Source: Chiloscyllium plagiosum | Taxonomy: Eukaryota | Direction: 5' to 3' | NCBI RefSeq assembly: GCF_004010195.1 | Contig: NC_057718.1 | Coordinates: forward strand, 89,072,787-89,136,786 | Length of the DNA: 64,000 bases | Shown: positions 1 through 64,000 of the stretch, one piece after another | How positions within the stretch are numbered: the first letter of the stretch is position 1 | How the letters are laid out: every line of letters begins with the position of its first letter | Translations under genes and position numbers: made by a program | Notes under the pieces: model-generated | What the model was told of the DNA's origin: nothing | What the model saw: the letters and a program-made list of their open reading frames with translations, nothing else | Database searches by the model: none

Positions 1-372
1 GAATACTTCAACCCCAGGGCATCAATGTGGACTTTAACAGTTTCTTTATTTCCCCTTCCCCCACCTCACCCTAGTTCCAAACTTCCAGCTCAGCACTGTC
101 CCCATGACTTGTCCGGACTTGTCCTACCTGCCTATCTCCTTTTCCACCTATCCACTCCACCCTCTCCTCCCTGACCTATCACCTTCATCCCCTCCCCCAC
201 TCACCCATTGTACTCTATGCTACTTTCTCCCCACCCCCACCCTCCTCTAGCTTATCTCTCCACACTTCAGGCTCACTGCCTTTATTCCTGATGAAGGGCT
301 TTTGCCCGAAACGTCGATTTCGAAGCTCCTCGGATGCTGCCTGAACTGCTGTGGTCTTCCAGCACCACTAAT
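1..372 (+). mobile_element. 3' end of a Penelope-like retroelement (C-terminus of the GIY-YIG endonuclease ORF plus terminal repeat), cut by the window start
   Basis: 3-74 reads ILQPQGINVDFNSFFISPSPTSP*, resembling the LGTLxPxGxN end of PLE endonucleases; followed by a C/T-rich tract and a hammerhead motif at 284-319. Confidence 0.8.
284..319 (+). ncRNA. Minimal type I hammerhead ribozyme motif (family A), core intact
   Basis: attc-CTGATGA(288-294)-A-GGGC-tttt-GCCC-GAAA(308-311)-CG-TC-ga. Perfect 4-bp stem II, palindromic ACGU stem III, predicted cleavage after C315. Stem I is only ~2 bp. Confidence 0.75.
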
Positions 373-508
373 CCATAATTCTTCTGCTCATAGCCATCTT
401 GATCCAGGCTGCAACAAACATCTTCCTCGAAGACTGAGTGTAATTCCAGCAGTGGCCACTGCTCCGTCCTGGCACTGTTGGGACTACAGAGCTGCTAACC
501 AATCAGAT

Positions 509-628
509 GAAGGGCTTATGCCCGAAATGTCGACTCTCCTGCTCCTCGGATGCTGCCTGACCGGCTGTGCTTTTCCAGTGCCACACTCTCGACTCTGATC
601 TCCAGCATCTGCAGTTCTTCACTTTCTC
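509..628 (+). mobile_element. Short PLE-derived insert (family A), 5' truncated within the hammerhead
   Basis: gaagggcttatgcccgaaatgtcga...cactttctc flanked by a 10-bp direct repeat ccaatcagat (499-508, 629-638). Confidence 0.75.
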
Positions 629-968
629 CCAATCAGATTGATCAGCCACTCTCTAGAGGGGGACTGCTGTCCAGAAAAGGGCTGAGGTCCTGAAATAATT
701 AAGCCTGTCCCAGTGTAATACCAGTGTGGGGAAGCTGGCTTTTGAGCGGGTGGACTGAAGACAGTCTTTTCAATCAGTTAGGCAGGGAATATGGCGTCCT
801 GTAGGATCCAGCCCATGCTGAACCAAAACGTCCAATTTCGTATCCAAGAATTTCTCCTAGCTGTTGCCCTAATTGGTGTCCTTCTTCTACATCCATCTTA
901 GAGTCAGCAACAGCTTCTGTTATTCAGTACAGCTCCCCTGCAAGGGGGAGAGATTAATGTTTGAAGAG

Positions 969-1285
969 GTGGCACAGTGGAACAGTGGTTAGCACTGCTG
1001 CCTCACAGCGCCAGAGACCCGGGTTCAATTCCCGCCTCAGGCTCTGACTGTGTGGAGTTTGCACATTCTCCCCGTGTCTGCGTGGGTTTCCTCCGGGTGC
1101 TCCGGTTTCCTCCCACTGTCACAAAGATGTGCAGGGTCAGGTGAATTGGCAGCGCTAAATTGCCCGTAGTGTTAGGTAAGAGGTAAATGTAGGGGTATGG
1201 GTGGGTTTTGCTTCGGCGGGTCGGTGTGGACTTGTTGGGCTGAAGGGCCTGTTTCCACACTGTAATGTAATCTAATCTAATCTAA
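969..1285 (+). mobile_element. HE1-like tRNA-derived SINE (representative copy)
   Basis: tRNA-like head (cagtggttagcac; B box ggttcaattcc), conserved body, CR1-like tail and (taatc)n end. Other copies at about 1610-1892(-), 4495-4812(+), 13510-13808(-), 22596-22882(+), 25665-25960(-), 29905-30150(+), 37738-37995(-), 40340-40655(+), 55650-55967(-), 56475-56790(-), 59386-59685(+). Confidence 0.85.
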
Positions 1286-2329
1286 AGAGGAGCAGATTGA
1301 CCAGAGTATGTTGATATGGCACATGTCCCGCTGAGTCCCCTGTTGAGCACTGAATGAGCCAGCAGTGTGGCTGCACTGTCTGCTGGACACATCAATCATT
1401 CAGTCAGGAGACAACACAAAGCTTACACGCCTCTTACTTCAAACAGGACCAGGTGGGGGCAAATCCTAACCCCCACCTCCCAAAAATAGGATCAAACTCA
1501 TGCTATTTGAAGCAATTTGTGTTGAAACCTTGTTTTTTTTTCTGTCTATCCACACTTTTCAGAATTGTACCATTTCTAAAATGCTGTCAATCCAAGTGAT
1601 CAGCTACTTAGAATCCCTAAAGAATGGAAACAGGCCCTTTGGCCCAGCAAGTCCACACCGACCCTCTGAAGAGTAATCCACCCAGACCCATTCTCTTATT
1701 TCTCTCCATTTCTCCTGACTACGGGCAATTTAGCACGGCCAATCCACACACCTTTGGATTGCGGGAGGAAACCGGAGCAAACCCACATGTACACGGGGAG
1801 AATGTGCAAACTTCACATGGACAGTTTACTGAGGCTGGAATTGAACCTAGATATCTGCTGCTGTGAGGTAGCAATGCTAGCCCCTGTGCCACTCCTGACT
1901 AGATCACTTCACATTGGTCTACACTGAATTCCATTTAACTGGCTTCTTCTCATTTCATTATCCCAGCTACCACATCCTGATCTCTATAATCATCAGCATT
2001 GCCATCCACTATGGTGTAAGTTTACAGCAATGCTGCCTACGCTCAATCTAAATCATTTCTAAAACTTGAAAGGGAGGATGGACCTAAACCAACCTTCAGT
2101 CTGAAAAGCATCCAACCATCACCCACTTCCGTGCCTTGTCATTCAGTCCATTCTCCATCTAAATCCCCTTCCCCCTTGTTTCCATGGCTGAAACCTTCAT
2201 ATAAAGCCCCTTGTTGACATGCTGTTGAATATCTTACAAAAAGTTCAGCTCTCCCTGTTACCTAGTCCTAGTTCTTATATTTTTACTTCATCAAAAGGAC
2301 CAATCAAGTTGACAAACATGGCTTACCAT

Positions 2330-2860
2330 AAGATATGGAATGGAAGGAAGCCATTCAGCACATCAAATCTCCTCTGCCATTCCAAGCTCATAGCTGATCA
2401 GATAATCCTCAACTCTACTTCCCTGCCATTTTCCCCATAATCCTGATTCCCTTACTGGGGTTTATCTTATAGTCCATTGAGGATATTTAACAACTCGACC
2501 TCAGCAACCTTTTGGAGTAAAGAACGCCATAGAATCACCAACTTCTCAGAGAAGAAATTCATCCTCACTTCTGTCTTAAATGGGCGACCCTTTATTCTGA
2601 GATTATGCCTCTGCTCTTAAGCTCTCCCACAAGGGGAAACAATCTCTTCACATCTGACCTGTCAGGTCCTCTACGAATCTTGCATGTTTCAATAATCTTA
2701 TCCTTCTATATTTCAACAAGTATAGGCCCAATCTACTCAACCTCTCCTCTGAAGACAGTCCCCCCCCATACCTGCTGTTAGCCGAGTGAACCATCTCTGG
2801 ACTGTCTCCAATGCAACTATGTCTTTCCTTGGATATGGGGTCCAAACCTGTTCCTCAATT
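2330..2860 (-). mobile_element. CR1-type LINE 3' fragment, degenerate
   Basis: Minus-strand translation includes GLSSEERLSRLGLYLL, typical of the CR1 ORF2 C-terminus, followed by a CR1-like 3' UTR. Confidence 0.75.
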
Positions 2861-5289
2861 AAGCTAGGTTATACAAATAAAGGCTTATTTTGTCCCAGAT
2901 AAAGGTATCCCATCATACATGATATGCCCCTCGACTCATATCTCCTTACTTCCCAACACATTTTCAATCTGCAACACACCTGGATGTTTAAGAGATTTCT
3001 CTTCAGATGAAGGAGGTCCCTGTTAAACAGTTTACATGAGTTTTCGTCTTGATGTGGGACACATTTGAAGTACAATCCAAATTCCTTTAGTTTTTCTGGA
3101 ACAAATTCCTGAAGGATGCTTGAAGGATCTGCCTTGAATTAGAACTGACAAAGTGAAAGTCTTCAAAGTCAACCTTGTGTAGATTGTTCTATTTCTGAAG
3201 CTGCTGGTGTTGAGTTAATGTGAGTGTGTCTTGTGGCTGCATGATATCTAATTGTGTCACTCAGTGTCTGGGACACCCCATTCCCTCCATCACCAATGGC
3301 CTTGTATTCTGAGGGTCTGCTTTTCTCCAGTGTTTTCTCGCCCACAGCAGTCAAGGTGACTATAACTGGAGGTCCACACCAAGTTCTGTGCCTGTCCCTG
3401 CTATTAGTTATAGAGTCATGGAGATTACAGCACGGAAACAGACCCTTCGATCCAACTCATCCAAGCTGACCAGATATTCTAACCTAATCTAGTCCCATTT
3501 GCCAGCACTTGGCCCAAATCCCTTGAAACTCTTTCTATTCATCTCTTCTTGAGCAAGGATAAAAAGAGGAGATTTCAGTGTAAGAAACTGTGTTGATGAA
3601 ATGACAGTAGACAGTGACTATGACAGAGGGAACTGATATTGTGCTATGATGAGGGTGAGTTGGTTGTGTAGGATATGGGGAGTTCCTGAGAGATAAAGAG
3701 AGTTGGAGAAACCTGCAAAGCATGTATATCTGAGGAGCATTGTCCAGGAAAAGAATTGGGAGAGTCAGAACGAGGGAATTGGCACTTGAACATGTGTCAT
3801 GGAACTACACTGTTCCCGGCCTGAGGAAGCCATTGAATTACTTGCAGCCCTGTATCTGCCAGTAGGGGTCCTCACTCCTGCTACCCAAGCCTCAGCCACG
3901 ACCTGCTTGGCTTTTCAGTCAGGCTTAAATATTTCCCTGGAGGCCTTTCTAGACGTCAGCATAATCTCTGAGGAGAGACAAAGAACCTTGGGTCAACCAT
4001 CCCAATGTGACCCTCCATGTGTTCAGTCATTGCCTCTTGGTTGTCTGATGCAGATTGTTTCCATTCTGACCCTCACCTGGCTCCTTCACACTACTTCGAC
4101 AATGTGTGTGCATCTAAATCACACCTGACTGATCCAACAGGTTGGGAAAACGGGAAACGGCACGTAAAATTTGTGACTCCGTTAAAAAGCCACAGTTGAA
4201 AAAGGAGTGCAATGGCCCAGTGATATTACTGCTAGGCCAGTGATCCAGGTAGTTCAAATCCTACCTCAGGGGATGGTGGAATTTGAGTCCAATACAAATT
4301 TGGAATTAAGGGTCTGATGATGTGCATGAATCCGTTGACAATTATCAGGAAATAATTCATTTGATTCACCAGTGTCCTTTAAGGAAGAAAATCTTTACCT
4401 CGTCTGATCTACCTGTGACCTACAGCAATGAGGTTGACTCTGAACTGCATTCTGGGAAATAAGGGATACTTGCTGGTCTAGCTTGCAAAGGAATGGCAGC
4501 ACGGTTGCTCAGTGGTCAGCACTGCTGCCTCACACCGCCAGAGCCCTGGGTTCAACTCCACCCTCGACTGATTGTGTGGAGTTTGCACGTTGTCCGCGTG
4601 GATTTACTTTGGATACTCCAGTTCCCTCCCATAGTCCAAAGATGTACAGGTTAGGTGGATTGACCATGTGTCCAGGGATGTGCCAACCAAGTGGATTAGC
4701 ACTGGGATATGCCGGGTTACAGGGACGGTGGGTCTGGGGGGATGCTCTTCAGAGGATTGCTGTAGACTCTATGGGCTGGAGGCCCTGCTTCCAAACTGTA
4801 TGCATTCTATGAATAAAAATAAACCCAGTCCACACATTCTTGAGTTTCTGTCCTCTGCCAGCCTCCCTGTGCTGCGAATGGGTCCAAACTTCACCCTATG
4901 TAGTGCAACAGCTGAGCTGCTATGGTATTAATCACTGGCTAAACCTGAGCTACACTACTCAATCGGTATGGCTAGAATCTTGGATCATTTTCCTTGAAGC
5001 AGTGATGGGTAGAAGGGGGGGGCTTAGTAAAGAGGTTTAAAATTACAAGGAGTTCTGAGGTAAGGGTAAAGAAGCTTCCTGTTTAAGATAGAGATGGAAT
5101 TTTTCTTTGGGAGGGCCGCTAATCACTGAAGTTCTCTACCTGAGAGAGTAATGGAGAATGGGGAGGAGTTTGCGCCAACTATCTTTTTACTGAAAGGGGA
5201 AAGCATGCTTGAGGGGCTGAATGGCTATTGCTGCTTTTTCTTATATGCTTCTGAAGGAAAACAGGAGTACGATGAAAGGATAGCTCTTT

Positions 5290-5705
5290 CAAACAGCTGG
5301 CACAAATGGGCTGTTTTCCCTGGAGTGTCGGAGGCTGAGGGGTGACCTTATAGGGGTTTATAAAATCATGAGGGGCATAGATAGGGTAAATAGACAAAGT
5401 CTTTTCCCTGGGGTGGGGGGAGTCCAGAACTAGAGGGGCATAGGTTATGGGAGAGGGGAAAGATATAAAAGAGACCTAAGGGGCAACTTTTTCACTCAGA
5501 GAGTGATACGTGTATGGAATGAGCTGCCAGAGGAAGTGGTGGAGGCTGGTACAATTGCAACATTTAAAAGGCATCTCGATGGGGATATGAACAGGAAGGG
5601 TTTGGAGGGATATGGCAGGTGGGACTAGATTGGGTTGGGATATCTGGTCGGCATGGACGAGTTGGACCGAAGGGTCTTGTTTCCATGCTGTATATCTCTA
5701 TGACG
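5290..5705 (+). mobile_element. HER1/CR1-like LINE 3' fragment
   Basis: Highly similar to the 3' end of the long copy (50470-50874); ends in ctctatgac. Related short tails at about 3410-3545(-), 34130-34255(-), 41088-41285(+), 61760-61950(+). Confidence 0.85.
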
Positions 5706-6629
5706 CTCTGACTGCCAGGAAAATGTGCCTGTACCGTGTTAGAATCTTTTATCATTTTATTCCCACCAATAAACTAGTTACCAAAGACACGACAGAATGT
5801 TTAAAATGGAAGGATCTTTGCTCAACGTTTTATGGAACAGGACTTGAAAGACCAAGTCAAAGGCCATGTGAATTATTGTACATTATACGCAAACTAACTG
5901 GCTCAGTAACAGGGTTTAGTTATTGTAATACTTCCAAAACAATCCATCAGTCACACTGACGATAAGATATGAATTATGCCTCATAGAACAGAGGGAAAAA
6001 AAAGCTTAACTTTCTTATTTTGCATTTTATTAGAAGTCAAAAGATAAATCAATAGTAAAATGCGTTGTATCTTATTATTATGCCTGATGACTCTTCTGAT
6101 AAATAACCAACTTGAGGCAAAAGGCTTCATTGCAATTCGAAAGAGAAGACGACCTTGGGCTCTTTAATGTCAAAGGTGGCTGTTTCTTAGTGCCTGAGTG
6201 AGACTGTTGAGAAAAATGCAGTGGGATAAGCCAATATGAACGAATTTCTCCAGCTGCAAAATCTGCTCAGCAAGGCCTCCTTATATAAAAAAAGTAAAGG
6301 ATCCACAACAGAGGACCAGATGGAGGTGTTTTAGATCAATGCATTGGCACCTTCTGGATTAAGTCATTGTCCAGGCCAAAGATCCAAGTGATGTTTGTAT
6401 CTCTTGACCCATACAGGGAGCTGATGCCCCATGGTCAGATCATTGACTTATTCAATCAGTGATGCGCATCTGCAAAGCATCAAGACATCTCAAGGCGCAA
6501 AGGTCCAGGAGGGAAACGATCAATGTCTGAGTCCTAAAGCCACCCCCAGAGTGGAGTGAGGAATTCCATGTGCAGACCACAATCATTCTGCACAATCTTC
6601 ACACGTGCAACCCAATTCGCGAACAGCGG

Positions 6630-7173
6630 TGTGACAATGCTGCTCCTTTAACAAGGCTATGTTGTCCTTGGGTTTTCTTTCAGAGGGGTCATAACACAGG
6701 TTCCGAAATGTCTGGATTTAAAACAAAAGACTTATACAATGAAAGGGGAGTGGTCAGTTCTCCCAGCTCAGCTTTTTCTTGGGTTTGGTTTGGTTTTAGC
6801 AAGAGTTCAGTGTTTGAGGCGGTTAGTCAAAGAAGCAGCTCCATGCTGATCCTCTCTCTCGCTCTCTCTGACATCTCTCCTGTAAGACCCTGTGTTTGAT
6901 TTTAACTTCTTTTGCCAAGGGGGTGTTCATGGGGATGCTGCAAGTATTTGGAACAGCATCACTAAGTTGGGACAGAGTCGACTAGGTTTTCAGATAAGTT
7001 CTGATATGCTAAATTCATTTTTCTTTTGCGCGTGCATAAATAAATTCTGGTTTAAACTGAGAGGTTGGGCCAGCTGCATCACTCCACTTACACCTGCTTA
7101 AAATTACCAGAAAAGTTAGGGTCTAGGCTACCTTTTTCAAATGTTTTGAGAGGGTTTAGCCTGATCCACAACA
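6630..7173 (+). mobile_element. Candidate solo LTR inserted in the RTE remnant
   Basis: 544 bp with TGT...ACA termini, internal AATAAA near 7038, flanked by gcgg (6626-6629) and gcag (7174-7177), a 4-bp TSD with one CpG-type mismatch. Confidence 0.45.
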
Positions 7174-7917
7174 GCAGTATCAAATAAAATTAGCTATACT
7201 AAACTCCTGCACCCATACCATTATGTTCATCACCAGGACTAGGTCAAAGAGCATGATACTGAAATACGTGATCCTATCCCTGCCAAACAATAACAAGAAG
7301 CCATCGTTGCCTGAAAGAACAATCCAAGGTCACAAATAAAGAGGGCATCCAATGGCTTAACTCTGACATCAAAGAATTCTTCTGGAGGGAAGGAGACATG
7401 AGGCTGGAGGAAAATGGCCGACATGCGTTGAATTATACCATCGTGACAATGCAAACCTTTTTTTTGAAGGTCATCTTTAGATCAAAGCCGAATGGATAAA
7501 ATCCCCTTTATTCACAGGGTGGTGTTTCTCTATTGAAAGTTGACAATGTCATCCACTGTCATTGGCCAGGACATTGCAAACAACTCAACTCCTCAACCAC
7601 GACTCCACAAGGACAGCTGACAATTTCCAGTTTATCCTCTTAGTGCATTGTGGTAGATTCCAGGGGTGATCCACCATCAATGGAAGAATGATCAATGAAT
7701 GAAAAATATAAATGCCTTCAATCCAGTGAATTGAAGTCATCGACCTCTGGACGGGAAAGGAAAAAGAATTTCCCTCAGATTTCAGGAATATGTCAATTAT
7801 AGCCATCTTCAAAAAGGAAGATAAATCAAGCTCTGGTAATTATCAAGATAATTACCTCTAATCTATCACGGAGAAATCCTGACAGACATTTTCCTAAATC
7901 ATATTTTGACAGAGGCA

Positions 7918-8265
7918 AAGATGTAGCGGTAAAGTTACAGGACTTGCAAACCAAAAGCTTAGGCTAATGTTCTGGGGACACGGGTTGGAATCCCACCACG
8001 GCAGATGGTGAAATTTGAAATCAGTAGAAACCTGGAGGTGAAAGCTGGCTCAGTGACAATTATTTTGGCTCTGTCGATTATCATATAAACCTGGTTCAGT
8101 AATGTCCTTTGGGGAGGAGACTCTGTTGTCCTTACCTGGTCAGGCCTACATGAGATTCCAAACCCCACTGCAATGTGGTTGGCTCACAAATGCCCTCTAA
8201 GCATTTACAGATGGGCAATAATTGCTGACCTAGCCAGTAATACCCACATCCCATTAAAAAAAATG
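7918..8265 (+). mobile_element. Second tRNA-headed SINE family (representative copy)
   Basis: B-box-like ggttggaatccc, conserved body (cttacctggtc/tggcctacatg..actcca), tail gatgggcaataa..gctg.cctagccag. Other copies at about 4205-4482(+), 31035-31368(-), 36905-37055(-), 60048-60395(-); degenerate at 23100-23220(-), 23565-23825(+), 33045-33355(-). Confidence 0.7.
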
Positions 8266-8331
8266 AAATTCTTCCTGTAGGTGAGGTAATTCAGTACAGA
8301 TTTAGAGTTTCCAGCGGGACCCCTGATATGT

Positions 8332-9160
8332 AGTCATAGAGATGTACAGCACCGAAACAGACCCTTTGGTCCAACCCGTCCATGTCGACCAGATATCCTA
8401 ACCTAATCTCATCCCATTTGCCAACACCCAGCCCATATCCCTCTAAACCCTTCCTATTCATATATCCATCCAGATGCCGTTTAAATGTACCAGCCTCCAC
8501 CACTTCCTCTGGCAGTTCATTCCATACACGCACCACCCGCTGCGTGAAAAAGTTGTCACTTAGGCTCTTTTTAAATTTTCCCCTCTCACCCTAAACCTAT
8601 GCCCTCTAGTTCTGGACTCCCCAACCCCAGGGAAAAGACTTTGGCTATTTACCCTATCCATGTCCCTCATGATTTTATAACCATCTATAAGGTCATCCCT
8701 CAGCCTCCGACGCTCCAAGGAAATTAGCCCCAGCCTATTCAGCCTCTCCGTATAACTCAAATTTTCCAAACCCGGCAACATCCTTGTAAATCTTTTATCA
8801 AGCCTTTCAAGTTTCACAACATGCCTTTCTATAGGAGGGAGACCAGAACTGCTCGCAATATTCCAAAAGTGGCCTAAACAATGCCCTGTACAGCCACGAC
8901 ATGACTTCCCAACTCCTATACTTAACGCTCTGACCAACAAAGGAAAGCATACCAAACCCTTTTTCACTATCCTATCTACCTGTGACTCCTCTTTCAAGGA
9001 GCTCTGAACCTGCACTCCAAGGTCTCTTTGTTCAGCAACACTCCCGAGGACCTTACCATTAAGTGTATAAGTCCTTCTAAGATTTGCTTTCCCAAAATGC
9101 AGCACCTCACATTTATCAAAATGAAACTCCATCTGCCACTCCTCAGCCCATTGGCCCATC
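8332..9160 (-). mobile_element. HER1/CR1-like LINE 3' fragment (end of RT to 3' UTR)
   Basis: QWAEEWQMEFHFDKCEVLHFGK...RDLGVQV...LERRRLRDDLI..YKIM; frameshifted. Confidence 0.9.
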
Positions 9161-9859
9161 TGACCATGGTCATTGTTGCCAGATAAATGTAAGAACAACT
9201 CTTCAATGGCTCCATCAACCTCACCAAAGTATTTGACTCAATTACTTATGAGGCTATGAACCAGGCACCTTCAAAATCCTTCAAGCAAGGCAATGCGATA
9301 GCCACCACCCTGTTTACCGGACTCTAGTTATTCACCTCATCAAAGGTCCATTGCCCGTTGGTGTCAGTACTGAACACCACCAAGGTGGAAAGGTTTTCAA
9401 CCTCAGTTGCCTCAGTGTCAAATTCAATTAGCCCCCCCATAAATGCACGTGATCTACAGTTAGCAGGTATTTCCCATTCTCCCCTTCCTTTTCAAGTCAC
9501 TCTCTATGTCTTCAATTCTGCATTTAAGAAACTTGATCTATCCTTGAATGCTGTTGTAACAAGGCATATATCAACTAACCACCCAGTCATCCAGATATTC
9601 CAATCTCTGTTGAAGGAGAATACACTGAATACTTCCTATACCAATGGTAGATACACCTCTCAAAAGTCTACCATTGACGAGAAGATCCAATACCAGGATC
9701 AGCTACGCTGGCTCAGCCTTGTATAAACTGAAGTAGCAAGAATCTGACAAGACCAAGCTTCTCAGAAGTCACCAAAATTCCTCATGCCCAGCTCTTAACT
9801 GGGTTACAATGACACATTGCAGTCCTGGAGGAACTCTGTCGGTAATACCTCTGCCCCAT

Positions 9860-10710
9860 AAGACCGTAAGAAATAGGAGCAGGAGTAGGCCATTCGATCC
9901 CTCAAGCTTTCTCTGCCATTCAATGGGATTATGGTTGATCTGACGTTCCTCAGGTCCACTTTCCTGCTTTCTCCCTGTAATCCTTGATGCGCCCACTGGA
10001 TCTCGATGTCCCCACTGATCCTCAATGCCACGACTGATCCTCAATGTCCCGACTGATCAAGGATCTCTATCTCAGCCTTAAAAAAAGGTCTCTGCCCTCC
10101 ACAGCTCTCTGTAGCAAGGATTTCCAAAGACTCACTACCCTTTGAGAGAAAAGGTTCTCAGTCTTAAATTGGCGTACCTTTATTCTGAGACTATGCCGTC
10201 TGCTCCTTGGCTCTACCATAAGGGGAAACATCCTCTCAGCATTTACCCTGTCCAGCTCCTCAAGAATCTAAAATGTTTCAATGAGATTCTTCTATACTCG
10301 GGTGAGTAGAGCCTCAATCTGTTTCACTTTTGCTCATACGACAATGCCTCCACTCCAGGGATCATCCCAGTCAACTGTCTCTGAACTGCCTCCAGTAAAA
10401 TATCGTTCCTTAAACAAGGGGACCAAAACTGCTCACAATGCTCCGGATGTGATCTCCCCAGCATCTCACGCAGTTGCAGTTGAAATTCCCTGCTCTCATA
10501 CTCCAACTTCCTTAGAATAAGGGTAAACATTTCATTCACCTTCCTCGTGACCTGCTGCAACAGTGGGCTAGCTTTCTTGAACTGCACAAGTCCCTTTGTG
10601 TTGCAGCTTTCTGCCGGGATTCCCTATTTAAATAATTCCTTGATCTTGAGTTCTCTTTTCCCAAATGAACAACTTCCCACGTTCCCACATGATGCACCCT
10701 ATTCAATGGG
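9860..10710 (-). mobile_element. Older CR1-type LINE 3' fragment
   Basis: EVVHLGKEN, QRDL, EHCEQFWSPCLRNDILLEAVQRQLTGMIPG motifs on the minus strand. Confidence 0.8.
9980..10058. repeat. Short tandem duplication, ~19-bp unit x ~4
   Basis: actgatcctcaatg(c/t)c(a/c)cg repeated within the LINE 3' UTR. Confidence 0.7.
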
Positions 10711-12519
10711 AGAGTCATTGAACAAATGCTAATGCTCTTTTTGAAGCCGGCTATTGCTTCAGGAAATTCACTGCCAATGGCTGGACCTGGATGGGCCACA
10801 TGCCTTCTCCCCCCCATTAGGTGCTATTTTCTCAACTCTCAAACGGTCTTGGGTCGACAAAGAAGCCTCTTCAAATGCAAAGACCCTCTGCAACTTTCCT
10901 GGAGGCGTGTCATGAATGACCAAGATACAGTTTGTTCGCGGTTGGTCAACTTTTCCATCAAACTGGATCACACTTTGTGTCAAGCGATCTCAGTGATGAG
11001 GCAGAATGGTAGGGGGGGGGGGGAAGGTGAGGAAACACTGCACTCCAGATCCTGTTAGCTCGCCCTGTCCCATGTGCCCAAACAGCTGCAGGTCAGGATT
11101 CATGACCCCAGAGTAAACATCGCTTTCAAATGTATCGGTGAGCCACTACTGCCAAACTGCCTCAGGTTTTTGTTAGTTGTTCACTCTTTGAAGCCGTCCA
11201 TCAAAATGACAACAGCTCATAAATTATGAATCAGTCAGAGAACAGATTGTGAAAGAAGCTTAACTTTCTTGTTACACATGTCAATAGAAGTCAAAACATT
11301 AACTAAGAATAAAGTGTGTTGTACATTATTCTGCCTGATGACTGTGACCAATGAACAGTTTATTTATTCAGGAGTAAATGAACTGTAAAGATCAAAGCTG
11401 CGGATTATGTTAAACAGAAACAAAAATGATCAGAAACACGATACTTTGAGCTGGAACAGAAAATAAAGTAAGTCTGAAGCTGACTGGGGTGCTGATCGCC
11501 AAGTGGCCCACCCATGTTCTAACGCAGTGATAAAGTGAGCAGATATGTGTGATCACTGCTCAGCGCAACTGAATTGTTGTACACACTAGGGCCAAATCTG
11601 CACTGGCTACCTTCCCAGACGTCACACCCTTAGCTGCAGGCACAACTTGTACCTGGCAGGTTCACAGTATCGGTAAATCTGGCGTCTCTCTCTACTTGGT
11701 CTTACAGGTATTTGGGCCACGCAAGCCTTCGCTCCCCTTCCACCCACCCCCCCTCCTCCTCCGCCCCACTGCCACAACAACTCATGCCCAAATCCCCACA
11801 ACAACAAACCAGACATCAGCAGCTAACAGGACCATGTTTGGCTACTCTCTCAGATCCCGCTATGCTGTTTCAATGCTCCCACCGATGCCCTTATCGATAC
11901 TTAAGCCTTAATCAGCATCATCAAACGAGACGATGTAATTTAGCTCAGTGATGTTTGTGGGATTTTGCTCTGCACAAACCATGGGAAGCAAGGAATCTTG
12001 GGAAAAGTAACCGCATGCAGGTGGGCCATTTGGGATATCGTGGGTGTGTTGGATCTTTGCAAATGCAAATCATTTCTCTCCCACCTTTGCCTCACAGCCC
12101 AAAAAAAAGGTTTTTCTCCTCGGATTAGAGTTGAATCCTCTTTAGAATGTCATGAATGGAGCCTCATTCACCAGAGTGTATTTCCAGATTCTAAGCTGAC
12201 GTACAAGACAATTGGCCTGAAAGGGTTAATTGAGCGATAGTTGTATGGCTCCACCCACTGATAAATTAGTGACAACCTCTAGAGCGGCCTAGGTGGCCTG
12301 CAGCCTGCTTCACTCTGCATTTAGAGATATTTTCTCATCAACCTGTTGAGAGTTACCATTAAGCGCATCTGGAGCAGGTGGGATTTAAACTCATGCCTCC
12401 TGCCTCAGACATAGAGATACCAGCACCACACCACAACAGCCCTATTAATCTACAGCTGTTGTCAGCAGCTTGGGCCTAGCTGCTATCTTTTGGGAGCTAC
12501 TGTATTACGTACTGTGAAA

Positions 12520-12882
12520 TGTAGTTATATGGTGTTACTCTACTGTAACTTGTCTCCTTATTACTCTCTAATGTACATGTTACCCAAGAAAATGCCACTT
12601 TTGCTGGGACTTCCACGTGATCATTACTTTCTAAGCCTTACCCTTGAAATAATTCCAAGGAGGCAGCTATTCTATCACCAAGTTACCCTTTGTTTACCCA
12701 TGAACAGTCTTTGCCTACAGTACTGCTGCCTGATAGAGAGGCAGGCAACAGAGGGTCAGTATCTTTGACATCCAATCCTTTTATGTCAGCCAGGGCTCCC
12801 TTATTGGATCAGGTTAACAGCCCCAATCAGGGAACACATATTCTCTGATGTCCAGCTGGCTGACCTTGTTATAATCACTACA
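12520..12882. mobile_element. Candidate LTR-like dispersed repeat
   Basis: Termini tgtagt...actaca; the right half clearly matches 19370-19578 (atgtcagc.ag.gctccct.attgga.cag.ttaacag...cttgtta.aatcac.aca). No TSD seen. Confidence 0.45.
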
Positions 12883-13285
12883 ATCCCAGCACTAGAAATG
12901 GCATCGTTGGCACTTTTCTACCCATGATCTTCCAATATCATTAAACGATTTACCCACTTTACAGCAAGGTGCCAGCTATGGACATCTCTTCTGCCAATGA
13001 CCTGAAATTTGTGGGTCCTCTGATTCTTGACCCTCCTGCTAATAGGACACAGTTTTTTTCTATTTACTTGGCCCTGACCCCCTTGTGATTCTGAACACCT
13101 TTGTCAAGTCACCTCTTAACCTGTTCTGATTTTTTTTTCTCCATTTAATACTTCATTCCTAAAACCTACAATGCTGGACTTTTTACTTCTCTATTTTTCT
13201 GAGAACATTAACTAAATAAGCTCAACCTAAGAACCTTCATGCCGCAGGTGGCACCATAAGTGGCGACTTGTACACTTTTGAGTAG

Positions 13286-13492
13286 CCATGATGTGGAGGG
13301 ACCAATGTCGGACTGGGGTGGACAAAGTTAAATATCACACAACAACAGGTTATTGTCCAACAGGTTTATTTGGAAGTATTAACTTTCAGAAAGCTGCTTC
13401 TTCATCAGATCGCAGCTACATGACAAAAGAGCAGTGTTCTGAAAGTTAGTGATTCCAAATAAACCTGTTGGACTATAACCTGATTTTTAACG
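13286..13492. mobile_element. Inverted-repeat PLE-derived insert, family B, with degenerate hammerheads on both strands
   Basis: Arms caggttattgtccaacaggtttatttggaa / ttccaaataaacctgttggactataacctg; 9-bp TSD tttgagtag (13277-13285, 13493-13501). Confidence 0.75.
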
Positions 13493-15200
13493 TTTGAGTA
13501 GATGTGAATCATTGAATCCCTACAGCATGGAAACAGGCCCTTTGGCCCAACAAGTCCACACTGACCCTATTACTCTCCATTTCCCCTGACTAATGCACCT
13601 AACCTACGCATCCCTGGACACTATGGGCAATTTAGTGTGGTCAATTCACCTAACCTGCACATCTTTAGACTGTGGGAGGAAACCGGCGCATCCAAAGGAA
13701 GCCCACGCAGTCATGGGGACAATGTACAAACACACACAGTCGCCCGAGGCTGGAATTGAACCTCGGTCCCTGCACTGTGAGGCAGCAGTGCAAACCTCTG
13801 TGCCACCATATGTGGCAATACAGCTAATTCTAACTCGAACTCTCCTCCTAGGGGAATTGCTTCAGTTTCTCCAATTGGCTGTCGTGTTTTTCTCAATTAT
13901 ACCTCAAAAGTCTTTCCTCAGCAGATGACCAGAGGTCATGGACAGTCACTATATAAATGCATACCTTTGTTTACAATTCTATTATGTTATAATAATTTCC
14001 CTTGTCTTAATGGATGCGCTGACCTCCAAATTCATGTGTGCTCCCACTGAAGACAACAGAGTGAGAACTTTCACTGCAGGGATTCCCTGTCCTTCACCCC
14101 ACCTCCTTCAACAAAGCAGGCCGTGACTGGGCAGACAATTATCCTGCCCCAACGCATCCACCAGCAAAGCTCAGGGACTGAAGCGTTTTGTGTGTACAGT
14201 TCCGGTTGCCAACCTCCAAAAAGGATATAGCGGTATTGGAAAAGGGACCAGAAACGTTGACAAAGAATGGAGCAGAGAAAGCTACCAAGAAAGGCTGGAA
14301 CTTTACCACTGGAAAAGCGAAGGCCAAAGAGTAGTCTGATTAAAGTTATGGATGGGTTTCATAGGGCAGACAACGATGCACTGTTTTCACTTGGGGGTAT
14401 TTCAGAACTCAACAACATAGATAATAAGATAGTCACTGATAAATCCAACAGGGAATTCAGGAGAAATGTCTTAGCAAAGAATGATTTGAATGCGGAGCGA
14501 TGTTCTTACTCAATGGAACATAGCCTAGAATCAGTTAAGGAACAACTAGACACATATGTGGGGAACAAAGGACTAGAAGGAGATGAAATAGAGCAGGATG
14601 AGCCTTGTGTGGATTATAAACTTCAGCACAGTTTGCTAAGCAATCTGTTTCTGTGCTGTAAAGTGTAATGTCAGTTTGATCAACCTGATTTGACCATATT
14701 TCGACCGACCTCTGGGGATAGGTACGATTTGAACCTGGACTTTCTGGCCAGAGATAGGGGCACTACCTCTGTACTGCGAAAGCCCTTTGCAACTGTGTGC
14801 TCTTTATTATTCATTCAAGGTCATTTAGTCACAAAGAATTAAGGGCTATGGGGACAATGCGGGTAAGTGGAGTTGAAATGCCCATCAGCCATGATTGAAT
14901 GGCGGAGTGGACTCGATGGGCCGAATGGCCTTACTTCCACTCCTATGTCTTATGGTCTTAAGGTATTGCTGGTAAGGCTAGTGTCACCTCTTGTTGCCTG
15001 GAGGAGGTGATGGTGAACTACCTTCTCAAACCACTGTACGCCAACATCCACAGGTCTGTCAGATAGGGAGATCTAGGGTCCTGATCTTGTAACCCTGGGA
15101 GAGCATTAATATGTTCCCAAGCTGGAGATGGTGTGTTTGACTTGGAGGGGAACTGGAAGGTGGTGATGTTACTATATGACTGCTGCCTTTGTTCTTCTAG

Positions 15201-15290
15201 GTCCGAAGTCACAAGACACCAGGATATAGTCCAACAGGTTTATTTGAAATCACCAGCTTTTGGAGCGCTGCTCCTTCTTCAGGTGAAGAG
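15201..15290 (-). mobile_element. Family B PLE-derived half element
   Basis: Reverse complement tcac-CTGAAGA-A-GGAGC-agc-GCTCC-aAAA-GC-tg-gtga: stem I ucac/guga and stem II present, core mutated. Confidence 0.7.
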
Positions 15291-15427
15291 TTCCTTCTGG
15301 TGGTAGAGATCACAGGTTTGTGAGGTGCTTTCAGCAATATCCAGCAGCAACTGACTAGCAAAGGAATAGAGAATGAAAGGTGACATTTTCCCAGCTTCTC
15401 ATAAAGTCAGCATGAAGTCAATGAAAT

Positions 15428-15650
15428 AAAAGCACGGAATGCTGGAGAAACTCAGCAGGTCTGGCAGTATCTGTGGAGAGAGTTAATGCTTTGAGTTCCA
15501 TAGAGCTCTTCTTCAGTTTCATGAAATCTCAATTCTGGAGAAGAGTCATATTCGACTTGAAGTATTCATTCTGTTTTTCTCTCCACAGAAACTACCGGAC
15601 TTTGGGAGTATTTAAGTACTTGCACACTTTTGTTTCAGATTTCCAGCGTA
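15428..15650. mobile_element. Inverted-repeat PLE-derived insert, family C (older)
   Basis: gctggagaaactcagcaggtctggcag...gagttaa arm followed by its degenerate reverse complement. Related copies at about 15985-16085(+), 17748-17835(-), 39145-39240(-), 41315-41440(+), 46420-46620 (both arms). Confidence 0.7.
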
Positions 15651-16190
15651 GAATCATAGAATCTGTGCGGTGCAGAAAGAGCCCATTTGGCCCATTGAGT
15701 CCGTACCAACCATCTGAAGAGCATAACTGTTAGCCGAATGCTATGCAAATAAGTCTCGGAGACCGAAGGAAGATTGAATGGTTTGTCAGTAACTGAGGAT
15801 CATCTGAGTCCAGATTTGGAAAACAATAATCGCTTGATTTCAAAACACTAATATCCCTGCTAGTTATTGGTAATGGCTTTACATGTAAGTGTTAGCTTGG
15901 ATGATGAGGAGATGGACATTCTGAACGGTGAAAGGGCATCTGCAGAGGTTGTGACTGAACTGGAGGTTATTTCCTTCCTGTCAATTGGACTCAAAACATT
16001 GGCTCTGCTTTTCTCTCTGCAGACCTGCTGAGTTCCTCCAGCATTTTGTTTGTATTTCAGATTTCCAGCATCCTTGCTTTCATTTTAACACGGAATCCTC
16101 AATGTCCCATTATCCCGGAAAGTACTAGTTGTGATTTCGCAACTCAAAAAGCTGAGCTCAGAGAGTTTGAGAAGAGATAGAGTTTATCTT

Positions 16191-16194
<4 letters not shown>

Positions 16195-16221
<27 letters not shown>
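16195..16221. repeat. (CT)n microsatellite
   Basis: Directly visible dinucleotide run. Confidence 0.95.
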
Positions 16222-16549
16222 CAGGCAAGGCATGCTTGTAGAAATTGTGAGTTTGAAACAGTCAAAAAAGTTTTATCATCCTCAGTAAACATTGATCAAC
16301 GACTTGATCATTGAGTTCAAGGTCGTTCCTTGTCAAAAGATAAATTGCATTATGTTTGATGCTGTTAGTGCATGGTAAGAATTAAATTACATGGTGGTCT
16401 GTTTTGTCGTGAATTTCATGGTAAATTAACAAGTTGGCTGGTGTGCATTTGTTCTCATCTCTGAAGAGTGCTCATTATCCCACCTTCTGGAACATAAGGG
16501 AAATGCCAGTGAAGTAATAGTATGGAGTACAGTTCATACAAGAGAAACC

Positions 16550-16715
16550 AAACTTGCATTTCTGTTGCTTTCCGTGATGGCTGAATATCTCAAAGTGCTT
16601 TCCAGCCAACGTATACCTTTCAAAGTGTAACCCTTGCTGTAACGTAGGAAACATTGCAGCCAATTTGTGCACAGCAAGCTCCCAGAAGCAACAGCGGAAA
16701 TGAGCAGATCATGTA
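16550..16715 (-). mobile_element. Deu-domain SINE remnant (SacSINE1/AmnSINE1-like; representative copy)
   Basis: Reverse complement gggagcttgctgtgcacaaattggctgc...tttcctac.ttaca...aaagcactttg.gat...aaatgcaagt. Related copies at about 11940-12080(+), 17860-18070(-), 23860-24170(+), 29640-29830(-), 38050-38330(-), 44750-45240(-), 53130-53430(-). Family name is from memory of the motif. Confidence 0.6.
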
Positions 16716-18354
16716 TTTCTTCTGCTTTGGCGCCTCTACACACTAACATTTGTATTCAGCCTACTTTTTTTTTAACTTTATGAATTTGGCTAGCAACGTA
16801 ACAGTGAGCAGAGAGTCAGCTTTTTGTTTTGTGTGACGTCGATCAGGGAATAGGTGTTAGCCACAATGTCAGGGTTAACTCTGCCAACTCTTGGAAACAG
16901 TAATATGAGGATTCTTTTACGTCTATCCGAGAGGGAGTTGTTTCAGTATTTCATCCAGGGACCGGCTGCACCAGCAAGGCCCACCCTCAGTACAGCTCTA
17001 GTGGGGCAATCAAGATGCCTGCTGATTTGCAAATCCCTCTCCTTCACCACCCTTCCCACCCCCAAACTCCATGACATCTCTGCGAATGAACCTCCTGTTC
17101 CTTGCAGCCGTGGGGCAGGAGTGAGTAAGCAGCAAGGGAGCGAGGCTTAGGGTGGGGATTGTGGGGGGAGTCAGAGGCTCAAGGCTATGAGGAAAGAGAG
17201 TGACTGCGAATCAGAGGTTGAAGGAGAGGGAGATAGATCAATGGAGCTGGAGAATGAGGGGATGAAGGAGAGGAATGGATGGGAGTTGAAGAGTGAGGAA
17301 TGGCAATTGGGAGTGAGGAGTTTGGATCATGGTGCGAAGGGGTGAGAGGTAGATTGGGGAAGGGGGCAGATATGGGGACCAGCATTCCCAACAGAGCTAG
17401 GAGTAACTTAAAGATGTTGAATGAGGGCAGCACTGAGAGAGAGGAAGAGCCAGCAAAAGGAGAGAGTGAAAGCTGGGGACCTTACTTAGTTTCCACTGAT
17501 GAGAGAATGACAAGCCAGACAATGGAGACCAATGGGAATGGGAAACAGAAGATTCTTGACCTGTATGGAAGTAGAGGCTAGAACATCACTGAAAGGCAAT
17601 GGGATAACTATCTGAACCGGAGAGATATAAAAGCTCTTGGAGATCTGAGAGCACCAACACCACCAAATGGCCTTCTCTTGCTGGAAGTTCGACCATTTCC
17701 ATGGAAACTTACCTTTATTAAAACTGAGCATGAGGAATGGTTTAGAAATAAAAACAGCAAGTGCTGGAGAAACTCAGCAGGTCTGACAGTGAGAGAGAAA
17801 GTTAATGTTTCAAGGCCTAGATGACTCTAATTTGGAATGTTTCTTCAGGTTTCTGAAGCAGTGGCATATTGGAATCGTACCTACAGCCGCTGAAGTAATT
17901 TTGATGCTGCAGTCCCTGTGGTAATGAAGGCAGTGCTTGGTGAACGATTTGTGCACAGCACGATCCCACAAACTAAATAATCAGATAATCCAGCTTTGTT
18001 GGCTTTGGTGAGGTGTGCTTTTCATTTTTAAACATGAGAGGTTGCTTATTTCTCCAAATAAAAAAGAATTATTACAAGTTCTGATTGCCGTACTTCCCGA
18101 TTTCCATTGAGAGAGTTTGTTCTGTGGGATTTTTTTGTTAGCTCTTAGTGGATCAGATCTAGCCAATCACATCGAGCCTAAGGTAGTTTAATAGCTATTA
18201 CTTACTTATTCAAGGAGTTGCCAAGCTTCTTAATCAAGTTCTGAAGAGCAGAAAATTCCAGGAACATGAAGTAATTTCTTCAAGGTTAATTAACTCCAAC
18301 AGGATTCTGAGAGACTGCTTTCCAGATCTCCAGGATTTTAAGGAAAGTAACACA

Positions 18355-18810
18355 GAAACAGAAAATAGGTGCAGGAGTAGATCATCCGGCCCTTCGAGTC
18401 TGCTCCACCAATCAGTAGGATCATGCTGATCATCCACATCAGTGCTGCCTTCTCCCTGTCCCCTTTAATCCCTTTATCCTTAAGAGGAATATCTAACTCC
18501 TTCTTGAAAACATTCAATGTTTTGGCCTCTACCTCTTCCTGTGGCAGAGCATTCCACAGGCTCCCCACTGAAGCTGTTCACCCAGAAGGTGGTGGGAATC
18601 TGGAACTCTCTGGAAGGAGCCTTCATTTAAGAGATATTTAAAACCTACATTTAAGAAGTATTTAGATGTGCACTTGTGATGCCAAGGCAGACAAGGCTGT
18701 GGGTCAAGTGCGGGAAAGTGGGATTAGAATAGTGAGGCGGTTGTTGGTGACCAGCACAGATATGATGGGAAGAAGGGCCTTTTTCTGTGCTGTAGACCCT
18801 TATGAGTCTT
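18355..18810. mobile_element. Two CR1 3' fragments joined head-to-head (minus 18355-18570, plus 18577-18810)
   Basis: Minus part reads SLWNALPQEEVEAKTLNVFKKELD; plus part starts ttcacccagaaggtggtgggaatctggaactc and ends in a CR1-type tail. Confidence 0.7.
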
Positions 18811-21800
18811 TGGATGAAGGAATTGAAAATACATGACCCCTCCAGCCTAAAGTTTCTGGATCAGTGTGTATGACCCAGGACTGCAACCATGACAGGGTAT
18901 ATTCTGGTTCTCCTGCTTGGCTCTACTCCTCCCCACCCTCCCCCCCTCCCTGCCCCCCAAACCCATCAACAACATCATCCCAAATAAACACACAAAGTAC
19001 TGGAAGCGCTCAGCGGGCCAGACAACAATTACACAGAAAGAGAGAAAAGCAGACTCTCTGTTCTGGAAGAAGGTCTTTAATTGGAACTGGAAGATGCTAG
19101 AGGGGAATAGATGTGCTCAGAGTCACCTCTGGTTAGAGATAGTCCTGGAGATATTATCACATGACTTGCTCCCTCCCCTTCCTCCCACAATGCACCACTT
19201 CCACATTCCTCCTCTTGGTTGTTTAACCTGTTCATATTAGTAAAGTGCCACCTTCCCACTGTAGTTGAGTGAATATCAATCACAAATCCCTCTTGTCACC
19301 ACGTCCCCAAAATTTTTATATCCAATAAACAAAATCCTTAGGAGAGGAAAGAACTCTTCAAAGGCCGGTATCCCATCACCAATCATCCTTTATTCACAAA
19401 TGCATAGTCTTTGACAGTAGCACTAACTCTCACTTTGTCAGGCACTCAGGGGTCAATGTCCCAGCCATTCAGACTTTCATGTCAGCTAGAGCTCCCTGAT
19501 TGGACCAGATTAACAGGCCCACTCAGGGAACCCATATCCTATGAGGTCCAGCTTGGTAATCTTGTTACAATCACAACAGGAGAATTTTCTACAAAGCAAA
19601 ACACACAATTGTCCCCTTTTTCTCCCACGTCTTGGTCACACAGTGCCCTGCAGATGGGTCTGGAATTCCAGACCAATTTCAGCAGTTCCGGAGGGTTCAG
19701 AGGGAGAAGGATGGGAAGGGCAGGAGTGGAGTCACCTGCAATTCTCAGTGAGAAGATCAAGAAAGGTTTGGAGCTAGAGGGAGGGTTCCGGGTGGAATGG
19801 GAATACTAAAATCGGGAGAAGTGAGAGGGGCAGGGGGTCTGCATGTGGGGTGTGGGTCCTCATACCATATATGGTACTGTCACACAGTAGCTTCCCCAGG
19901 GGCATCTCCATTGGGTGGGAGTGTGAGAGGCGGGTAAATACATGGGGCCATCTGGCCTAATCCACACAGAGACAGATTTTCGATCCATCCGGCTCCTTAT
20001 TTTCCCAGTTTCCTGATGGCAGTCAGTCTCTCTCTCTCACATGTGGCATTGTGAATCCTACCACTCCGCACATGTAGCCAGTTGAGGCGAGATCTAACTG
20101 AGATGTTTACATAATTTAAATAAGGTACATACGGAGAAATAATCGCTTCTGAGGGGGCATTCAGAATAAGGGCGTGAGTGGCATAAGCATTAGACCCATC
20201 CAGGGAGAAATTAGGAAGGATTTTTTTCCACACAAAAGATAGCAACAATCCTCAGCCCAGATGTTGGGGATCAGTTGCAACATTCAAGATTGAAGTGAAT
20301 GTATTATCGTTGGGTAGAGTTCTCAAGGAGCGCAAATGGATTTGAGGTACAGATCAGCCATGATCTATTGAGCAGAGTAGGTTTGAGGAGCTGAACAGCT
20401 TCCTCTGCACCAATACCTCTTGTTAAATTTCCATATCTGAGGTAAAAATGGGCTGGAATTGAAGGTAAATCATTCCCCCTTCACCTTCTCGAATATCATC
20501 AACTCTGAGCTTCCAAAAGGGCGGGAGTTTCTAATCTTATCACACCTTGGGATGTGATACAACGAGCACAAAAGCTGCAGTTCAGCTGGAGCACTTTGCT
20601 CACCTGTATCATAACGACTCTCAGTTCTGGCCAAAATCGTCTCTCGGCTTGGTTTGAGCGTATGACGATCCTTATCAAATCGCCGGAGTTTTTCAGTCAT
20701 TTCTCAGGCCAGAATCTTCCCAGTCCCTGAGTGATGGGGGCTACGGAGAGAAGTGAGGGAGAATCAGGTGAGAATCTAGCGAGGCCTTTCACAATGTTTG
20801 AGCAACAGCTTTTCCAGCTAAATTCCAGATCTCAAAACAAGATTCTTACTCCTGAGCGGCAAGAGGCCTATTAACGGGCGTTATCACTCACTATCACCAT
20901 CATTACGACCTAATCTTAATATTCAGTCTTCTATTCTATCACTGTTGGGCAGAAATGAGAGTGAGAATTCCCAACATGGACATCGGAGTGGGTACTTGGC
21001 GAGCCTAGCCCCTGCTTACTCCCCCAGACCTCTATCTTGGACACCCAGCACCAATGTCTTGAGACACATGCTATGGGCATTGCTGCACACAGCCCACCTC
21101 ATGTACACTGAGATCTGACACAGTCCAACATCTCTGACCATCACAACCCAGCTCCCATCCTCAGGGCTGCATTGTAATGCTGCACTTGGGAACTCACAAA
21201 ACACCAAGTTGAGTGTTGGACAGTTTGCACTCTAGGGACAGGTTCCCACCTCAAGGATTGGACCAGGATGTATCACAGGGCAGTTTTGGTGCCTACCTTG
21301 ATGCAAGCAGCAAACTCTGTGTTATAGCTGAATTCTACCCTTCATTTCCTCTTAGACCAGGTGATACTCAGGTTTCTTTTTATAAGCTTACTCATGCATG
21401 CATGGAAGACATATGCATCAAGAAAATGGCACACAATTCCTATCTTCATCAGAACAACTCAGGTTTTATACTGCTCTTACAGATAAGATGCTTCCACTCT
21501 ACTGTTACGAATTCCAATTAAAGCCTTGCACACTTTTTTACTTTTGTCTTCGTCCAAACCAACTCCACGTTCCAAAGCAATCGTGACTATATTATCCATT
21601 CATGTTCGAACTCATACACACATGACTGGATTACCCAATCATAGTAGAACTAATACACGTGATTGTACTATCCAACCATATCATGACATGGTCAAACTTC
21701 ACACTATTAATATGGACTTGTTACAGGACACTAAAGTGGCTTGTTTGTCCCCGTCCCATCATTCCCTCCTATTGCATGTACTGCCTGGAGCCTCTTTCAC

Positions 21801-24265
21801 TTGCTTCGCCACCTCCAACCCCCCAAACCCCACCTCAGCCAGAGCTAACAAACACAAAGTACTCCTGTCTTACCTTGCCTTTTAGCACTGACTCAAAGCA
21901 ATGATCAGCCAAGAGGGTGAACGTGTTGCTGTATGGCCCCACACTATGTCAATCTCGTACCTGCGTCCATGGCAACAGCTGTTGAAGCTAATGCACTGCA
22001 TGTGCGTCAATCGAATGGCCATGTCTTAAAGTTGAAGGGGTGTAGTCCCCAGTCAAGTCAAGAGAAGCAGCTTGCAGCCAGGAATTCTGGGCTCGGTCAG
22101 TAAAGGACAACATCCAATATCCGTCCAGGGACTTGGACACAGCTAGTCACCCACTCAGAGCAGATACGGTCCGGATCCTCTCTTTATATGAGGTAATGAA
22201 TAAAACCCCATGACCCGTCCTGACCCTTTCTGCCCTGTTGTAGGCTGGAATGATGGAGTGGGGAGGATGGAATGAGATGAAGGTTGTCAACGCTGGTGAA
22301 GGTAGGGGAAAGATGGTGAGGGGTCCTGCATGCATAGAGTAGACAGCATAGAGGCCAAGCAATGTTAATGGTGTGGGGATGTTAGCTGGACAAGGGAAGA
22401 TATTGTATGTCATAGCGAGAGTGATAGAACATGAGCCTTGGTGGGAGGTGAGTGCAGTCGCAAAGAGAGAGAGAGGTATTGGAGATGGTACTTTTGCCAG
22501 TGGAGTGGAGAAGGACATTGACCTTCATCCTCTGCTGGGCAATCCCCCGGACGGCTGAGATCTCACTGACACAGGTGACAACATTGGGCCATAGGGTGGC
22601 ATGGTGGCCCAGTGGTTAGCACTGTTGCCTCACTTCACCAGGGTTCGATTCCCTTCTCAGGCGACTGTCTGTGTGGAGTTTGCCCATTCTCCCAATGTCT
22701 GAGTGGGTTTCCTCCAGGTGCTCCGGTTTCCACCCACAGTCCAAAGACGTGAAAGTTATGTGCATTAGTCTGAGGTAAGTGTAGAGTAGTAGGGAATGGG
22801 TCTGGGGGGATTTACTCTTCAGAGGGTCAGTGTCGACTTGTTGGGCTGAAGGGCCTGATCCACACTGTAGGGATTCTATGATTTCTAGGTAAAGCCTGGT
22901 GTCATCACCACTACGGCTAACTTGGGAGGTGATGGGCTGGGAGAAGATGTCCACCCCGTTCCCTGGGACCTCTAGGTCCCTTTCTGCACAGTGAAGTGTC
23001 AATATTCCTTTATCTGCTGTATCTGAGGCAAATATCATGAAATGTGCTGCCCAGCTGTGATCTACTAGCACTTGACTGAGTGCCTTTTAACGATGGCATT
23101 GGCAACAGGGACCAGACCGGGTAAGGAGGCTACATTTTCTTCCCTCAAGAATATCAGTAAAACCAATCGGTGTTGACTTCATGGTCACCATCATAGAGAC
23201 TAGTTTCAATTCCAGGCATATCACAGCAGCGGTAAGTTCTTTCAGCTACGGTGAGTGAGAGGGTCGGGCAGGAATTCGATGTGAAGGGAGCCAATGGGAT
23301 GTGGTATGCTAATAACATGAGTTTGGGATGTGAGGAAACCTCTCTGAGCCTCACAGACAGAAACCCTCCCCGACATTTTGTCTAAATGTGGTGAGATTCA
23401 GTCTTTGGTTTCTCCCCTACCTGCAGTTTTCTGCCTTGTGGATCGAAGTCACGTTTAGTGCAGAGCAGAAGGGAGTATTGAGAGAGAGAATGTTTAACAG
23501 GAAGGCCAAGCAGAAGCATCTATCTCCATCTCCAATCTTCTAATCTTACAAAAGATTGTAACCTAGTGGTGATGTCTCGTACCTTGGAGACATGGTTTCA
23601 AATCCCACCATGGCAGCTGGTTCAAGTTCACTTCAATAAAAATCTAGAATTGAAACTAGTCTCTACGGTAGTGGCCATGAATTCAATGCTGATTGGTGTA
23701 AAATCCCATCTGTTTCATGTGATTGGCTGCCCAAAGAAATGACTTTGCCAGCCAAGGGCAATGAGGTCTAGACACCAAATACCGACCCTACCAGACATGC
23801 CCACATCCCTGGAAAGAATAAATGAAACAAACACAAGTCTGTGACCCCACACATAATGGAGGATTCCTCTCCAGCAAGGAGAGAGGGCCACACTGTCAGG
23901 GGAGCTGTCTATTAGATGTAACGTTAAACAAAGGGCTTTTGTATCCTTGAGAGAGGAATCAGAAAGAATTCTGAGGCACCACTCCACAAAGAGCAGGGTG
24001 GTTCTCCCCATTCTCCAGGGCAATGCGTTTGCCTCAAATAATGCCAAAAAATAGGACATCCAGTCATTATCACGTTGCTGTTAATGTGATCTTGCTGTGC
24101 AAGAATCAGCAGCTTTTTTATTACCTTATGAGTATTCTATGAAGTATTTATTGTCAGTAAAATTAGGTCATCAAATGGAGATCTTTCTCCCTGCCCTTCA
24201 CGAGATCTTTTGAACCCTTCCTGTTTTCTCATTGAGTTCAAGTATGTTATTTTAACAATAAACTC

Positions 24266-24386
24266 TGTCAAAGTAGTCCTGCCTCTGAGCCTATGACTAA
24301 TGTGCTCTTTCTATGTTCCCTAATAAAGATCGTCAAGTGCTTCATTAAATCCAGGTTCAGAAATTGCACAAGAGGAACTAACTTTG
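24266..24386 (+). repeat. ~120-bp direct repeat, copy 1 (ends ~57 nt upstream of the exon)
   Basis: tgtcaaagtagtcctgc...gaaattgcacaagaggaacta.ctttg; manual alignment to 24996-25115 gives about 15 differences in 121 positions. Confidence 0.95.
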
Positions 24387-24443
24387 TCTCCTTGAAGTCA
24401 CTTAAACAGTTTGACTGTTACCTTTCTCCTCTCGCATTGCCAG

Positions 24444-24770
24444 GTATCCGTAAAGACCGTCGGGGTGGCCGGATGTTAAAGCACAAGCGGAGGAAAGATG
24501 AGAAGGAGCACGTCATTAAGAGTACGGGAGTGACCAGCAGACCGAGCTCCAGCAGCGTGAGCCCAGTGCAGAGGAGCACCAAGCACAGCTCTCTGCTTGG
24601 CATGACCTCGGACGAGATTCTCAGTACCCTGATGGAGGCCGAGCCCCCTATGGTTTACTCCGAACACGACCCCGGCAAACCCTTCACCGAGGCGTCCATG
24701 ATGACTTTGCTAACAAACCTGGCTGATAAGGAATTGGTGCACATGATCATTTGGGCTAAGAAGGTTCCAG
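24444..24770 (+). CDS. esr1: Internal coding exon of estrogen receptor alpha (hinge + LBD helices 1-3; equivalent to human ESR1 coding exon 4)
   Basis: Translates as (G)[22 protein letters not shown]...[47 protein letters not shown](G), matching ER-alpha [16 protein letters not shown]...[45 protein letters not shown]. Pyrimidine tract + CAG acceptor at 24441-24443; GT donor (CCAG|gtagga) at 24771; 327 nt, phase 1-1, same boundaries as the vertebrate exon. The [14 protein letters not shown] hinge is alpha-type rather than beta-type. Confidence 0.93.
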
Positions 24771-24894
24771 GTAGGAACGTGGAGCTTTACTAATCTCCGA
24801 GTACCATGCGGTTTTGTAACTCGCGATGATTACGGCCCAAGCACAACGCATGAGTCTACACAGATGCAGAGCTGACAGTATTGGCTGTGTCAGA

Positions 24895-25250
24895 CCAGCA
24901 TTGAAGAGTGTGGTGCTGGAAAAGCACAGCCGGTGAGGCAGCATCTGAAGAGCAGGAGAGTCAACGTTTCGAGTTCTTCATCAGGATGTTGTCTTTGTCA
25001 AAGTAGTCCTGCTACCAAGCCTATGACTAACGTGGACTTTCTATGCTCCCAAATAAAGATTGTCAGTGCTTCATTAAAACCAGTTTTAGAAATTGCACAA
25101 GAGGAACTATCTTTGCTCTTCATTCCTGATGAAGAGCTTATGCTTGAAACAGCGATTCTCCTGCTCCTCGGATGCTGCCTGACCCTCTGTGCTTTTCCAG
25201 CACCACACTCTTCGACTCTGATCTCCAGATCTGCAGCCCTCACTTTCTCC
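24895..25250. mobile_element. Family A inverted-repeat PLE insert whose spacer contains direct-repeat copy 2 (24996-25115)
   Basis: Minus arm 24905-24987 ending cttcatcaggat; plus arm 25122-25250 starting attcctgatgaag; possible 8-bp TSD gtgtcaga (24887-24894, 25253-25260). Confidence 0.85.
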
Positions 25251-26284
25251 CAGTGTCAGAGTAAAGGACAGATAAATTAATAAATTCAAATATGAGTTTC
25301 AGTCAAAGATAGATGACATTGTCCCAAGATTAAACAGTGTCACATTGTGCTTTTTCCTGCAAAGATTGAGAGTTGCAGCTTGTGTTCACTTACCTGACAG
25401 GCCTGTCTCTGCCAAAAACCTCAAACTGTCTCAGTCCAGCGGAAATCACAGATCATGTCTGATCAGACTTTGATGTTTAAAATTTTTTTTTTTAACTGGC
25501 TTGGATACAGCATCAGCATCTCTCAAACAGATTCCAAGTGTTTGTTTTGAAATGGAGTGAAAAGAAGTGACAATAGGTTGTTATGAAGTATAGAGTGAGC
25601 CGAGTCCAGCCATTCTAAAGCTTAGAGAAATCAAGAGTTGCTCACTGCATGTAATATCCAAAGATTAGATTCCCTACAGTGTGGAAACAGGCACTTCAGC
25701 CCCACATCAACCCTCTGAAGAGTAACCCACCCAGTCCCATTTCCCTCTGACTAATGCACCTAACACTATGGGCAATTTCCCATGGCCAATTCACCTGACC
25801 TGCACATCTTTGGACTGTGGGAGGAAACCAGAGCACCCAGAGGAAACCCACGCAGACACAGGGAGAATGTGCAAACTCCACACAGACTGTCACCCAAGGC
25901 TAGAATCAAACCTGGGACCCTGGTGCTGTGAGGCAGCAGCGCTAACCACTGAGCTACCCTGCATGTCGGTTAGCTTGACATGACAAAAGCTAACCGGGTG
26001 GAGTAGGAAAAATATATCATAGACTGGAATCTCCAGCACAAACCATTCTTGAAACAAAATCCGTGAATTATTTTAAAGAGATTGAAATGGAAAGAGGGTT
26101 TGAACGAGAGGACCTTGACTAGATTGGAGGCTCATGTGGAGGCAAATGCCAGCAAAAAAGCTGTGCCTTCCATTACCCCCAACAATACATCCCACTTCAT
26201 CCCCACCTTCCTACTGCATGCACAGGAGGGCCTCCTCCCTCCTTATGTTCCAGGTTCTTAAGAAAACCTTTCTGTGAACTGGCA

Positions 26285-27100
26285 GTTCCGAAGAAGAGTC
26301 AATCCAGACTCAAAACGTTAACTCTGTCTCCCCGCTGCCTCTCCACAGGTGCTGCCAGAGCTGCTGAGATTCTCCAGAGTTCTCAATGTTTGTTTGTTAG
26401 CAGTCTGTCTGTACTTCTCTGATCTGGTTTACTCGCTGCTCACAGTTTGGTCTCCAGGTACACTGGGGGAGGTCAAATGCAGACTGGGTGACCACTTTGT
26501 AGAACACCTCTGCTCAGGCTGGAAGCAACCCTCCAACCTTCGGTAAATCATCTCACTCACATTCATGTTTCTGTCCTGGGCCAACTGTAGGGCTCCAGTG
26601 AAACCTAAGGCCAGCTGGAGGAACAGCACTTAATTTTCCATTGAGGCACTTTACAGCTTTCAGGATTTAACGTTGAGTTCAACAACTCCAACCTCTATTT
26701 TGATATGTTTTTCCTCTAGTGTCTGTATCTTGCTTTCCAGTTTCTGCCTTCAGTCAGATCTGTCCTTTATTCTGATAGTAACACCTACTCTGGATCTTGT
26801 CTCTGAATTCATTACTGATCCCTTTACAATTTGTTCTCTGATACCTGTGATCTCAAATCTCCTTCACCCTCTAGTCCTATCATTATGGTCCACTTGCTCC
26901 TCCCCATTCTCACTATAGTATCAATCACTTTTCCACCTCACTTCAATTCTGAAGAGGAGGTAGGCTCAACCGAAAAGGTTAACTCTGTTTTTCTCTCTCT
27001 CTGTCTCCACAAACCCCCACAGCTAGACCTGCTGAGTTTCTCCAATACTTTCTGTTTTTGCTTCAGATTTCCAGCACGCACAGTATTTTGCTTTTGTATT
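26285..27100 (+). mobile_element. PLE remnant: terminal repeat, GIY-YIG endonuclease fragment, second terminal repeat (family C)
   Basis: DLVYS...GEVKCRLGDHFVEHL matches the (L/I)Y...YIGETKRRLxxRFxEH pattern, then LEEQHLIFH; hammerhead-like repeats in direct orientation at ~26286-26325 and ~26947-26985. Confidence 0.75.
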
Positions 27101-27276
27101 GAACTGCTGACATAAGCTAAATGGGCTGAATGGCCTGTTTCACCATTTGATGATGATTGTGTAACAGGCACTGACAGGTCTGACTGTGTAGCCCCAGCAT
27201 TCTGCCTGTGTAGGTGTGTGTGTGTCAGACACCAATAGTAGTGTTGGGCTGAATGGCCTGTTTCTGTCTTGTCCTA

Positions 27277-28060
27277 GAGAGGTACAGCATGGAAATAGAC
27301 CCTTCGGACCAACACATCCAACTCCGCTAACCAGGTATCCTCAATTAATGTATTCCTATTTGCCAGCACTTGGCCCATATCCCTCTAAATGCTTCCTATT
27401 CATGTACCCATCTAGATGCCTTTTAAATGCTGTAATTGTACCAGCCTCCACCACTTCCTCTGACAGCTCATTCCATATACAGACCACACTCTGCATGAAA
27501 ACGTTGCCCCTTAGGTCCCTTTTAAATCTTCTCCTCTTATCCCTCCAGTTCTGGACTCCCACATACCAGGGAAAAGACCTTCTCTATTTATTCTATCCAT
27601 GCCCCTCATGATTTTGTAAACCTCTATGAGGTCACCCTTCAGCCTCTGACACTCCAGGGAAAACAGCCCCAGCCTGTTCAGCCTCTCCTTATAGCTCAAA
27701 CCCTCTAACCCTGGCAACATTCTTATAAATCTTTTCTGAACCCTTTCAAATTTCACAAATCTTTCCTATAGTAAGGAGACCAGAATTGAATGCCGTATTC
27801 CAAAAGTGGATTGACCAATGTCCGGTACAGCCTCAACATAATCTCTCAACTCCTATACTCAATGCACTGACCAATAAAGACAAGCATACAAAATGCCTTC
27901 TTCACTATCCTATCTACCTGGGACTCCATTTTAAAGGAGCTATGAACCTGTACTCCAAGGTCTCTTTGTTCACCAACACTCCCCAGGACCTTACCGCTAA
28001 CTGTATAAGTCCTGCCGTGATTCGCCTTTCCAAAATGTAGCACTTTACATTTATCTAGAT
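27277..28060 (-). mobile_element. HER1/CR1-like LINE 3' fragment
   Basis: DKCKVLHFGK, ERVQKRFIRMLPGLEGLSYKERLNRLGLFSLE. Confidence 0.9.
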
Positions 28061-28087
28061 TTGATAACTGGCTGGTTTCTAATTGAT

Positions 28088-28370
28088 TAGGAGAAAGTGA
28101 GGAAGGAGAGACAGACAGAGAAAAAGAAAGAGAGAGACAGAGGGAGACAGGGAGAGAAAAATTGAGAGAGAGAGAGAGAGCAAGAGAGAGGCAAGTGGAA
28201 ATCTGAAGAAGAGAGAAGAAAAAGTTGGGAAGAAAGAGAGAGAAAAAAACGAGAGTGCAATGGGAGAGACACAGAGGAGACAACAACAGAGAGACAGAGA
28301 GAAATATGGACAGGATGAGGGAGAAAGAGATAGAAAGCGAGAGATGGGAGAGCATCGGAGAGAGAGATAT
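28088..28370. repeat. GA-rich low-complexity polypurine tract
   Basis: ~280 bp of degenerate (GA)n/(GAGACA)n. Confidence 0.9.
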
Positions 28371-30239
28371 CGTTAAGCCTTGTCATCCTACACTGACATG
28401 CTCAATTAATTGCAGTAAGTAAAAATATCCTGAAATATTAACAAGTGCCTTGATTATGGAAATTATCCAGTAGCTTGGCTGGTCCATATACTAGACTGCA
28501 ATGGGTCATGATCTTAACACAAATCACATTTGGATTTCATTCTGCACTTTGTCCCCAAATTAAACATGACAGCCAATCCCTCTTTATACATACAGGATCA
28601 CCCACTTCATTTAGGCTGGTGTAAGTGTAAAGGTGCAGGTAAGAGTGAGTAGTTAGCACATCACATGGGCTTGCAGCAGAACTGCGATAGAGACCTGGTG
28701 GGCCAAGTGATCACAAACATTTTGTTGAAAACTGGGGTTTACGGAATCGATTGCAACATCACTGAAATCCAATGCGCACATTTCAGACGTGAATCCACTG
28801 GCTATGGAGTGCTTTGGTATCGCCTGGGGCTGTGAACAGCACCCAATAAACACAAATTTAATTCTTTTTCTTCATCCATGGTGTCCAACACAGTAGATTT
28901 ATCACTTTCATCTTTCAGCTGTAAATTAATAAATGGAATTGTACATTTTGGCATGACTGGTGAGTAAGATAGTCAGGGAAGGGGAAAGGTGGGGGCAGAT
29001 CTCCCTGTGAGGCCAAGGAGAATAGTTTCACAAGGCATTACTCTCTAACCTACAGTAGACCGTACTTGACCTGGGGATGTCTGAATGCACTGAGCCTGAA
29101 ACATGTCCCTTTCCCTGTTGCTAACTTGGGTGTTTTTGCCATAAGAAGGTCCCAGAAGTGGACGGAATGATTTTGCTTCCTCCAACATCACCTGGATATT
29201 TACATCCAAACTGTACCTTCTGCCGTGAAGAAACACTCGGGTCTCTGATCATTTTGGCCTTCATCCTGAAGGTTTAAGGCACCTTCTCTTCCACTGGGTC
29301 ACCTCCTTCTAAAATTGTCAATTGGCTCCAGTTTCATGTTGAAACAGCAACTGGACACAATCTAATTCTTGGCAAGCTTTCTAATGTCATCCAGCAGTTC
29401 TCTGCAGTCATCCCAAGCTCAGTTGATTTGTGTTATTAATAATTGTGGCAGCGTCTGTCTGTTTGTGGAAAGATTACTTTGTGGGACTGGCTTGGTGCCT
29501 TCTTACGACTTTTATCACCAGCAAATCTATAAAGATTTCGCTCAAGACTGTCTTCCCTATCCTCTGACCGTTTACAATGTAGCCACCACACGGAGCTCTG
29601 GGAACTAATGTTGGATTCACCAAAGCGCAAGACGGAAGACAACTTTCATTTCTATAGCACCTTTTGTGACTGCAGGAATTCCCAAGCACTTCATGGCAGT
29701 GAACTGTAGTGACCATTGTAATATGTGAACTGCAGCAACCATCTTCATACAAAACAAACTGTCTGAATTATAAGTGTAGTAATGATTAGCTTCTATATTT
29801 TAGTGATCAATATTGAACAGGGAAACCCTTGCCAAACAATGCCATCCCTCTATAGAAGGGCCTTTGTTTTAATATTTCATGTATCTCACAGTGGCCTCGG
29901 ACCGGGTTTGCACATTCTCCCCGTGTTTGCGTCAGTTTCCTCCTGATGCTCCGGTTTCCTCCCACAATCCAAGGTGTGCAGGTCAGGTGAATTAGCCATG
30001 CTAAATTGCCCATAGTGTTAATTGCATTAGTCAGAGGTAAATATAGGGGAATGGGTCTGGGTGTGTTACTCTTCGGAGGGTCGGTGTGGACTTGTTGAGC
30101 CGAGGGGGCTGTTTCCATACTGTAGGGAATCTAATCTAATCTCATCTAATCTCCATCAGTGCATCATCTAGTGCCCTACTAGCTGTTAAGGAGAAGCCTC
30201 TGGAGTTGGTCTTGAACCTTTGTCATTGGGTAAATGTGT

Positions 30240-31790
30240 GGGTCTATTGTAAAGGTTGTATAGCAAAGCATTTGGAGATACACAGCGTTATCAAGCAGAG
30301 GCAGAATGGCTTCATTAAAGGAAAATCATGCCCGACAAATTTATTACTGTTCTTTGACGAGGTAACAAACAGGATAGATAAAGGGGAATCAGTAGATGTA
30401 ATATAGTTGCATTTCCAAAAGGCATTTGATAAGGTACCGAACAGAAGAGTTCTCAATAAGAGCCCAAGGTATTGGTGGCAGTATATTCGTATAGATAGAG
30501 GATTGGCTAATTAATACAAAAGAGTTGGAATGTACTGGGCATTTTCACGATGGCAACTTGTAACTGGTGGAATACGACCAGCACTCAAAATACTATTGCA
30601 AAGTATGCGGGCAACACAAGATTAGGTGGGACTGCAAGTGATGAGGATGACACAAAGAGTCTGCCGAGGGATAAAAACAGGTTAAGCGAGTGGGTAAAAG
30701 CTTGGCAGATGAAATATTATATGGGGAAGTTGAGTTTATGCATTTTGGCAGGAAGAATGAAGTGCTGAATATTACTTAAATTGTAAAAGATTGCAGAAAA
30801 CTGCAGCACAGAGATCATTTGGATCTTCTTGTATGAGTCACTAAAAACATTCAAGTTCAGCTTGTATTTTTAATAAGTCTGCCCAAAATAGAGAATGTAA
30901 AATGAAGGGTGGACTGTATTTCAAAGGGAATAGAGTACACTAGTCTTGTTATAAACATGACAAAGCATGATCAGACCACAATTAGAATACTGTAAGCAGT
31001 TTTGGATCCAGAGAAAGATGTACTTTTATCTGCCTTTATTCATTCATAGGTTGAGGGTATCGCTGGTTAGGTAGCATTTATAGCCCATCCCTAAATGCCC
31101 AGAGGGCAATTAAATGTCAACCACATTGCTGTGGGACTGGAGTCACATGTAGGCCAAACCAGGTAAGGATGGCAGCTTCCTTCCCTAAAGGGCATTAGTG
31201 AACCAGATGGGTTTTTCCCTGACAATCATGGTCATCATTAGACTCCTAACTCCAGATTTCTATTGAATTCAAATTCCACCATCTGCCGTAGTAGGATTTG
31301 AACCTGTGCCCCTAGAACATTATCTGGGCTGACAGTCCAGTGATAATACCACTAGGCTATCACCTCCCCATGGCATTGGACGCAGTCCAGAGGAGGTTGA
31401 CTAGGTTGATCCAGGGGATGGAGGGATTTTCTTATGAGGAGGGGTTGAGCAGAGGTTGAGTCTGCACTCATTGGAGTTTAGAAAATTGCAAGGCCACCTT
31501 CTTGAAATGTATATGTCACTGAGGGGGCTTGACAGGGTAGATCGATAAAGGTTGTCCCACCTGGTGGTATAGGCCATCACTAGAGTGCCAGATCTCAGAG
31601 GTAAGACAGAGATGAGTTAAGACAGAAATGAGGAGGGTTTTCTTCACTTAGAGAGCAGTGAATCTCTGGAATTCTTTATCCGAGAGAGAGGTCGAGGCTA
31701 GGTCATGAAGAAAATTCAAAGAGACAGACAGGTTCTTAATGAGGAAGGGACTCAAAGGATAACAGGAAAAGACAGGAAAGTGGAGTCTTG
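30240..31790 (+). mobile_element. Degenerate CR1 RT fragment interrupted by a SINE at 31035-31368
   Basis: QNGFIKGKSCPTNLLLFFDEVT..ID.G.SVDVI, FQKAFDKVP, KYAGNT (FADDT-like); homology resumes at ~31370. Confidence 0.85.
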
Positions 31791-32625
31791 AAGCTGGAAC
31801 TCAGAGACAGGAAAGCTGTCATTGAGCTGGAGCTTACAGCAAATTCATCCCAGGGGAAATTCGGTGGTGGTGGAAATGGATTGCAGCGAATGTAACTGCA
31901 TGTCGCTCTCAGCCCCTTCTCCTTGACTCCTCAGGGACACTTCACCATCTGCTCAGAATGGGTCTTGCAGGACAGGAATACACTGAATGCCTTCCCCCCT
32001 GTCGGGGGGTGGGGTGGGGTGGGGTGGATTTTGGCGATGATAGTCACAAAATCATGAGTCAGGGTAAAAAAGCTGTTCACTCGTAGCTGTCTTCCTCCCG
32101 AAATAATTGGCTGTGCCATCTTCTCATTGCAGCACCCAACTGGCCTCAGTCAGTCTGCTGGCTTAACCCATTCCGATTTGTACCCTCTGTGTAGGTATGT
32201 GCCTGACGCCTTTGTGTTCTTCTCTCTGGATTGCTCTTATGTTTACTATCTCAACTCCTCAAGTAAGTGGCTGCATTTGAGTAGAACACACTCACTCCCT
32301 TGTGGGGCAGGGGTGAGTGTTCACGGTACAGCTTCATTGAATTTGAGGCCATTTCATTGCTTGGTTGGTTTCTCAGAATTTATACTACAAATGGGTAACT
32401 AAATACAGTTTCAGCCTTCAACATGACATTACAAAGTGCGCTGGAATGATGTGGAATGGCCGTATCGAAAGGCTATCTTCTCAGTCTGAACCATGGGTTT
32501 CAGAATGAGTTCTTCATAATTTCAACTGCAGCACTTTCTGTTCAAGGGGTAGGGGGTCATCATTAGAGGCTTATATTCCATCAGAGATGGGCAGCTCCAG
32601 CTAGACCAGACATGACCTACTGAAG

Positions 32626-32716
32626 GCAAAAGTAAGGACTGCAGATGCTGGAGATCAGAGTCGAAAGTGGGGTGCTGGAAAAGCACAGCAGGTCAGGCAG
32701 CATCTGAGGATCAGGA
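32626..32716 (-). mobile_element. Family A PLE-derived short insert lacking the hammerhead
   Basis: 12-bp TSD gacctactgaag (32614-32625, 32717-32728). Confidence 0.8.
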
Positions 32717-35700
32717 GACCTACTGAAGTGCTAGTCCTGATAATGGGAACAGGAGATAACCTTAGAGATAGATCTTGAAGGTTTCACGTGGAGGGGCTGA
32801 GACTATTGGCTGCTTGTTCCATTGTCAAGTTGTCCAGGGGAAGAATGACTGTTGATACACTGCCTTGGGAACTAATAGCTTTTGTAGTTTGTGTGGATGG
32901 CTCTTTTATTTGTCATTACTTGGGAATCTCGGGTACTTGTTTCTGTTCATTACCACAAATACATTACAAACCCAGAATGTGGTTTCTCCCCACCACTTGC
33001 CACTAGAGCACTGGCTGTGACGTTGTTCAAATTGTTGTTTCGATTCATTTATAAGATGCAATTATCAAAATTTATTGCCCACCTCCAATTGCTAACAGCT
33101 TGAACCACTGCAGTACCAGCTAGGTAGCTTGCCAGGACATCTCAAAGGCAACATGTCAACCAGAATTTCTGGCCTTAAAGGAAGTTAGTGAATCAGATGG
33201 GATTTTATGATAACTGTTTTATAGTCACATGATTGGGCTAGCTTTTAATTTCAGATTTTACTCACCATCTGTCATGCTGGGATTTGAACCCATTTCTCTT
33301 GAGGGTGATAGCCTGGATTAATCATGCAATGACGTTATCCTAACCCACCACCTCCCTGGAATCTATTTTCTCTCCTATTACACTGCAGTGTGGTGCATGA
33401 GCACTCGCAGACCACCAATAGAAGTGATGTGCAGCATTAGGCCCAAAAGAAAATGTCAAGCAAGATCCCAGAGTTGCATCCGTCACTGCTCCCTTTCTTT
33501 GGGTAGTGTTCTGCCACGTCTCAGGGTAATGGTGGCAGCCAGGAGAAGCCATTTGGCCTCTCTGCTGGCACTGGCTTCACCAGATTGGTTCAAAGTCATG
33601 GGGTTGTTCTGGGGCTTACATTTCTGGCTGGAGACTGACTACAGACCTTCTTGTAGAAAGATCCTTAAAGGGAATGAGAGTGGGATTGGAGTGGGTGGGG
33701 TATTAAAGAGTCAAGGAAGTTGAGAAAAAGAACAGAATTAGACTCAGTTTGATATTGAAGGTTATGGGCAATGAGCAAGTGATTGAAGCGTAGGCTTGAT
33801 CGAAAATGTGAAGCGAAAGGCCTAGCTGGGGAACTGTACTCTAGTTGTGGAAGAGCGTCCAAAAATGTTCATGAGAGGTATTAAGAATGGAGCGGGGTTT
33901 CCTGGATTCTCTGATGTGGTGCTGGGTGTCTCAGGCATGGAGGTGGAGAGGAGTGGTCACAGTCTGGAGGGCCACAAGGGCCTCAAGACAGATACTCCTG
34001 AGGATATGGGATTAGGAAACCATCAAAGGTCAATGTGAGGAATGTACCTTGGTACTGCATAAAAAGAATGGGCTTCCACAAGACATTAGTGTCAGTGATT
34101 ATATGTTCAAATGCCATCTCTCAATCATTAGACTCATAGAGTTATACAGCACAGAAACAGATCCTTCCATGCCAAACCAGATATCCTAAACTGACCCAGT
34201 CCCATTTGCCAGTATTTGGCCCATATCCCTCTAAACCCTTCCCGTTTATATATCTATCACATTGCACTGCACCAGGCTGCACTGCAGAATGACCATATCA
34301 CCTTCACACCCATCAGCAATCTCAAACAATGTGGATTCATTGATCATTTTGTTGTTCCCCATAGCTGCTTACCAGTCTCATTCCACGTCTCGTAGCTTCC
34401 TCGCATGAGCAACTATTTACCTGTAGCAGGTACAATCCCGGACACTGCACCACACTCACTGGCACTCTTTCTTTTCTCATCCAGAACAAGAAGGCAGGAG
34501 AGGAGAGAGAGAGTGGGGGAGAGGCACACCTGCATTTCCTGAGACAGTGGTGTGAATTGTTGAGCCAACAGTGACTGACACTGTTGTGATCGGCCTCATC
34601 AGGGCGATGTGATATTACGCACCTTCTCCATCCCTGCTTCAACCTGCCCTCCCCCCCGCCTCAACCTGGTCTGTGAGTCGTGAGACCATTCACCTCTCCT
34701 CTTCCGTCCAATAAAAGCAATGGGAGATAGAATGAGGCCTTTGATTGGCTATTAATTATGGGTAGGTTGGGAGAGGAGTCACATGGTACAACAGCACCTC
34801 CCTCCCGCCAGGGAGGGAAGGTAAAGTTCAACCCAAAATGGCAGGCCAGGCTCCAAGTCGGTATTAGGCATTAAGTGATGCCACGATATGCCAGCTCTGC
34901 ATGCTTTCCCGCACGTGCCCTTTCTGGTGCCCTCCCAAGAAGTGGGTCGGCTGTACAGGAATCAGCCAGCAATGAATTGGCCATCTTCGAGGCACTGACA
35001 CAACACAGCCTCATTTTCTGACCTTTGTACTTTCTTATTGAATAGAGAAGAGCAGAATGACATACATCGGACCCAGAATTATCACCTTGAGCTTTCAATT
35101 TGATTCTAAGACTGTGTTTTGGGGGTCAAAGTCCAAGTGACAGGAAAGTTTTTTTATAGAAAAATCAATGATGCAGCTAATGGGGACACAGTGACCAGCT
35201 CTTCACCACCAGATTATTGCAATGTGTGCTCAGGTATTGCAGTACGTACAGTGACAAGGAACTTCAGCAATCCAAATCTGATCCATCAAATCAAAATCAC
35301 TGGTATTGATTGAAATGACGCTACACTTGCTAGTTGCAGTCACAGTATTATGTGTGCAGTTCTGAAGTCTGTAAATGAATAAAGATGAAGAGACATTGGG
35401 GAAGGTGAGAAAAAAGGTTGACAAACGTGATACTGGAACTGAGGAGATCTCACTATCAGGTATTTATGAACAGATTGAGTTTCTTCAGAAGAAATATCCG
35501 ATCGTGTATATTATAAATCATATTAAATTATATTGTAATTGCAAAGCATGGTGATAAAGTAGACGCAAAATGGTATTTCCAATTCTAAGGGATTCCAGAC
35601 AAGTGTCCATAAACATAAATCACTAATAAACTGATTAAGAAATTCAGGAGCATTGAGGTGTATCTTATAGAAACCTATAAAATTCTAACAGGAGTAGATA

Positions 35701-36054
35701 GTATAAATGCAAGAATGAGTTTTGCAATGACCTGGGATTCCAGAACTAGGGAGAGCTGAGAATGTGGACCACAGCGAATATGGGAGGTTTATACTTGGAA
35801 AGCTAATGAGGAGTTTGTTGATAGGATGGATTGAGGTTAGTTTGGAGGAGGTTCTTATAGGTGTCTCTGTGTTCTGAATTCCAAGTAACAGGATGTAAAA
35901 CAGGAGGAAAATACCCCAGCTGCTGGAAGTCTGAAAACAAAAAATATACATTCAGTTGGTTCAGCAGCAAATACAGTGTCAAAAATTGAATTAACATTTC
36001 AGAAGAGATTACAGGAATGTTGTCCTAACTGATCACTCAGTGCAGGAAGTGATC

Positions 36055-36230
36055 AAGACCAGAAGTCACTCGACACCAAGTTATAGTCCAAGCAGTTTAT
36101 TTGAAATAATAAGCTGCTCCTTCGTCAAATGGACATCAAGCGCTCTAAAAGCTTGTGAAATCAGATAAATGCGTTGGACTATAATCTGGTGTTGTGTGAC
36201 TTCTGACCTTGTTCACCACACCTCCACATA
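36055..36230. mobile_element. Decayed family B inverted-repeat insert
   Basis: agaagtcac..gacacca.gttatagtccaa / ttggactataatctggtgttgtgtgacttct arms. Confidence 0.7.
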
Positions 36231-36279
36231 GTGGAAGTGATCAAGGCAGAAGTGCAGACTCAACTGAGCTCCGTCTCTG

Positions 36280-36785
36280 AGGAAGGGCATTCCGGCTACA
36301 GAGAGAGTGCACCGATGATTTACCAGACTGATGCCTGGGATCGCAGGACTGATGTGAAGAGAGATTGGATAGATTTGGACTTAATCACTTAGAAGAATGA
36401 GGGGTATCTCACAGAAATATATAAGATTCTAACTGGTCTAGACCATGTAAGTTCAAGAACATTGTTTCTAATGACCTGGGGGTCAAGAAATAAGGGTCAT
36501 AGACTAAGGATACAGGTTAGGGTATTCATGACTAAGACAAAGAGAAATTTCTTCACCCAGAGAATGGTGATCCAGTGGAATTCTTTGCTACAGAAAGAAG
36601 TTGAGGTTAAAACATTCAATAGTTTCAAGCAGGAGGTAGAAATAGTTTTTTTGGAATGAAAGGGATCAAAGGATATGGGAAGAAAGCAGGAGTAGTTAGA
36701 TGATTATGCATGATAATATTGAATGATGGCACAGGCTCAAAGGGCTGAATGGCCTACTCCTTTTCCTGTTTTCTATATTTCAATG
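36280..36785 (+). mobile_element. CR1 3' fragment
   Basis: GHRLRI...RNFFTQRMVIQWNSL; an older related piece lies at 35330-35760. Confidence 0.8.
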
Positions 36786-38621
36786 ATATCCTTCCAGCAA
36801 GTGTCCCAGGCACAATATTATACAACACAGATTTAACTTGATAGCCCACTTCAGGAAGTTTACCTGTCTGCAGTGGTACACAATCTGATGAATTTGTTGT
36901 TATTTATTCACTTATTGCCCATCCCTAATTGACCAGAGGTCAGTTAACAGTCAGCCATATGGCTGTGGGTCTGGAGTCACATGTAGGCCAGATGAGGTAC
37001 GGCTGGAATTTTCCTTCCTAAAGGACATGAGTGAATGCCTTGGGTTTTTCTCTCAATCTTAGAAACATACTTACTAACTGAAAAACTCTGTTCCCCATTC
37101 TTGTCAATATATTTCCTCTGTTTCGATCGCACATCCTTCCTTCACGCCTTCACTCCCACACAATAGCCGCACAACTCAAATCAACTGGCCAAGCCAGGGA
37201 AAATTGTTTTTTATCCCTTGCCCTTTGATGTATAGCAAAGAATCTTGAGAACAACCTAAAAAACAATCCCGCACATTGAGACTCCTACACAGCTCAAATC
37301 ATGTTGGGCAACCAACGGAAATTGTTTGAATAATTCTTTTCATTTCCCTTTTGATGTATAGCGGAGTCTTGAGAACGACTTTTAAACATTGGCTTGAGAT
37401 CAAAGACCTGCACCAACCGCTTCAGAACAAATGATCTTGTTCTGGTTTTTAGCCACTTTACGAAAGGGGGAGAAAAACAGTCCCTCAGGTTTTCGATTAT
37501 TGTCTGGAAGTTCTGCATCGTTGAGTTCCAGCTACGAGCCCTCCCTTTTGGAATTCTCTTCATACCAAGCAAGCTATGCCAGAGTTTGTCCAAGGTCACA
37601 TCAGTTATAAGATGCCACCTGACCTTTAGCTGTGGTTTACTTCAGTTTTTTTTTCAGCAACAGTGAAATGTTGAGAAAATGATAAATTCAGTCTTGTCAC
37701 TTATACCAATACGTTAACATTTCAGAAATGCACCATTCGATCAGACTCCCTGCAGTGTGGAAACAGACTCCGTCAGTCCAATAAGTCCACACCAACTCTC
37801 GGAGAGCAACCCACCCAGAACCATTTCCCTCTGACTAATGCACCTAAACACTACGGGCAATTTAGCCTGGCCAATTCACCTGACCTCCACATCTTTGGAG
37901 TGCGGGAGGAAACCAGCGCACCCAAAGGACAGACGTGGGTAGAATGCACACAGACAGTCGCCCTGAGGCAGGAATCGAACCTGGGTCCCTGGTGCTTTTT
38001 CCACTTATGTTTCCATGTTTGATTCTGAATTGTGTCTATCGTGTGAAAGGTTTTTTGAGAAAGGGACAAGCTCTACTGATGCTGTGCCTTATTGCGCCAC
38101 ATTATCTCAAAGAACCTCTGATCCAACAAAATTCCTTTGAAGTACAATCATTTTCAGGGCCACGTGTATCAGCTGTTTGTGCACAGCAAGATCCCAGCAG
38201 AGCAACAAGAGCGATGACCAGTAGGGGAGAGACGGTGGAAGGGGTCAGCCTTGTTATCCGAGGGGAGAATAATTGTCAAGGGAACTTCCTATTCTTCTTC
38301 CCAGAGCACAACACCATCCTTTACAGTCACTGAGTAAGGGGTCATACACACAAACGTATAAATTAGGAAAAGGAGCAGGCCGCTTGAGTTTGCTTTGTGA
38401 TTCAATGAGAGTATGGCTGATCTGAAAAATCCACATTCTCGGAGAAAGTGAGGACTCCACATTCTCACCAACCCTCAACAACGTTTCATTCACTTTCTTA
38501 TCAAGAATCTACCCACCTCTGACTTAAAAAAAACCCAAGATCCCTGCTTCACCTGCCTTCTGAGGACAAGAGAAAAAAAAACTTCCTTCTGCCTGTCTTC
38601 AATGGTTGACCATTTTATTTT

Positions 38622-38831
38622 AGTTAAAAGTCACACAACACCAGGCTATATTCCAATAGGATTATTTGGAAGTTGAAGCTTTTGGAGCGCTGCTCCTTCA
38701 TCAGGTAGCTGATGAGGGAGCAGCGCTCCAAAAGCTAGTGCTTCCAAATCAACCTGTTGGACTATAACCTGGTGTTGTGTGACTTTTAACTTTGTCCACC
38801 CCAGTCCAACACCGGCACCTCCACATCATGG
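38622..38831. mobile_element. Family B inverted-repeat PLE insert with back-to-back hammerhead motifs, inside a minus-strand CR1 fragment (38340-39620)
   Basis: Arms 38622-38705 and 38708-38791. Plus strand CTGATGA(38709-38715)-g-GGAGC-agc-GCTCC-aAAA-GC-TA-gtg; the same motif is on the minus strand. Both have GAAA>AAAA, consistent with CpG decay. Confidence 0.85.
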
Positions 38832-39659
38832 CCCTTTATATTAGGTAGTGATCCCTAGTCCTAGATTCTCCTTCAAGACTTGAGTCCTGTGAGGATCCCT
38901 CAGGATTTACACGTGTCAATCTAGTCATCTCTTACTCATCTAAACTTCAGTAGATACAAGCCTAACCTGTCCAACCTTTCCTCATCAGAAAACGTACTCG
39001 TTCCAGATGTTAGTCTAGTCAACCTTCCCTGAAATGTTTCCAATGTATTTATATCCTCCCTTAAGTACCATGATCAGTACTATGCAAAGTACTCCAAATG
39101 TGGTCTGAACAATGCGCTGTGCATAACCCCCCTAAAATTTGTCACAAAAACAGAACTTTTTGGAAAAACTCAGCAGGTCTGGCAGCAACTGTTGAAAGAA
39201 AGCAGAGTTAACATTTCAGGTCAATTGCCTCTTCTTCAGAACCCCCCTGGTTTTATCCCCAATTCTCTGTGCCGTAAACAAAAACCTTTCTGAATTTGCA
39301 GTAGCTGCCTACTAGTCTTCTGTGATTTGTGCAGTGGGACACTCAGATCCATCTGTGTTTCAGAACTCTCAGTTGTTAAATAAGATGCTTTTAAAAAGAT
39401 TCTTCCTGACAAAATGGGCAATTTCACATATTCCATTTTATTCATTTGCTCGGTCTTGCTCACTCCTTAATCTGTCTTTTTTTGTAGCTCCCTTATATCC
39501 TCTTTTCAGCTTACTTCTCTGACTATCTTTGTATCAGCAGCAAATTTAGCTGCTCCTTTCATCCAAGTCATTTATATGAATTGTAAAAGGTTGAGTCCCT
39601 ATGTGACACCACTCATTAAGATCTCATCAACCAGATAAACCAAAGAGTGTCCGAAGATA

Positions 39660-39900
39660 GACCCTGAGCTTCCAGTTGCCTGCCACTTTAACATACCTCC
39701 GTGTTCCCTGCCCAACATCTCTGTCTGAGTCTTGCTGCAGTGCTCCAGTGAAGCTCAGCACAAGCTGGAAGAACAGCACCTCATTTTCCACTTTGGGACC
39801 CTGCAGCCTTCTGGACTCAGTATTGAGTTCAACATCTTTAGGGCATGAGCTCTCCCATGTCCTTATGCCAACCCCGATACACCAGGCCAGTCTGTTAGAC
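39660..39900 (+). mobile_element. PLE endonuclease C-terminal fragment
   Basis: LLQCSSEAQHKLEEQHLIFHFGTLQPSGLSIEFN; a further piece lies at 40225-40325(-). Confidence 0.75.
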
Positions 39901-40841
39901 TCTATACCATGAGCTGGAAGCAACCCACAGCACATGTTACTTGCTCAAAGAACTCCAATAAATTGGTTGAATATGATTTCCCTTTCACAAAGCCCTAATT
40001 CTTGGAATTCCCTCCTTATGCCTCTCCACCTCACTTATTTTGATGTTATCTTCCTTGTTAACCATCTTTTGGTCACCTGACCCAATTCCTCCTCATGCAA
40101 CTTAGAAGCATGCTTTGGGACATTCCATAACTTTAAAAGTGCCACGTGAATTTAAGTTGCTGTCGATATGTGGACGGGGCAAGGTGGAGAAGAAGCCAGC
40201 ACAGAAATAAGAGGTGTTCACACACTGAAATTGTTAAACTCAGTATTGAGTCCAGAGGGCTGTAATATACCTCGGTGAAAGATGAGGTGCTGTTCCTCGA
40301 GCTTGCATTTAGTCTTGCTGGAACCCCTTACAGCATGGGGCGGCATGGTGGCTCAGTGGTTAGCACTGCTGCCTCACAGTAGCAGGGTCCCAGGTTAACT
40401 TCCAGCCTCAGGCAATTGTCTGTGTGGAGTGTGCACATTCTCCCCATGTCTGTGTGGGTTTCCTCTGGGTGCTCCGGTTTCTTCCCACAGTCCAAAGATG
40501 TGCCGGGTAGGTGAATTGGCCAAGCTAAATTGCCCATGGTGTTAGGTGCATTAGTCAGAGGGAAATGGGTCTGGGTGGATTGCTCTTTGGCGGGGCGGCG
40601 TGGACTTGGTGGGCCGGAGGGCCTGTTTCCACACTGTAGGGATTCTAATCTAATCTATATTCCATTACTGATTAAAAATCCATCTATCATAGCCTTGAAT
40701 ATACTTAAAAATCCAGCTTCTATAGCCCTATACAGTAAACAATTCCACAGACCTACTACTCTCTGTGAGAAGAGATTCCTCCTCATCACTGCCTTAGAGG
40801 GTGACTCTGAGATTATGCCCTCTGGCTGTAGACTTCCCAAC

Positions 40842-40977
40842 GTGTGTGTGTGTGAGAGAGTGTGTATCTGTGTGTGTGTGTGTGTGCGTGAGAGAGAGAG
40901 AGGAGAGAGAGTGTGTATCTGTCTGTGTCTGTCTGTGTGTGTGTGTGTGAGAGAGAGAGTGTATCTGTCTGTGTGTC

Positions 40978-41009
<32 letters not shown>

Positions 41010-41086
41010 TGTGTGTCTGAGAGAGAGAGTGTGTATCTGTCTGTGTGTGTGAGAGAGAGTGTGTCTATCTGTCTGTGTGTGTGTGT
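40842..41086. repeat. Compound (GT)n/(GA)n/(GTCT)n microsatellite
   Basis: Higher-order unit approximately gagagagagtgtgtatctgtctgtgtgtgt, repeated several times. Confidence 0.95.
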
Positions 41087-41637
41087 TTAATGTCCTGCCA
41101 GAGGACGTAGTGGAGGCTGGTACAATTACCAAACATTTAAAAGGCATCAGGATGGGTTGGGGAGGATTTAGCAGGACTTGGGCCAAATGGCGGGCAGATG
41201 GGATTAGATTAGTTTAGGATATCTGTTCAGCATGGATGAGTTGGACCAAAGGGCCTGTTTCCGTGCTGTGCATCTCTATGACTCTAAATGCCACCCTTCC
41301 CCATCTATCTTCATTTCTGACAAAGGGTCACTGGACTCGAAGTGTTAACTCTGCTCCTCTCCACACAAATGCTGCCAGACCTGGTGCGTTTCTCCAGCAT
41401 TTCCTGTTTCTGTTGACGATTTCCAGCATCCACAGTTATTTGTTTCAGGGAATAAAAGGTTTCATGTGGAAAAGGCAGGAGAGTGGAGTTGATGATTATC
41501 AGATCAGCCGTGGTCTCATTGAAACAGGAGGAGCTACTTCTGCTGCTACATCTAATGCGTTTACGGTTTTATGGGCATTTCAGTTTAGTATATGGTGAAT
41601 AGAGGGAGCTGCATTAGGACTGGGATCATTATTTTCT

Positions 41638-41865
41638 AAGTCGAGAGTGTGGTGCTAGAAAAGTGCAGAAGGCCAGGCAGCATCTGAGGAGCAGGAGAAT
41701 CGACGTTTCAGTCATAAGCCCTTCATCAGGAGGGCTATTCCTGATGAAGATCTTATGCCCAACGCATTGATTCTCCTGCTCCTCGGATGCTGCCTGACCT
41801 GCTGTGCTTTTCCAGCACCACACTCTCGACTCTGATCTCCAGCATCTGCAGCCCTCACTTTCTCC
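41638..41865. mobile_element. Family A inverted-repeat PLE insert
   Basis: Arms meet at cttcatcagga-gggcta-ttcctgatgaag; 11-bp TSD cattattttct (41627-41637, 41866-41876). Confidence 0.85.
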
Positions 41866-42089
41866 CATTATTTTCTTAACCCTATGACAACATGGCCCCT
41901 TGGAGTATCTGTGCTGCCAAAAGATCAAACATCTTAAGGTCCACCAAACTGATGGAAAGACTACCTCTGCAGGTAGTTTCTTCCCCTTACCTCCATCCAC
42001 CATTGCAGAGAAAAACTCTCATTCAGTCAGCATATATATCGTGGCAGCGTTCAAAAACGTAACACAGAGTATTGGCGTGAAACATGGCA

Positions 42090-42592
42090 GCAAGGATGTT
42101 GTGAAACTTGAAAGGGTTCAGAAAAGATTGACAAGGATGTTGCCAGGGTTGGAGGGTTTGAGCTATAGGGAGAGGCTGAATAGGCTGGAGTTGTTTTCAC
42201 TGGAGCATTGGACACTGAGGCATGACATTATAGAAGTTTATAAAATGAGGGGCATGGATAGGGTAAATAGACAAGGTCTTTTCCCTGGGGTGGGTGAGTC
42301 CAGAACTAGAGGGCATAGGTTTTGGGTGAGAGGGGAAAGATATAAAATGGATCTAAGTGCCAGCTTTTTCACGCAGAGGGTGGTGCGTGTATGGATGGGG
42401 CTGCCAGAGGATGTAGTGGAGGCTGGTACAATTACAGCATTTAACAGGCATTTGGATGGGTACATAAATAGGAAGAGTGTGGAGGGATATTGGCCAAAAG
42501 CTGTAAAATGGGATGAGATTATGTTAGGATATCTGGTCAGCATGGATGAGTTGGACAGGGTCTGTTTCCATGCTGTACATCTCTATGACTCT
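42090..42592 (+). mobile_element. HER1/CR1-like LINE 3' fragment
   Basis: KDVVKLERVQKRLTRMLPGLEGLSYRERLNRL...; ends ctctatgactct. Confidence 0.9.
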
Positions 42593-42619
42593 TTGACTGA
42601 GAGTGGTTGGAATGGAAAA

Positions 42620-42831
42620 AGTGAGGACTGCAGATGCAGGAGACCAGAGTTGAAAAGTGTGGTGCTGGAAAAGCAGCAGGCCAGGCAGCATCCGAGGAGC
42701 AGGAGAATCAACGTTTCGGGCATAAGCCCTTCTTCAGGAAGAAAGGCTTATGCCCGAAACGTCGATTCTCTTGCTCCTCGGATGCTGCCTGGCCTGCTGT
42801 GTTTTTACAGCACCACACTTTTCAACTCTGT
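42620..42831. mobile_element. Family A inverted-repeat PLE insert
   Basis: 13-bp TSD ttggaatggaaaa (42607-42619, 42832-42844); ~95-bp arms. Confidence 0.85.
42708..42740 (-). ncRNA. Minimal hammerhead motif, core intact
   Basis: Reverse complement ttc-CTGAAGA-A-GGGC-ttat-GCCC-GAAA-CG-TT-ga. Confidence 0.7.
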
Positions 42832-45800
42832 TTGGAATGGAAAACCACTATCAGCAGAAGTTAAGGACTCAGCAAAACTCTGGAACGCTCTACAATGTCA
42901 ATCGTAGAACTGGTGAATAGTTCCTGCAAGGAAGGAGGTCACTTGGCCTGTCTTGTCTGTGCTAGTTCTCCATAACAGCCAGCCCCCTGAGTGGATGAAC
43001 AAAATGCTGTTGACTGTGGTATTCATAAAACCATCAGCAACTCTGACAAAGTTACTATCTTCTTAAGACTATCCCTGGTAAGTAAGATTGAGTGTGGCCA
43101 ATGAGACAGCAGAAGGTGACAAGGGGTTTGGTGAATCTTACCATCAGTAAGATTTCTGCTCCCTTTTCTAAAGAACATCTGGTCTTGATGTACTTTATGG
43201 CAACATGCTTTATCCAATTTCTTTATTAGCCCATTCCTTGGCTATTTGCTGTGCAAAGGTCAAAGGATGTACAAAAAAATCATGATGTCTTGATTAATTC
43301 ATATAAAGCACTCCAAAATGTTACAGATGATTCACAGTCCTGTTTAGCTCAAGTTTATTTAAATCTGGAATGTGTCAGTGAGATTAGGTCTGTTTTAGAG
43401 CCACCAGAGCTTATTTTTAAACTGCTGTCTGTTACCTCAATAGAACCTCAGTCTATTACCTCAATAGTATACTCGCCAACTTTAAGGGCTTTTAAATGGC
43501 CATTGGATAAACATATGGATGATAATGGAATAGTGTAGGTTGGATGGGCTTCAGATCAGTTTCACAGGTCGGCGCAACATCGAGGGCCGAAGGGCCTGTA
43601 CTACGATTTAATGTTCTATGTTCTATAGCGAAGGGACGTGGAGAATAAGAATAGTCCCTGCCTGTTCCTCAGGCATTAAGGAAATGCTCAGTAATCCAAT
43701 ATGGGCCTCAACGTCCACTACATCCTGTATTGGGCTGGTCACTCTTTGCACTCACTGTGCATTCAGCACTCAGTTTTCTCAGGCACAGCACAGCAGTTCA
43801 ACAAGAGCTCCACCTGCCATCCAAAGATAAACCAAACCTTGAGCTCTCCTCCTGTTCCGATTTCAAAGCCTGGCCTGTTGCTAGCCATCTCAGTCCTTCT
43901 CAAGCAACACTCACCGTGCAAGAGATCCATTTTGTCCAATTTGTTTGCTTTGTAGTTCAAGGTTGCTGGCAGGAATCAATTCTGAGGCTGTCATCTCTCC
44001 CAGAGTCACTTGCAGAGGTGTGCTTATTTCTGGAAAATCAATCTCTTGTCAGTTTGACTACAATTGATGAACGCGCAACACCTCTGCAGACCAACAATCG
44101 ATCTGACCGTGTGGTCCAAATTGTCAAGAACAGGCTGATTTCTATTCCCCCAAGATTCCTTCCCATCTCACATGTGCTGCTGAGTCCATTAAAAAAGTGT
44201 GATTATTGCTTAACACTTCTTGTTAGCCACTTGATTTCAATTGTAGGTGTAAATATGCACATAGCTACAATTCAAGGTAAAGTCTCCATCATCCTACAGA
44301 CAATAAGGCTGCTCTTTCATTAGAGAGAGAGAGAGAGATGATTGGTGGTGGCTTAACCTGAGGCTCAGGCAAGTGACAACAGTTGACAGGTCTTGCTGTT
44401 GATAACTTGATTTCTGGCATGAAAATGAAAATACAAACTTTGAAATGGAAATGCTTATGCTGTAGAATGAATACAGACTTGCTCCAACACTGACTTTACC
44501 ATCCTTCTCATTTCGGAAGTGAAACCTGATGCAGGAACTAATCCTGACTATCCAATAAACTGCCCCTTTTCCTCATTAGCTTCAGACCAAAGTGTCAGTC
44601 CAAATGGCTTCCATCATATCTCCATTTAGAATTAATCTATTGAATTGGTTGAGAATAAGGAGGCCATTAGGCCCATCGTTTCTGCGCTGGGTTTTTCAAA
44701 GAGTTATTCTATTAGCTCCACATTGCCCCTTCCCCATATTGACAGCAACATAAATTCATGTGGCACCTTTAAAATTATAGAATGTCCCAAAGCATGTGAC
44801 TAAGTTGTATGAAACGAAATTCAGTCAGATGACCGAAAGGCGGTTAACAAGGAAGATATGAGGGGTGACTTGTAGAAAAAAGTGAGGTGGGGAAGTGTAA
44901 GGAGGGAATTCCAAGAATTAAGGCAGTGACAATTTGTGCACAGCAAGATCCCACCTGTGATCCTGTGGTAATAACCTGACAATCTGTTTTGATTGAGAGA
45001 CAAATATTGGCTGGGACCAGGGAACATTCACCTGGTCCAGTGCAACTGTTACCGTGAGACATTTTTCATTCACTGAAGGGTGACGACAGGGTCTCAGGGT
45101 GACATCTCATCCAAACATAGGCACCTCTGACAGCGCAGCAATCCCTCACCACTTCAGTGAGATATTAATTTTGAGATTCTGTGCTTGAATCATGGCCTTC
45201 TGACTCAGAGGTGAGAACGCTACCGTGTGAGGTGCAGCTGATATGAAATAGAATAATGTTAAAAGTGATAATGATACTGAATACAATCAGCAGAGTGTCC
45301 ATACATTGAACAGTATGGAGATAAAGGCTCACAATGGCTATCTGACATTGTCCTGAATAGAAAAAGGTTTACATTCCCCCACTAACTATTATATTCCATC
45401 TAATGACTATGTTACAATACTTCAGATGCTCAGCACTGTCTGGAAACACAGCTGTAATGGGCTCCCTTATATCCAGCGTTTGATCTGTTTAAAGATGGAT
45501 TCCGTAGATAAAGCCCTTTCTTAAGATGTCATTTGGCAGTTGCCAAATGAGTGATAACATCATGCAATAACTACGAATATAAATTGTATTTTTTTTTTAT
45601 TAGGTAACCTCAAAAGCAGGATCCAGAAACACATTTTTTTTCAGATGGGTCAGGTTGTTTTTGTACATTAGAACCATGAAGAAAGTCAAATACCTAAAAT
45701 TTGAGTAAACAACGCGTATAGTGACCTGAATCTTTCTGTCGCCCTCTATCTTTTCATTAAAAATCAGGTAGAAACTTGGGTCATTCCTTATGAAATCTCC

Positions 45801-45926
45801 AGAAGCATCTTTAATTTATTAGACTCAAGCTTCTCTGACAGTCAAACCATCATCATACATGAGAACCTTCCAACTGGCTTTTCATTCAGTGATGTAAGCT
45901 GTGGGATTTTTGTTTTCACGTTATTT

Positions 45927-46318
45927 AGAGTCATAGAGATGTACAGCATGGAAACAGACCCTTCGGTCCAACCCGTCCATGCCGACCAGATATCCCAACC
46001 CAATCTAGTCCCACCTGCCAGCACCCGGCCCATATCCCTCCAAACCCTTCCTATTCAGATACTCATCCAAATGCCTCTTAAATGTTGCAATCGTACCAGC
46101 CTCCACCACTTCCTCTGCCAGCACATTCCATACACGTACCACCCTCTGTGTGAAAAGGTTACCCCGTAGGTCTCTTTTATATCCTTCCCCTCTCACCCTA
46201 AACCTAGGCCCTCTAGTTCTAGACTCCCCTACCCCAGGGAAAAGACTTTGCCAATTTACCCTATCCATACCCCTCATGATTTTGTAAACCTCTATAATGT
46301 CACCCCTCAGCCTCCTGC
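45927..46318 (-). mobile_element. HER1/CR1-like LINE 3' fragment, well preserved
   Basis: RRLRGDIIEVYKIMRGMDRVN...FKRHLDEYL and a (ctatgact) tail. Confidence 0.9.
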
Positions 46319-47207
46319 GTTTCTGGGTTTTGAGTTTGTACCCAACAGGTTTTCTGTGCATGTGCAGTTAACGAACTTGTGAAGAATTTTGCATTCATGA
46401 TGACTTCCTTTTAAAGACGAAAACAGAAATGGCTGGAAAAGCCCTGCCGGTCTGGCAGCATTTGTGGAGAGAAATAGTTTCAGGTTGAGTGACTCTTCCT
46501 CAATTCCGGAAATGTTAACTCTGATTTCTGTTCACAGATTCTGCCAGACCTGCTGAGCTTTTCTAGCAATTTCTACTTTTGTCTCTGATTTACAGCATCC
46601 ACCGTTCTTTTCATTGTTATTTCCTTGAATACCATATTCAGCATGAGTGGGTTTTGTGTGCACCTCAAATGGACCTCTGATTATTTTAGATTGTTTTGTC
46701 ACTCAGTACTGTAAGTAACAGGGCCTCAAAAGTATGTTAATGATTTCTGGAACTTTGTTTTTATTTCAAATGTAAGGGAAACACCCATCGCTTAAATACA
46801 GAGGCTTTTAGTTTCCCTTTTTGACTTTGAATTTGGAGCCGTGCTGTAAGGTCTTTGGAATAGGGTGGCTGCATACAGAAATGTTCCTGAGAAGGGCAGA
46901 AAATAAAGTGAGCTAGATTACCTTAGAGTGAAGAGTTAGTGTTGGTTCCAGACCAGAAGTGTTGAGATGAGACTCTGAAGAGGTTACTTAAAGCAGAGTA
47001 CACTGAAGCTCAGATATATGCGCGTTCCAGGAAGAAGCTGTCTGTAGTTCTGGTCTAAAAGTGGTGTGAGTATTATACAAGTTGTGTTTTGGGTTCTGTA
47101 CCATCAATGTGTCTTGAGTATGATACATAGTGCAATACAGTGGCTCAGTGGTTGGCACTGTTAGCTCACAGTGCCAAGCACTCGGGTTTGATTCCAGTCT
47201 CGGGTGA

Positions 47208-50200
47208 TGGATGGCAAATATAGGAAGGGAGAAAAGCTACTGACACAGTTAGGTAGATGGGTTAACTCCAGGAAAGGTAGGAGAGGTCGGCAGCTAGTGC
47301 AGGAGTCTCCTGTGGCTATCCCCATTTCAAATAAGTGTGCTGCTTTGGAAAATGTAGGGGGTGATGGATTCTCAGGAGAATGTCACACAAACAGCCAAGT
47401 TACTGGCACTGAGACTGGCTCTAACAGTGAGGGGTACAAGCGATTGATTGTGATCGGGAACTCTCTAGTCAGACGCACAGACAGATGTTTCTGTGGCCGG
47501 CAATGAGAAATCAGAATGGTGCGTTGCTTCCCTGGTGCCAAGATAAAGGATATCTTGGAGAGGGTGCAGAATATTCTCAAAGGGGAGAGAGACCAGCAGG
47601 AGGCTATTGTACACATTGGAAAAGGTTGAGATTCTGAAGGGAGATTACGGAGGGTTAGGCAGGAATTTAAAAAGGAGGTCCTCGAGAGTAGTAATATCTG
47701 GATTATTCCTGGTGCTACGAGCTAGTGAGGGCAGGAATAGGAGGATAGAGCAAATGAATGTATGGCTGAGGAGCTGGTGGGGGAGAAGGGTTCACATTTT
47801 TGGATCATTGGAATTTCTTTTGGGGTAGAAGTGACCTGTACAAGAAGGACGGATTGCACCTAAATTGGAATGGGATTTATGTACTGGCAGGGAGATTTGC
47901 TAGAACTGCTTGGGAGGACTTTAACTGGTAAGGTTGAGGGGGGTGGGTAACCCATGTAAATGGTGAGGAAAGAGATCAGTCTGAGACGGGTACAGTTGGG
48001 AAAGGGAGCAAGTCAAACAGTCAAAGCAGAGACCAAGGTAGGACTGATAAATTAAACTGCACTTACTTCAATGCAAGAGGCCTAACAGGGAAGGCAGATG
48101 AACTCAGGGCATGGTTAGGAACATCATAGCAATTACAGAAACATGGCTCAGGATGGACAAAACTGGCAGCTTAATGTTCCAAGATACAAATGCTACAGGA
48201 AGGATAGAACGGGAGGCAAGAGAGGAGGGGAGTGGTGTTTTTGATAAGGGATAGCATTACAGCTGTACTGAGGGAGGATATTCCTGGGAATACATTCAGG
48301 GAAGTTATTTGAGTGGAACTGAGGAATAAGAAAGGGATGATCACCCTATTGGGATTGTATTATAGCTCCCCCCCAAATAGTCAGCAGGAAATTGAGAAAC
48401 AAATTTGTGAGGAGATCTCAGTTATCTGTAAGAATAATAGGGTGGTTATGGTAGGGGATTTTAACTTTCCAAACATAGACTGGGACTGTCATAATGTTAA
48501 GAGTTTAGATGGAGAGGGATTTGTTAAGTGTGTACAAGAAAATTTTCTGATTTAATATGTGGATGTACCTACTAGAGAAGGTGCAAAACCTGTCCTACTC
48601 TTGGGAAATAAGGCAGGGCAGGTGTCAATGGAGGAGCACTTTGGGGCCAGAAACCATAATTCTGCTAGTTTTAAAATTATGATGGAAAAGGATGGGCTGC
48701 ATCTAAAAGTTGAAATTCTAAATTGGAGGAAGGCCAATTTTGACATTACTGGGCAAGAACTTTCAAAAGTTGATTGGGGGCAGATGTTCACAGGTAAAGG
48801 GACGGCTGGAAAATGGAAGGCCTTCAGAAATGAGATAATGAGAGTCCAGAGACAGTGTATTCCTGTTAGGGTGAAAGGAAAGGCTGGTAGGTGTAGAGAG
48901 TGCTGGATGACTAAAGAAATTGAGGTTTCGTTTTAAAAAAAAGGAGGAAGCACATGTCAGGTATAGATAGGAGAGATCGAGATAATCCTTAGAGTATAAA
49001 GCCAGATGTAGTATACTTAAGAAGGAAATCAGGAGGGCAGAAAGGGGACATGAGATAGCTTTGGAAAATAGGGTTAAGGAGAGTACAAAGAGATTCTATA
49101 AATACATGAAGGTCAAAAGGGTAACTAGGGAGAGAATAAGGCCCCTCAAACATCCACAAGGCAGCCTATGTGTGAAACCGCAGTAGATGGGGAGATATTA
49201 AATGAGTATTTTGCATCAGTGTTTACTGTAGAGAAGGACTAGGAAGGTATAGAATGTGGGGAAATAGATGGTGACATATTGAAAAATGTCCATGTTATAG
49301 AGAAGGGTGTCTTGAAATGCACAGTTGTGGATAAACTCCAGGACCTAGAACTTTGTTGGAAGCTAGGAAGTGATTGCTGGGCTTCTTGCAGAGATATTTG
49401 TATCATCGATAGTCACAGGTGAAGTGCTGGAAAACTGGAGGTTGGCTAACATGATGCCACTATTTAAGAAAGGTGGTAAGGAAAAGCCTGGGAACTATAG
49501 ACCGGTGAGCCTGACATCAACGGTGGGCAAATTGTTGGAGGGAATCCTGAGGGACAGGATTTGCATGTACTTGGAAAGGCAAGACCTGATTAGGGATCGT
49601 CAACATGGCTTTGTGTGTGGGAAATCATGTCTCATGAACTTGATTGAGTTTTTTGAGGAAGTAACATAGAGGATTGATGAGGGCAGAACGATAAGCCTGA
49701 TCTATATGGACTTCAGTAAGGCGTTCGGAAAGGTTCCTCATGGTAGACTGGTTAGCAAGGTTAGATCTCGTGGAATACAGGAGAACTAGCCATTTGGATA
49801 CAGAACTGGTTTGAAGGTAGAAGTCAGAGGGTGGTGGTGGAGGGTTGCTTTTCAGACTGGAGGCTTGTGATCAGTGGAGTGCCACAAGGATTAGTGCTGG
49901 GTCCACTACTTTTTGTCATTTACATAAATGATTTGTATGTGAACATAAGAGGTATAGATAGTAAGTTTGCAGATGACACCAGAATTGGAGGTGTAATGGA
50001 CAGTGAAGAAGGTTATCTCAGAGTACAACGGGATCTTGATCAGATGGGCCAATGGGTTGAGGAGTAGCAGGTGGAGTTTAATTTAGATAAATGTGAGGTG
50101 CTGCATTTTGGAAAGTCAAATCAGAGCAGGACTTATACACTTAATGGTAAAGTCCTGAGGAGTGTTGCTGAGCAAAGAGACCTTGAGTGCAGGTTCATTG

Positions 50201-50874
50201 TTCATTGAAAGTAGAGTCGCAGGTAGATAGGAGAGTGAAGAAGGCATTTGGTATGCTTTCCTTTATTGGTCAGAGCATTGAGTATAGAAATTGGGAGGTC
50301 ATGTTGCAGCTATACAGGACATTGGTTAGGCCACTGTTGGAATATTGCATACATTTCTGGTTTCCCTCCTATTGGAAGGATGTTGTAAAACCTGAAAGGG
50401 TTCAGAAAAGATTTACAAGGACATTGCTAGGGTTGGAGGATTTGAGCAATAGGAGAGGCTGAATAGGCGAGGGCTGTTTTCCCTGGTGGGTCGGATGCTG
50501 AGGGGTGCTCTCATAGAATCTCTATAAAATCATGAGGGGCATGGATAGAGTAAATAGCCAAGGTCTTTTCCCTGGGGTGTCCAGAATTAAGATGAGAGGG
50601 GTAGATTTGGAAGAGACCTAAGGGGCAACTTTTTCATACAGAGGGTGGTATGTGTATAGAATGAGCTGCCAGATGAACCAGTGGAGGCTGGTACACCTGC
50701 AACATTTAAGAGGCATCTGGATGGGTATATGAATAGGAAGGGTTTGGAGGGATATGGGCCAAATGCTGGCAAATGGGACTAGATTAGGTTAGGATAGCTG
50801 ATCGGCATGGATGAGTTGGACCAAAGGGTCTGTTTTTGTGCTGTACATCTCTATGACTCTATGACACTATGACT
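47208..50874 (+). mobile_element. Long, 5' truncated, inactive HER1/CR1-clade LINE (partial ORF1 esterase-like domain; ORF2 APE + RT)
   Basis: ORF1: LIVIGNSLVR (~47444, GDSL/SGNH-like) and VRCFPGAKIKDI. ORF2: YFNARGL, VMVGDFNFPNIDW, NYRPVSLTS, QHGF..GKSC, YMDFSKAF, SGVPQG.VLGPLLFVIYINDL, SKFADDT. 3' (CTATGACT)n-type tail at 50851-50874. Multiple stops and frameshifts. Confidence 0.93.
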
Positions 50875-50941
50875 GTATGTGTGGAGTTTGCACACTCTCC
50901 CTGGGTTTACGCTGGATGCTCCAATTTCCTTCCAGACGAAA

Positions 50942-51748
50942 GATGTGCAGGTTAGGGTGGATTGGCCATGCTAAATTGCCCATAGTGTTCAGGGATGTGC
51001 AGGTTAGATGGATTGGCCATGCTAAATCACCCATAGTGTTCAGGGATGTGCAGGTTAGGATGGATTGGCCATGCTAAATCGCCCATAGTGTCTATGGATG
51101 TGCAGGTTAGGTGGATTGGCCATGCTAAATTGCCCATAGTGTTCAGGGATGTGCAGGTTATGGTGGATTGGCTATGCTAAATCGCCCATAGTGTTCAGGG
51201 ATGTGCAGGTTAGGATGGATTGGCCATGCTAAATTGACCATAGTGTTCAGGGATGTGCAGGTTAGGATGGATTGGCCATGCTAAATTGACCATACTGTTC
51301 AGGGATGTGCAGGTTAGATGGATTGGCCATGCTAAATCGCCCATAGTATTCAGGGATGTGCAGGTTAGGATGGATTGGCCATGCTAAGTTGCCCATAGTG
51401 TCTATGGATGTGCAGGTTAGGGTGGATTGGCCAAGCTAAACCGCCCATAGTGTTCAGGGATGTGCAGGTTAGGATGGATTGGCCATGCTAAATTGACCAT
51501 AGTGTCTATGGATGTGCAGGTTAGGGTGGATTGGCCATGCTAAATCGCCCATAGTGTTCAAGGATGTGCAGGTTAGGATGGATTGGCCATGCTAAGTTGA
51601 CCATAGTGTCTATGGATGTGCAGGTTAGGGTGGATTGGCCATGCTAAATCGCCCATAATGTCTATGGATGTGCAGGTTAGGATGGATTGGCCATACTAAG
51701 TTGCCCCTCGTGTCTATGGATGTGCAGTTTTGGTGGATTAGCCATGCG
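50942..51748 (+). repeat. Minisatellite: 15 full units of 51-52 bp plus one partial, derived from an internal HE1-like SINE segment
   Basis: Unit gatgtgcaggttagg(a/g)tggattggccatgctaaat(t/c)gcccatagtgt(tcagg/ctatg); starts at 50942, 50994, 51045, 51097, 51148, 51200, 51252, 51304, 51355, 51407, 51459, 51511, 51563, 51615, 51667, 51719. Confidence 0.95.
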
Positions 51749-52019
51749 GAATGCATGGTCACGAGGAGAGGGTGGGATGCTCTTTGAAGCATTAGTGAGG
51801 ACTTGATGGGCTGAATGTCCTTCTTCTGCACTTTCGAAATTCTATAAAAAGATCTTTTGTTTATTTTTAAATTAAAAAGGAATGTTTTGGGATTTTATGT
51901 CTTCTGTGTGTTTAAAAATCTTTGAATTTAAGTTATAAATATATGGTCTAGTTTATTCTATTTTATCTTCATTTCTTTTGTTAATGAGTATCTGTTTTAT
52001 TGTTAGAGCAAGTCTTCAG

Positions 52020-52972
52020 TAAATACAGTAAATGCCAGGACACTTATGGGCATTAATAAACAGAGTGATCTAGAGGTGCATGTCCGTAGCTCCCTGAAAG
52101 TGGCAACACAAGTGGATGAGGTGATAAAGAAGGCATATGACATGCTTGCTTTTATCAGTCAGGGCCCTGAGTACAAAGATTGGGAAGTCATGGTATAGCT
52201 GTGTAAGACTTTAGTCTAGATGAGAGTAGTGCTGGAAAAGCACAGCAGGTCAGGCAGCATCCGAGGAGCAGGAAAGTCGACGTTTCGAGCAAAAGCCCTT
52301 CATCAGGAATATTCCTAATGAAGGGCTTTTGCCGGAAACGTCGACTTTCCTGCTCCTCAGATGCTGCCTGACCTGCTGTGCTTTTCCAGCACCATTCTAA
52401 TCTAGACTCTGGTTTCCAGCGTCTGCAGTCCTTATTTTTGCCTGTGTAAGACTTTAGGCCACATTTGGAGTATTGCGTGCAATAGTGGTCATTCTACTAT
52501 TAGAAGGATGTGACGGCATTAGAAACGGTGCAAAAGAGGTTTACCAGGATGTTGTTTGGATTGGAGTGTACTGGCTAAGAGGAGAGGTTGGACAAACTTG
52601 GATTGTTTTTGCTACAGTGTTGGAGACTGAGAGGTGACCTGATAGAAGTACAGAAAGTGATGAGGAGCATGGATAAAATGGATAGTCGAAGTGCACTTCC
52701 CAGGCTGAAATACTGTGGGGGGAGGCTTAAGGGGTTTAAGGGGAGAGGGAGAAATATTAAATGAAACATGTGAGAGGAAAATCTTTTTATGCTGAGTAGT
52801 ATGTGCCTGGAACATGCTACCAGGGGAGGTGGTAGAAGCAGGTGCAGTGGCAACATTTAAGAGACATTTCCTCAGACACATGTGCAGGCAGATGTGATTA
52901 GTTTCGAATGGCTCATGGTGGCACAGGCAGACTGGGATAAAGGACCTGTTCCTGTGTCGTACTGTTCTATGT
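52020..52972 (+). mobile_element. CR1 3' fragment interrupted by a PLE insert
   Basis: DLEVHVRSSLKVATQVDEVIKKAY..LAFI, continuing after 52457 with PHLEYCVQ and VQKRFTRML. Confidence 0.85.
52215..52441. mobile_element. Family A inverted-repeat PLE insert, near-perfect palindrome centred at 52310/52311
   Basis: Centre catcaggaat|attcctaatg; 16-bp TSD ctgtgtaagactttag (52199-52214, 52442-52457). Minus-strand hammerhead 52277-52310 has an intact core (CUGAUGA-A-GGGC-uuuu-GCUC-GAAA-CG-UC). Confidence 0.9.
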
Positions 52973-53434
52973 TCAGTGGTCAGCATTGCATGCTTATGTT
53001 ACAGCAAGAGGCCACTTTGTTAAAATGCAAACAAATCAAAATACAACCGATCAATGTCAGGGATGTGACTTGTCTCGTAATAGTAACATCATAATGATTA
53101 TCAATGGCCAAAGAAGGGCAAACCATGGTTTTTGTTCCCATGTAGAAAGAAGCAACTTGTAGTTTTATTGTACCTTTGCATCCAATGAAATGTAGTTACT
53201 GCTGTGATGTTGGAAACGCAACAGCTACTTTGAGCACAGCAAGCTGGACAAGCAGCATGTTTATCATCAGAAAACCGACTCTGCTGCGTTTGGTTCAGGG
53301 ACAATTATTAGCCAGTGTCCAAGGGAGACGCTCTTTGCACTTGGCGTGCACAGTCCTTGTGGAAGGAAAGTCCTATCTTTACACTGTCCATCATGTTGTA
53401 TGGCACTAGCACTGTGCTGAATGGGATAGATTTC

Positions 53435-55540
53435 AAACAGATCCAGCTGGATCCATGAGGTGCTGCGGGTCATCAGCAGCAGGAGTCTCGTATTCAACCA
53501 TGATGGGTAATCTCGTAGCCCGGTATATTATATCCACTGTCCCATCCCCAGCAAGCTGGGGGGATCAGCCCTGGTTCCATGATGAGTACAGAGAGGCATT
53601 CCATGGTGTACCTAAGAATGATGTGTCCCAAACTACTTCAATACCAAACAGTATAAAGCAATAGACAGAGCTAAGTTATTACATGATCAATGGTTCAGAT
53701 CTGAGCACACATTCAGTTCTGAATGGTGGTGGACAATTAACAGGAGGAGTTGACTCCAGAAATATCCCCATTCTCAGTGCTGGGACAGCCCAGAAAATCT
53801 TTTCAAAACATGAGGCTGAAGTATTTGCTACTATTACCATCCAGTAACACAAAGGAGATCATCCATCTCAGACTCCTCTTTAGCCAAGTTGATTTGCCCC
53901 ATGTGATGTCAAGAGCAGCTGAAGACACTGCAAAGACTATCAGCACTGTCAATATTTCAGTAATAGTACTGAAAATGTATGCTCCGGAACTGGCTGTGTC
54001 CCTAGTGAAGCTGCTCCAGTGCAGTTCCAACACCTATTATCTACCAGCGATGTACAGTATTGCTCAGAATGTCACTTTTGAAACATCAGCAGTGTAGTGG
54101 AAGGATTGCTAACAGGGCAATCAAGCAGCACTTGCTCAGAACTAACTACACAGTTCGGGTTCCATCTGGGCCATGCAGCTCTTGATTTCATGCAACTTTT
54201 ACTTGAAACAAGTCAAATTGAACACAGCCAATTACTGTCCCATCAGCCTTATTTTAATCAGCAGCAAAGTGATGGAAGGTATAATTTACAATACTATGAA
54301 ACCGTACTTTCTCAGCAATAGCTGTTCATTGTTGCTCAGTTTAGATTCCACCAAGGATACTTGCCTCCAGACTTCACGACAGCCTTTGTTTAAACATGGA
54401 CAGAGGCGTTGATCTTGAGGGATGAGGTGAGAGGAACTGCCTTTGACAACAAGGTAGTAAATGATCAAGTATAGATCAAAATGTTCTATTAAACTTGGAC
54501 ATAATGGGAATCAGGGGCGAGCTTTCCACTGGTTTGTATCATTGCAGAGATGCCCTTAGAAAAGCAGAATGATCGTGGGTTTTGGAGGTCAATCATCTCA
54601 GTACAAGGATTTGTCAGTGTAGTGTCCTAGTCCCAACCATATTTGGTTACTACATCAAAAGCCTTCTCTCCATCATAGATGTAGAAGTGGGGTTATTCGT
54701 TGATGATTATGCAATGTTCAGTACCATTCACAACAAATTCACTGATCAGATACTGAAACAGCCCATGTCCACATGTCATAAGGTCACTGGACAACAGTTG
54801 AGCTAGTACTTGGCAAGAAACAGTTGTGCCACACAAATGCCAGACAATGACCATATCACACAAAAGAAAATCTAACCATTTCCCCTTGACATTCAATGAC
54901 TTTGCCATCACTGAACGCCTCACTGTCATATTCCAGTGGAGTTACTGTTCATGCACCAGGCATTTAATATTGTGGCTGCAAGAACAGGTCAGAGATCAGG
55001 GATTCTGAAGTGAACCACTTCCTGTTTTCCCAAAACCCCTTGACAAGGCACAAGTCAGGAGTGTGATGGAATACTCTCCACCTGCCTGGATGGGCGCAAC
55101 TCCAACCCAGTTCAGAGCAGCCTGCTTGATTGGCACTCCATCTACCACCTTCAACATTCCTCTATACTAACACATGGTGGGACAGTTGTGTAAGGTCCTC
55201 TGTAATAACTCATATAGTCTCTTTTAACAGCACATTCCAAACTTATGATGTCTGTCACTTAAAGGATGAGGACAGAAGTGATGGGAAAACCATCATTTAC
55301 AAATTCACTTTCAATTATGCACAATCTTGACCTGTATCTGTGTGCCAATCCTTTCTGCCACTGGGGTCAAAATGCTGGAACTCCCCCCCCAAACAGCACT
55401 ATGGCATATGTGTAACTACCCTCCAAGGTTATGGTGGTTCAAGAACATGGTTCATCCCCCACTTTCACCAGGTCAGTTGGTGGTGAGCAGCAAATGCTGG
55501 CCTAGCTAGTGACCCCCATATCCTGCAAATGAAAAAGTAA
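53435..55540 (+). mobile_element. Old non-LTR retrotransposon RT remnant (CR1/L2 group, distinct from the HER1-like family)
   Basis: LKMYAPELAVSLVKLLQCS, ANYCPISLILISSKVMEGII, SVLVPTIF..YI, GLFVDD, HKCQTMTIS, VRSVMEYSPPAWMG; 3' tail at 55480-55535. Confidence 0.75.
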
Positions 55541-57084
55541 CAAATAAATCGCCTTACTTTCCAAAAACGCACCATTCTCTCTGTCTTGCATTTACTCAAC
55601 AACTGAACTTCCATCGGTCTGCTGGGATAGTGAATTCCAAATGTTTGATTAGATTAGATTAGAATCCCTACAGTGTGGAAACGGGCCCTTCGGCCCGACA
55701 ACCCTCCGAAGAGCAACCCACCCAGACCCATTCCCCTATATTTACCACTGACTAATGCACCTAACACTATGGACAATTTAGCATGGCCAATCCACCTAAC
55801 CTGCACATCTTTGGACTGTGGGAGGAAACCGGTGCACCCAGAGGAAACCCACGCAGACACGGGGAAAACGTGCAAACTCTACACAGACAGTTGCCCGAGA
55901 CAGGAATTGAACCCAGGTCCCTGGCACTGTGAGGCAGCAGTGCTAACCACTGAGCCACCGTGCCACCCTAACGGATGAAATGGATGAATAGATGAAATTT
56001 CTCCTCATCTCAGTCCTAAATGGAAGACTTCTTATTCTGAGGCAATGTGTCTCAGTCTGATTTCCCCAACCTGGGAAAACATCCGCCCAGCATCTATCCT
56101 GTCACACTCCTTAAGAATTTTCTGTATTTCAATATGATTATCTCTCTTATTGTTCTAAGTCCCAGAAAATATAGGCAGAGTTGACTGATTCTTTCCTCAA
56201 CAGAGAATTCTCTCATGTTTTGCACCAATGCACAGAACCAGTTGTTTGTGGTAGCCGAATGTTAAATTACTGTGATTCATGTATGAAGACTCCTTGGTCT
56301 CTCAGAATACCAACATTACCCATTCTTTCAGCATTTCAAAAAAATTCTGCATTTCTATTTCCATTACCAAAATAAATAATTTCACACTTCTATACATTAC
56401 AAATCTCTTGTTTAACACATCCATTTTAATTTATATCCTCGTCATGGATTATTTACCAACCTGGCTTTGAATTCATAGAATCCCTACATTGTGGAAATAG
56501 GCCCTTCAGCCCAACAAGTCCACACCGACCCTCCAAAGAGTAACCCACCCAGATCCATTCCCCTACATTTACCCCTGACTAATGCACCCAACCTACACAT
56601 CCCTGAACGCGATGGGCAATTCAGCACGGCCAATTCACCTAACCTGCATATCTTTGGTTTGTGGGAGGAAACCCCACGCAGACACACAAGAATGTGCAAA
56701 CTCCACAATGACATTCGTTGAAGGTTGGAATCAAACCCGGGTCCCTGGTACAGCGAGGCAGCAGTGCTAACCACTGAGCCATCATGCCACCTGTATTGTT
56801 AGGAAACATGGTTGTATTACCACAATCCACTCATGTAAATCTTCGAAATTCAACTGTGAATCTGTTGGAGAGAGCCAAGGTCCAGATATTGATTTTTGCA
56901 GTAACCTACTAGTTACAGCCTGCTAACCAGAAAGTGACACACTTATTCCAACTATATGTCTTCTCCCTGTTAGATAAAACTCAATCCAATCGAATATATT
57001 TGCCCCAAACACCTGAAGTCTTAAATTTCAGTAATTACCTCATATTTTATTGAATGTCTTCTGAAAAATCCAAATAAACTGCTG

Positions 57085-57620
57085 AAAACAAAAAAATGCT
57101 GGAGATCACTGCTGGTCAGGCGGCATCCATGGAGAGTAAGCAGGCTAACATTTCAAGTCTAGATGACTCTTCATCAGAGCTGATGTGAAGTGTGAAGGGG
57201 GGCAGCACTTATTGCTATAGTTGGGGGGGGGGGGGGTAGTGTGAGGGTTGGAGTGTAGCGTGCTGGGGAAGAAAGGGTGTTGATAGTTCAGAATAAGGGG
57301 TCAAAATGTGAGAATGGCAGAATAATGGTGTGTAACTGGAAAGTACAGTCATTCCCACTGGCAATGAAGGGACGGGAGAGAGGACCTGGTGACAGAGAAT
57401 GTAACAAGCAAAGCTGAAAGGAAGGAAGGAGTGGGTTCACAACTTTGAACTCCGTATTGAGCCCGGAAGGTTGTAAACTGCGTAGTTGGAAGATGAGATG
57501 CTGCTCCTTCAGTTTTCACCGGAGCACTGCAGCATGCCGAGGACAGACAGGGGGGTATTTGACAGGAAGCTGTGTTAAAATGACTGGCCACGGGAAGATC
57601 GGTGTCATGCTAGAATCAAT
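57085..57620 (-). mobile_element. PLE 3' remnant with hammerhead at 57144-57180
   Basis: Endonuclease-tail-like EQHLIFQLRSLQPSGLNTEF on the minus strand, then gct-CTGATGA-A-GAGTC-atcta-GACTT-GAAA-TG-TT-agc (3-bp stem I gcu/agc, 5-bp stem II). Confidence 0.75.
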
Positions 57621-58349
57621 AAACTACGTCCACTCCAATAATTACAACCTCAGAAAATTTCTGAAAAGTTTGGTGAATCCTGATATCTATTTCATACATC
57701 GGAGTTGAGTTTCCCCAATCACATAAAGATTTTCCAAATGCCTGTTAATCACGTTTTTCATATTAGATTCCTGCATTTTGCCTATCACTGAGGTCAGGCT
57801 AATTAACCATTAGTTCCCTGTTTTCTCTCTCCCTACTTTCTTGAACACTGGAATTACCATCCAATCCAGGGGACAATCCTTGAATTTCAGGAACTCTGCA
57901 AACCCAAAACCAATGTATTTGCCACCTCTATAGCTATCTCTTTTAAAGTCCCAATGTGTGGTCCCTTAGATAAGGGGGTTGTGGACTTGTCCCATTAATT
58001 TTCTATTCCTTTTTGAATACTATGTTTTTAAAAGTCCTTTGCTCTTGCCAAACCACTGGTTCCCCATCACCTTTTCAAATGGTTTTGTATTTCTACCATG
58101 AAAACAAATAAAAATATTTATCCAAAACTTTTGCTACTTCATTATTCCTCATTATATTTGCTCCTGTCTGTGCCTCCAAGAACCCCAGGTTTTTGTTTGC
58201 TGATTGCTTCCTTTATAAATTATTCCAATCCATTGTTAAGTCTCTTGTTGGTTTGCTTGCAAATCTTATGTTCTGTTTATTAATTCCTTTGTCATGTTTT
58301 GCTGAATTTTAAAATCAGCCGTTGGTGTGTTATCCTTTTGGCATATGAT

Positions 58350-59080
58350 TAGAGTCATAGAGATGTACAGCACGGAAACATTCCCTTTGGTCCAACTCGT
58401 CCATACTGACCAGATATCCCAACCTAATCTAGTCCCATTTGCCAGCAGTTGGCCCTTATCCTTTTAAATCATTTTGATTCATATACCCATCCTTTTAAAT
58501 GTTGCAATTGTACCAGCCTCCACCACTTCCTCTGGCAGCTCATTCCATACACGAACCACCTTCTGTGAGAAAAAGTTGCCCTTGAGTTCCTTTTTATATC
58601 TCACCCCTAAACCTATGCCCTCTAGTTCTGGACTCCCCCACCCCAGGGAAACAACTTTGTCTATTTATCCTCTCTATGTCCCTCATGATTTTATAAACCT
58701 CTATAAGGTCAGCCCTCAGCATCCGACACGCCAGGGAAAACAGCCCCAGCTTATTTAGCCTATCCCCATAGCTCAAATCCTCCAACCCAGGCAACATCTT
58801 TGTAATTCTTTTCTGGACCCTTCCAATTTTCACAACATCCTTCCGATAGGAAGGAGGTAGGGATTGCACGCAATATTGCAAAGGTGGCCTAACCAACATC
58901 CTGTACAGCCACAACATGACCTCCCAACCCCTATACTCAATACTCTGACCAATAAAGGAAAACATACCAAACACCTTCTTCACTATCCAGTCCACCTGCA
59001 ACTCTACTTTCAAGGAGCTATGAACCTACACTCCAAGGTCTCTTTGTTCAGCAACACTCCCATTAAATGTATAAGTCCTT
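58350..59080 (-). mobile_element. HER1/CR1-like LINE 3' fragment
   Basis: LYRMLVRPPLQYCVQ...VQKRITKMLPGLEDLSY. Confidence 0.9.
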
Positions 59081-62000
59081 CTCGGATTCCCTGGTTCACC
59101 TTCCAGCAGATCAGGTGGAGCCTAATATAATCTCCAACATTGATCCTTTCAGGACCATCACATTCTACAATCTCTCCCCTAGATTTTTTTTCAACATAAT
59201 TAACATTTACACCTCCAGGTATGTAGCTGCCTTTGCAATTACTGCTACCTCTCTCTTCCCTAGTCTCTGCCTTCACAGGTTCAGGTGGTTTCCCGGTTTC
59301 AGAATTCTTCCAGGTCACCTTCTCTTCAGACTTGGAAGATTGGTAGGCCTTTGATTTGAACACTTCTGACCTACATCAGATCAGGGGGCGACATGGTGGT
59401 TCAGCGGTTAGCACTGCTGCCTCACAGCACCAGGGACCCAGGTTCGATTCCAGCCTCGGGTGACTATCTATGTGGAGTTTGCACATTCTCCCTGTGTCTG
59501 TGGGTTTCCTCCCACAGTCCAAAGATGTGCAGGTTAGGTGGATTGACCACGCTAAATTGCCTGTAGTGTTAGATGCATCAGTCAGGGGTAAATGTAGGGA
59601 AATAAGTCTGCGTGGGTTTCTCTTCGGAGGGTTGGTATGGACTTGTTGGGTCGAAGGGCCTGTTTCCACACTGTAGGAAATCTGATCTCTGATAAATCAT
59701 TTTTCTTTTTTTTTTGTCTCTTGGATGTTCTTCTCAGCGGATGTCGTTCTTTCCACACCCACGAGTTGGTCCATTACCTTATTGGGGGGACCTGGCATCA
59801 CCTGAATTCCAGTTGAAGAACATCTCCTCCTTCTTAACTCACATGGTTACCCTATAATGTCACTAAGGGTCTTTTAATTTCTTTTCAATGTCCTTCATGG
59901 AAAATGGTTGCTCTTCTCAAAGCAAGGACTTTTGTTCCTAGCAGTGTCCTGGATTTTCAAACCAGGTAATTTCTTCTGCCGAATCTGTAGATATTGGTCT
60001 AGCTTCCAGGAAGTCTCACACAGCTCAATAACGATATTGCTTTGTTTCAATCATTCATGGGATGAGGGTGTTGCTGTATGGGCCAGCATTTATTGCCCAT
60101 CCTCGTTACCCAGAGGGGGCAGTTAAGAGTCAACCACATTGCTGTGGATCTGGAGTCACATGTAGGCCAGACCAGGTAAGGATGGCAGATTCCTTCCCTG
60201 AAGGACATTAGTGAACCAGATGGGCTTTTCCAACAATTGACAATCGATTCATGGTCTTCATTAGATTCTTAATTCCAGCTTTTTTTTACTGATTTCAACT
60301 TGCACTGTCTGGCATGGTGGGATTCGAACCCAGGTGCCCAGAACTGTTATCTGAATTAATCGTCCAGCAATAATACCACAGGGCCATCGCCTCCCCAAAG
60401 CAAGCTAATCTTTAGTCTCAAACTGCTGATACATCTGTAAACTGTTGATTTCAACTCACTGAGAAGTTTGCGTGTCGTCATCTGCCCTGTGTGGATGTCT
60501 TTCCTGTGAAACAAGCATTGCCATATCATCAAACATGCTACTGGAGGATCGCTGTTTACTTAGCATTGTTGGTGATCCTTATACTAATAATTATTCATTG
60601 AAAGACAAAGGATTGAAATCTTGCTCCTGAACCTATGACATCTTGTCAACCAGCAGCGAAATGCTGATCAACATCAAGTAGAAATTTGTCAGTGAGCTCA
60701 AGTGGGTTTCACTACTCATTATTGTTCTCAGTATTTGCTTCTCTGGCAAACTGTGTTATTCTAATTTTTCCACATTCCACAAAATATTTCCATCAGTCCC
60801 ATACAAAGTCACAATCTTTCTTCCTATAAATCATATAAAACAATTTTTTAGGCCAATATTTGTAATGTCAGTCAAATCTTTGTGATTTTTGTGTTCCACA
60901 TTGAGTTTAGGATGCTCGTTGAAATCTTCTGCCGGTTGATCCTTTGCAGGTTGGTTTGTTACTGAATCTGTTATTCTCCTCCAACAGATTGAACCTCTTT
61001 CACTATCACAAGGATGTTGGGGTCAAGATATGTGTGATTTCTCAAAAGTGAAAAGTGTTGATTGTGTATATTTTCAACTCACACTCTTTGTGTGATTTGC
61101 AGTATACCTTTAAGCTATGAGTTATTTTTCCTGGACCATGCAGTTTCATTTCTGTAGGCCATTACCTTCAGCCTTGGTGTTGACCTGATAGACAATCAAA
61201 ATTAATGAGCTGACCAATGACATAAATAAATTCTGTCAAGTTTGAGCCTGTTAACTCAGAATTCCTCAGGTTTTTTTTTAAAATAGAATAGGTTCTGTTG
61301 CAGTAACTTCTTCATATGAAGAAGCATTTGGCTTTTTACTGCTTTGAAACCACTTTCTACTCTGGATAGCTTCCGGAAGTGACGTGTGATTGTTGAGACC
61401 AAATCATTTTATTTTTTCGTGTTTTTGATTGTGGACTGAAGTGGAAAAATGATTGTTTTAAAAGCCAAGGATTGTGGAAAAAAGTCATTGCACCTTTAAA
61501 AAGCTGGCCACTGTCACTCATTGTAAGTTATGGTTAGATTGCTGCATTGTTCAAGCAGTGGGGGAATCTGCAAAGTGAGATTCAATCGGTGACAGGTTGC
61601 TGATTGGTTTGTGGAGTTGTGACTGACCACAACTATCTGGTTGGCTCCTGGGTGGCTGAACAGCTTGTGGGTGTGAACGATACTGGCAGAAGCCTTTGGA
61701 CTGCTGCAAGGGGCAGATGGTGTACCTTTTGCTCTAGTGGAATATCTAAAACTGAAGAAGCTGCCAGAGAAAGTGGTGGAGGATGGGACAATTACAGCAT
61801 TTAAAAGGCATCTGAAGGGTACATGAAAAGGAAGGGTTTAGAAGAGTATGGGCCAAATGCAGGAAAATGGGACTAGATTAGGTTAGGATATCTGGTTGGC
61901 GTGGACAAGTTGGGCTGAAGAGTCTGTTTCTGTGCTGTACATCTCTATGACCCTAAGTCCAGTTTATTTTCTCTCACCAGTCGCTGTAAGACACTTTGCT

Positions 62001-62689
62001 TTTCGTGACTTTGTGCTTCCTGTGATGGACCTTGAAAAGAGAGATTGACGACCAGAAAATCCTGGCAATAAAACAGATCATCTCAGTGAACCCCAATGGA
62101 CTGGGGCTACTGATCTGCTACCCCCACCATAACACCAATGCTTTCTTGTCTGTTCGTGTCTATCTGTGTGAGTGTGTCTGTGTGCGCGCGTGTGTGTGCA
62201 GGGATTTTAGAAGGGGGTTACAGTTTTAACTAACAGTGGTAAATACATACAGTACATAGTTATTTATCAAGGGCTAGAATCTATTAATTTGTAACAACAA
62301 ATGTAGCCCCTGCAAAGTACAGAAACATGGTTCCTGTCTTCAGTGAGCCTGGGTCTAACTGACAGATAAAGTTGTGACTTTGCATACTTTGATAAACTCT
62401 TCAACTTTTATGAAGAGTTTGGGAATAGAGGGGCTCGATTTCTAGGGTGCTAGCCCAGTGAGGCATGCTATAGTTTTACAGATATGGCAATTCCTTGTTA
62501 TAGTTGGACACCACTTGAGCCTGTAAGACTTTTTTTGTTCCACAGCATGGATACTGACTCTTAATCTTTGATGTTTTGCCTTCTGTTAGTCATTGGCTTG
62601 TAATTTGAGTCTGCTCAGTGTTTGTAACTATTAAGTGGATATGTTCTCTTGCTATCCTGTGATAAGATTGTCCTTCTTCTCTGAGGATT

Positions 62690-63210
62690 TGTCTGTGAAT
62701 CTTCCTGCTTTCTGCTTCTAGAATGATTTGAATAGCTTTCTGAAAGTCAACTCTTCTTTGACTCATAATAAATGATCTTCAATAATTCCAACAATAATTC
62801 TGTCTCTCGTGAATTCTGATTTCAAATGTCCATTGTTACAGCTTTCTACTAATCCATAGATTTCTACTAAGACATAATTAATGCAGTTATCTCTGGATTC
62901 CCCAGGAGATTGAACTCTTCTGTTTAATCTTGCTCTTTCTAAGATTTTTTGTATTCCCAAATAAAAGTAGTGATTGAAAACTGTTAAACATTGTTCAAAT
63001 ATATCTGTGATTTCTTTAATATTTTAGGAACTTTTGACATTATCCACTATATTTCATATTGAATATAGTAGCATAATACTTGTTCTTGAGAATAAGTATT
63101 TAAGTTTGAAGCAGTTCTGCATCTTAAGAACTGTTTTCTACAAGATGTCCAATTTTGTATTTTGCTTGACACATCTCTGACATTGAATCTATGAGGTAAT
63201 ATGATTCCTC
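62690..63210 (-). mobile_element. Ty3/Gypsy LTR retrotransposon gag remnant
   Basis: QNWTSCRKQFLRCRTASNL, then ERARLNRRVQSPGES...YGLVESCNNGHLKSEFTRDRIIVGI and EELTF, matching the ERxxFxxRxQxxGES...IRDRIVVGI pattern of fish gypsy Gag. The AT-rich sequence down to ~59060 may be decayed pol. Confidence 0.65.
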
Positions 63211-63944
63211 CTCCCATTTCTCCTTAATGTGGTTATTCTGAACACTGTAAAACTGCTTAAAACTTGCAACACGTCAGTACTCTTTGTAATCTATCATCTT
63301 TTAAGCTTTTAATCTTACACTATTCCAATGCTGTCTTACATCTTCTGTTTTTCAGTCTAAGCTCTATTATTTCGAATATAGCTTTAATTCTGTTAAGTAG
63401 CAATAGTGTATCTCTGTCTGCTTGTTGAGGGTCTCTCTCTGCTTCTTTATGACGTAAAATAATGATTTCCTTGCTCCCACAGGCAAAGTGGAGCTTCCCT
63501 TACCCTGCAGTTGAGATGGAGTTTTCTTACTTAATTCCCAGAGCTTCAAAATAGTACTTCCCTAAATCAGGGTTGGCATTACAAATCCTTTTCCCTTAAC
63601 AACCTGCCCAGTATGACTAGTCTTTTCCTATAAAATGTTGTCTTTTTTAATGCCTCTTACCAGCTTTTAGGCCTGGTGTATTCAGGCCTGGAGTACTGCT
63701 TTCATCCTCCTGTTCCCTCCATGATCTCTGTAAATTGCTTCTCTATTCATCCACACAGCTGCTGAACTGCTGTTTGAGTTTTCTTAAAGCTGTACTGCTC
63801 TGACAGTGATAAACTGACTTGTGTTGTAAAAACAATTCTCCTGAGACAAATCATTCATCATTGTTATGTTGAGCAACGTAAGTTACAAACCTCACCCCAT
63901 CCACCAGCCCTGGTGTTATTGCATGCCAATGATTGACAGCTTAT

Positions 63945-64000
63945 AGTGGGAGTAGAGTGCAGCCTGAAAATGTGTTGCTGGAAAAGCGCAGCAGGTCAGA
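63945..64000 (-). mobile_element. Start of another family A-like PLE repeat, cut by the window end
   Basis: aatgtgttgctggaaaagcgcagcaggtcag matches family A arms. Confidence 0.65.

Follow-up and report, generated by a model that had tools for sequence, protein, structure and literature searches.

What are the hammerhead-shaped repeats scattered through the introns of ESR1, and do they have anything to do with the receptor? The window analysed here (the whole stretch of DNA, 64,000 nt) lies entirely inside this gene, whose flanking exons are found on the same strand beyond both window edges. The coding exon at 24444-24770 was identified through PDB, where it matches estrogen receptor ligand-binding-domain chains (E 2.8e-25), while Pfam gave no match on its raw reading frame. 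With the neighbouring exons outside the window on both sides, the location in estrogen receptor introns proposed in the initial annotation is borne out.

Hammerhead-bearing repeats in the window

The pattern CTGANGA-N5-30-GAAA occurs 22 times in the window against 7.9 expected, a count reached by none of 100 shuffles. Searching with family profiles, each made from 30 genomic copies, we found 29 copies (12 of family A, 7 of B and 10 of C), and the same profiles gave no matches on three shuffles and on the reversed window. A further decayed, C-type copy at 26949 brings the total to 30, spread over three repeat families whose core is a minimal type I hammerhead. A hammerhead descriptor search returned 221 matches in 1.40 Mb and none in reversed sequence. 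The Rfam covariance-model scan of the window placed no hammerhead family among its 11 matches at E<=10; these were weak miRNA-hairpin matches arising from fold-backs, all under gathering scores, and were discarded. The features are as follows.

1-71 (+): C-terminal end of a Penelope-like GIY-YIG ORF, reading ILQPQGINVDFNSF..., then pseudo-LTR (pLTR); 86% to the endonuclease end of locus L116 (Pfam GIY-YIG)
284-375 (+): family A pLTR end, stem I 5' strand 284-287, intact core 288-315, short tail; predicted cut after C315
504-630 (+): family A copy, mutated box CAGAUGA, stem III AUGU, long tail
13286-13489 (both strands): family B head-to-head pair, cores 13408- and ~13421+, both decayed; 12-bp duplications; AATAAA kept in + arm
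15198-15286 (-): family B copy, GAAA to AAAA, position 17 is G
15430-15620 (both strands): family C head-to-head pair, decayed; no duplication found on searching
15980-16048 (+): family C fragment without 5' box
17752-17848 (-): family C copy, insertion in core
24444-24770 (+): ESR1 coding exon, hinge and start of ligand-binding domain, from the match to estrogen receptor ligand-binding-domain chains
24895-25252 (both strands): family A head-to-head pair, spacer ~140 nt, cores 24984-/25126+ both broken, 8-bp duplication
26284-26383 (+): family C copy, C2 subtype, stem I AGUU/AACU; CCGA box and AAAA
26567-27060 (+): decayed GIY-YIG C-terminus 26567-26686, then decayed C-type hammerhead at 26949
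32664-32718 (-): family A tail without core
36060-36232 (both strands): family B head-to-head pair, cores partly deleted, 15-bp duplication
38621-38795 (both strands): family B head-to-head pair, cores 38704-/38709+, both GAAA to AAAA
39150-39242 (-): family C copy, broken stem II
41313-41408 (+): family C copy, mutated core
41640-41865 (both strands): family A head-to-head pair, 41729-/41741+, 13-bp duplication, arms 90 and 125 nt
42620-42828 (both strands): family A head-to-head pair, intact core in minus arm (42737-), 16-bp duplication
46415-46584 (both strands): family C head-to-head pair, decayed
52213-52441 (both strands): family A head-to-head pair, arms 98 nt, 93% complementary; minus core 52306- intact; 16-18 bp duplication
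57088-57515 (-): family C element 3' end, GIY-YIG C-terminus 57515-57447, pLTR, near-intact core 57177 (two G-U changes), tail
63964-63999 (-): family A tail ending at window edge

All eight sites cited in the initial annotation carry the motif that it described, the positions 42708, 52277, 15255, 13380 and 57144 being left ends of minus-strand copies, and in the 288 copy cleavage is indeed predicted after C315. Core state was read from 25 parsed sites, the remaining 5 copies lacking the 5' box in the profile search. Intact cores are present in only 3 of the 30 copies (288+, 42737- and 52306-), all of family A; no B or C copy in the window has one. AAAA replaces GAAA at 38709, 38704, 15282 and 26288, the last with CCGA for CUGA in addition, and stem III of the 57177 copy is AUGU. 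The 288 copy is the sole one in the window at once intact, solo and in ESR1 sense.

Linkage to Penelope-like elements

Each of the three families represents the pseudo-LTR end of a Penelope-like element (PLE). In family B we found the arrangement hammerhead-ORF-hammerhead, with direct repeats 3,044 nt apart at locus L181; the ORF (RT and GIY-YIG) lies between direct pLTRs there and at L182 and L168, in each case with frameshifts, stops or N. RT motifs, a CX4CX2C linker and a GIY-YIG segment were also found at L169, L170, L174 and L177, inverted 5' copies occur at several loci, and the long tail of this family stops at the ATG of the ORF. Pfam gave no match on three of five ORF pieces, both B RT pieces included, and family B was assigned by RT and endonuclease motifs together with the 33% identity that it shows to the family A endonuclease (E 3.9e-23).

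In family A, the GIY-YIG ORF of L116 (PF01541, E 4.9e-5) ends ~200 nt upstream of the core, and of 20 loci selected by an RT fragment, 19 have a core downstream on the same strand; RT fragment, GIY-YIG and 3' pLTR are all present in this family's loci. Our genome searches gave no family A ORF that is both uninterrupted and flanked by the two pLTRs, because the loci read N mid-element and the long "open frames" are mostly N runs. Concerning family C, an endonuclease C-terminus is found ~240-300 nt upstream of the core in 7 of 30 loci and at window copy 57177, so that its linkage to an element is suggested by decayed fragments of the endonuclease end only.

The attribution to PLE minimal hammerheads made in the initial annotation therefore holds, all three families being linked to RT/GIY-YIG coding sequence in an architecture that fits Cervera & de la Pena 2014 (PMC4209133). 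In the parts of that paper considered here, the PLE motifs share with ours the CUGANGA and GAAA boxes, the extra base between 9 and 10.1, the G10.1-C11.1 pair, a loopless palindromic stem III (15.2-16.2) and a short stem I; several families occur per genome, a few of them in full PLEs, and copies are mostly solo or in opposite-strand pairs 100-700 bp apart. Stem II has 4-5 bp here and 7-8 bp in the Schistosoma motifs, and no cartilaginous fish is named among the hosts in those parts. We counted 87,506 exact cores genome-wide for A, 18,482 for B and 141 for C, at least 106,000 in all, compared with ~4,000 reported for coelacanth and ~9,000 for Xenopus, figures obtained by different search methods. 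The CX4CX2C motif between RT and endonuclease in A and B fits the CX2-5CxxC linker of Neptune/Nematis.

We consider it highly probable (roughly 0.88) that the repeats are the pseudo-LTR end modules of three Penelope-like families that encode an endonuclease, each with a minimal type I hammerhead motif for which only weak cutting is predicted, in dimer form or assisted by protein, and that the copies in the ESR1 introns, mostly truncated or mutated, are likely inert.

Core conservation and decay

The majority form of A, B and C alike has CUGANGA and GAAA-NN-UH around a paired stem II with G10.1-C11.1, and the base between 9 and 10.1 is A in 218 of the 221 descriptor matches. Every catalytic base is kept in all three families, position 17 being C, A and U respectively, all cleavable. 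Stem III is palindromic and loopless, ACGU in A and C and AGCU in B; although the descriptor imposed no palindrome, the 221 matches read CG in 114 and GC in 58, the remainder being mostly CpG decay. Stem I pairing was left free by the family search patterns, and its majority pairs in A/B/C are CG/CG/UA at 2.1:1.1, UA/AU/CG at 2.2:1.2 and U-U mismatch/CG/GC at 2.3:1.3. Against the open-ended stem I of about 4-5 bp that characterises PLE hammerheads, it has 4 bp in C and only 3 bp in B, while in A three pairs surround the U-U mismatch, which is found in 140 of 190 copies, 4 bp being present only in the GAAU subfamily.

Stems I, II and III thus vary between families yet remain paired. Within families, however, two-sided stem II changes were found in only 5 of 819 cells, all 5 Watson-Crick; pairs were counted by structural parsing because MAFFT shifted family B by one column. 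Of the covariation claimed in the initial annotation, the pair-preserving differences between families stand, but few exist among copies of one family. Similarly, the core is kept as a majority form in all three families, but in only 3 of the 30 window copies; and the flanking sequences, said to differ, are not unrelated, since A and C have a related tail. CpG changes within families destroy G12 in 40 cases and are harmless in 32 (P=0.41). The cores decay after insertion with no sign of selection, neutrally within families.

This evidence bears on whether the intronic copies could have been domesticated, in the manner of the RECK hammerhead of amniotes, as ribozymes that act on ESR1 pre-mRNA by cutting or regulating it. 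The window lies within ESR1, the intact solo 288 copy has the sense orientation and is followed 216 nt downstream by another copy of A, and the copy density of the ESR1 region is about twice that of a random sample (26.5 vs 13.9 per 64 kb). However, 27 of the 30 cores are broken, the other two intact cores (42737- and 52306-) are antisense and lie within hairpins of -165 to -172 kcal/mol, no strand bias exists in the region (49+/46-), and CpG decay is neutral. This neutral decay and the 87,506 exact siblings of family A genome-wide speak against the RECK type, which is single-copy and conserved at the orthologous site across species. We regard domestication as extremely improbable. The initial reading of the intronic copies as ribozymes is not supported, with 27 of 30 mutated or truncated and two of the three intact ones antisense in fold-backs; nor is any link to the estrogen receptor, and the repeats likely have nothing to do with it. 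The minimum-energy fold of the 288 monomer is an alternative hairpin, and co-folding of two such monomers did not yield the dimer form.

Insertion ends and RNA

A feature overlooked by the initial annotation is that 18 of the 30 window copies form 9 head-to-head fold-backs, 6 of the 9 pairs with target duplications. In a random 568 kb, 48 of 123 copies are head-to-head and none tail-to-tail. One long and one short arm were found in 18 of 24 pairs, and in 12 of the 14 pairs that have duplications of at least 10 nt (chance 6 of 300); duplications range from 7 to 18 bp, and junctions vary in sequence and, from -6 to +16, in length. The insertion unit of endonuclease-bearing PLEs (Arkhipova et al. 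2013, PMC3846280; Craig et al. 2021, PMC8557442) consists of a pLTR with an adjoining inverted 5'-truncated copy, a 30-40 bp tail at one end and a target-site duplication; head-to-head but never tail-to-tail orientation, a tail on one arm and short duplications are common to both. In our case, unlike that unit, both arms usually consist of no more than hammerhead and tail, and they meet at the 5' edge of stem I.

Could the fold-backs propagate themselves as non-autonomous elements of a MITE-like or retrozyme-like kind? Their inverted termini, the duplicated target sites, ~10,000 exact matches to A junctions and the recurrence of some centres would agree with this. On the other hand, the junctions vary in length and sequence, the arms are unequal, and the duplications are of no fixed length; long elements show this arrangement at their 5' end as well, and it has been published for PLEs. 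Non-LTR retrozymes, reported from one chondrichthyan (bioRxiv 10.64898/2026.07.22.740005), are likewise non-coding, hammerhead-bearing and pLTR-derived, but form tandem arrays, whereas window copies are solo or inverted; no tandem head-to-tail units occur in the window, the nearest same-strand pair (288, 504) being separated by unrelated sequence. Such an origin appears to us quite improbable.

Returning to PLE end modules, 5' starts fall within -12..+5 in 53 of 118 A and 9 of 25 B copies, and within +25..+33, around the predicted cut site at +29, in 6 of 118 and 0 of 25. The idea that copies start at the cleavage site was rejected, 5' ends clustering at the 5' edge of stem I. Among the loose 5' ends listed for contigs of an independent run, the commonest is -4 (753 contigs). 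A splice acceptor at this boundary was unsupported, acceptor-like sites of family A being seen (by eye) near -17 and -26 and not at the -4 peak. The 3' ends of copies are bimodal.

In the mechanism that we propose, the module stands at both ends of the RT and GIY-YIG ORF in B and after the ORF end in A and C. Reverse transcription would have two internal starts on the RNA, separated by ~35 nt and both downstream of the hammerhead, as we infer from the bimodal 3' ends and from in vitro work on PAc, the Poseidon element of Anolis (Frangieh et al. 2024, PMC11167929), which has two 3' end positions downstream of its hammerhead, two internal RT starts, and an uncut RNA template. The element protein would nick and prime both target strands, one per start site. 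The outcome would be head-to-head pairs of unequal arms, one long and one short, between duplications of 7-18 bp; head-to-head PLE forms have instead been ascribed to self-priming (Arkhipova et al. 2013, PMC3846280). Since most copies end at the 5' edge of stem I and not at the cut site, uncut RNA would serve as template. Inserted cores decay without selection, while selection on active elements would maintain the structure and account for the pair-preserving differences between families. Differently from PAc, the family B ORF begins at an ATG ~120 nt past the core start (at stem II in PAc), A and B carry a Zn-finger-like linker, and polyadenylation, seen in B, is absent from the main text on PAc (PMC11167929).

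In one raw RNA run, family B transcripts span the predicted cut site uncut and are polyadenylated ~30 nt past it (+58 to +61), behind an A(A/U)UAAA signal; this poly(A) site precedes the inferred reverse-transcription start sites. Among the read ends listed there is no pile-up at the predicted cut site, which is weak evidence either way. Reads of family A derive from the two strands in about equal numbers, and the loose ends listed include no poly(A).

Active elements may retain the motif for its RNA structure and not for catalysis; it would act as a signal that binds protein or marks a boundary, and by which reverse transcription is stopped or switched. The 5' ends at the edge of stem I, the uncut family B RNA and the lack of a listed pile-up fit this, as do PAc core mutants, which leave in vitro insertion unaffected (PMC11167929). 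However, all catalytic bases and a cleavable position 17 are kept in three families, the PAc motif cleaves once protein is added (PMC11167929), and poly(A) libraries would lose short cleavage products. We give this possibility modest weight and consider it unlikely; it is compatible with the PLE end-module reading, the two agreeing on element identity.

A doubtful suggestion is that the family B pLTR is a compact switch made of the hammerhead cut site, a working poly(A) site 30 nt on and then the two RT starts. RNA that is polyadenylated would serve as messenger alone, only read-through RNA could be a template from the 3' end, and the putative ribozyme would clip the poly(A) tail off the messenger. 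If true, PLE hammerheads would have a function open to experiment, and host genes would receive cryptic terminators from ~54,000 scattered copies, one of them in ESR1 intron sequence. The poly(A) site just past the predicted family B cut site offers a concrete handle on the role of PLE hammerheads.

The arrangement has been known as a class since 2014, is ordinary in kind and adds little. Nevertheless, with exact cores in excess of 100,000 and some 200 end-pieces in each Mb, this genome holds a very large natural record of PLE insertion ends, which can test two-start, both-strand priming and the position at which the template starts.

Hammerhead cores in the window and across the genome

The initial annotation had described hammerhead motifs at eight sites, and the motif was found at all eight as described there. 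The two boxes of the core, with a gap of 5-30 nt, occur 22 times in the window against a chance expectation of 7.9, and 0 of 100 shuffles attained this number. Profiles built from 30 natural copies per family located 29 copies in the window (controls gave none), and a 30th lies at 26949; the only intact cores are those at 288 (+), 42737 (-) and 52306 (-). Exact patterns searched across the genome (3.56 Gb) returned 87,506 matches for family A, 18,482 for B and 141 for C, while the reversed control patterns gave 0 for each family. Position 17, in hammerhead numbering, is by rule not G. A descriptor in which the boxes, U16.1 and H17 were obligatory, together with four pairs of stem II, left stem I free and matched 221 times in 1.40 Mb (a set that includes loci picked by pattern) and 0 times in reversed DNA. 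The motif is real and belongs to a kind already known.

In the part of the literature covered, by title and start of abstract, no publication dealt specifically with PLE hammerheads of sharks, and none with a poly(A) site downstream of any PLE hammerhead. Shark names were not found in two of the three supplements of PMC4209133, in the portions available, and a paper on non-LTR retrozymes, from its accessible part, covers a chondrichthyan (bioRxiv 10.64898/2026.07.22.740005). Families A-C are additions to the hammerhead-bearing PLE kind already described.

Coding sequences linked to the three families

The assignment of the hammerhead motifs to Penelope-like elements, proposed from the window sequence, is borne out by RT or GIY-YIG coding sequence linked to A, B and C. 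Among 20 A loci chosen from 150 RT-fragment matches, a same-strand A core lies downstream in 19, the middles of these loci reading N; at the genomic locus L116 the end of a GIY-YIG ORF (PF01541) precedes the core by about 200 nt, and window positions 1-71 are the end of an A-type ORF of this sort. Of 30 family C loci, 7 have the end of the endonuclease about 240-300 nt before the core, and it also precedes the window copy at 57177. Of 20 B loci, picked from 150 matches of an N-terminal ORF piece, L181 reads core, ORF, core with a spacing of 3,044 nt; L178 and L182 have this order plus an extra inverted copy, and L168 has an inverted copy at its 5' end. Pieces of the B ORF contain KPADKG, SALYT, GTAMG, YIDD, a CX4CX2C linker and a GIY-YIG-type segment. 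By its sequence the linker points to the Neptune/Nematis clade, as that linker is defined in the available text of PMC8557442.

Other fragments were also observed. A different PLE-like RT (RVT_1, E 3.3e-6), matching none of families A-C, lies at L114:7242-8099 (-), and its endonuclease may be of the type matched in L073. Window segments 8560-9237 (-), 41888-42600 (+) and 58594-59025 (-) presumably resemble the C-terminus of a CR1/L2-type LINE RT. Two endonuclease fragments in the window have no hammerhead found after them:

39663-39839, + strand, decayed GIY-YIG C-terminal fragment
40221-40319, - strand, decayed GIY-YIG C-terminal fragment

Stems, decay and the form of insertions

Stem II takes the forms GGGC/GCCC, GGAGC/GCUCC and GAGUC/GACUC, stem III is ACGU or AGCU, and stem I is AUUC/GAUU in A, CAC/GUG in B, AGCU/AGCU in C1 and AGUU/AACU in C2. 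The stems had been described as covarying, and between families they do: three stem I positions differ on both sides and still pair (except for a U-U in A), a covariation that is real but drawn from about four lineages. Inside a family, two-sided changes of stem II were few (5 of 819 cells, against 96 one-sided, in loci chosen independently of the core pattern). At the C11.1-G12 CpG, mutation destroying G12, which is the general base of the hammerhead according to the part of PMC6155905 available, occurred 40 times, against 32 cases of the change that leaves a G-U pair (P=0.41). In 141 A copies, stem III decayed to CA in 23 and to TG in 26, and cores were intact in 47/141 A and 23/51 B copies (20/76 and 4/18 in the random and ESR1 subset). 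That changes destroying G12 are as frequent as harmless ones, together with the other decay within families, shows that inserted copies decay neutrally.

The best predicted fold of the 288 monomer is an alternative hairpin, and head-to-head copies are predicted to fold back into hairpins (-75 to -172 kcal/mol) in which a core would be buried. Two A copies on the + strand, at 288 and 504, are spaced by 216 nt; in principle a single hybrid site could arise by pairing of the intact core at 288 with the strand of stems III and I at 504. In an A subfamily with loop CUGU (L003, L006, L011, L026), stem I pairs perfectly over 4 bp (AUUC/GAAU) and the tail carries AATAAA. C-like cores at L131:9737, L150:2006 and L217 (minus strand), whose stem II reads GGGU/ACCY or AGGU/ACCU and whose stem I reads AGUU/AACU, are probably a further old subfamily.

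A sample of 60 evenly chosen 10-kb stretches (567,901 non-N bases) held 123 copies, about 217 per Mb, of which 48 were head-to-head and none tail-to-tail. Exact A junctions gave 9,973 matches genome-wide, overlaps among them. In the window 18 copies form 9 pairs, with duplications of 8-18 bp at 6 of the 9. Counted from the core start, arms end at about +77-97 on one side and +117-134 on the other in 18 of 24 distinct pairs, a layout repeated in 12 of 14 pairs with duplications of at least 10 nt; 3' ends across all copies are bimodal, matching these positions, and the long tail of B stops at the ATG of its ORF. An inverted pLTR with a tail on one side and a duplication is a published PLE form (PMC8557442, PMC3846280), and two internal RT starts, with both strands nicked and extended, have been described (PMC11167929), as far as the available parts of these sources go. 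Priming on both strands would combine the two, a joining that is ours; self-priming is the alternative origin published for head-to-head forms (PMC3846280, available part).

Starts at the 5' end fall within -12..+5 in 53/118 A and 9/25 B copies, at a per-base rate for A of 0.038 against 0.003-0.008 upstream, while only 6 A and 0 B starts lie near the predicted cut at +29. Contigs of run X17 have loose ends at -4 (753 contigs) and -3 (238). A start at the edge of stem I may reflect either an RNA start or an RT stop. The modal A boundary (-4; window 284-286) opens with ATT, the motif at which the endonuclease of PAc, the Poseidon element of Anolis, prefers to cut (PMC11167929, in the part available); this may be a coincidence.

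The host gene and a poly(A) site in family B

In PDB, the frame at 24444-24770 (+) has its matches among estrogen receptor chains (named 'estrogen receptor' or 'alpha'), and we take the gene to be ESR1 rather than ESR2 by its hinge sequence. The other exons, located with short motifs, are all on the + strand: the second zinc-finger exon precedes the window, and three later ones come after it. The window is therefore intronic save for the exon at 24444-24770, so that the repeats do lie in estrogen receptor introns, where they had been placed. The 229 kb around the gene hold 95 copies, 49 sense and 46 antisense, or 26.5 per 64 kb (window and neighbours L031-L032, L117-L132) against 13.9 in the genome sample, about twice as many. 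Strand split, genome-wide copy counts and core decay gave no evidence tying the repeats to ESR1.

In X22, a raw single-cell poly(A) run of which about 2% was read and whose source organism is possibly a relative, 2,436 reads fell on a B pLTR. Core depth was 840-920 with the first mate on - and 70-230 with it on +, which, together with A tails on the + strand, indicates sense RNA. Reads enter poly(A) at +58 (249) and +61 (311), 12-15 nt past ATTAAA and followed by a GU-rich stretch:

L167:2541-2562, B pLTR, working poly(A) site in run X22, about 30 nt past the predicted hammerhead cut

The hexamer is present in 69 of 91 B copies (ATTAAA 50, AATAAA 19; subfamilies alternate). None of the 91 has an A-run at this position; genome-wide the native motif is matched 54,116 times and a form with A10 there 0 times, so the tail was added to the RNA. 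Both inferred RT starts are further downstream than this site. In this one run the reads may derive from host RNA whose end falls in a B copy. Depth stayed level across the predicted cut, and no pile-up was seen among the ends listed, which says little either way about cleavage; a cleaved product of 30 nt would drop out of a poly(A) library. For family A, reads are nearly balanced between strands (X17), as expected from passive transcription. Judging from its sequence, one arm in the window may serve as a cryptic poly(A) site within an intron:

13421-13489, + strand (ESR1 sense), family B arm keeping AATAAA and the sequence that follows

The scale of the families and the poly(A) site of family B add a little to the interest of a kind already known.

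Follow-up and report, generated by a model that had tools for sequence, protein, structure and literature searches.

Insertions of EN+ Penelope-like elements (PLEs) show a recognizable architecture, in which an inverted, 5′-truncated copy is joined head to head to its neighbour, a tail of 30–40 bp is present on one side only, a short target duplication encloses the whole and a hammerhead motif is carried within it (PMC8557442, PMC3846280, PMC11167929). The terminal repeat of such a unit belongs to an element that encodes a PLE reverse transcriptase together with a GIY-YIG endonuclease. One PLE protein, studied in purified form, cleaves each strand of its target and extends it, needs no homology at the start of synthesis and uses two start sites that bound the tail (PMC11167929), and how inverted insertions are made and closed is stated to be unresolved (PMC8557442, PMC11167929). 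The minimal hammerheads of metazoan PLEs combine CUGANGA, a stem II, GAAA and palindromic bases at positions 15.2–16.2 (PMC4209133). A preprint on retrozymes deals with tandem arrays (10.64898/2026.07.22.740005).

Captured or templated sequence has been described inside several kinds of insertion. PLEs of Adineta vaga can hold non-element sequence between pLTRs within one target duplication; those spacers measure 0.9–1.5 kb or comprise a whole gene, lie between direct pLTRs and have moved to new loci, and the accessible text of that report mentions no adjoining donor (PMC3846280). For L1 in tumours, 22 templated insertions are described, typically shorter than 250 bp and with a template within 15 bp, although supplementary cases may lie farther away (10.1101/2024.08.27.596794), and three L1 insertions have been found to contain DNA from near the site, while twin-primed products may have a third piece between their two inverted cDNAs (PMC11702581). 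Class 2 TSIPs are inserts without a target duplication or poly(A) of their own, with filler bases and, in the cases presented, distant donors (PMC5110952). PLE hairpins, hammerheads, host capture and L1 templated insertions are all already described; a search of the openly accessible literature, bioRxiv supplements aside, turned up no PLE inverted junction with a donor from nearby.

Here we analyse such a junction in an estrogen receptor gene of the shark Chiloscyllium plagiosum, in a window of 64,000 nucleotides (64 kb) that comprises the whole stretch of DNA under study. Four features that characterize an EN+ PLE insertion unit are found together at this locus: an inverted, 5′-truncated neighbour joined head to head, a one-sided tail, a target duplication and a hammerhead motif. 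Unlike those units, the insertion consists of the last 100–130 bases only, without a reading frame, and its inverted junction holds 123 nt of local host DNA, where the published units show an overlap or a short palindrome. As in A. vaga, non-element sequence lies between terminal repeats within one target duplication, but here the piece is short, the junction inverted and the source only 0.5–0.6 kb away. As in L1 templated insertions, a genomic template of less than 250 bp (123 nt) sits inside the element, local DNA is duplicated and the donor is intact, in this case in three organisms sampled by public contigs (A, B and C, below). The element and enzyme are different, however, the donor is 501–624 bp away instead of typically 15 bp, and the event is old and germline, whereas those described for L1 are somatic or experimental. 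Copy 2, as we call the duplicated piece, works like an L1-type templated insertion but is not a member of that class. With class 2 TSIPs it shares the filler bases and the lack of its own target duplication or poly(A), and it differs from them in having a local donor and being tied to a retroelement junction. Arms of this family have the hallmarks of metazoan PLE minimal hammerheads, but the two motifs at this locus have degenerated and, being on opposite strands, are unable to form a tandem dimer; nor is the element a tandem array of the retrozyme kind.

Results

Structure of the locus

The features are as follows, in window coordinates.

24263..24386, plus strand: copy 1, the intronic donor segment, single-copy and at the ancestral position (from the repeat alignment and from contigs of A, B and C that are continuous through it)
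24444..24770, plus strand: estrogen receptor exon encoding the hinge and the start (first helices) of the ligand-binding domain; 327 nt, phase 1-1, AG/GT-bounded, with an open frame of 108 codons
24887..24894, plus strand: left target-site duplication GTGTCAGA, its last bases overlapping the short-arm end
24892..24988, minus strand: tail-less short arm of the PLE terminal repeat (from pairing); its hammerhead retains the core and has 6 nt deleted from stem II
24989..24992, no strand: filler of about 4 (up to 6) bases, matching neither the copy 1 flank nor the usual arm front, with a boundary that we infer
24993..25115, plus strand: copy 2, a candidate templated copy of 24263–24386 in direct orientation at the head-to-head junction (from the repeat alignment and an independent contig)
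25120..25250, plus strand: long PLE terminal-repeat arm; its 3′ tail, some 26–34 nt, is absent from the short arm (from alignment)
25253..25260, plus strand: right target-site duplication GTGTCAGA; 9 of 10 bases are identical if it is lengthened two bases leftward

Copy 1 and copy 2 are 87.1% identical over 124 columns with one gap (E about 1e-38 for the 64-kb window), within three bases and one percentage point of the preliminary description, which had placed a repeat of about 88% identity at 24266–24386 and 24996–25115. Once trimmed, the copies differ by 15 substitutions at 123 sites and the one gap, or 16 positions in total; their longest uninterrupted identity is 22 nt and their starts are 730 bases apart. 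The alignment could be extended in copy 1 to about 24389, and the four bases after copy 2 (to 25119) may belong to either the copy or the arm. Copy 1 ends 55 nt before the acceptor AG of the exon, with the polypyrimidine tract outside it. No third copy exists in the 64-kb window, as had been noted, the next blastn match being 26 nt long (E 0.006). Four of the 24 public runs listed, each in the form of contigs, were aligned at 89% likeness: X6, from organism A and another study; X13, from organism B; and X17 and X19, from one sample of organism C. Because depth over copy 1 equals that of its flanks in all four runs, the 120-mer is not high-copy at this likeness, which answers the earlier concern that it might be an abundant repeat. 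It is instead the arms that are abundant, with 30,850–43,726 contigs placed per run and depth piled on the arms. Pattern scans returned no loci, either for a 22-mer shared by the copies in metagenomes or for an arm 20-mer in viral sequences and metagenomes. The start of copy 2 (24993–25003) is a perfect inverted repeat with 5-bp halves and a single base in the middle, and it arises from one of the differences from copy 1; this is possibly chance, or a snap-back trace.

Pairing of the arms bears out the placement of copy 2 between two inverted members of one family (24892–24973 and 25143–25224), and it reaches inward to 24986 and 25124. One exact 8-bp target duplication encloses the short arm, filler, copy 2 and long arm; a common 8-mer occurred by chance in 25 of 20,000 random window pairs. 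A tail on the long arm only is also seen in three of three sister palindromes, and one variant common to both arms is absent from eight other aligned family arms, which fits a single template. The front of each arm is complete to the 5′ edge that is usual in the family, so the hairpin centre lost little if anything. The filler bases at 24989–24992 are probably untemplated. Taken at the level of sequence, the palindrome looks like one PLE terminal-repeat insertion with head-to-head arms, a tail on one of them and an 8-bp target duplication. Its spacer had been called the longest of any palindrome in the window; this holds for the arm family, whose three other palindromes have centres of 0, 7 and 2 nt, but not for inverted pairs of other repeats, whose gaps run to 347–788 nt and more.

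Each arm starts shortly before a minimal hammerhead motif, and core letters are present in both. In the long arm, on the plus strand, the palindromic bases that precede the cleavage site are gone (G16.2 and U16.1 are absent, in a numbering that is our own assignment), while the short arm, on the minus strand, has a 6-nt deletion that removes most of stem II, a U at H17 and only two of four stem I pairs. Neither arm therefore retains the full set of an intact, active minimal hammerhead (core, stem II, palindromic 15.2–16.2 and U16.1–H17), and the term 'ribozyme palindrome' used earlier overstates what are two decayed motifs. The short-arm hammerhead is antisense to the gene, and the arm on the pre-mRNA strand is the one without the conserved pre-cleavage bases. 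Core, palindrome and C17 are retained in three of the nine family arms found. An Rfam search at the gathering threshold gave no matches.

The exon peptide has an estrogen receptor as its best PDB match (E 2.3e-24), and none of the best 60 of 189 matches is named beta. We take the exon to be the equivalent of ESR1 exon 4, the number being that of the human gene. A Pfam search with the peptide returned no families. A scan with receptor motifs revealed no other receptor exon in the 64-kb window, which implies flanking introns of over 24 and 39 kb. Two earlier observations on this exon, that it is symmetric at 327 nt and that the hairpin lies about 130 nt from its donor, are both correct; it is bounded by AG and GT in phase 1-1, and the short arm begins 121–132 nt after the donor.

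Related features elsewhere in the window

Solo or paired insertions of the same family occur at 499–640, 32614–32730, 42607–42845 and 52199–52457 with exact target duplications of 10–16 nt, and the paired ones always consist of one tailed and one tail-less arm. Across the window, five sister insertions have target duplications of 10–16 nt, and at a seventh site, belonging to another repeat family, no target duplication was found. A sister hairpin at 41636–41867 has arms about 84% alike, versus 93% at 42736 and 52310, and these differ at a site that separates family variants; they could derive from two different RNA templates. Its 6–7-nt centre resembles element sequence.

At least two further repeat families also form hairpins, some of them hammerhead-like, at 13341–13487, 15450–15609, 36049–36216, 38622–38791 and 46415–46584; their centres measure 4–96 nt, and none matches unique window DNA. 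Another repeat is represented at 39744–40322 by two old fragments in inverted orientation, 71% complementary and presumably the end of a PLE reading frame, which lie tail to tail across 369 nt, a gap that includes a 209-nt piece also present in inverted form at 44716–44924. The direct pairs 35654/36398 (72%) and 39992/44924 (79%) were considered as junction copies and rejected; they look like dispersed repeats, and we assign them provisionally to repeat families.

Comparison with public contigs

A 167-nt contig from organism A covers 24944–25110 with no differences and spans the junction between short arm and copy 2. Because this contig is independent, the junction is not misassembled, and the doubt raised earlier about the assembly is settled on that side; the copy-2/long-arm junction is bridged by none of the contigs listed. 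In B and C, each run has one contig that begins at 23900, crosses copy 1 and the exon and enters the short arm; it differs at 27 of 1031 positions in B, and at 46 of 1007 and 50 of 1031 in the two runs of C. The outer junction of the short arm is bridged in B (X13) and C (X19), reaching 39 nt into the arm, and that of the long arm over 25207–25491 in B and 25200–25490 in C. The B and C contigs thus hold copy 1 and the arm junctions, which makes copy 1 the resident one and dates the arms to before A, B and C separated. No empty site was seen in B or C, both of which have the arms.

Depth over the copy 2 core (25034–25087) is 9.93 in A (X6), 0 in B (X13, read whole) and 0 in both C runs (X17, about 85% read, and X19, about 83%), and no B or C contig that can be assigned to the locus spans this core, so that the zero is a hole favouring neither side. 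It may be an artefact, a loss in B and C, or a sign that the spacer is confined to A. Contig simplification may drop a node of this type, short and single-copy with very high-copy arms on either side. X6 also has holes, in the exon, and Logan contigs are simplified and lossy by their own description (PMC12424806). The contig joints listed (15 of 445) are all arm-to-arm with short sides; they most likely stem from paralogous hairpins and have no bearing either way on a 730-bp deletion.

Over 23900–24444, the organism A run differs from the window at 7 of 545 positions, five of them common to B and C, which may reflect high diversity within the species or a difference in labelling. Within copy 1, small deletions are present in organism C at 24269–24297 (4 nt in both runs and 6 more in one), and the donor segment therefore seems unconstrained.

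Age of the insertion

The arms differ from each other at 11 of 84 positions (6 of 74 outside CpG) and the copies at 15 of 123 (11 of 117 outside CpG), proportions that do not differ by Fisher's test (p 0.83 and 1.0, respectively). Such equality is as expected if both pairs were born together, as far as sequence divergence can indicate, and the 95% intervals are wide (6.7–22% for the arms, 7.0–19% for the copies), leaving co-insertion and early repair not separable by this measure. CpG-type changes, whose direction we infer, seem to have affected both copies. With all differences counted as intronic, divergence between the copies exceeds the A–B distance (27/1031; p 0.0005) and, weakly, the A–C distance (46/1007 and 50/1031; p 0.04–0.07). 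The matching divergences, together with outer arm junctions common to B and C, make the insertion event old.

Discussion

Our analysis suggests that copy 2 is probably, if far from certainly, a templated insertion, in which a double-primed PLE insertion had its two cDNA ends connected via a jump onto local host DNA or pre-mRNA. From the architecture and from PLE biochemistry, a staggered endonuclease cut would have fallen about 120 bp inside the intron downstream of the exon. Both 3′ ends would then have primed reverse transcription, a distal start giving the long, tailed arm and a proximal start giving the short one. Both cDNAs stop a few bases short of the hammerhead motif, leaving the arms head to head, as the sequence shows here and, with 0–7 nt between, in sister insertions. 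One cDNA end would have jumped to nearby host sequence, copied about 123 nt and released, after which a few filler bases would have linked it to the other cDNA end. As copy 2 is in direct orientation and the donor lies upstream, the copier would be the long-arm (bottom-strand) cDNA, reading either the top strand exposed by left-end resection or nascent pre-mRNA of the gene, both of which fit; alternatively, the short-arm cDNA may have copied the bottom strand.

The template switch suggested in the preliminary description thus stands in outline: copy 2 is at the junction of one insertion flanked by a target duplication, copy 1 is present in B and C, and the divergences are equal. What changes is the distance, since the donor lies 501–624 bp from the insertion site and the 730 bp given earlier is the post-insertion spacing of the repeats. 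Several observations count against co-insertion. First, there is no clear microhomology at either copy 2 junction. Second, none of the six other palindrome centres tested is a copy of unique window DNA, making this a single case within the window. Third, the donor is 501–624 bp away as against the 15 bp typical of L1. A bridge of host origin speaks for two cDNAs that were primed separately and united at the target, rather than for a palindrome brought in ready-made.

Another possibility, which we regard as doubtful but worth serious attention, is a history in two steps: a near-perfect palindrome was inserted, and a later break or stalled fork at its centre was patched with local DNA by host repair, through templated end joining or fork switching. 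Copy 2 does lie at the palindrome centre, which is where a cruciform would be cut, the filler bases at one junction fit end joining, and equal ages also fit an early repair, at the stage when the arms still resembled each other most. On the other hand, the arm fronts are intact to the family's usual edge, with little or nothing lost at the centre. A recent repair in lineage A alone would make 15 differences in 123 sites a misfit with the A–B distance of 27/1031, unless the copying was very error-prone. Insert patches at breaks are known as class 2 TSIPs, but the donors described for these are distant, not local (PMC5110952).

It is improbable that the spacer arrived with the element, either in a PLE RNA with host sequence captured by self-priming or read-through, or from a diverged third copy, its nearness to copy 1 being incidental. 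In rotifers, PLEs do enclose host DNA that they have captured, both as spacers and between solo pLTRs that have target duplications, and for head-to-head junctions self-priming has been proposed (PMC3846280). Moreover, the single-copy depth of copy 1 speaks only for copies at least 89% alike. That depth is nevertheless single-copy in four of four runs, and we estimate the chance of landing less than 1 kb from the source in a multi-gigabase genome to be of the order of 1e-6.

We give very little credence to the idea that the repeats or hairpin are functional, promoting in-frame deletion or duplication of the exon or tuning its splicing, and were retained for that. The exon is symmetric, the hairpin region folds stably as RNA (−181.6 kcal/mol, z −14.7) at 121–132 nt from the donor, and the branch-point-like CTAAC of copy 1 (24378) is altered by one base in copy 2. 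However, any inverted repeat folds in this way, and there are several in the window; the change in CTAAC may be chance. A cryptic acceptor at copy 2/long arm has candidate AGs, but 734 AGs in the window pass the same pyrimidine rule, which makes the candidates uninformative. With respect to recombination between the copies, the geometry proposed earlier is right, as 730 bases would be lost or gained, comprising the 109-codon exon in frame. The likelihood is another matter, since the longest identity is 22 nt, whereas efficient recombination takes roughly 200 bp in the yeast and rodent data summarized in PMC3924818, and exon deletion or duplication by this route is therefore unlikely. Signs of homogenization are absent, the arms and copies decay alike, and the B and C contigs are intact from copy 1 via the exon into the short arm, although contigs drop rare alleles. 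An estrogen receptor lacking the hinge and first ligand-domain helices should be crippled, which also speaks against retention. An ER-alpha isoform with exon 4 skipped exists; we found no paper on such skipping in the literature searched. The element is most likely a neutral intronic fossil, a harmless scar of sealing, rather than an exon-rearranging device.

An assembly artefact is scarcely credible: tandem and inverted PLE structures do trouble assemblies (PMC8557442) and the copy-2/long-arm junction is unbridged by the contigs listed, but the copies differ at 16 positions and an independent sample has the short-arm/copy-2 junction without a difference over 167 nt.

This is a single old intronic event, whose value lies in being a mechanistic footprint, and a simple genome-wide test follows from it. 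We tentatively raise the possibility, well short of a firm expectation, that the PLE's own reverse transcriptase seals double-primed insertions by template jumps and that a measurable share of shark PLE hairpins have a centre copied from local nascent pre-mRNA or resected DNA. If so, these abundant hairpins would be a natural record, in their orientation, distance and sense bias, of late steps in the PLE cycle that are as yet undefined, and they would steadily give rise to short duplications of local sequence, which could take in splice signals or entire small exons.

What the first reader, a model, noticed from the sequence alone, without database searches (positions are those of the whole stretch)
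52199..52457. Head-to-head ribozyme palindromes inserted as single events with 9-16 bp TSDs
Seen: inserts at 13286, 41638, 42620 and 52215 have clear TSDs (38622 and 24895 less certain). Each consists of two inverted copies of the same terminal repeat, and the fold-back point usually lies within about 10 nt 5' of CUGANGA. One arm is longer than the other. At 52215 the host CR1 sequence resumes exactly across a 16-bp TSD, so the palindrome arrived in one step. Established: PLE insertions often include an inverted 5' segment. Inference: either a non-autonomous hairpin-shaped retroelement, or a reproducible fold-back during reverse transcription positioned by the ribozyme structure. The breakpoint is ~30 nt upstream of the predicted cleavage site, so simple cleavage does not explain it.
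Basis: partly seen in the sequence, partly recalled or inferred. Interest (0 to 1): 0.7.

Follow-up and report, generated by a model that had tools for sequence, protein, structure and literature searches.

The report
Cap-marked twin-primed Penelope palindromes
This 227-base mirror-image insert is one of thousands of stubs of a ribozyme-bearing Penelope-like jumping gene, a layout already described for that class, and the stubs' fixed start point and extra G suggest that each was likely built on landing from two short DNA copies of the capped start of the element's RNA, one primed on each cut strand, which would explain how these elements make their inverted ends.

Summary
The palindromes are real: 52215-52441 is a 96-nt arm plus a 131-nt arm (35-nt tail) inside an exact 16-bp TSD. 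They are termini of Penelope-like elements (PLEs) carrying minimal hammerheads. Inverted copy, one-sided tail and TSD are already in print for PLEs. In a 1.42-Mb sample, 33 of 40 long/short palindromes have 11-17-bp TSDs (null 0 of 199). Junctions vary (34 kinds in 50), so no master hairpin. The recurring breakpoint is likely the RNA's capped start, not the ribozyme: it lies about 30 nt after a TATA-like box, and a non-parental G precedes it in 56-73% of genome-wide rows versus 29% at a control site. Small in-sample checks of this G were inconclusive. Either arm can reach further 5', and some junctions carry the G on both arms, which argues against fold-back and for two cDNAs primed at staggered nicks. 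Three of 837 palindromes mix two source lineages. Corrections: usually only one arm ends at the ribozyme edge, no window insert has two intact motifs, and the host repeat lacks 4 nt versus paralogues. The scan found this reading before, here and in other genomes.

The parts
52199..52214 (.). Left copy of 16-bp target-site duplication
   Evidence: identical to right copy
52215..52310 (-). Short arm (no tail), 96 nt, family A PLE terminus from +1 (A of ATTCC, at 52310) to +96
52279..52306 (-). Minimal hammerhead motif with intact core (CUGAUGA, bulged A, 4-bp helix II, GAAA-CG-UC); predicted cut after 52279
   Evidence: motif as in PMC4209133; activity untested
52311..52441 (+). Long arm, 131 nt, from +1 (52311) to +131
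52315..52342 (+). Minimal hammerhead motif with a mutated core (CUAAUGA) and a helix II mismatch
52407..52441 (+). 35-nt one-sided PLE tail
   Evidence: 3' ends bimodal near +95 and +131; tail described in PMC8557442 and PMC11167929
52442..52457 (.). Right copy of the 16-bp TSD
52050..52198 (+).
   Evidence: paralogues run across the site
52458..52620 (+). Host repeat, right flank; 4 nt shorter at the site than paralogues
41638..41865 (.). Family A palindrome (short arm -, long arm +), short filler at centre, 11-bp TSD at 41627-41637 and 41866-41876
   Evidence: left junction also covered in organism B runs X9 and X14
42620..42831 (.). Family A palindrome (long arm -, short arm + starting inside the ribozyme core), 13-bp TSD at 42607-42619 and 42832-42844
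24892..25250 (.). Family A inverted pair with a 135-nt unrelated spacer (24987-25121); TSD doubtful
13286..13492 (.). Family B palindrome (long arm -, short arm +), 9-bp exact TSD at 13277-13285 and 13493-13501
38622..38831 (.). Family B palindrome (short arm -, long arm +); TSD degenerate
1..379 (+). Longer family A copy: end of the endonuclease frame, C-rich pseudo-LTR, TATA-like TTATCT at 252-257, ATTCC at 284, hammerhead, short-type 3' end; shows the parent sequence upstream of the breakpoint

Best explanation
These palindromes are short insertions of Penelope-like retrotransposon termini, each likely assembled at the moment of insertion from two cDNAs that ran off the capped 5' end of the element's RNA. 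Inferred steps: the element's promoter starts transcription 4-8 nt before CUGANGA, so the hammerhead sits at the front of the RNA and is copied uncut. A dimeric RT/GIY-YIG enzyme nicks both strands about 15 bp apart. One 3' end primes at the outer start site (about +131, giving the tail) and the other at the inner site (about +95). Both copy toward the cap, often adding a cap-templated base. The two cDNA ends are trimmed and joined head to head by end joining with microhomology or filler, and fill-in makes the TSD. Usually both arms come from one source, probably one RNA; rarely from two. The finished palindrome is predicted to be a dead passenger whose transcript folds into one long hairpin instead of a ribozyme.
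For: Shown: parent with a GIY-YIG-like frame upstream. 3' ends at +88..101 in 85 and +128..133 in 98 of 253 arms. Long+short pairing in 46 of 50 pattern-selected loci and 14 of 18 family B pairs. TSD in 33 of 40, 31 of them 13-17 bp, null 0 of 199; mode 15 (19 of 38). 5' ends at -2..+3 in 68 of 169. TTAT[CG]T at -32 or -30 in 27 of 49 long copies. In family B, TATAAA lies 32 nt before the G-marked A, at the same place in 10 of 20 motif-selected copies. Non-parental G directly 5' of the start in 59 of 81, 35 of 63 and 56 of 84 rows in three lineages with three different start bases (expected share 0.26), against 29 of 100 at an internal control site. G on both arms in L196 and L235. Short arm further 5' in 17, long arm in 12, level in 6 of 35. 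Hairpin -173 kcal/mol. From papers: the anole PLE protein nicks and extends both strands, starts at two internal sites that bound the tail, is predicted dimeric and uses uncleaved RNA (PMC11167929); an untemplated 5' G is read as a cap signature in L1 (PMC9341517).
Against: The in-sample cap-G test was not significant (11 of 37, p=0.19), and internally truncated control arms also showed G in 24 of 55. The genome-wide G counts are hand counts of the first 100 listed rows, with 19, 37 and 16 rows removed where the opposite arm could supply the base; the patterns exclude C at the tested place. The 52215 junction has no G. Family B starts split between -9..-7 (11) and -3..0 (14) among 52 arms that do not extend upstream, and its TSDs are weak (1 of 18 at the strict score). 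Many single arms lack a partner or TSD (TSD in 10 of 45 long and 10 of 24 short solos). The transcription start was not measured (uninformative). Later deletions at palindrome centres could produce some of the arm asymmetry. One RNA versus two is unresolved: the two lineages tested differ in age (arm-arm 0.9% versus 3.0%), so rare mixing is expected either way.
Confidence: 0.68

Rival explanations
1. Fold-back (self-priming): one cDNA runs to the RNA end or stalls at the ribozyme, snaps back and copies itself up to about +95. This includes the antisense-template self-priming proposed for Adineta PLEs.
For: Arms nearly always come from one lineage (565 + 269 concordant versus 3 mixed). Short overlaps of 1-4 nt occur at 13 of 40 junctions. 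Self-priming is the published proposal (PMC3846280).
Against: The short arm exceeds the long arm 5' in 17 of 35 cases, by 20 nt or more in 8, and by about 100 nt in a long palindrome on C8. Both arms can carry the extra G. Short-arm ends match the 3' ends of unpaired short copies. Mixed-lineage arms sit inside one 14-16-bp TSD.
Confidence: 0.14
2. Two-ended priming is right, but the breakpoint is set by ribozyme structure or a protein footprint that stops the RT, not by the RNA's 5' end.
For: In the commonest family A lineage the start (ATTC) coincides with the 5' strand of helix I. In family B, 14 arms start at -3..0.
Against: One family A lineage ends 4 nt further out and family B 8 nt before CUGANGA, each with the extra G and about 30 nt after a TATA-like box. 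An RT moving 3' to 5' has already removed helix I's other strand (inference). Longer copies read through the site freely (49 long copies).
Confidence: 0.1
3. A non-autonomous hairpin retroelement: a palindromic master copy is transcribed and reinserted.
For: Some junctions recur: the 52215 junction in 35 exact genome matches and 13 of 22 called best hits (biased by the query); the AT-overlap junction in 12 of 50.
Against: 34 distinct junctions in 50 loci. Palindromes occur in every lineage with arms matching each other. There is a continuum up to 1-kb palindromes with the same tail and TSD. Recurrent junctions are the simplest joins of two run-off ends.
Confidence: 0.03
4. Two independent insertions, or later rearrangement or conversion, made the palindromes.
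For: A few long+long pairs lack a TSD. The 3 mixed-lineage inserts could be ectopic conversion.
Against: One TSD of narrow length encloses both arms in 33 of 40. Strict long+short pairing. No clear excess of shared rare variants between arms (9 versus 4).
Confidence: 0.03

Closest known systems
Insertion unit of endonuclease-positive Penelope-like elements (Adineta Pen2a, PMC3846280; general scheme PMC8557442 Fig. 2; D. virilis Penelope with 34-bp repeat, PMC2377424)
   Same: Inverted 5'-truncated terminal copy, 30-40-nt tail on one end only, TSD, palindromic head-to-head junction.
   Different: Here most units hold no ORF, both arms are about 100-130 nt, the TSD is longer and narrow (mode 15), and 5' ends pile up at a putative capped start. 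The paper proposes self-priming; these data favour two primed cDNAs.
Poseidon element of Anolis carolinensis (PAc) in vitro, PMC11167929
   Same: Hammerhead about 100-130 nt from two RT start sites that bound the tail; both strands nicked and extended; cleavage not needed.
   Different: Different clade (family A has a Neptune/Nematis-type Zn linker). The text read does not link the two sites to inverted arms or to run-off at a cap.
Minimal hammerheads (min-HHR) of metazoan PLEs, PMC4209133
   Same: Core, bulged base, no true helix III, palindromic ACGU or AGCU; the paper notes dual motifs 100-700 bp apart on opposite strands.
   Different: Here the motifs abut, are mostly decayed, and are predicted to be locked in a hairpin. 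Head-to-head copies cannot form the tandem dimer needed for cleavage.
L1 twin priming (Ostertag and Kazazian 2001; mechanism recalled, only the citation seen)
   Same: Both target ends prime cDNA; inverted segment and end-joined junction inside one TSD.
   Different: L1 twin priming splits one RNA into non-overlapping parts; here both ends copy the same stretch, giving a palindrome.
Non-LTR retrozymes (bioRxiv 10.64898/2026.07.22.740005)
   Same: ORF-less, hammerhead-bearing, PLE-derived repeats.
   Different: Retrozymes are head-to-tail tandems; these are head-to-head, TSD-flanked and show no sign of self-propagation.

Membership tests
EN+ Penelope-like element | C-terminal GIY-YIG endonuclease upstream of the terminal repeat | tested here: met
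   206-aa frame L091:8915-9535(-) with IYCI..YIGETG directly upstream of a family A terminus; ESM Atlas top hits 0.97, GIY-YIG on 13% of cluster members. Pfam, NCBIfam and PDB sequence searches gave no relevant hit.
EN+ Penelope-like element | Telomerase-like RT in the same ORF | not tested
   No full-length ORF was examined; only frameshifted downstream fragments were seen.
EN+ Penelope-like element | 30-40-nt tail at one end | tested here: met
   About 35 nt in family A and about 37 nt in family B.
EN+ Penelope-like element | Inverted 5'-truncated copy within one TSD | tested here: met
   33 of 40 short units; long units too.
EN+ Penelope-like element | Family B linked to a PLE ORF | not tested
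   Assigned by shared hammerhead, tail and long/short layout only.
Neptune/Nematis clades | [quoted passage not shown] | tested here: met
   CxxxxCxxC read in the frame; feature per PMC8557442.
Neptune/Nematis clades | Placement in an RT tree | not tested
   No RT tree was built.
Minimal type I hammerhead | CUGANGA, bulge, helix II, GAAA, palindromic 15.1-16.1, UH | tested here: met
   60 of 90 family A arms spanning the core. Rfam gave no hammerhead hit at E<=1.
Minimal type I hammerhead | Self-cleavage | not testable with these tools
   Indirect only: few arm starts at the cut site (4 of 169).
Non-LTR retrozyme | Head-to-tail tandem with a hammerhead in each unit | tested here: not met
   Units are head to head.
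Non-autonomous hairpin element or MITE | One conserved internal structure shared by the copies | tested here: not met
   34 junctions in 50 loci; arm lengths vary.

The most novel reading that the evidence does not exclude
The palindromes are a mass in vivo record of the unsolved PLE integration step. An asymmetric dimer nicks both strands about 15 bp apart and copies the capped leader of the RNA twice, from two fixed start sites, like a strong-stop cDNA at each target end. It occasionally uses two RNAs from different source loci. This would account for the tail, the inverted pLTR and the TSD in one mechanism and replace the self-priming model.
Probability: 0.55. Interest if true: 0.62.

Novelty: new member of a known kind. 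Interest (0 to 1): 0.45.

Why it matters
How PLEs make inverted ends and the one-sided tail is described as unresolved (PMC8557442), and the standing proposal is self-priming (PMC3846280). About 100,000 short family A palindromes (extrapolated from 40 in 1.42 Mb; 2,051 exact-centre matches) give a natural data set that separates the models. They also map a likely PLE transcription start and place the hammerhead at the RNA's 5' end. The element itself is an ordinary decayed insertion. In practice such stubs can be mistaken for MITEs or microRNA hairpins (weak Rfam miRNA hits).

Tried and rejected
Rfam scan: no hammerhead model hit; only miRNA-like hairpin matches below gathering score. Pfam, NCBIfam and PDB sequence searches did not recognise the endonuclease fragment. 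Single-arm folds were no more stable than shuffles. Cleavage as the cause of the breakpoint was rejected. A splice acceptor at the breakpoint was rejected, as the parent has C or T at -1 in 45 of 49 long copies. Empty orthologous site: not found; contigs of organism B run from the flank 63 nt into the 41638 arm, so that insert is shared, and repeat-derived joints swamp the rest. No RNA holder was listed. One single-cell RNA run showed reads on both strands and no start peak, which is uninformative on the start site, and the second run laid nothing. The search with the 24895 spacer found no second copy of it among 40 scored candidates. The best hits are biased toward the query's junction and were not used for breakpoint statistics. 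The single-base-spacer test (30 G/C versus 12 A/T of 42 loci, hand count) is ambiguous because some parents have C at -1, and was not counted. Literature searches that found no paper describing these short palindromes or twin priming in PLEs: (the library lacks most subscription journals and Repbase/Dfam notes; supplements were not read).

Full report
Observation. The insert at 52215-52441 is a head-to-head pair: a 96-nt arm on the minus strand and a 131-nt arm on the plus strand, joined without spacer at GGAAT|ATTCC, between two identical 16-bp copies. I number the repeat from the A of ATTCC (+1); CUGANGA starts at +5 and the predicted cut is after +32. TSDs at 41638, 42620 and 13286 are real; 38622 and 24895 are doubtful. 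The six inserts belong to two families. Only 4 of 12 window arms keep an intact core, never two in one insert. Paralogues of the host repeat run across the site, but 12 of 14 flank pairs show 4 extra bases, so the host copy lacks a short unit there, lost before or after insertion.

Sample. I took 27 blocks at round coordinates on large contigs plus the window: 1,464,000 bases, 1,416,695 unmasked. A profile and pairwise alignment to 32 real longer copies gave 271 family A arms, 253 at 80% identity or more; 227 with higher scores were used further. Family B gave 84 arms.

Identity. Longer family A copies continue upstream through a C-rich pseudo-LTR into a reading frame with a GIY-YIG-like motif and a CxxxxCxxC linker. 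The ESM Atlas puts it with clusters in which 13% of members carry GIY-YIG (0.97); Pfam, NCBIfam and PDB gave nothing relevant. A linker Zn motif marks the Neptune and Nematis clades (PMC8557442). Window 1-379 is such a longer copy. The core matches the minimal hammerhead of PLEs (PMC4209133) in 60 of 90 spanning arms. No RT tree was built, and family B was not tied to an ORF.

Anatomy. 3' ends fall at +88..101 (85 of 253) or +128..133 (98 of 253); the gap is the known PLE tail. Palindromes pair one long with one short arm: 46 of 50 pattern-selected loci, with 2 long+long and 2 scored short+short, and 14 of 18 family B pairs. Of 40 sampled short family A units, 33 have a TSD, 31 of them 13-17 bp; swapped flanks gave 0 of 199. 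Family B TSDs are weaker (1 of 18 at the strict score). The same layout holds for 0.7-1-kb palindromes that include endonuclease sequence. Single arms are also common and mostly lack a detectable TSD.

No master hairpin. A centre pattern has 2,051 exact matches, and the first 50 hold 34 different junctions. Arms of one insert differ by 6.1% (133 of 2,179 non-CpG sites, 36 inserts) against 15.3% to other copies, and share lineage marks. The 52215 junction recurs (35 exact matches) but is a simple join of two ends.

The breakpoint. Of 169 family A arms starting between -29 and +60, 68 start at -2..+3 and 4 at +31..+35. A TTAT[CG]T motif lies at -32 or -30 in 27 of 49 long copies. In family B, TATAAA lies 40 nt before the C of CUGANGA in 10 of 20 copies chosen for having such a motif; starts cluster at -9..-7 (11) and -3..0 (14) among 52 arms that do not extend upstream. 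TATA spacing and the initiator consensus are recalled. I then asked which base precedes copies that stop at these places, where the parent has C. By hand count of the first 100 listed rows, after removing rows where the opposite arm could supply the base, G stood in 59 of 81 (lineage starting at CTTTATTCC; 19 removed; 627 matches), 35 of 63 (starting at ATTCC; 37 removed; 5,228 matches) and 56 of 84 (family B, ACAACC; 16 removed; 470 matches). The expected share is 0.26 (p below 1e-6 each). At an internal control site it was 29 of 100, none removed, with 128 matches. An untemplated G is read as a cap signature in L1 (PMC9341517). Against this: the in-sample test gave 11 of 37 (p=0.19), internally truncated arms gave 24 of 55, and 52215 has no G. 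RNA reads did not test the start. I read the breakpoint as the capped transcription start; this is inferred.

Two cDNAs rather than fold-back. A snap-back copy of the tailed cDNA cannot hold sequence that the tailed arm lacks, and a tail-less cDNA cannot supply the tail. Yet the short arm reaches further 5' in 17 of 35 unflagged units, the long arm in 12, and 6 are level; 5 were flagged and left out. Later central deletions could explain part of this. L196 and L235 have the G on both arms. Two marked lineages gave 565 and 269 concordant palindromes and 3 mixed ones, against 366 expected from free mixing. The mixed ones lie inside single 14-16-bp TSDs, and L263 is a fourth mixed case with a third lineage. 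The two lineages differ in age (0.9% versus 3.0% arm-arm, 9 and 5 loci), so the low rate does not prove a single RNA. The mixed cases suggest that two templates can serve, or that one arm was converted later. The anole PLE enzyme nicks and extends both strands, starts at two sites that bound the tail, is predicted dimeric and does not need ribozyme cleavage (PMC11167929), which fits each step.

Function of the product. The 52215 transcript is predicted to fold into one hairpin (-173 kcal/mol, z -23), which would mask both motifs; metazoan minimal hammerheads need a tandem dimer and cleave poorly (PMC4209133). The 41638 insert is shared with organism B.

Known and new. The layout is in print (PMC3846280; PMC8557442; PMC2377424), and PMC4209133 notes opposite-strand pairs. 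My searches found no paper on cap-marked run-off or two-ended priming in PLEs; the library is incomplete. What I read: PMC11167929 and PMC4209133, parts 1-2 of 4 each; bioRxiv 10.64898/2026.07.22.740005, part 1 of 5 and passages; passages only of PMC8557442, PMC3846280, PMC2377424 and PMC9341517; no supplements. L1 twin priming and polymerase-theta-type fillers are recalled. My reading was noted and the cap idea first tested, before the look-ups. Searches then showed that other agents reached the same reading many times, in this and at least 9 genomes, and one note on capped RNA was seen; these notes are not independent support.

Verdict. A real feature and a new member of a known kind. Its value lies in the mechanism it records: interest 0.45.

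Noticed in passing
window 24987-25121: 135-nt spacer between the two arms of the 24895 pair; no second copy among scored candidates and no clear TSD of its own; either captured filler DNA or a later insertion.
   Followed up: partly
L273 (centre of locus): The two arms look reciprocally mosaic for two lineage marks, with a short duplication in one arm, inside an exact 16-bp TSD.
   Followed up: no
L059 near 5,900-6,030 (G000:C4, about 40,035,900) and L033 near 2,560-2,690: Short arm paired with an inverted piece that is only the tail (about +109..130 and +96..128), TSD 15 and 12 bp: the tail can sit at either end.
   Followed up: partly
G000:C8:30009555-30010485 and G000:C14:40029292-40030471: 0.9-1.2-kb palindromes containing endonuclease and pLTR sequence, with the same long/short ends and 15-16-bp TSDs.
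   Followed up: partly
L193, L198, L201, L204, L217: Junction fillers copied from the hammerhead's helix II region, like templated insertions of end joining (the likeness is recalled).
   Followed up: no
L202, L208, L210, L218, L223, L236: Short arms whose outer end lies well inside (about +48..73) yet abuts a good TSD; 7 of 38, so the inner start site is looser than the outer one.
   Followed up: partly
window 46415-46584, 15403-16080, 36049-36216: Further decayed inverted pairs: one family B, the others of a related, more diverged family that was not analysed.
   Followed up: no
window 52442-52462: Host repeat lacks a 4-nt unit directly after the right TSD copy compared with paralogues, shifting its reading frame.
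   Followed up: yes
G000:C7, about 20,040,340-20,040,800 (L065): Family A palindrome split at its centre by about 230 nt of another repeat, TSD still readable.
   Followed up: no
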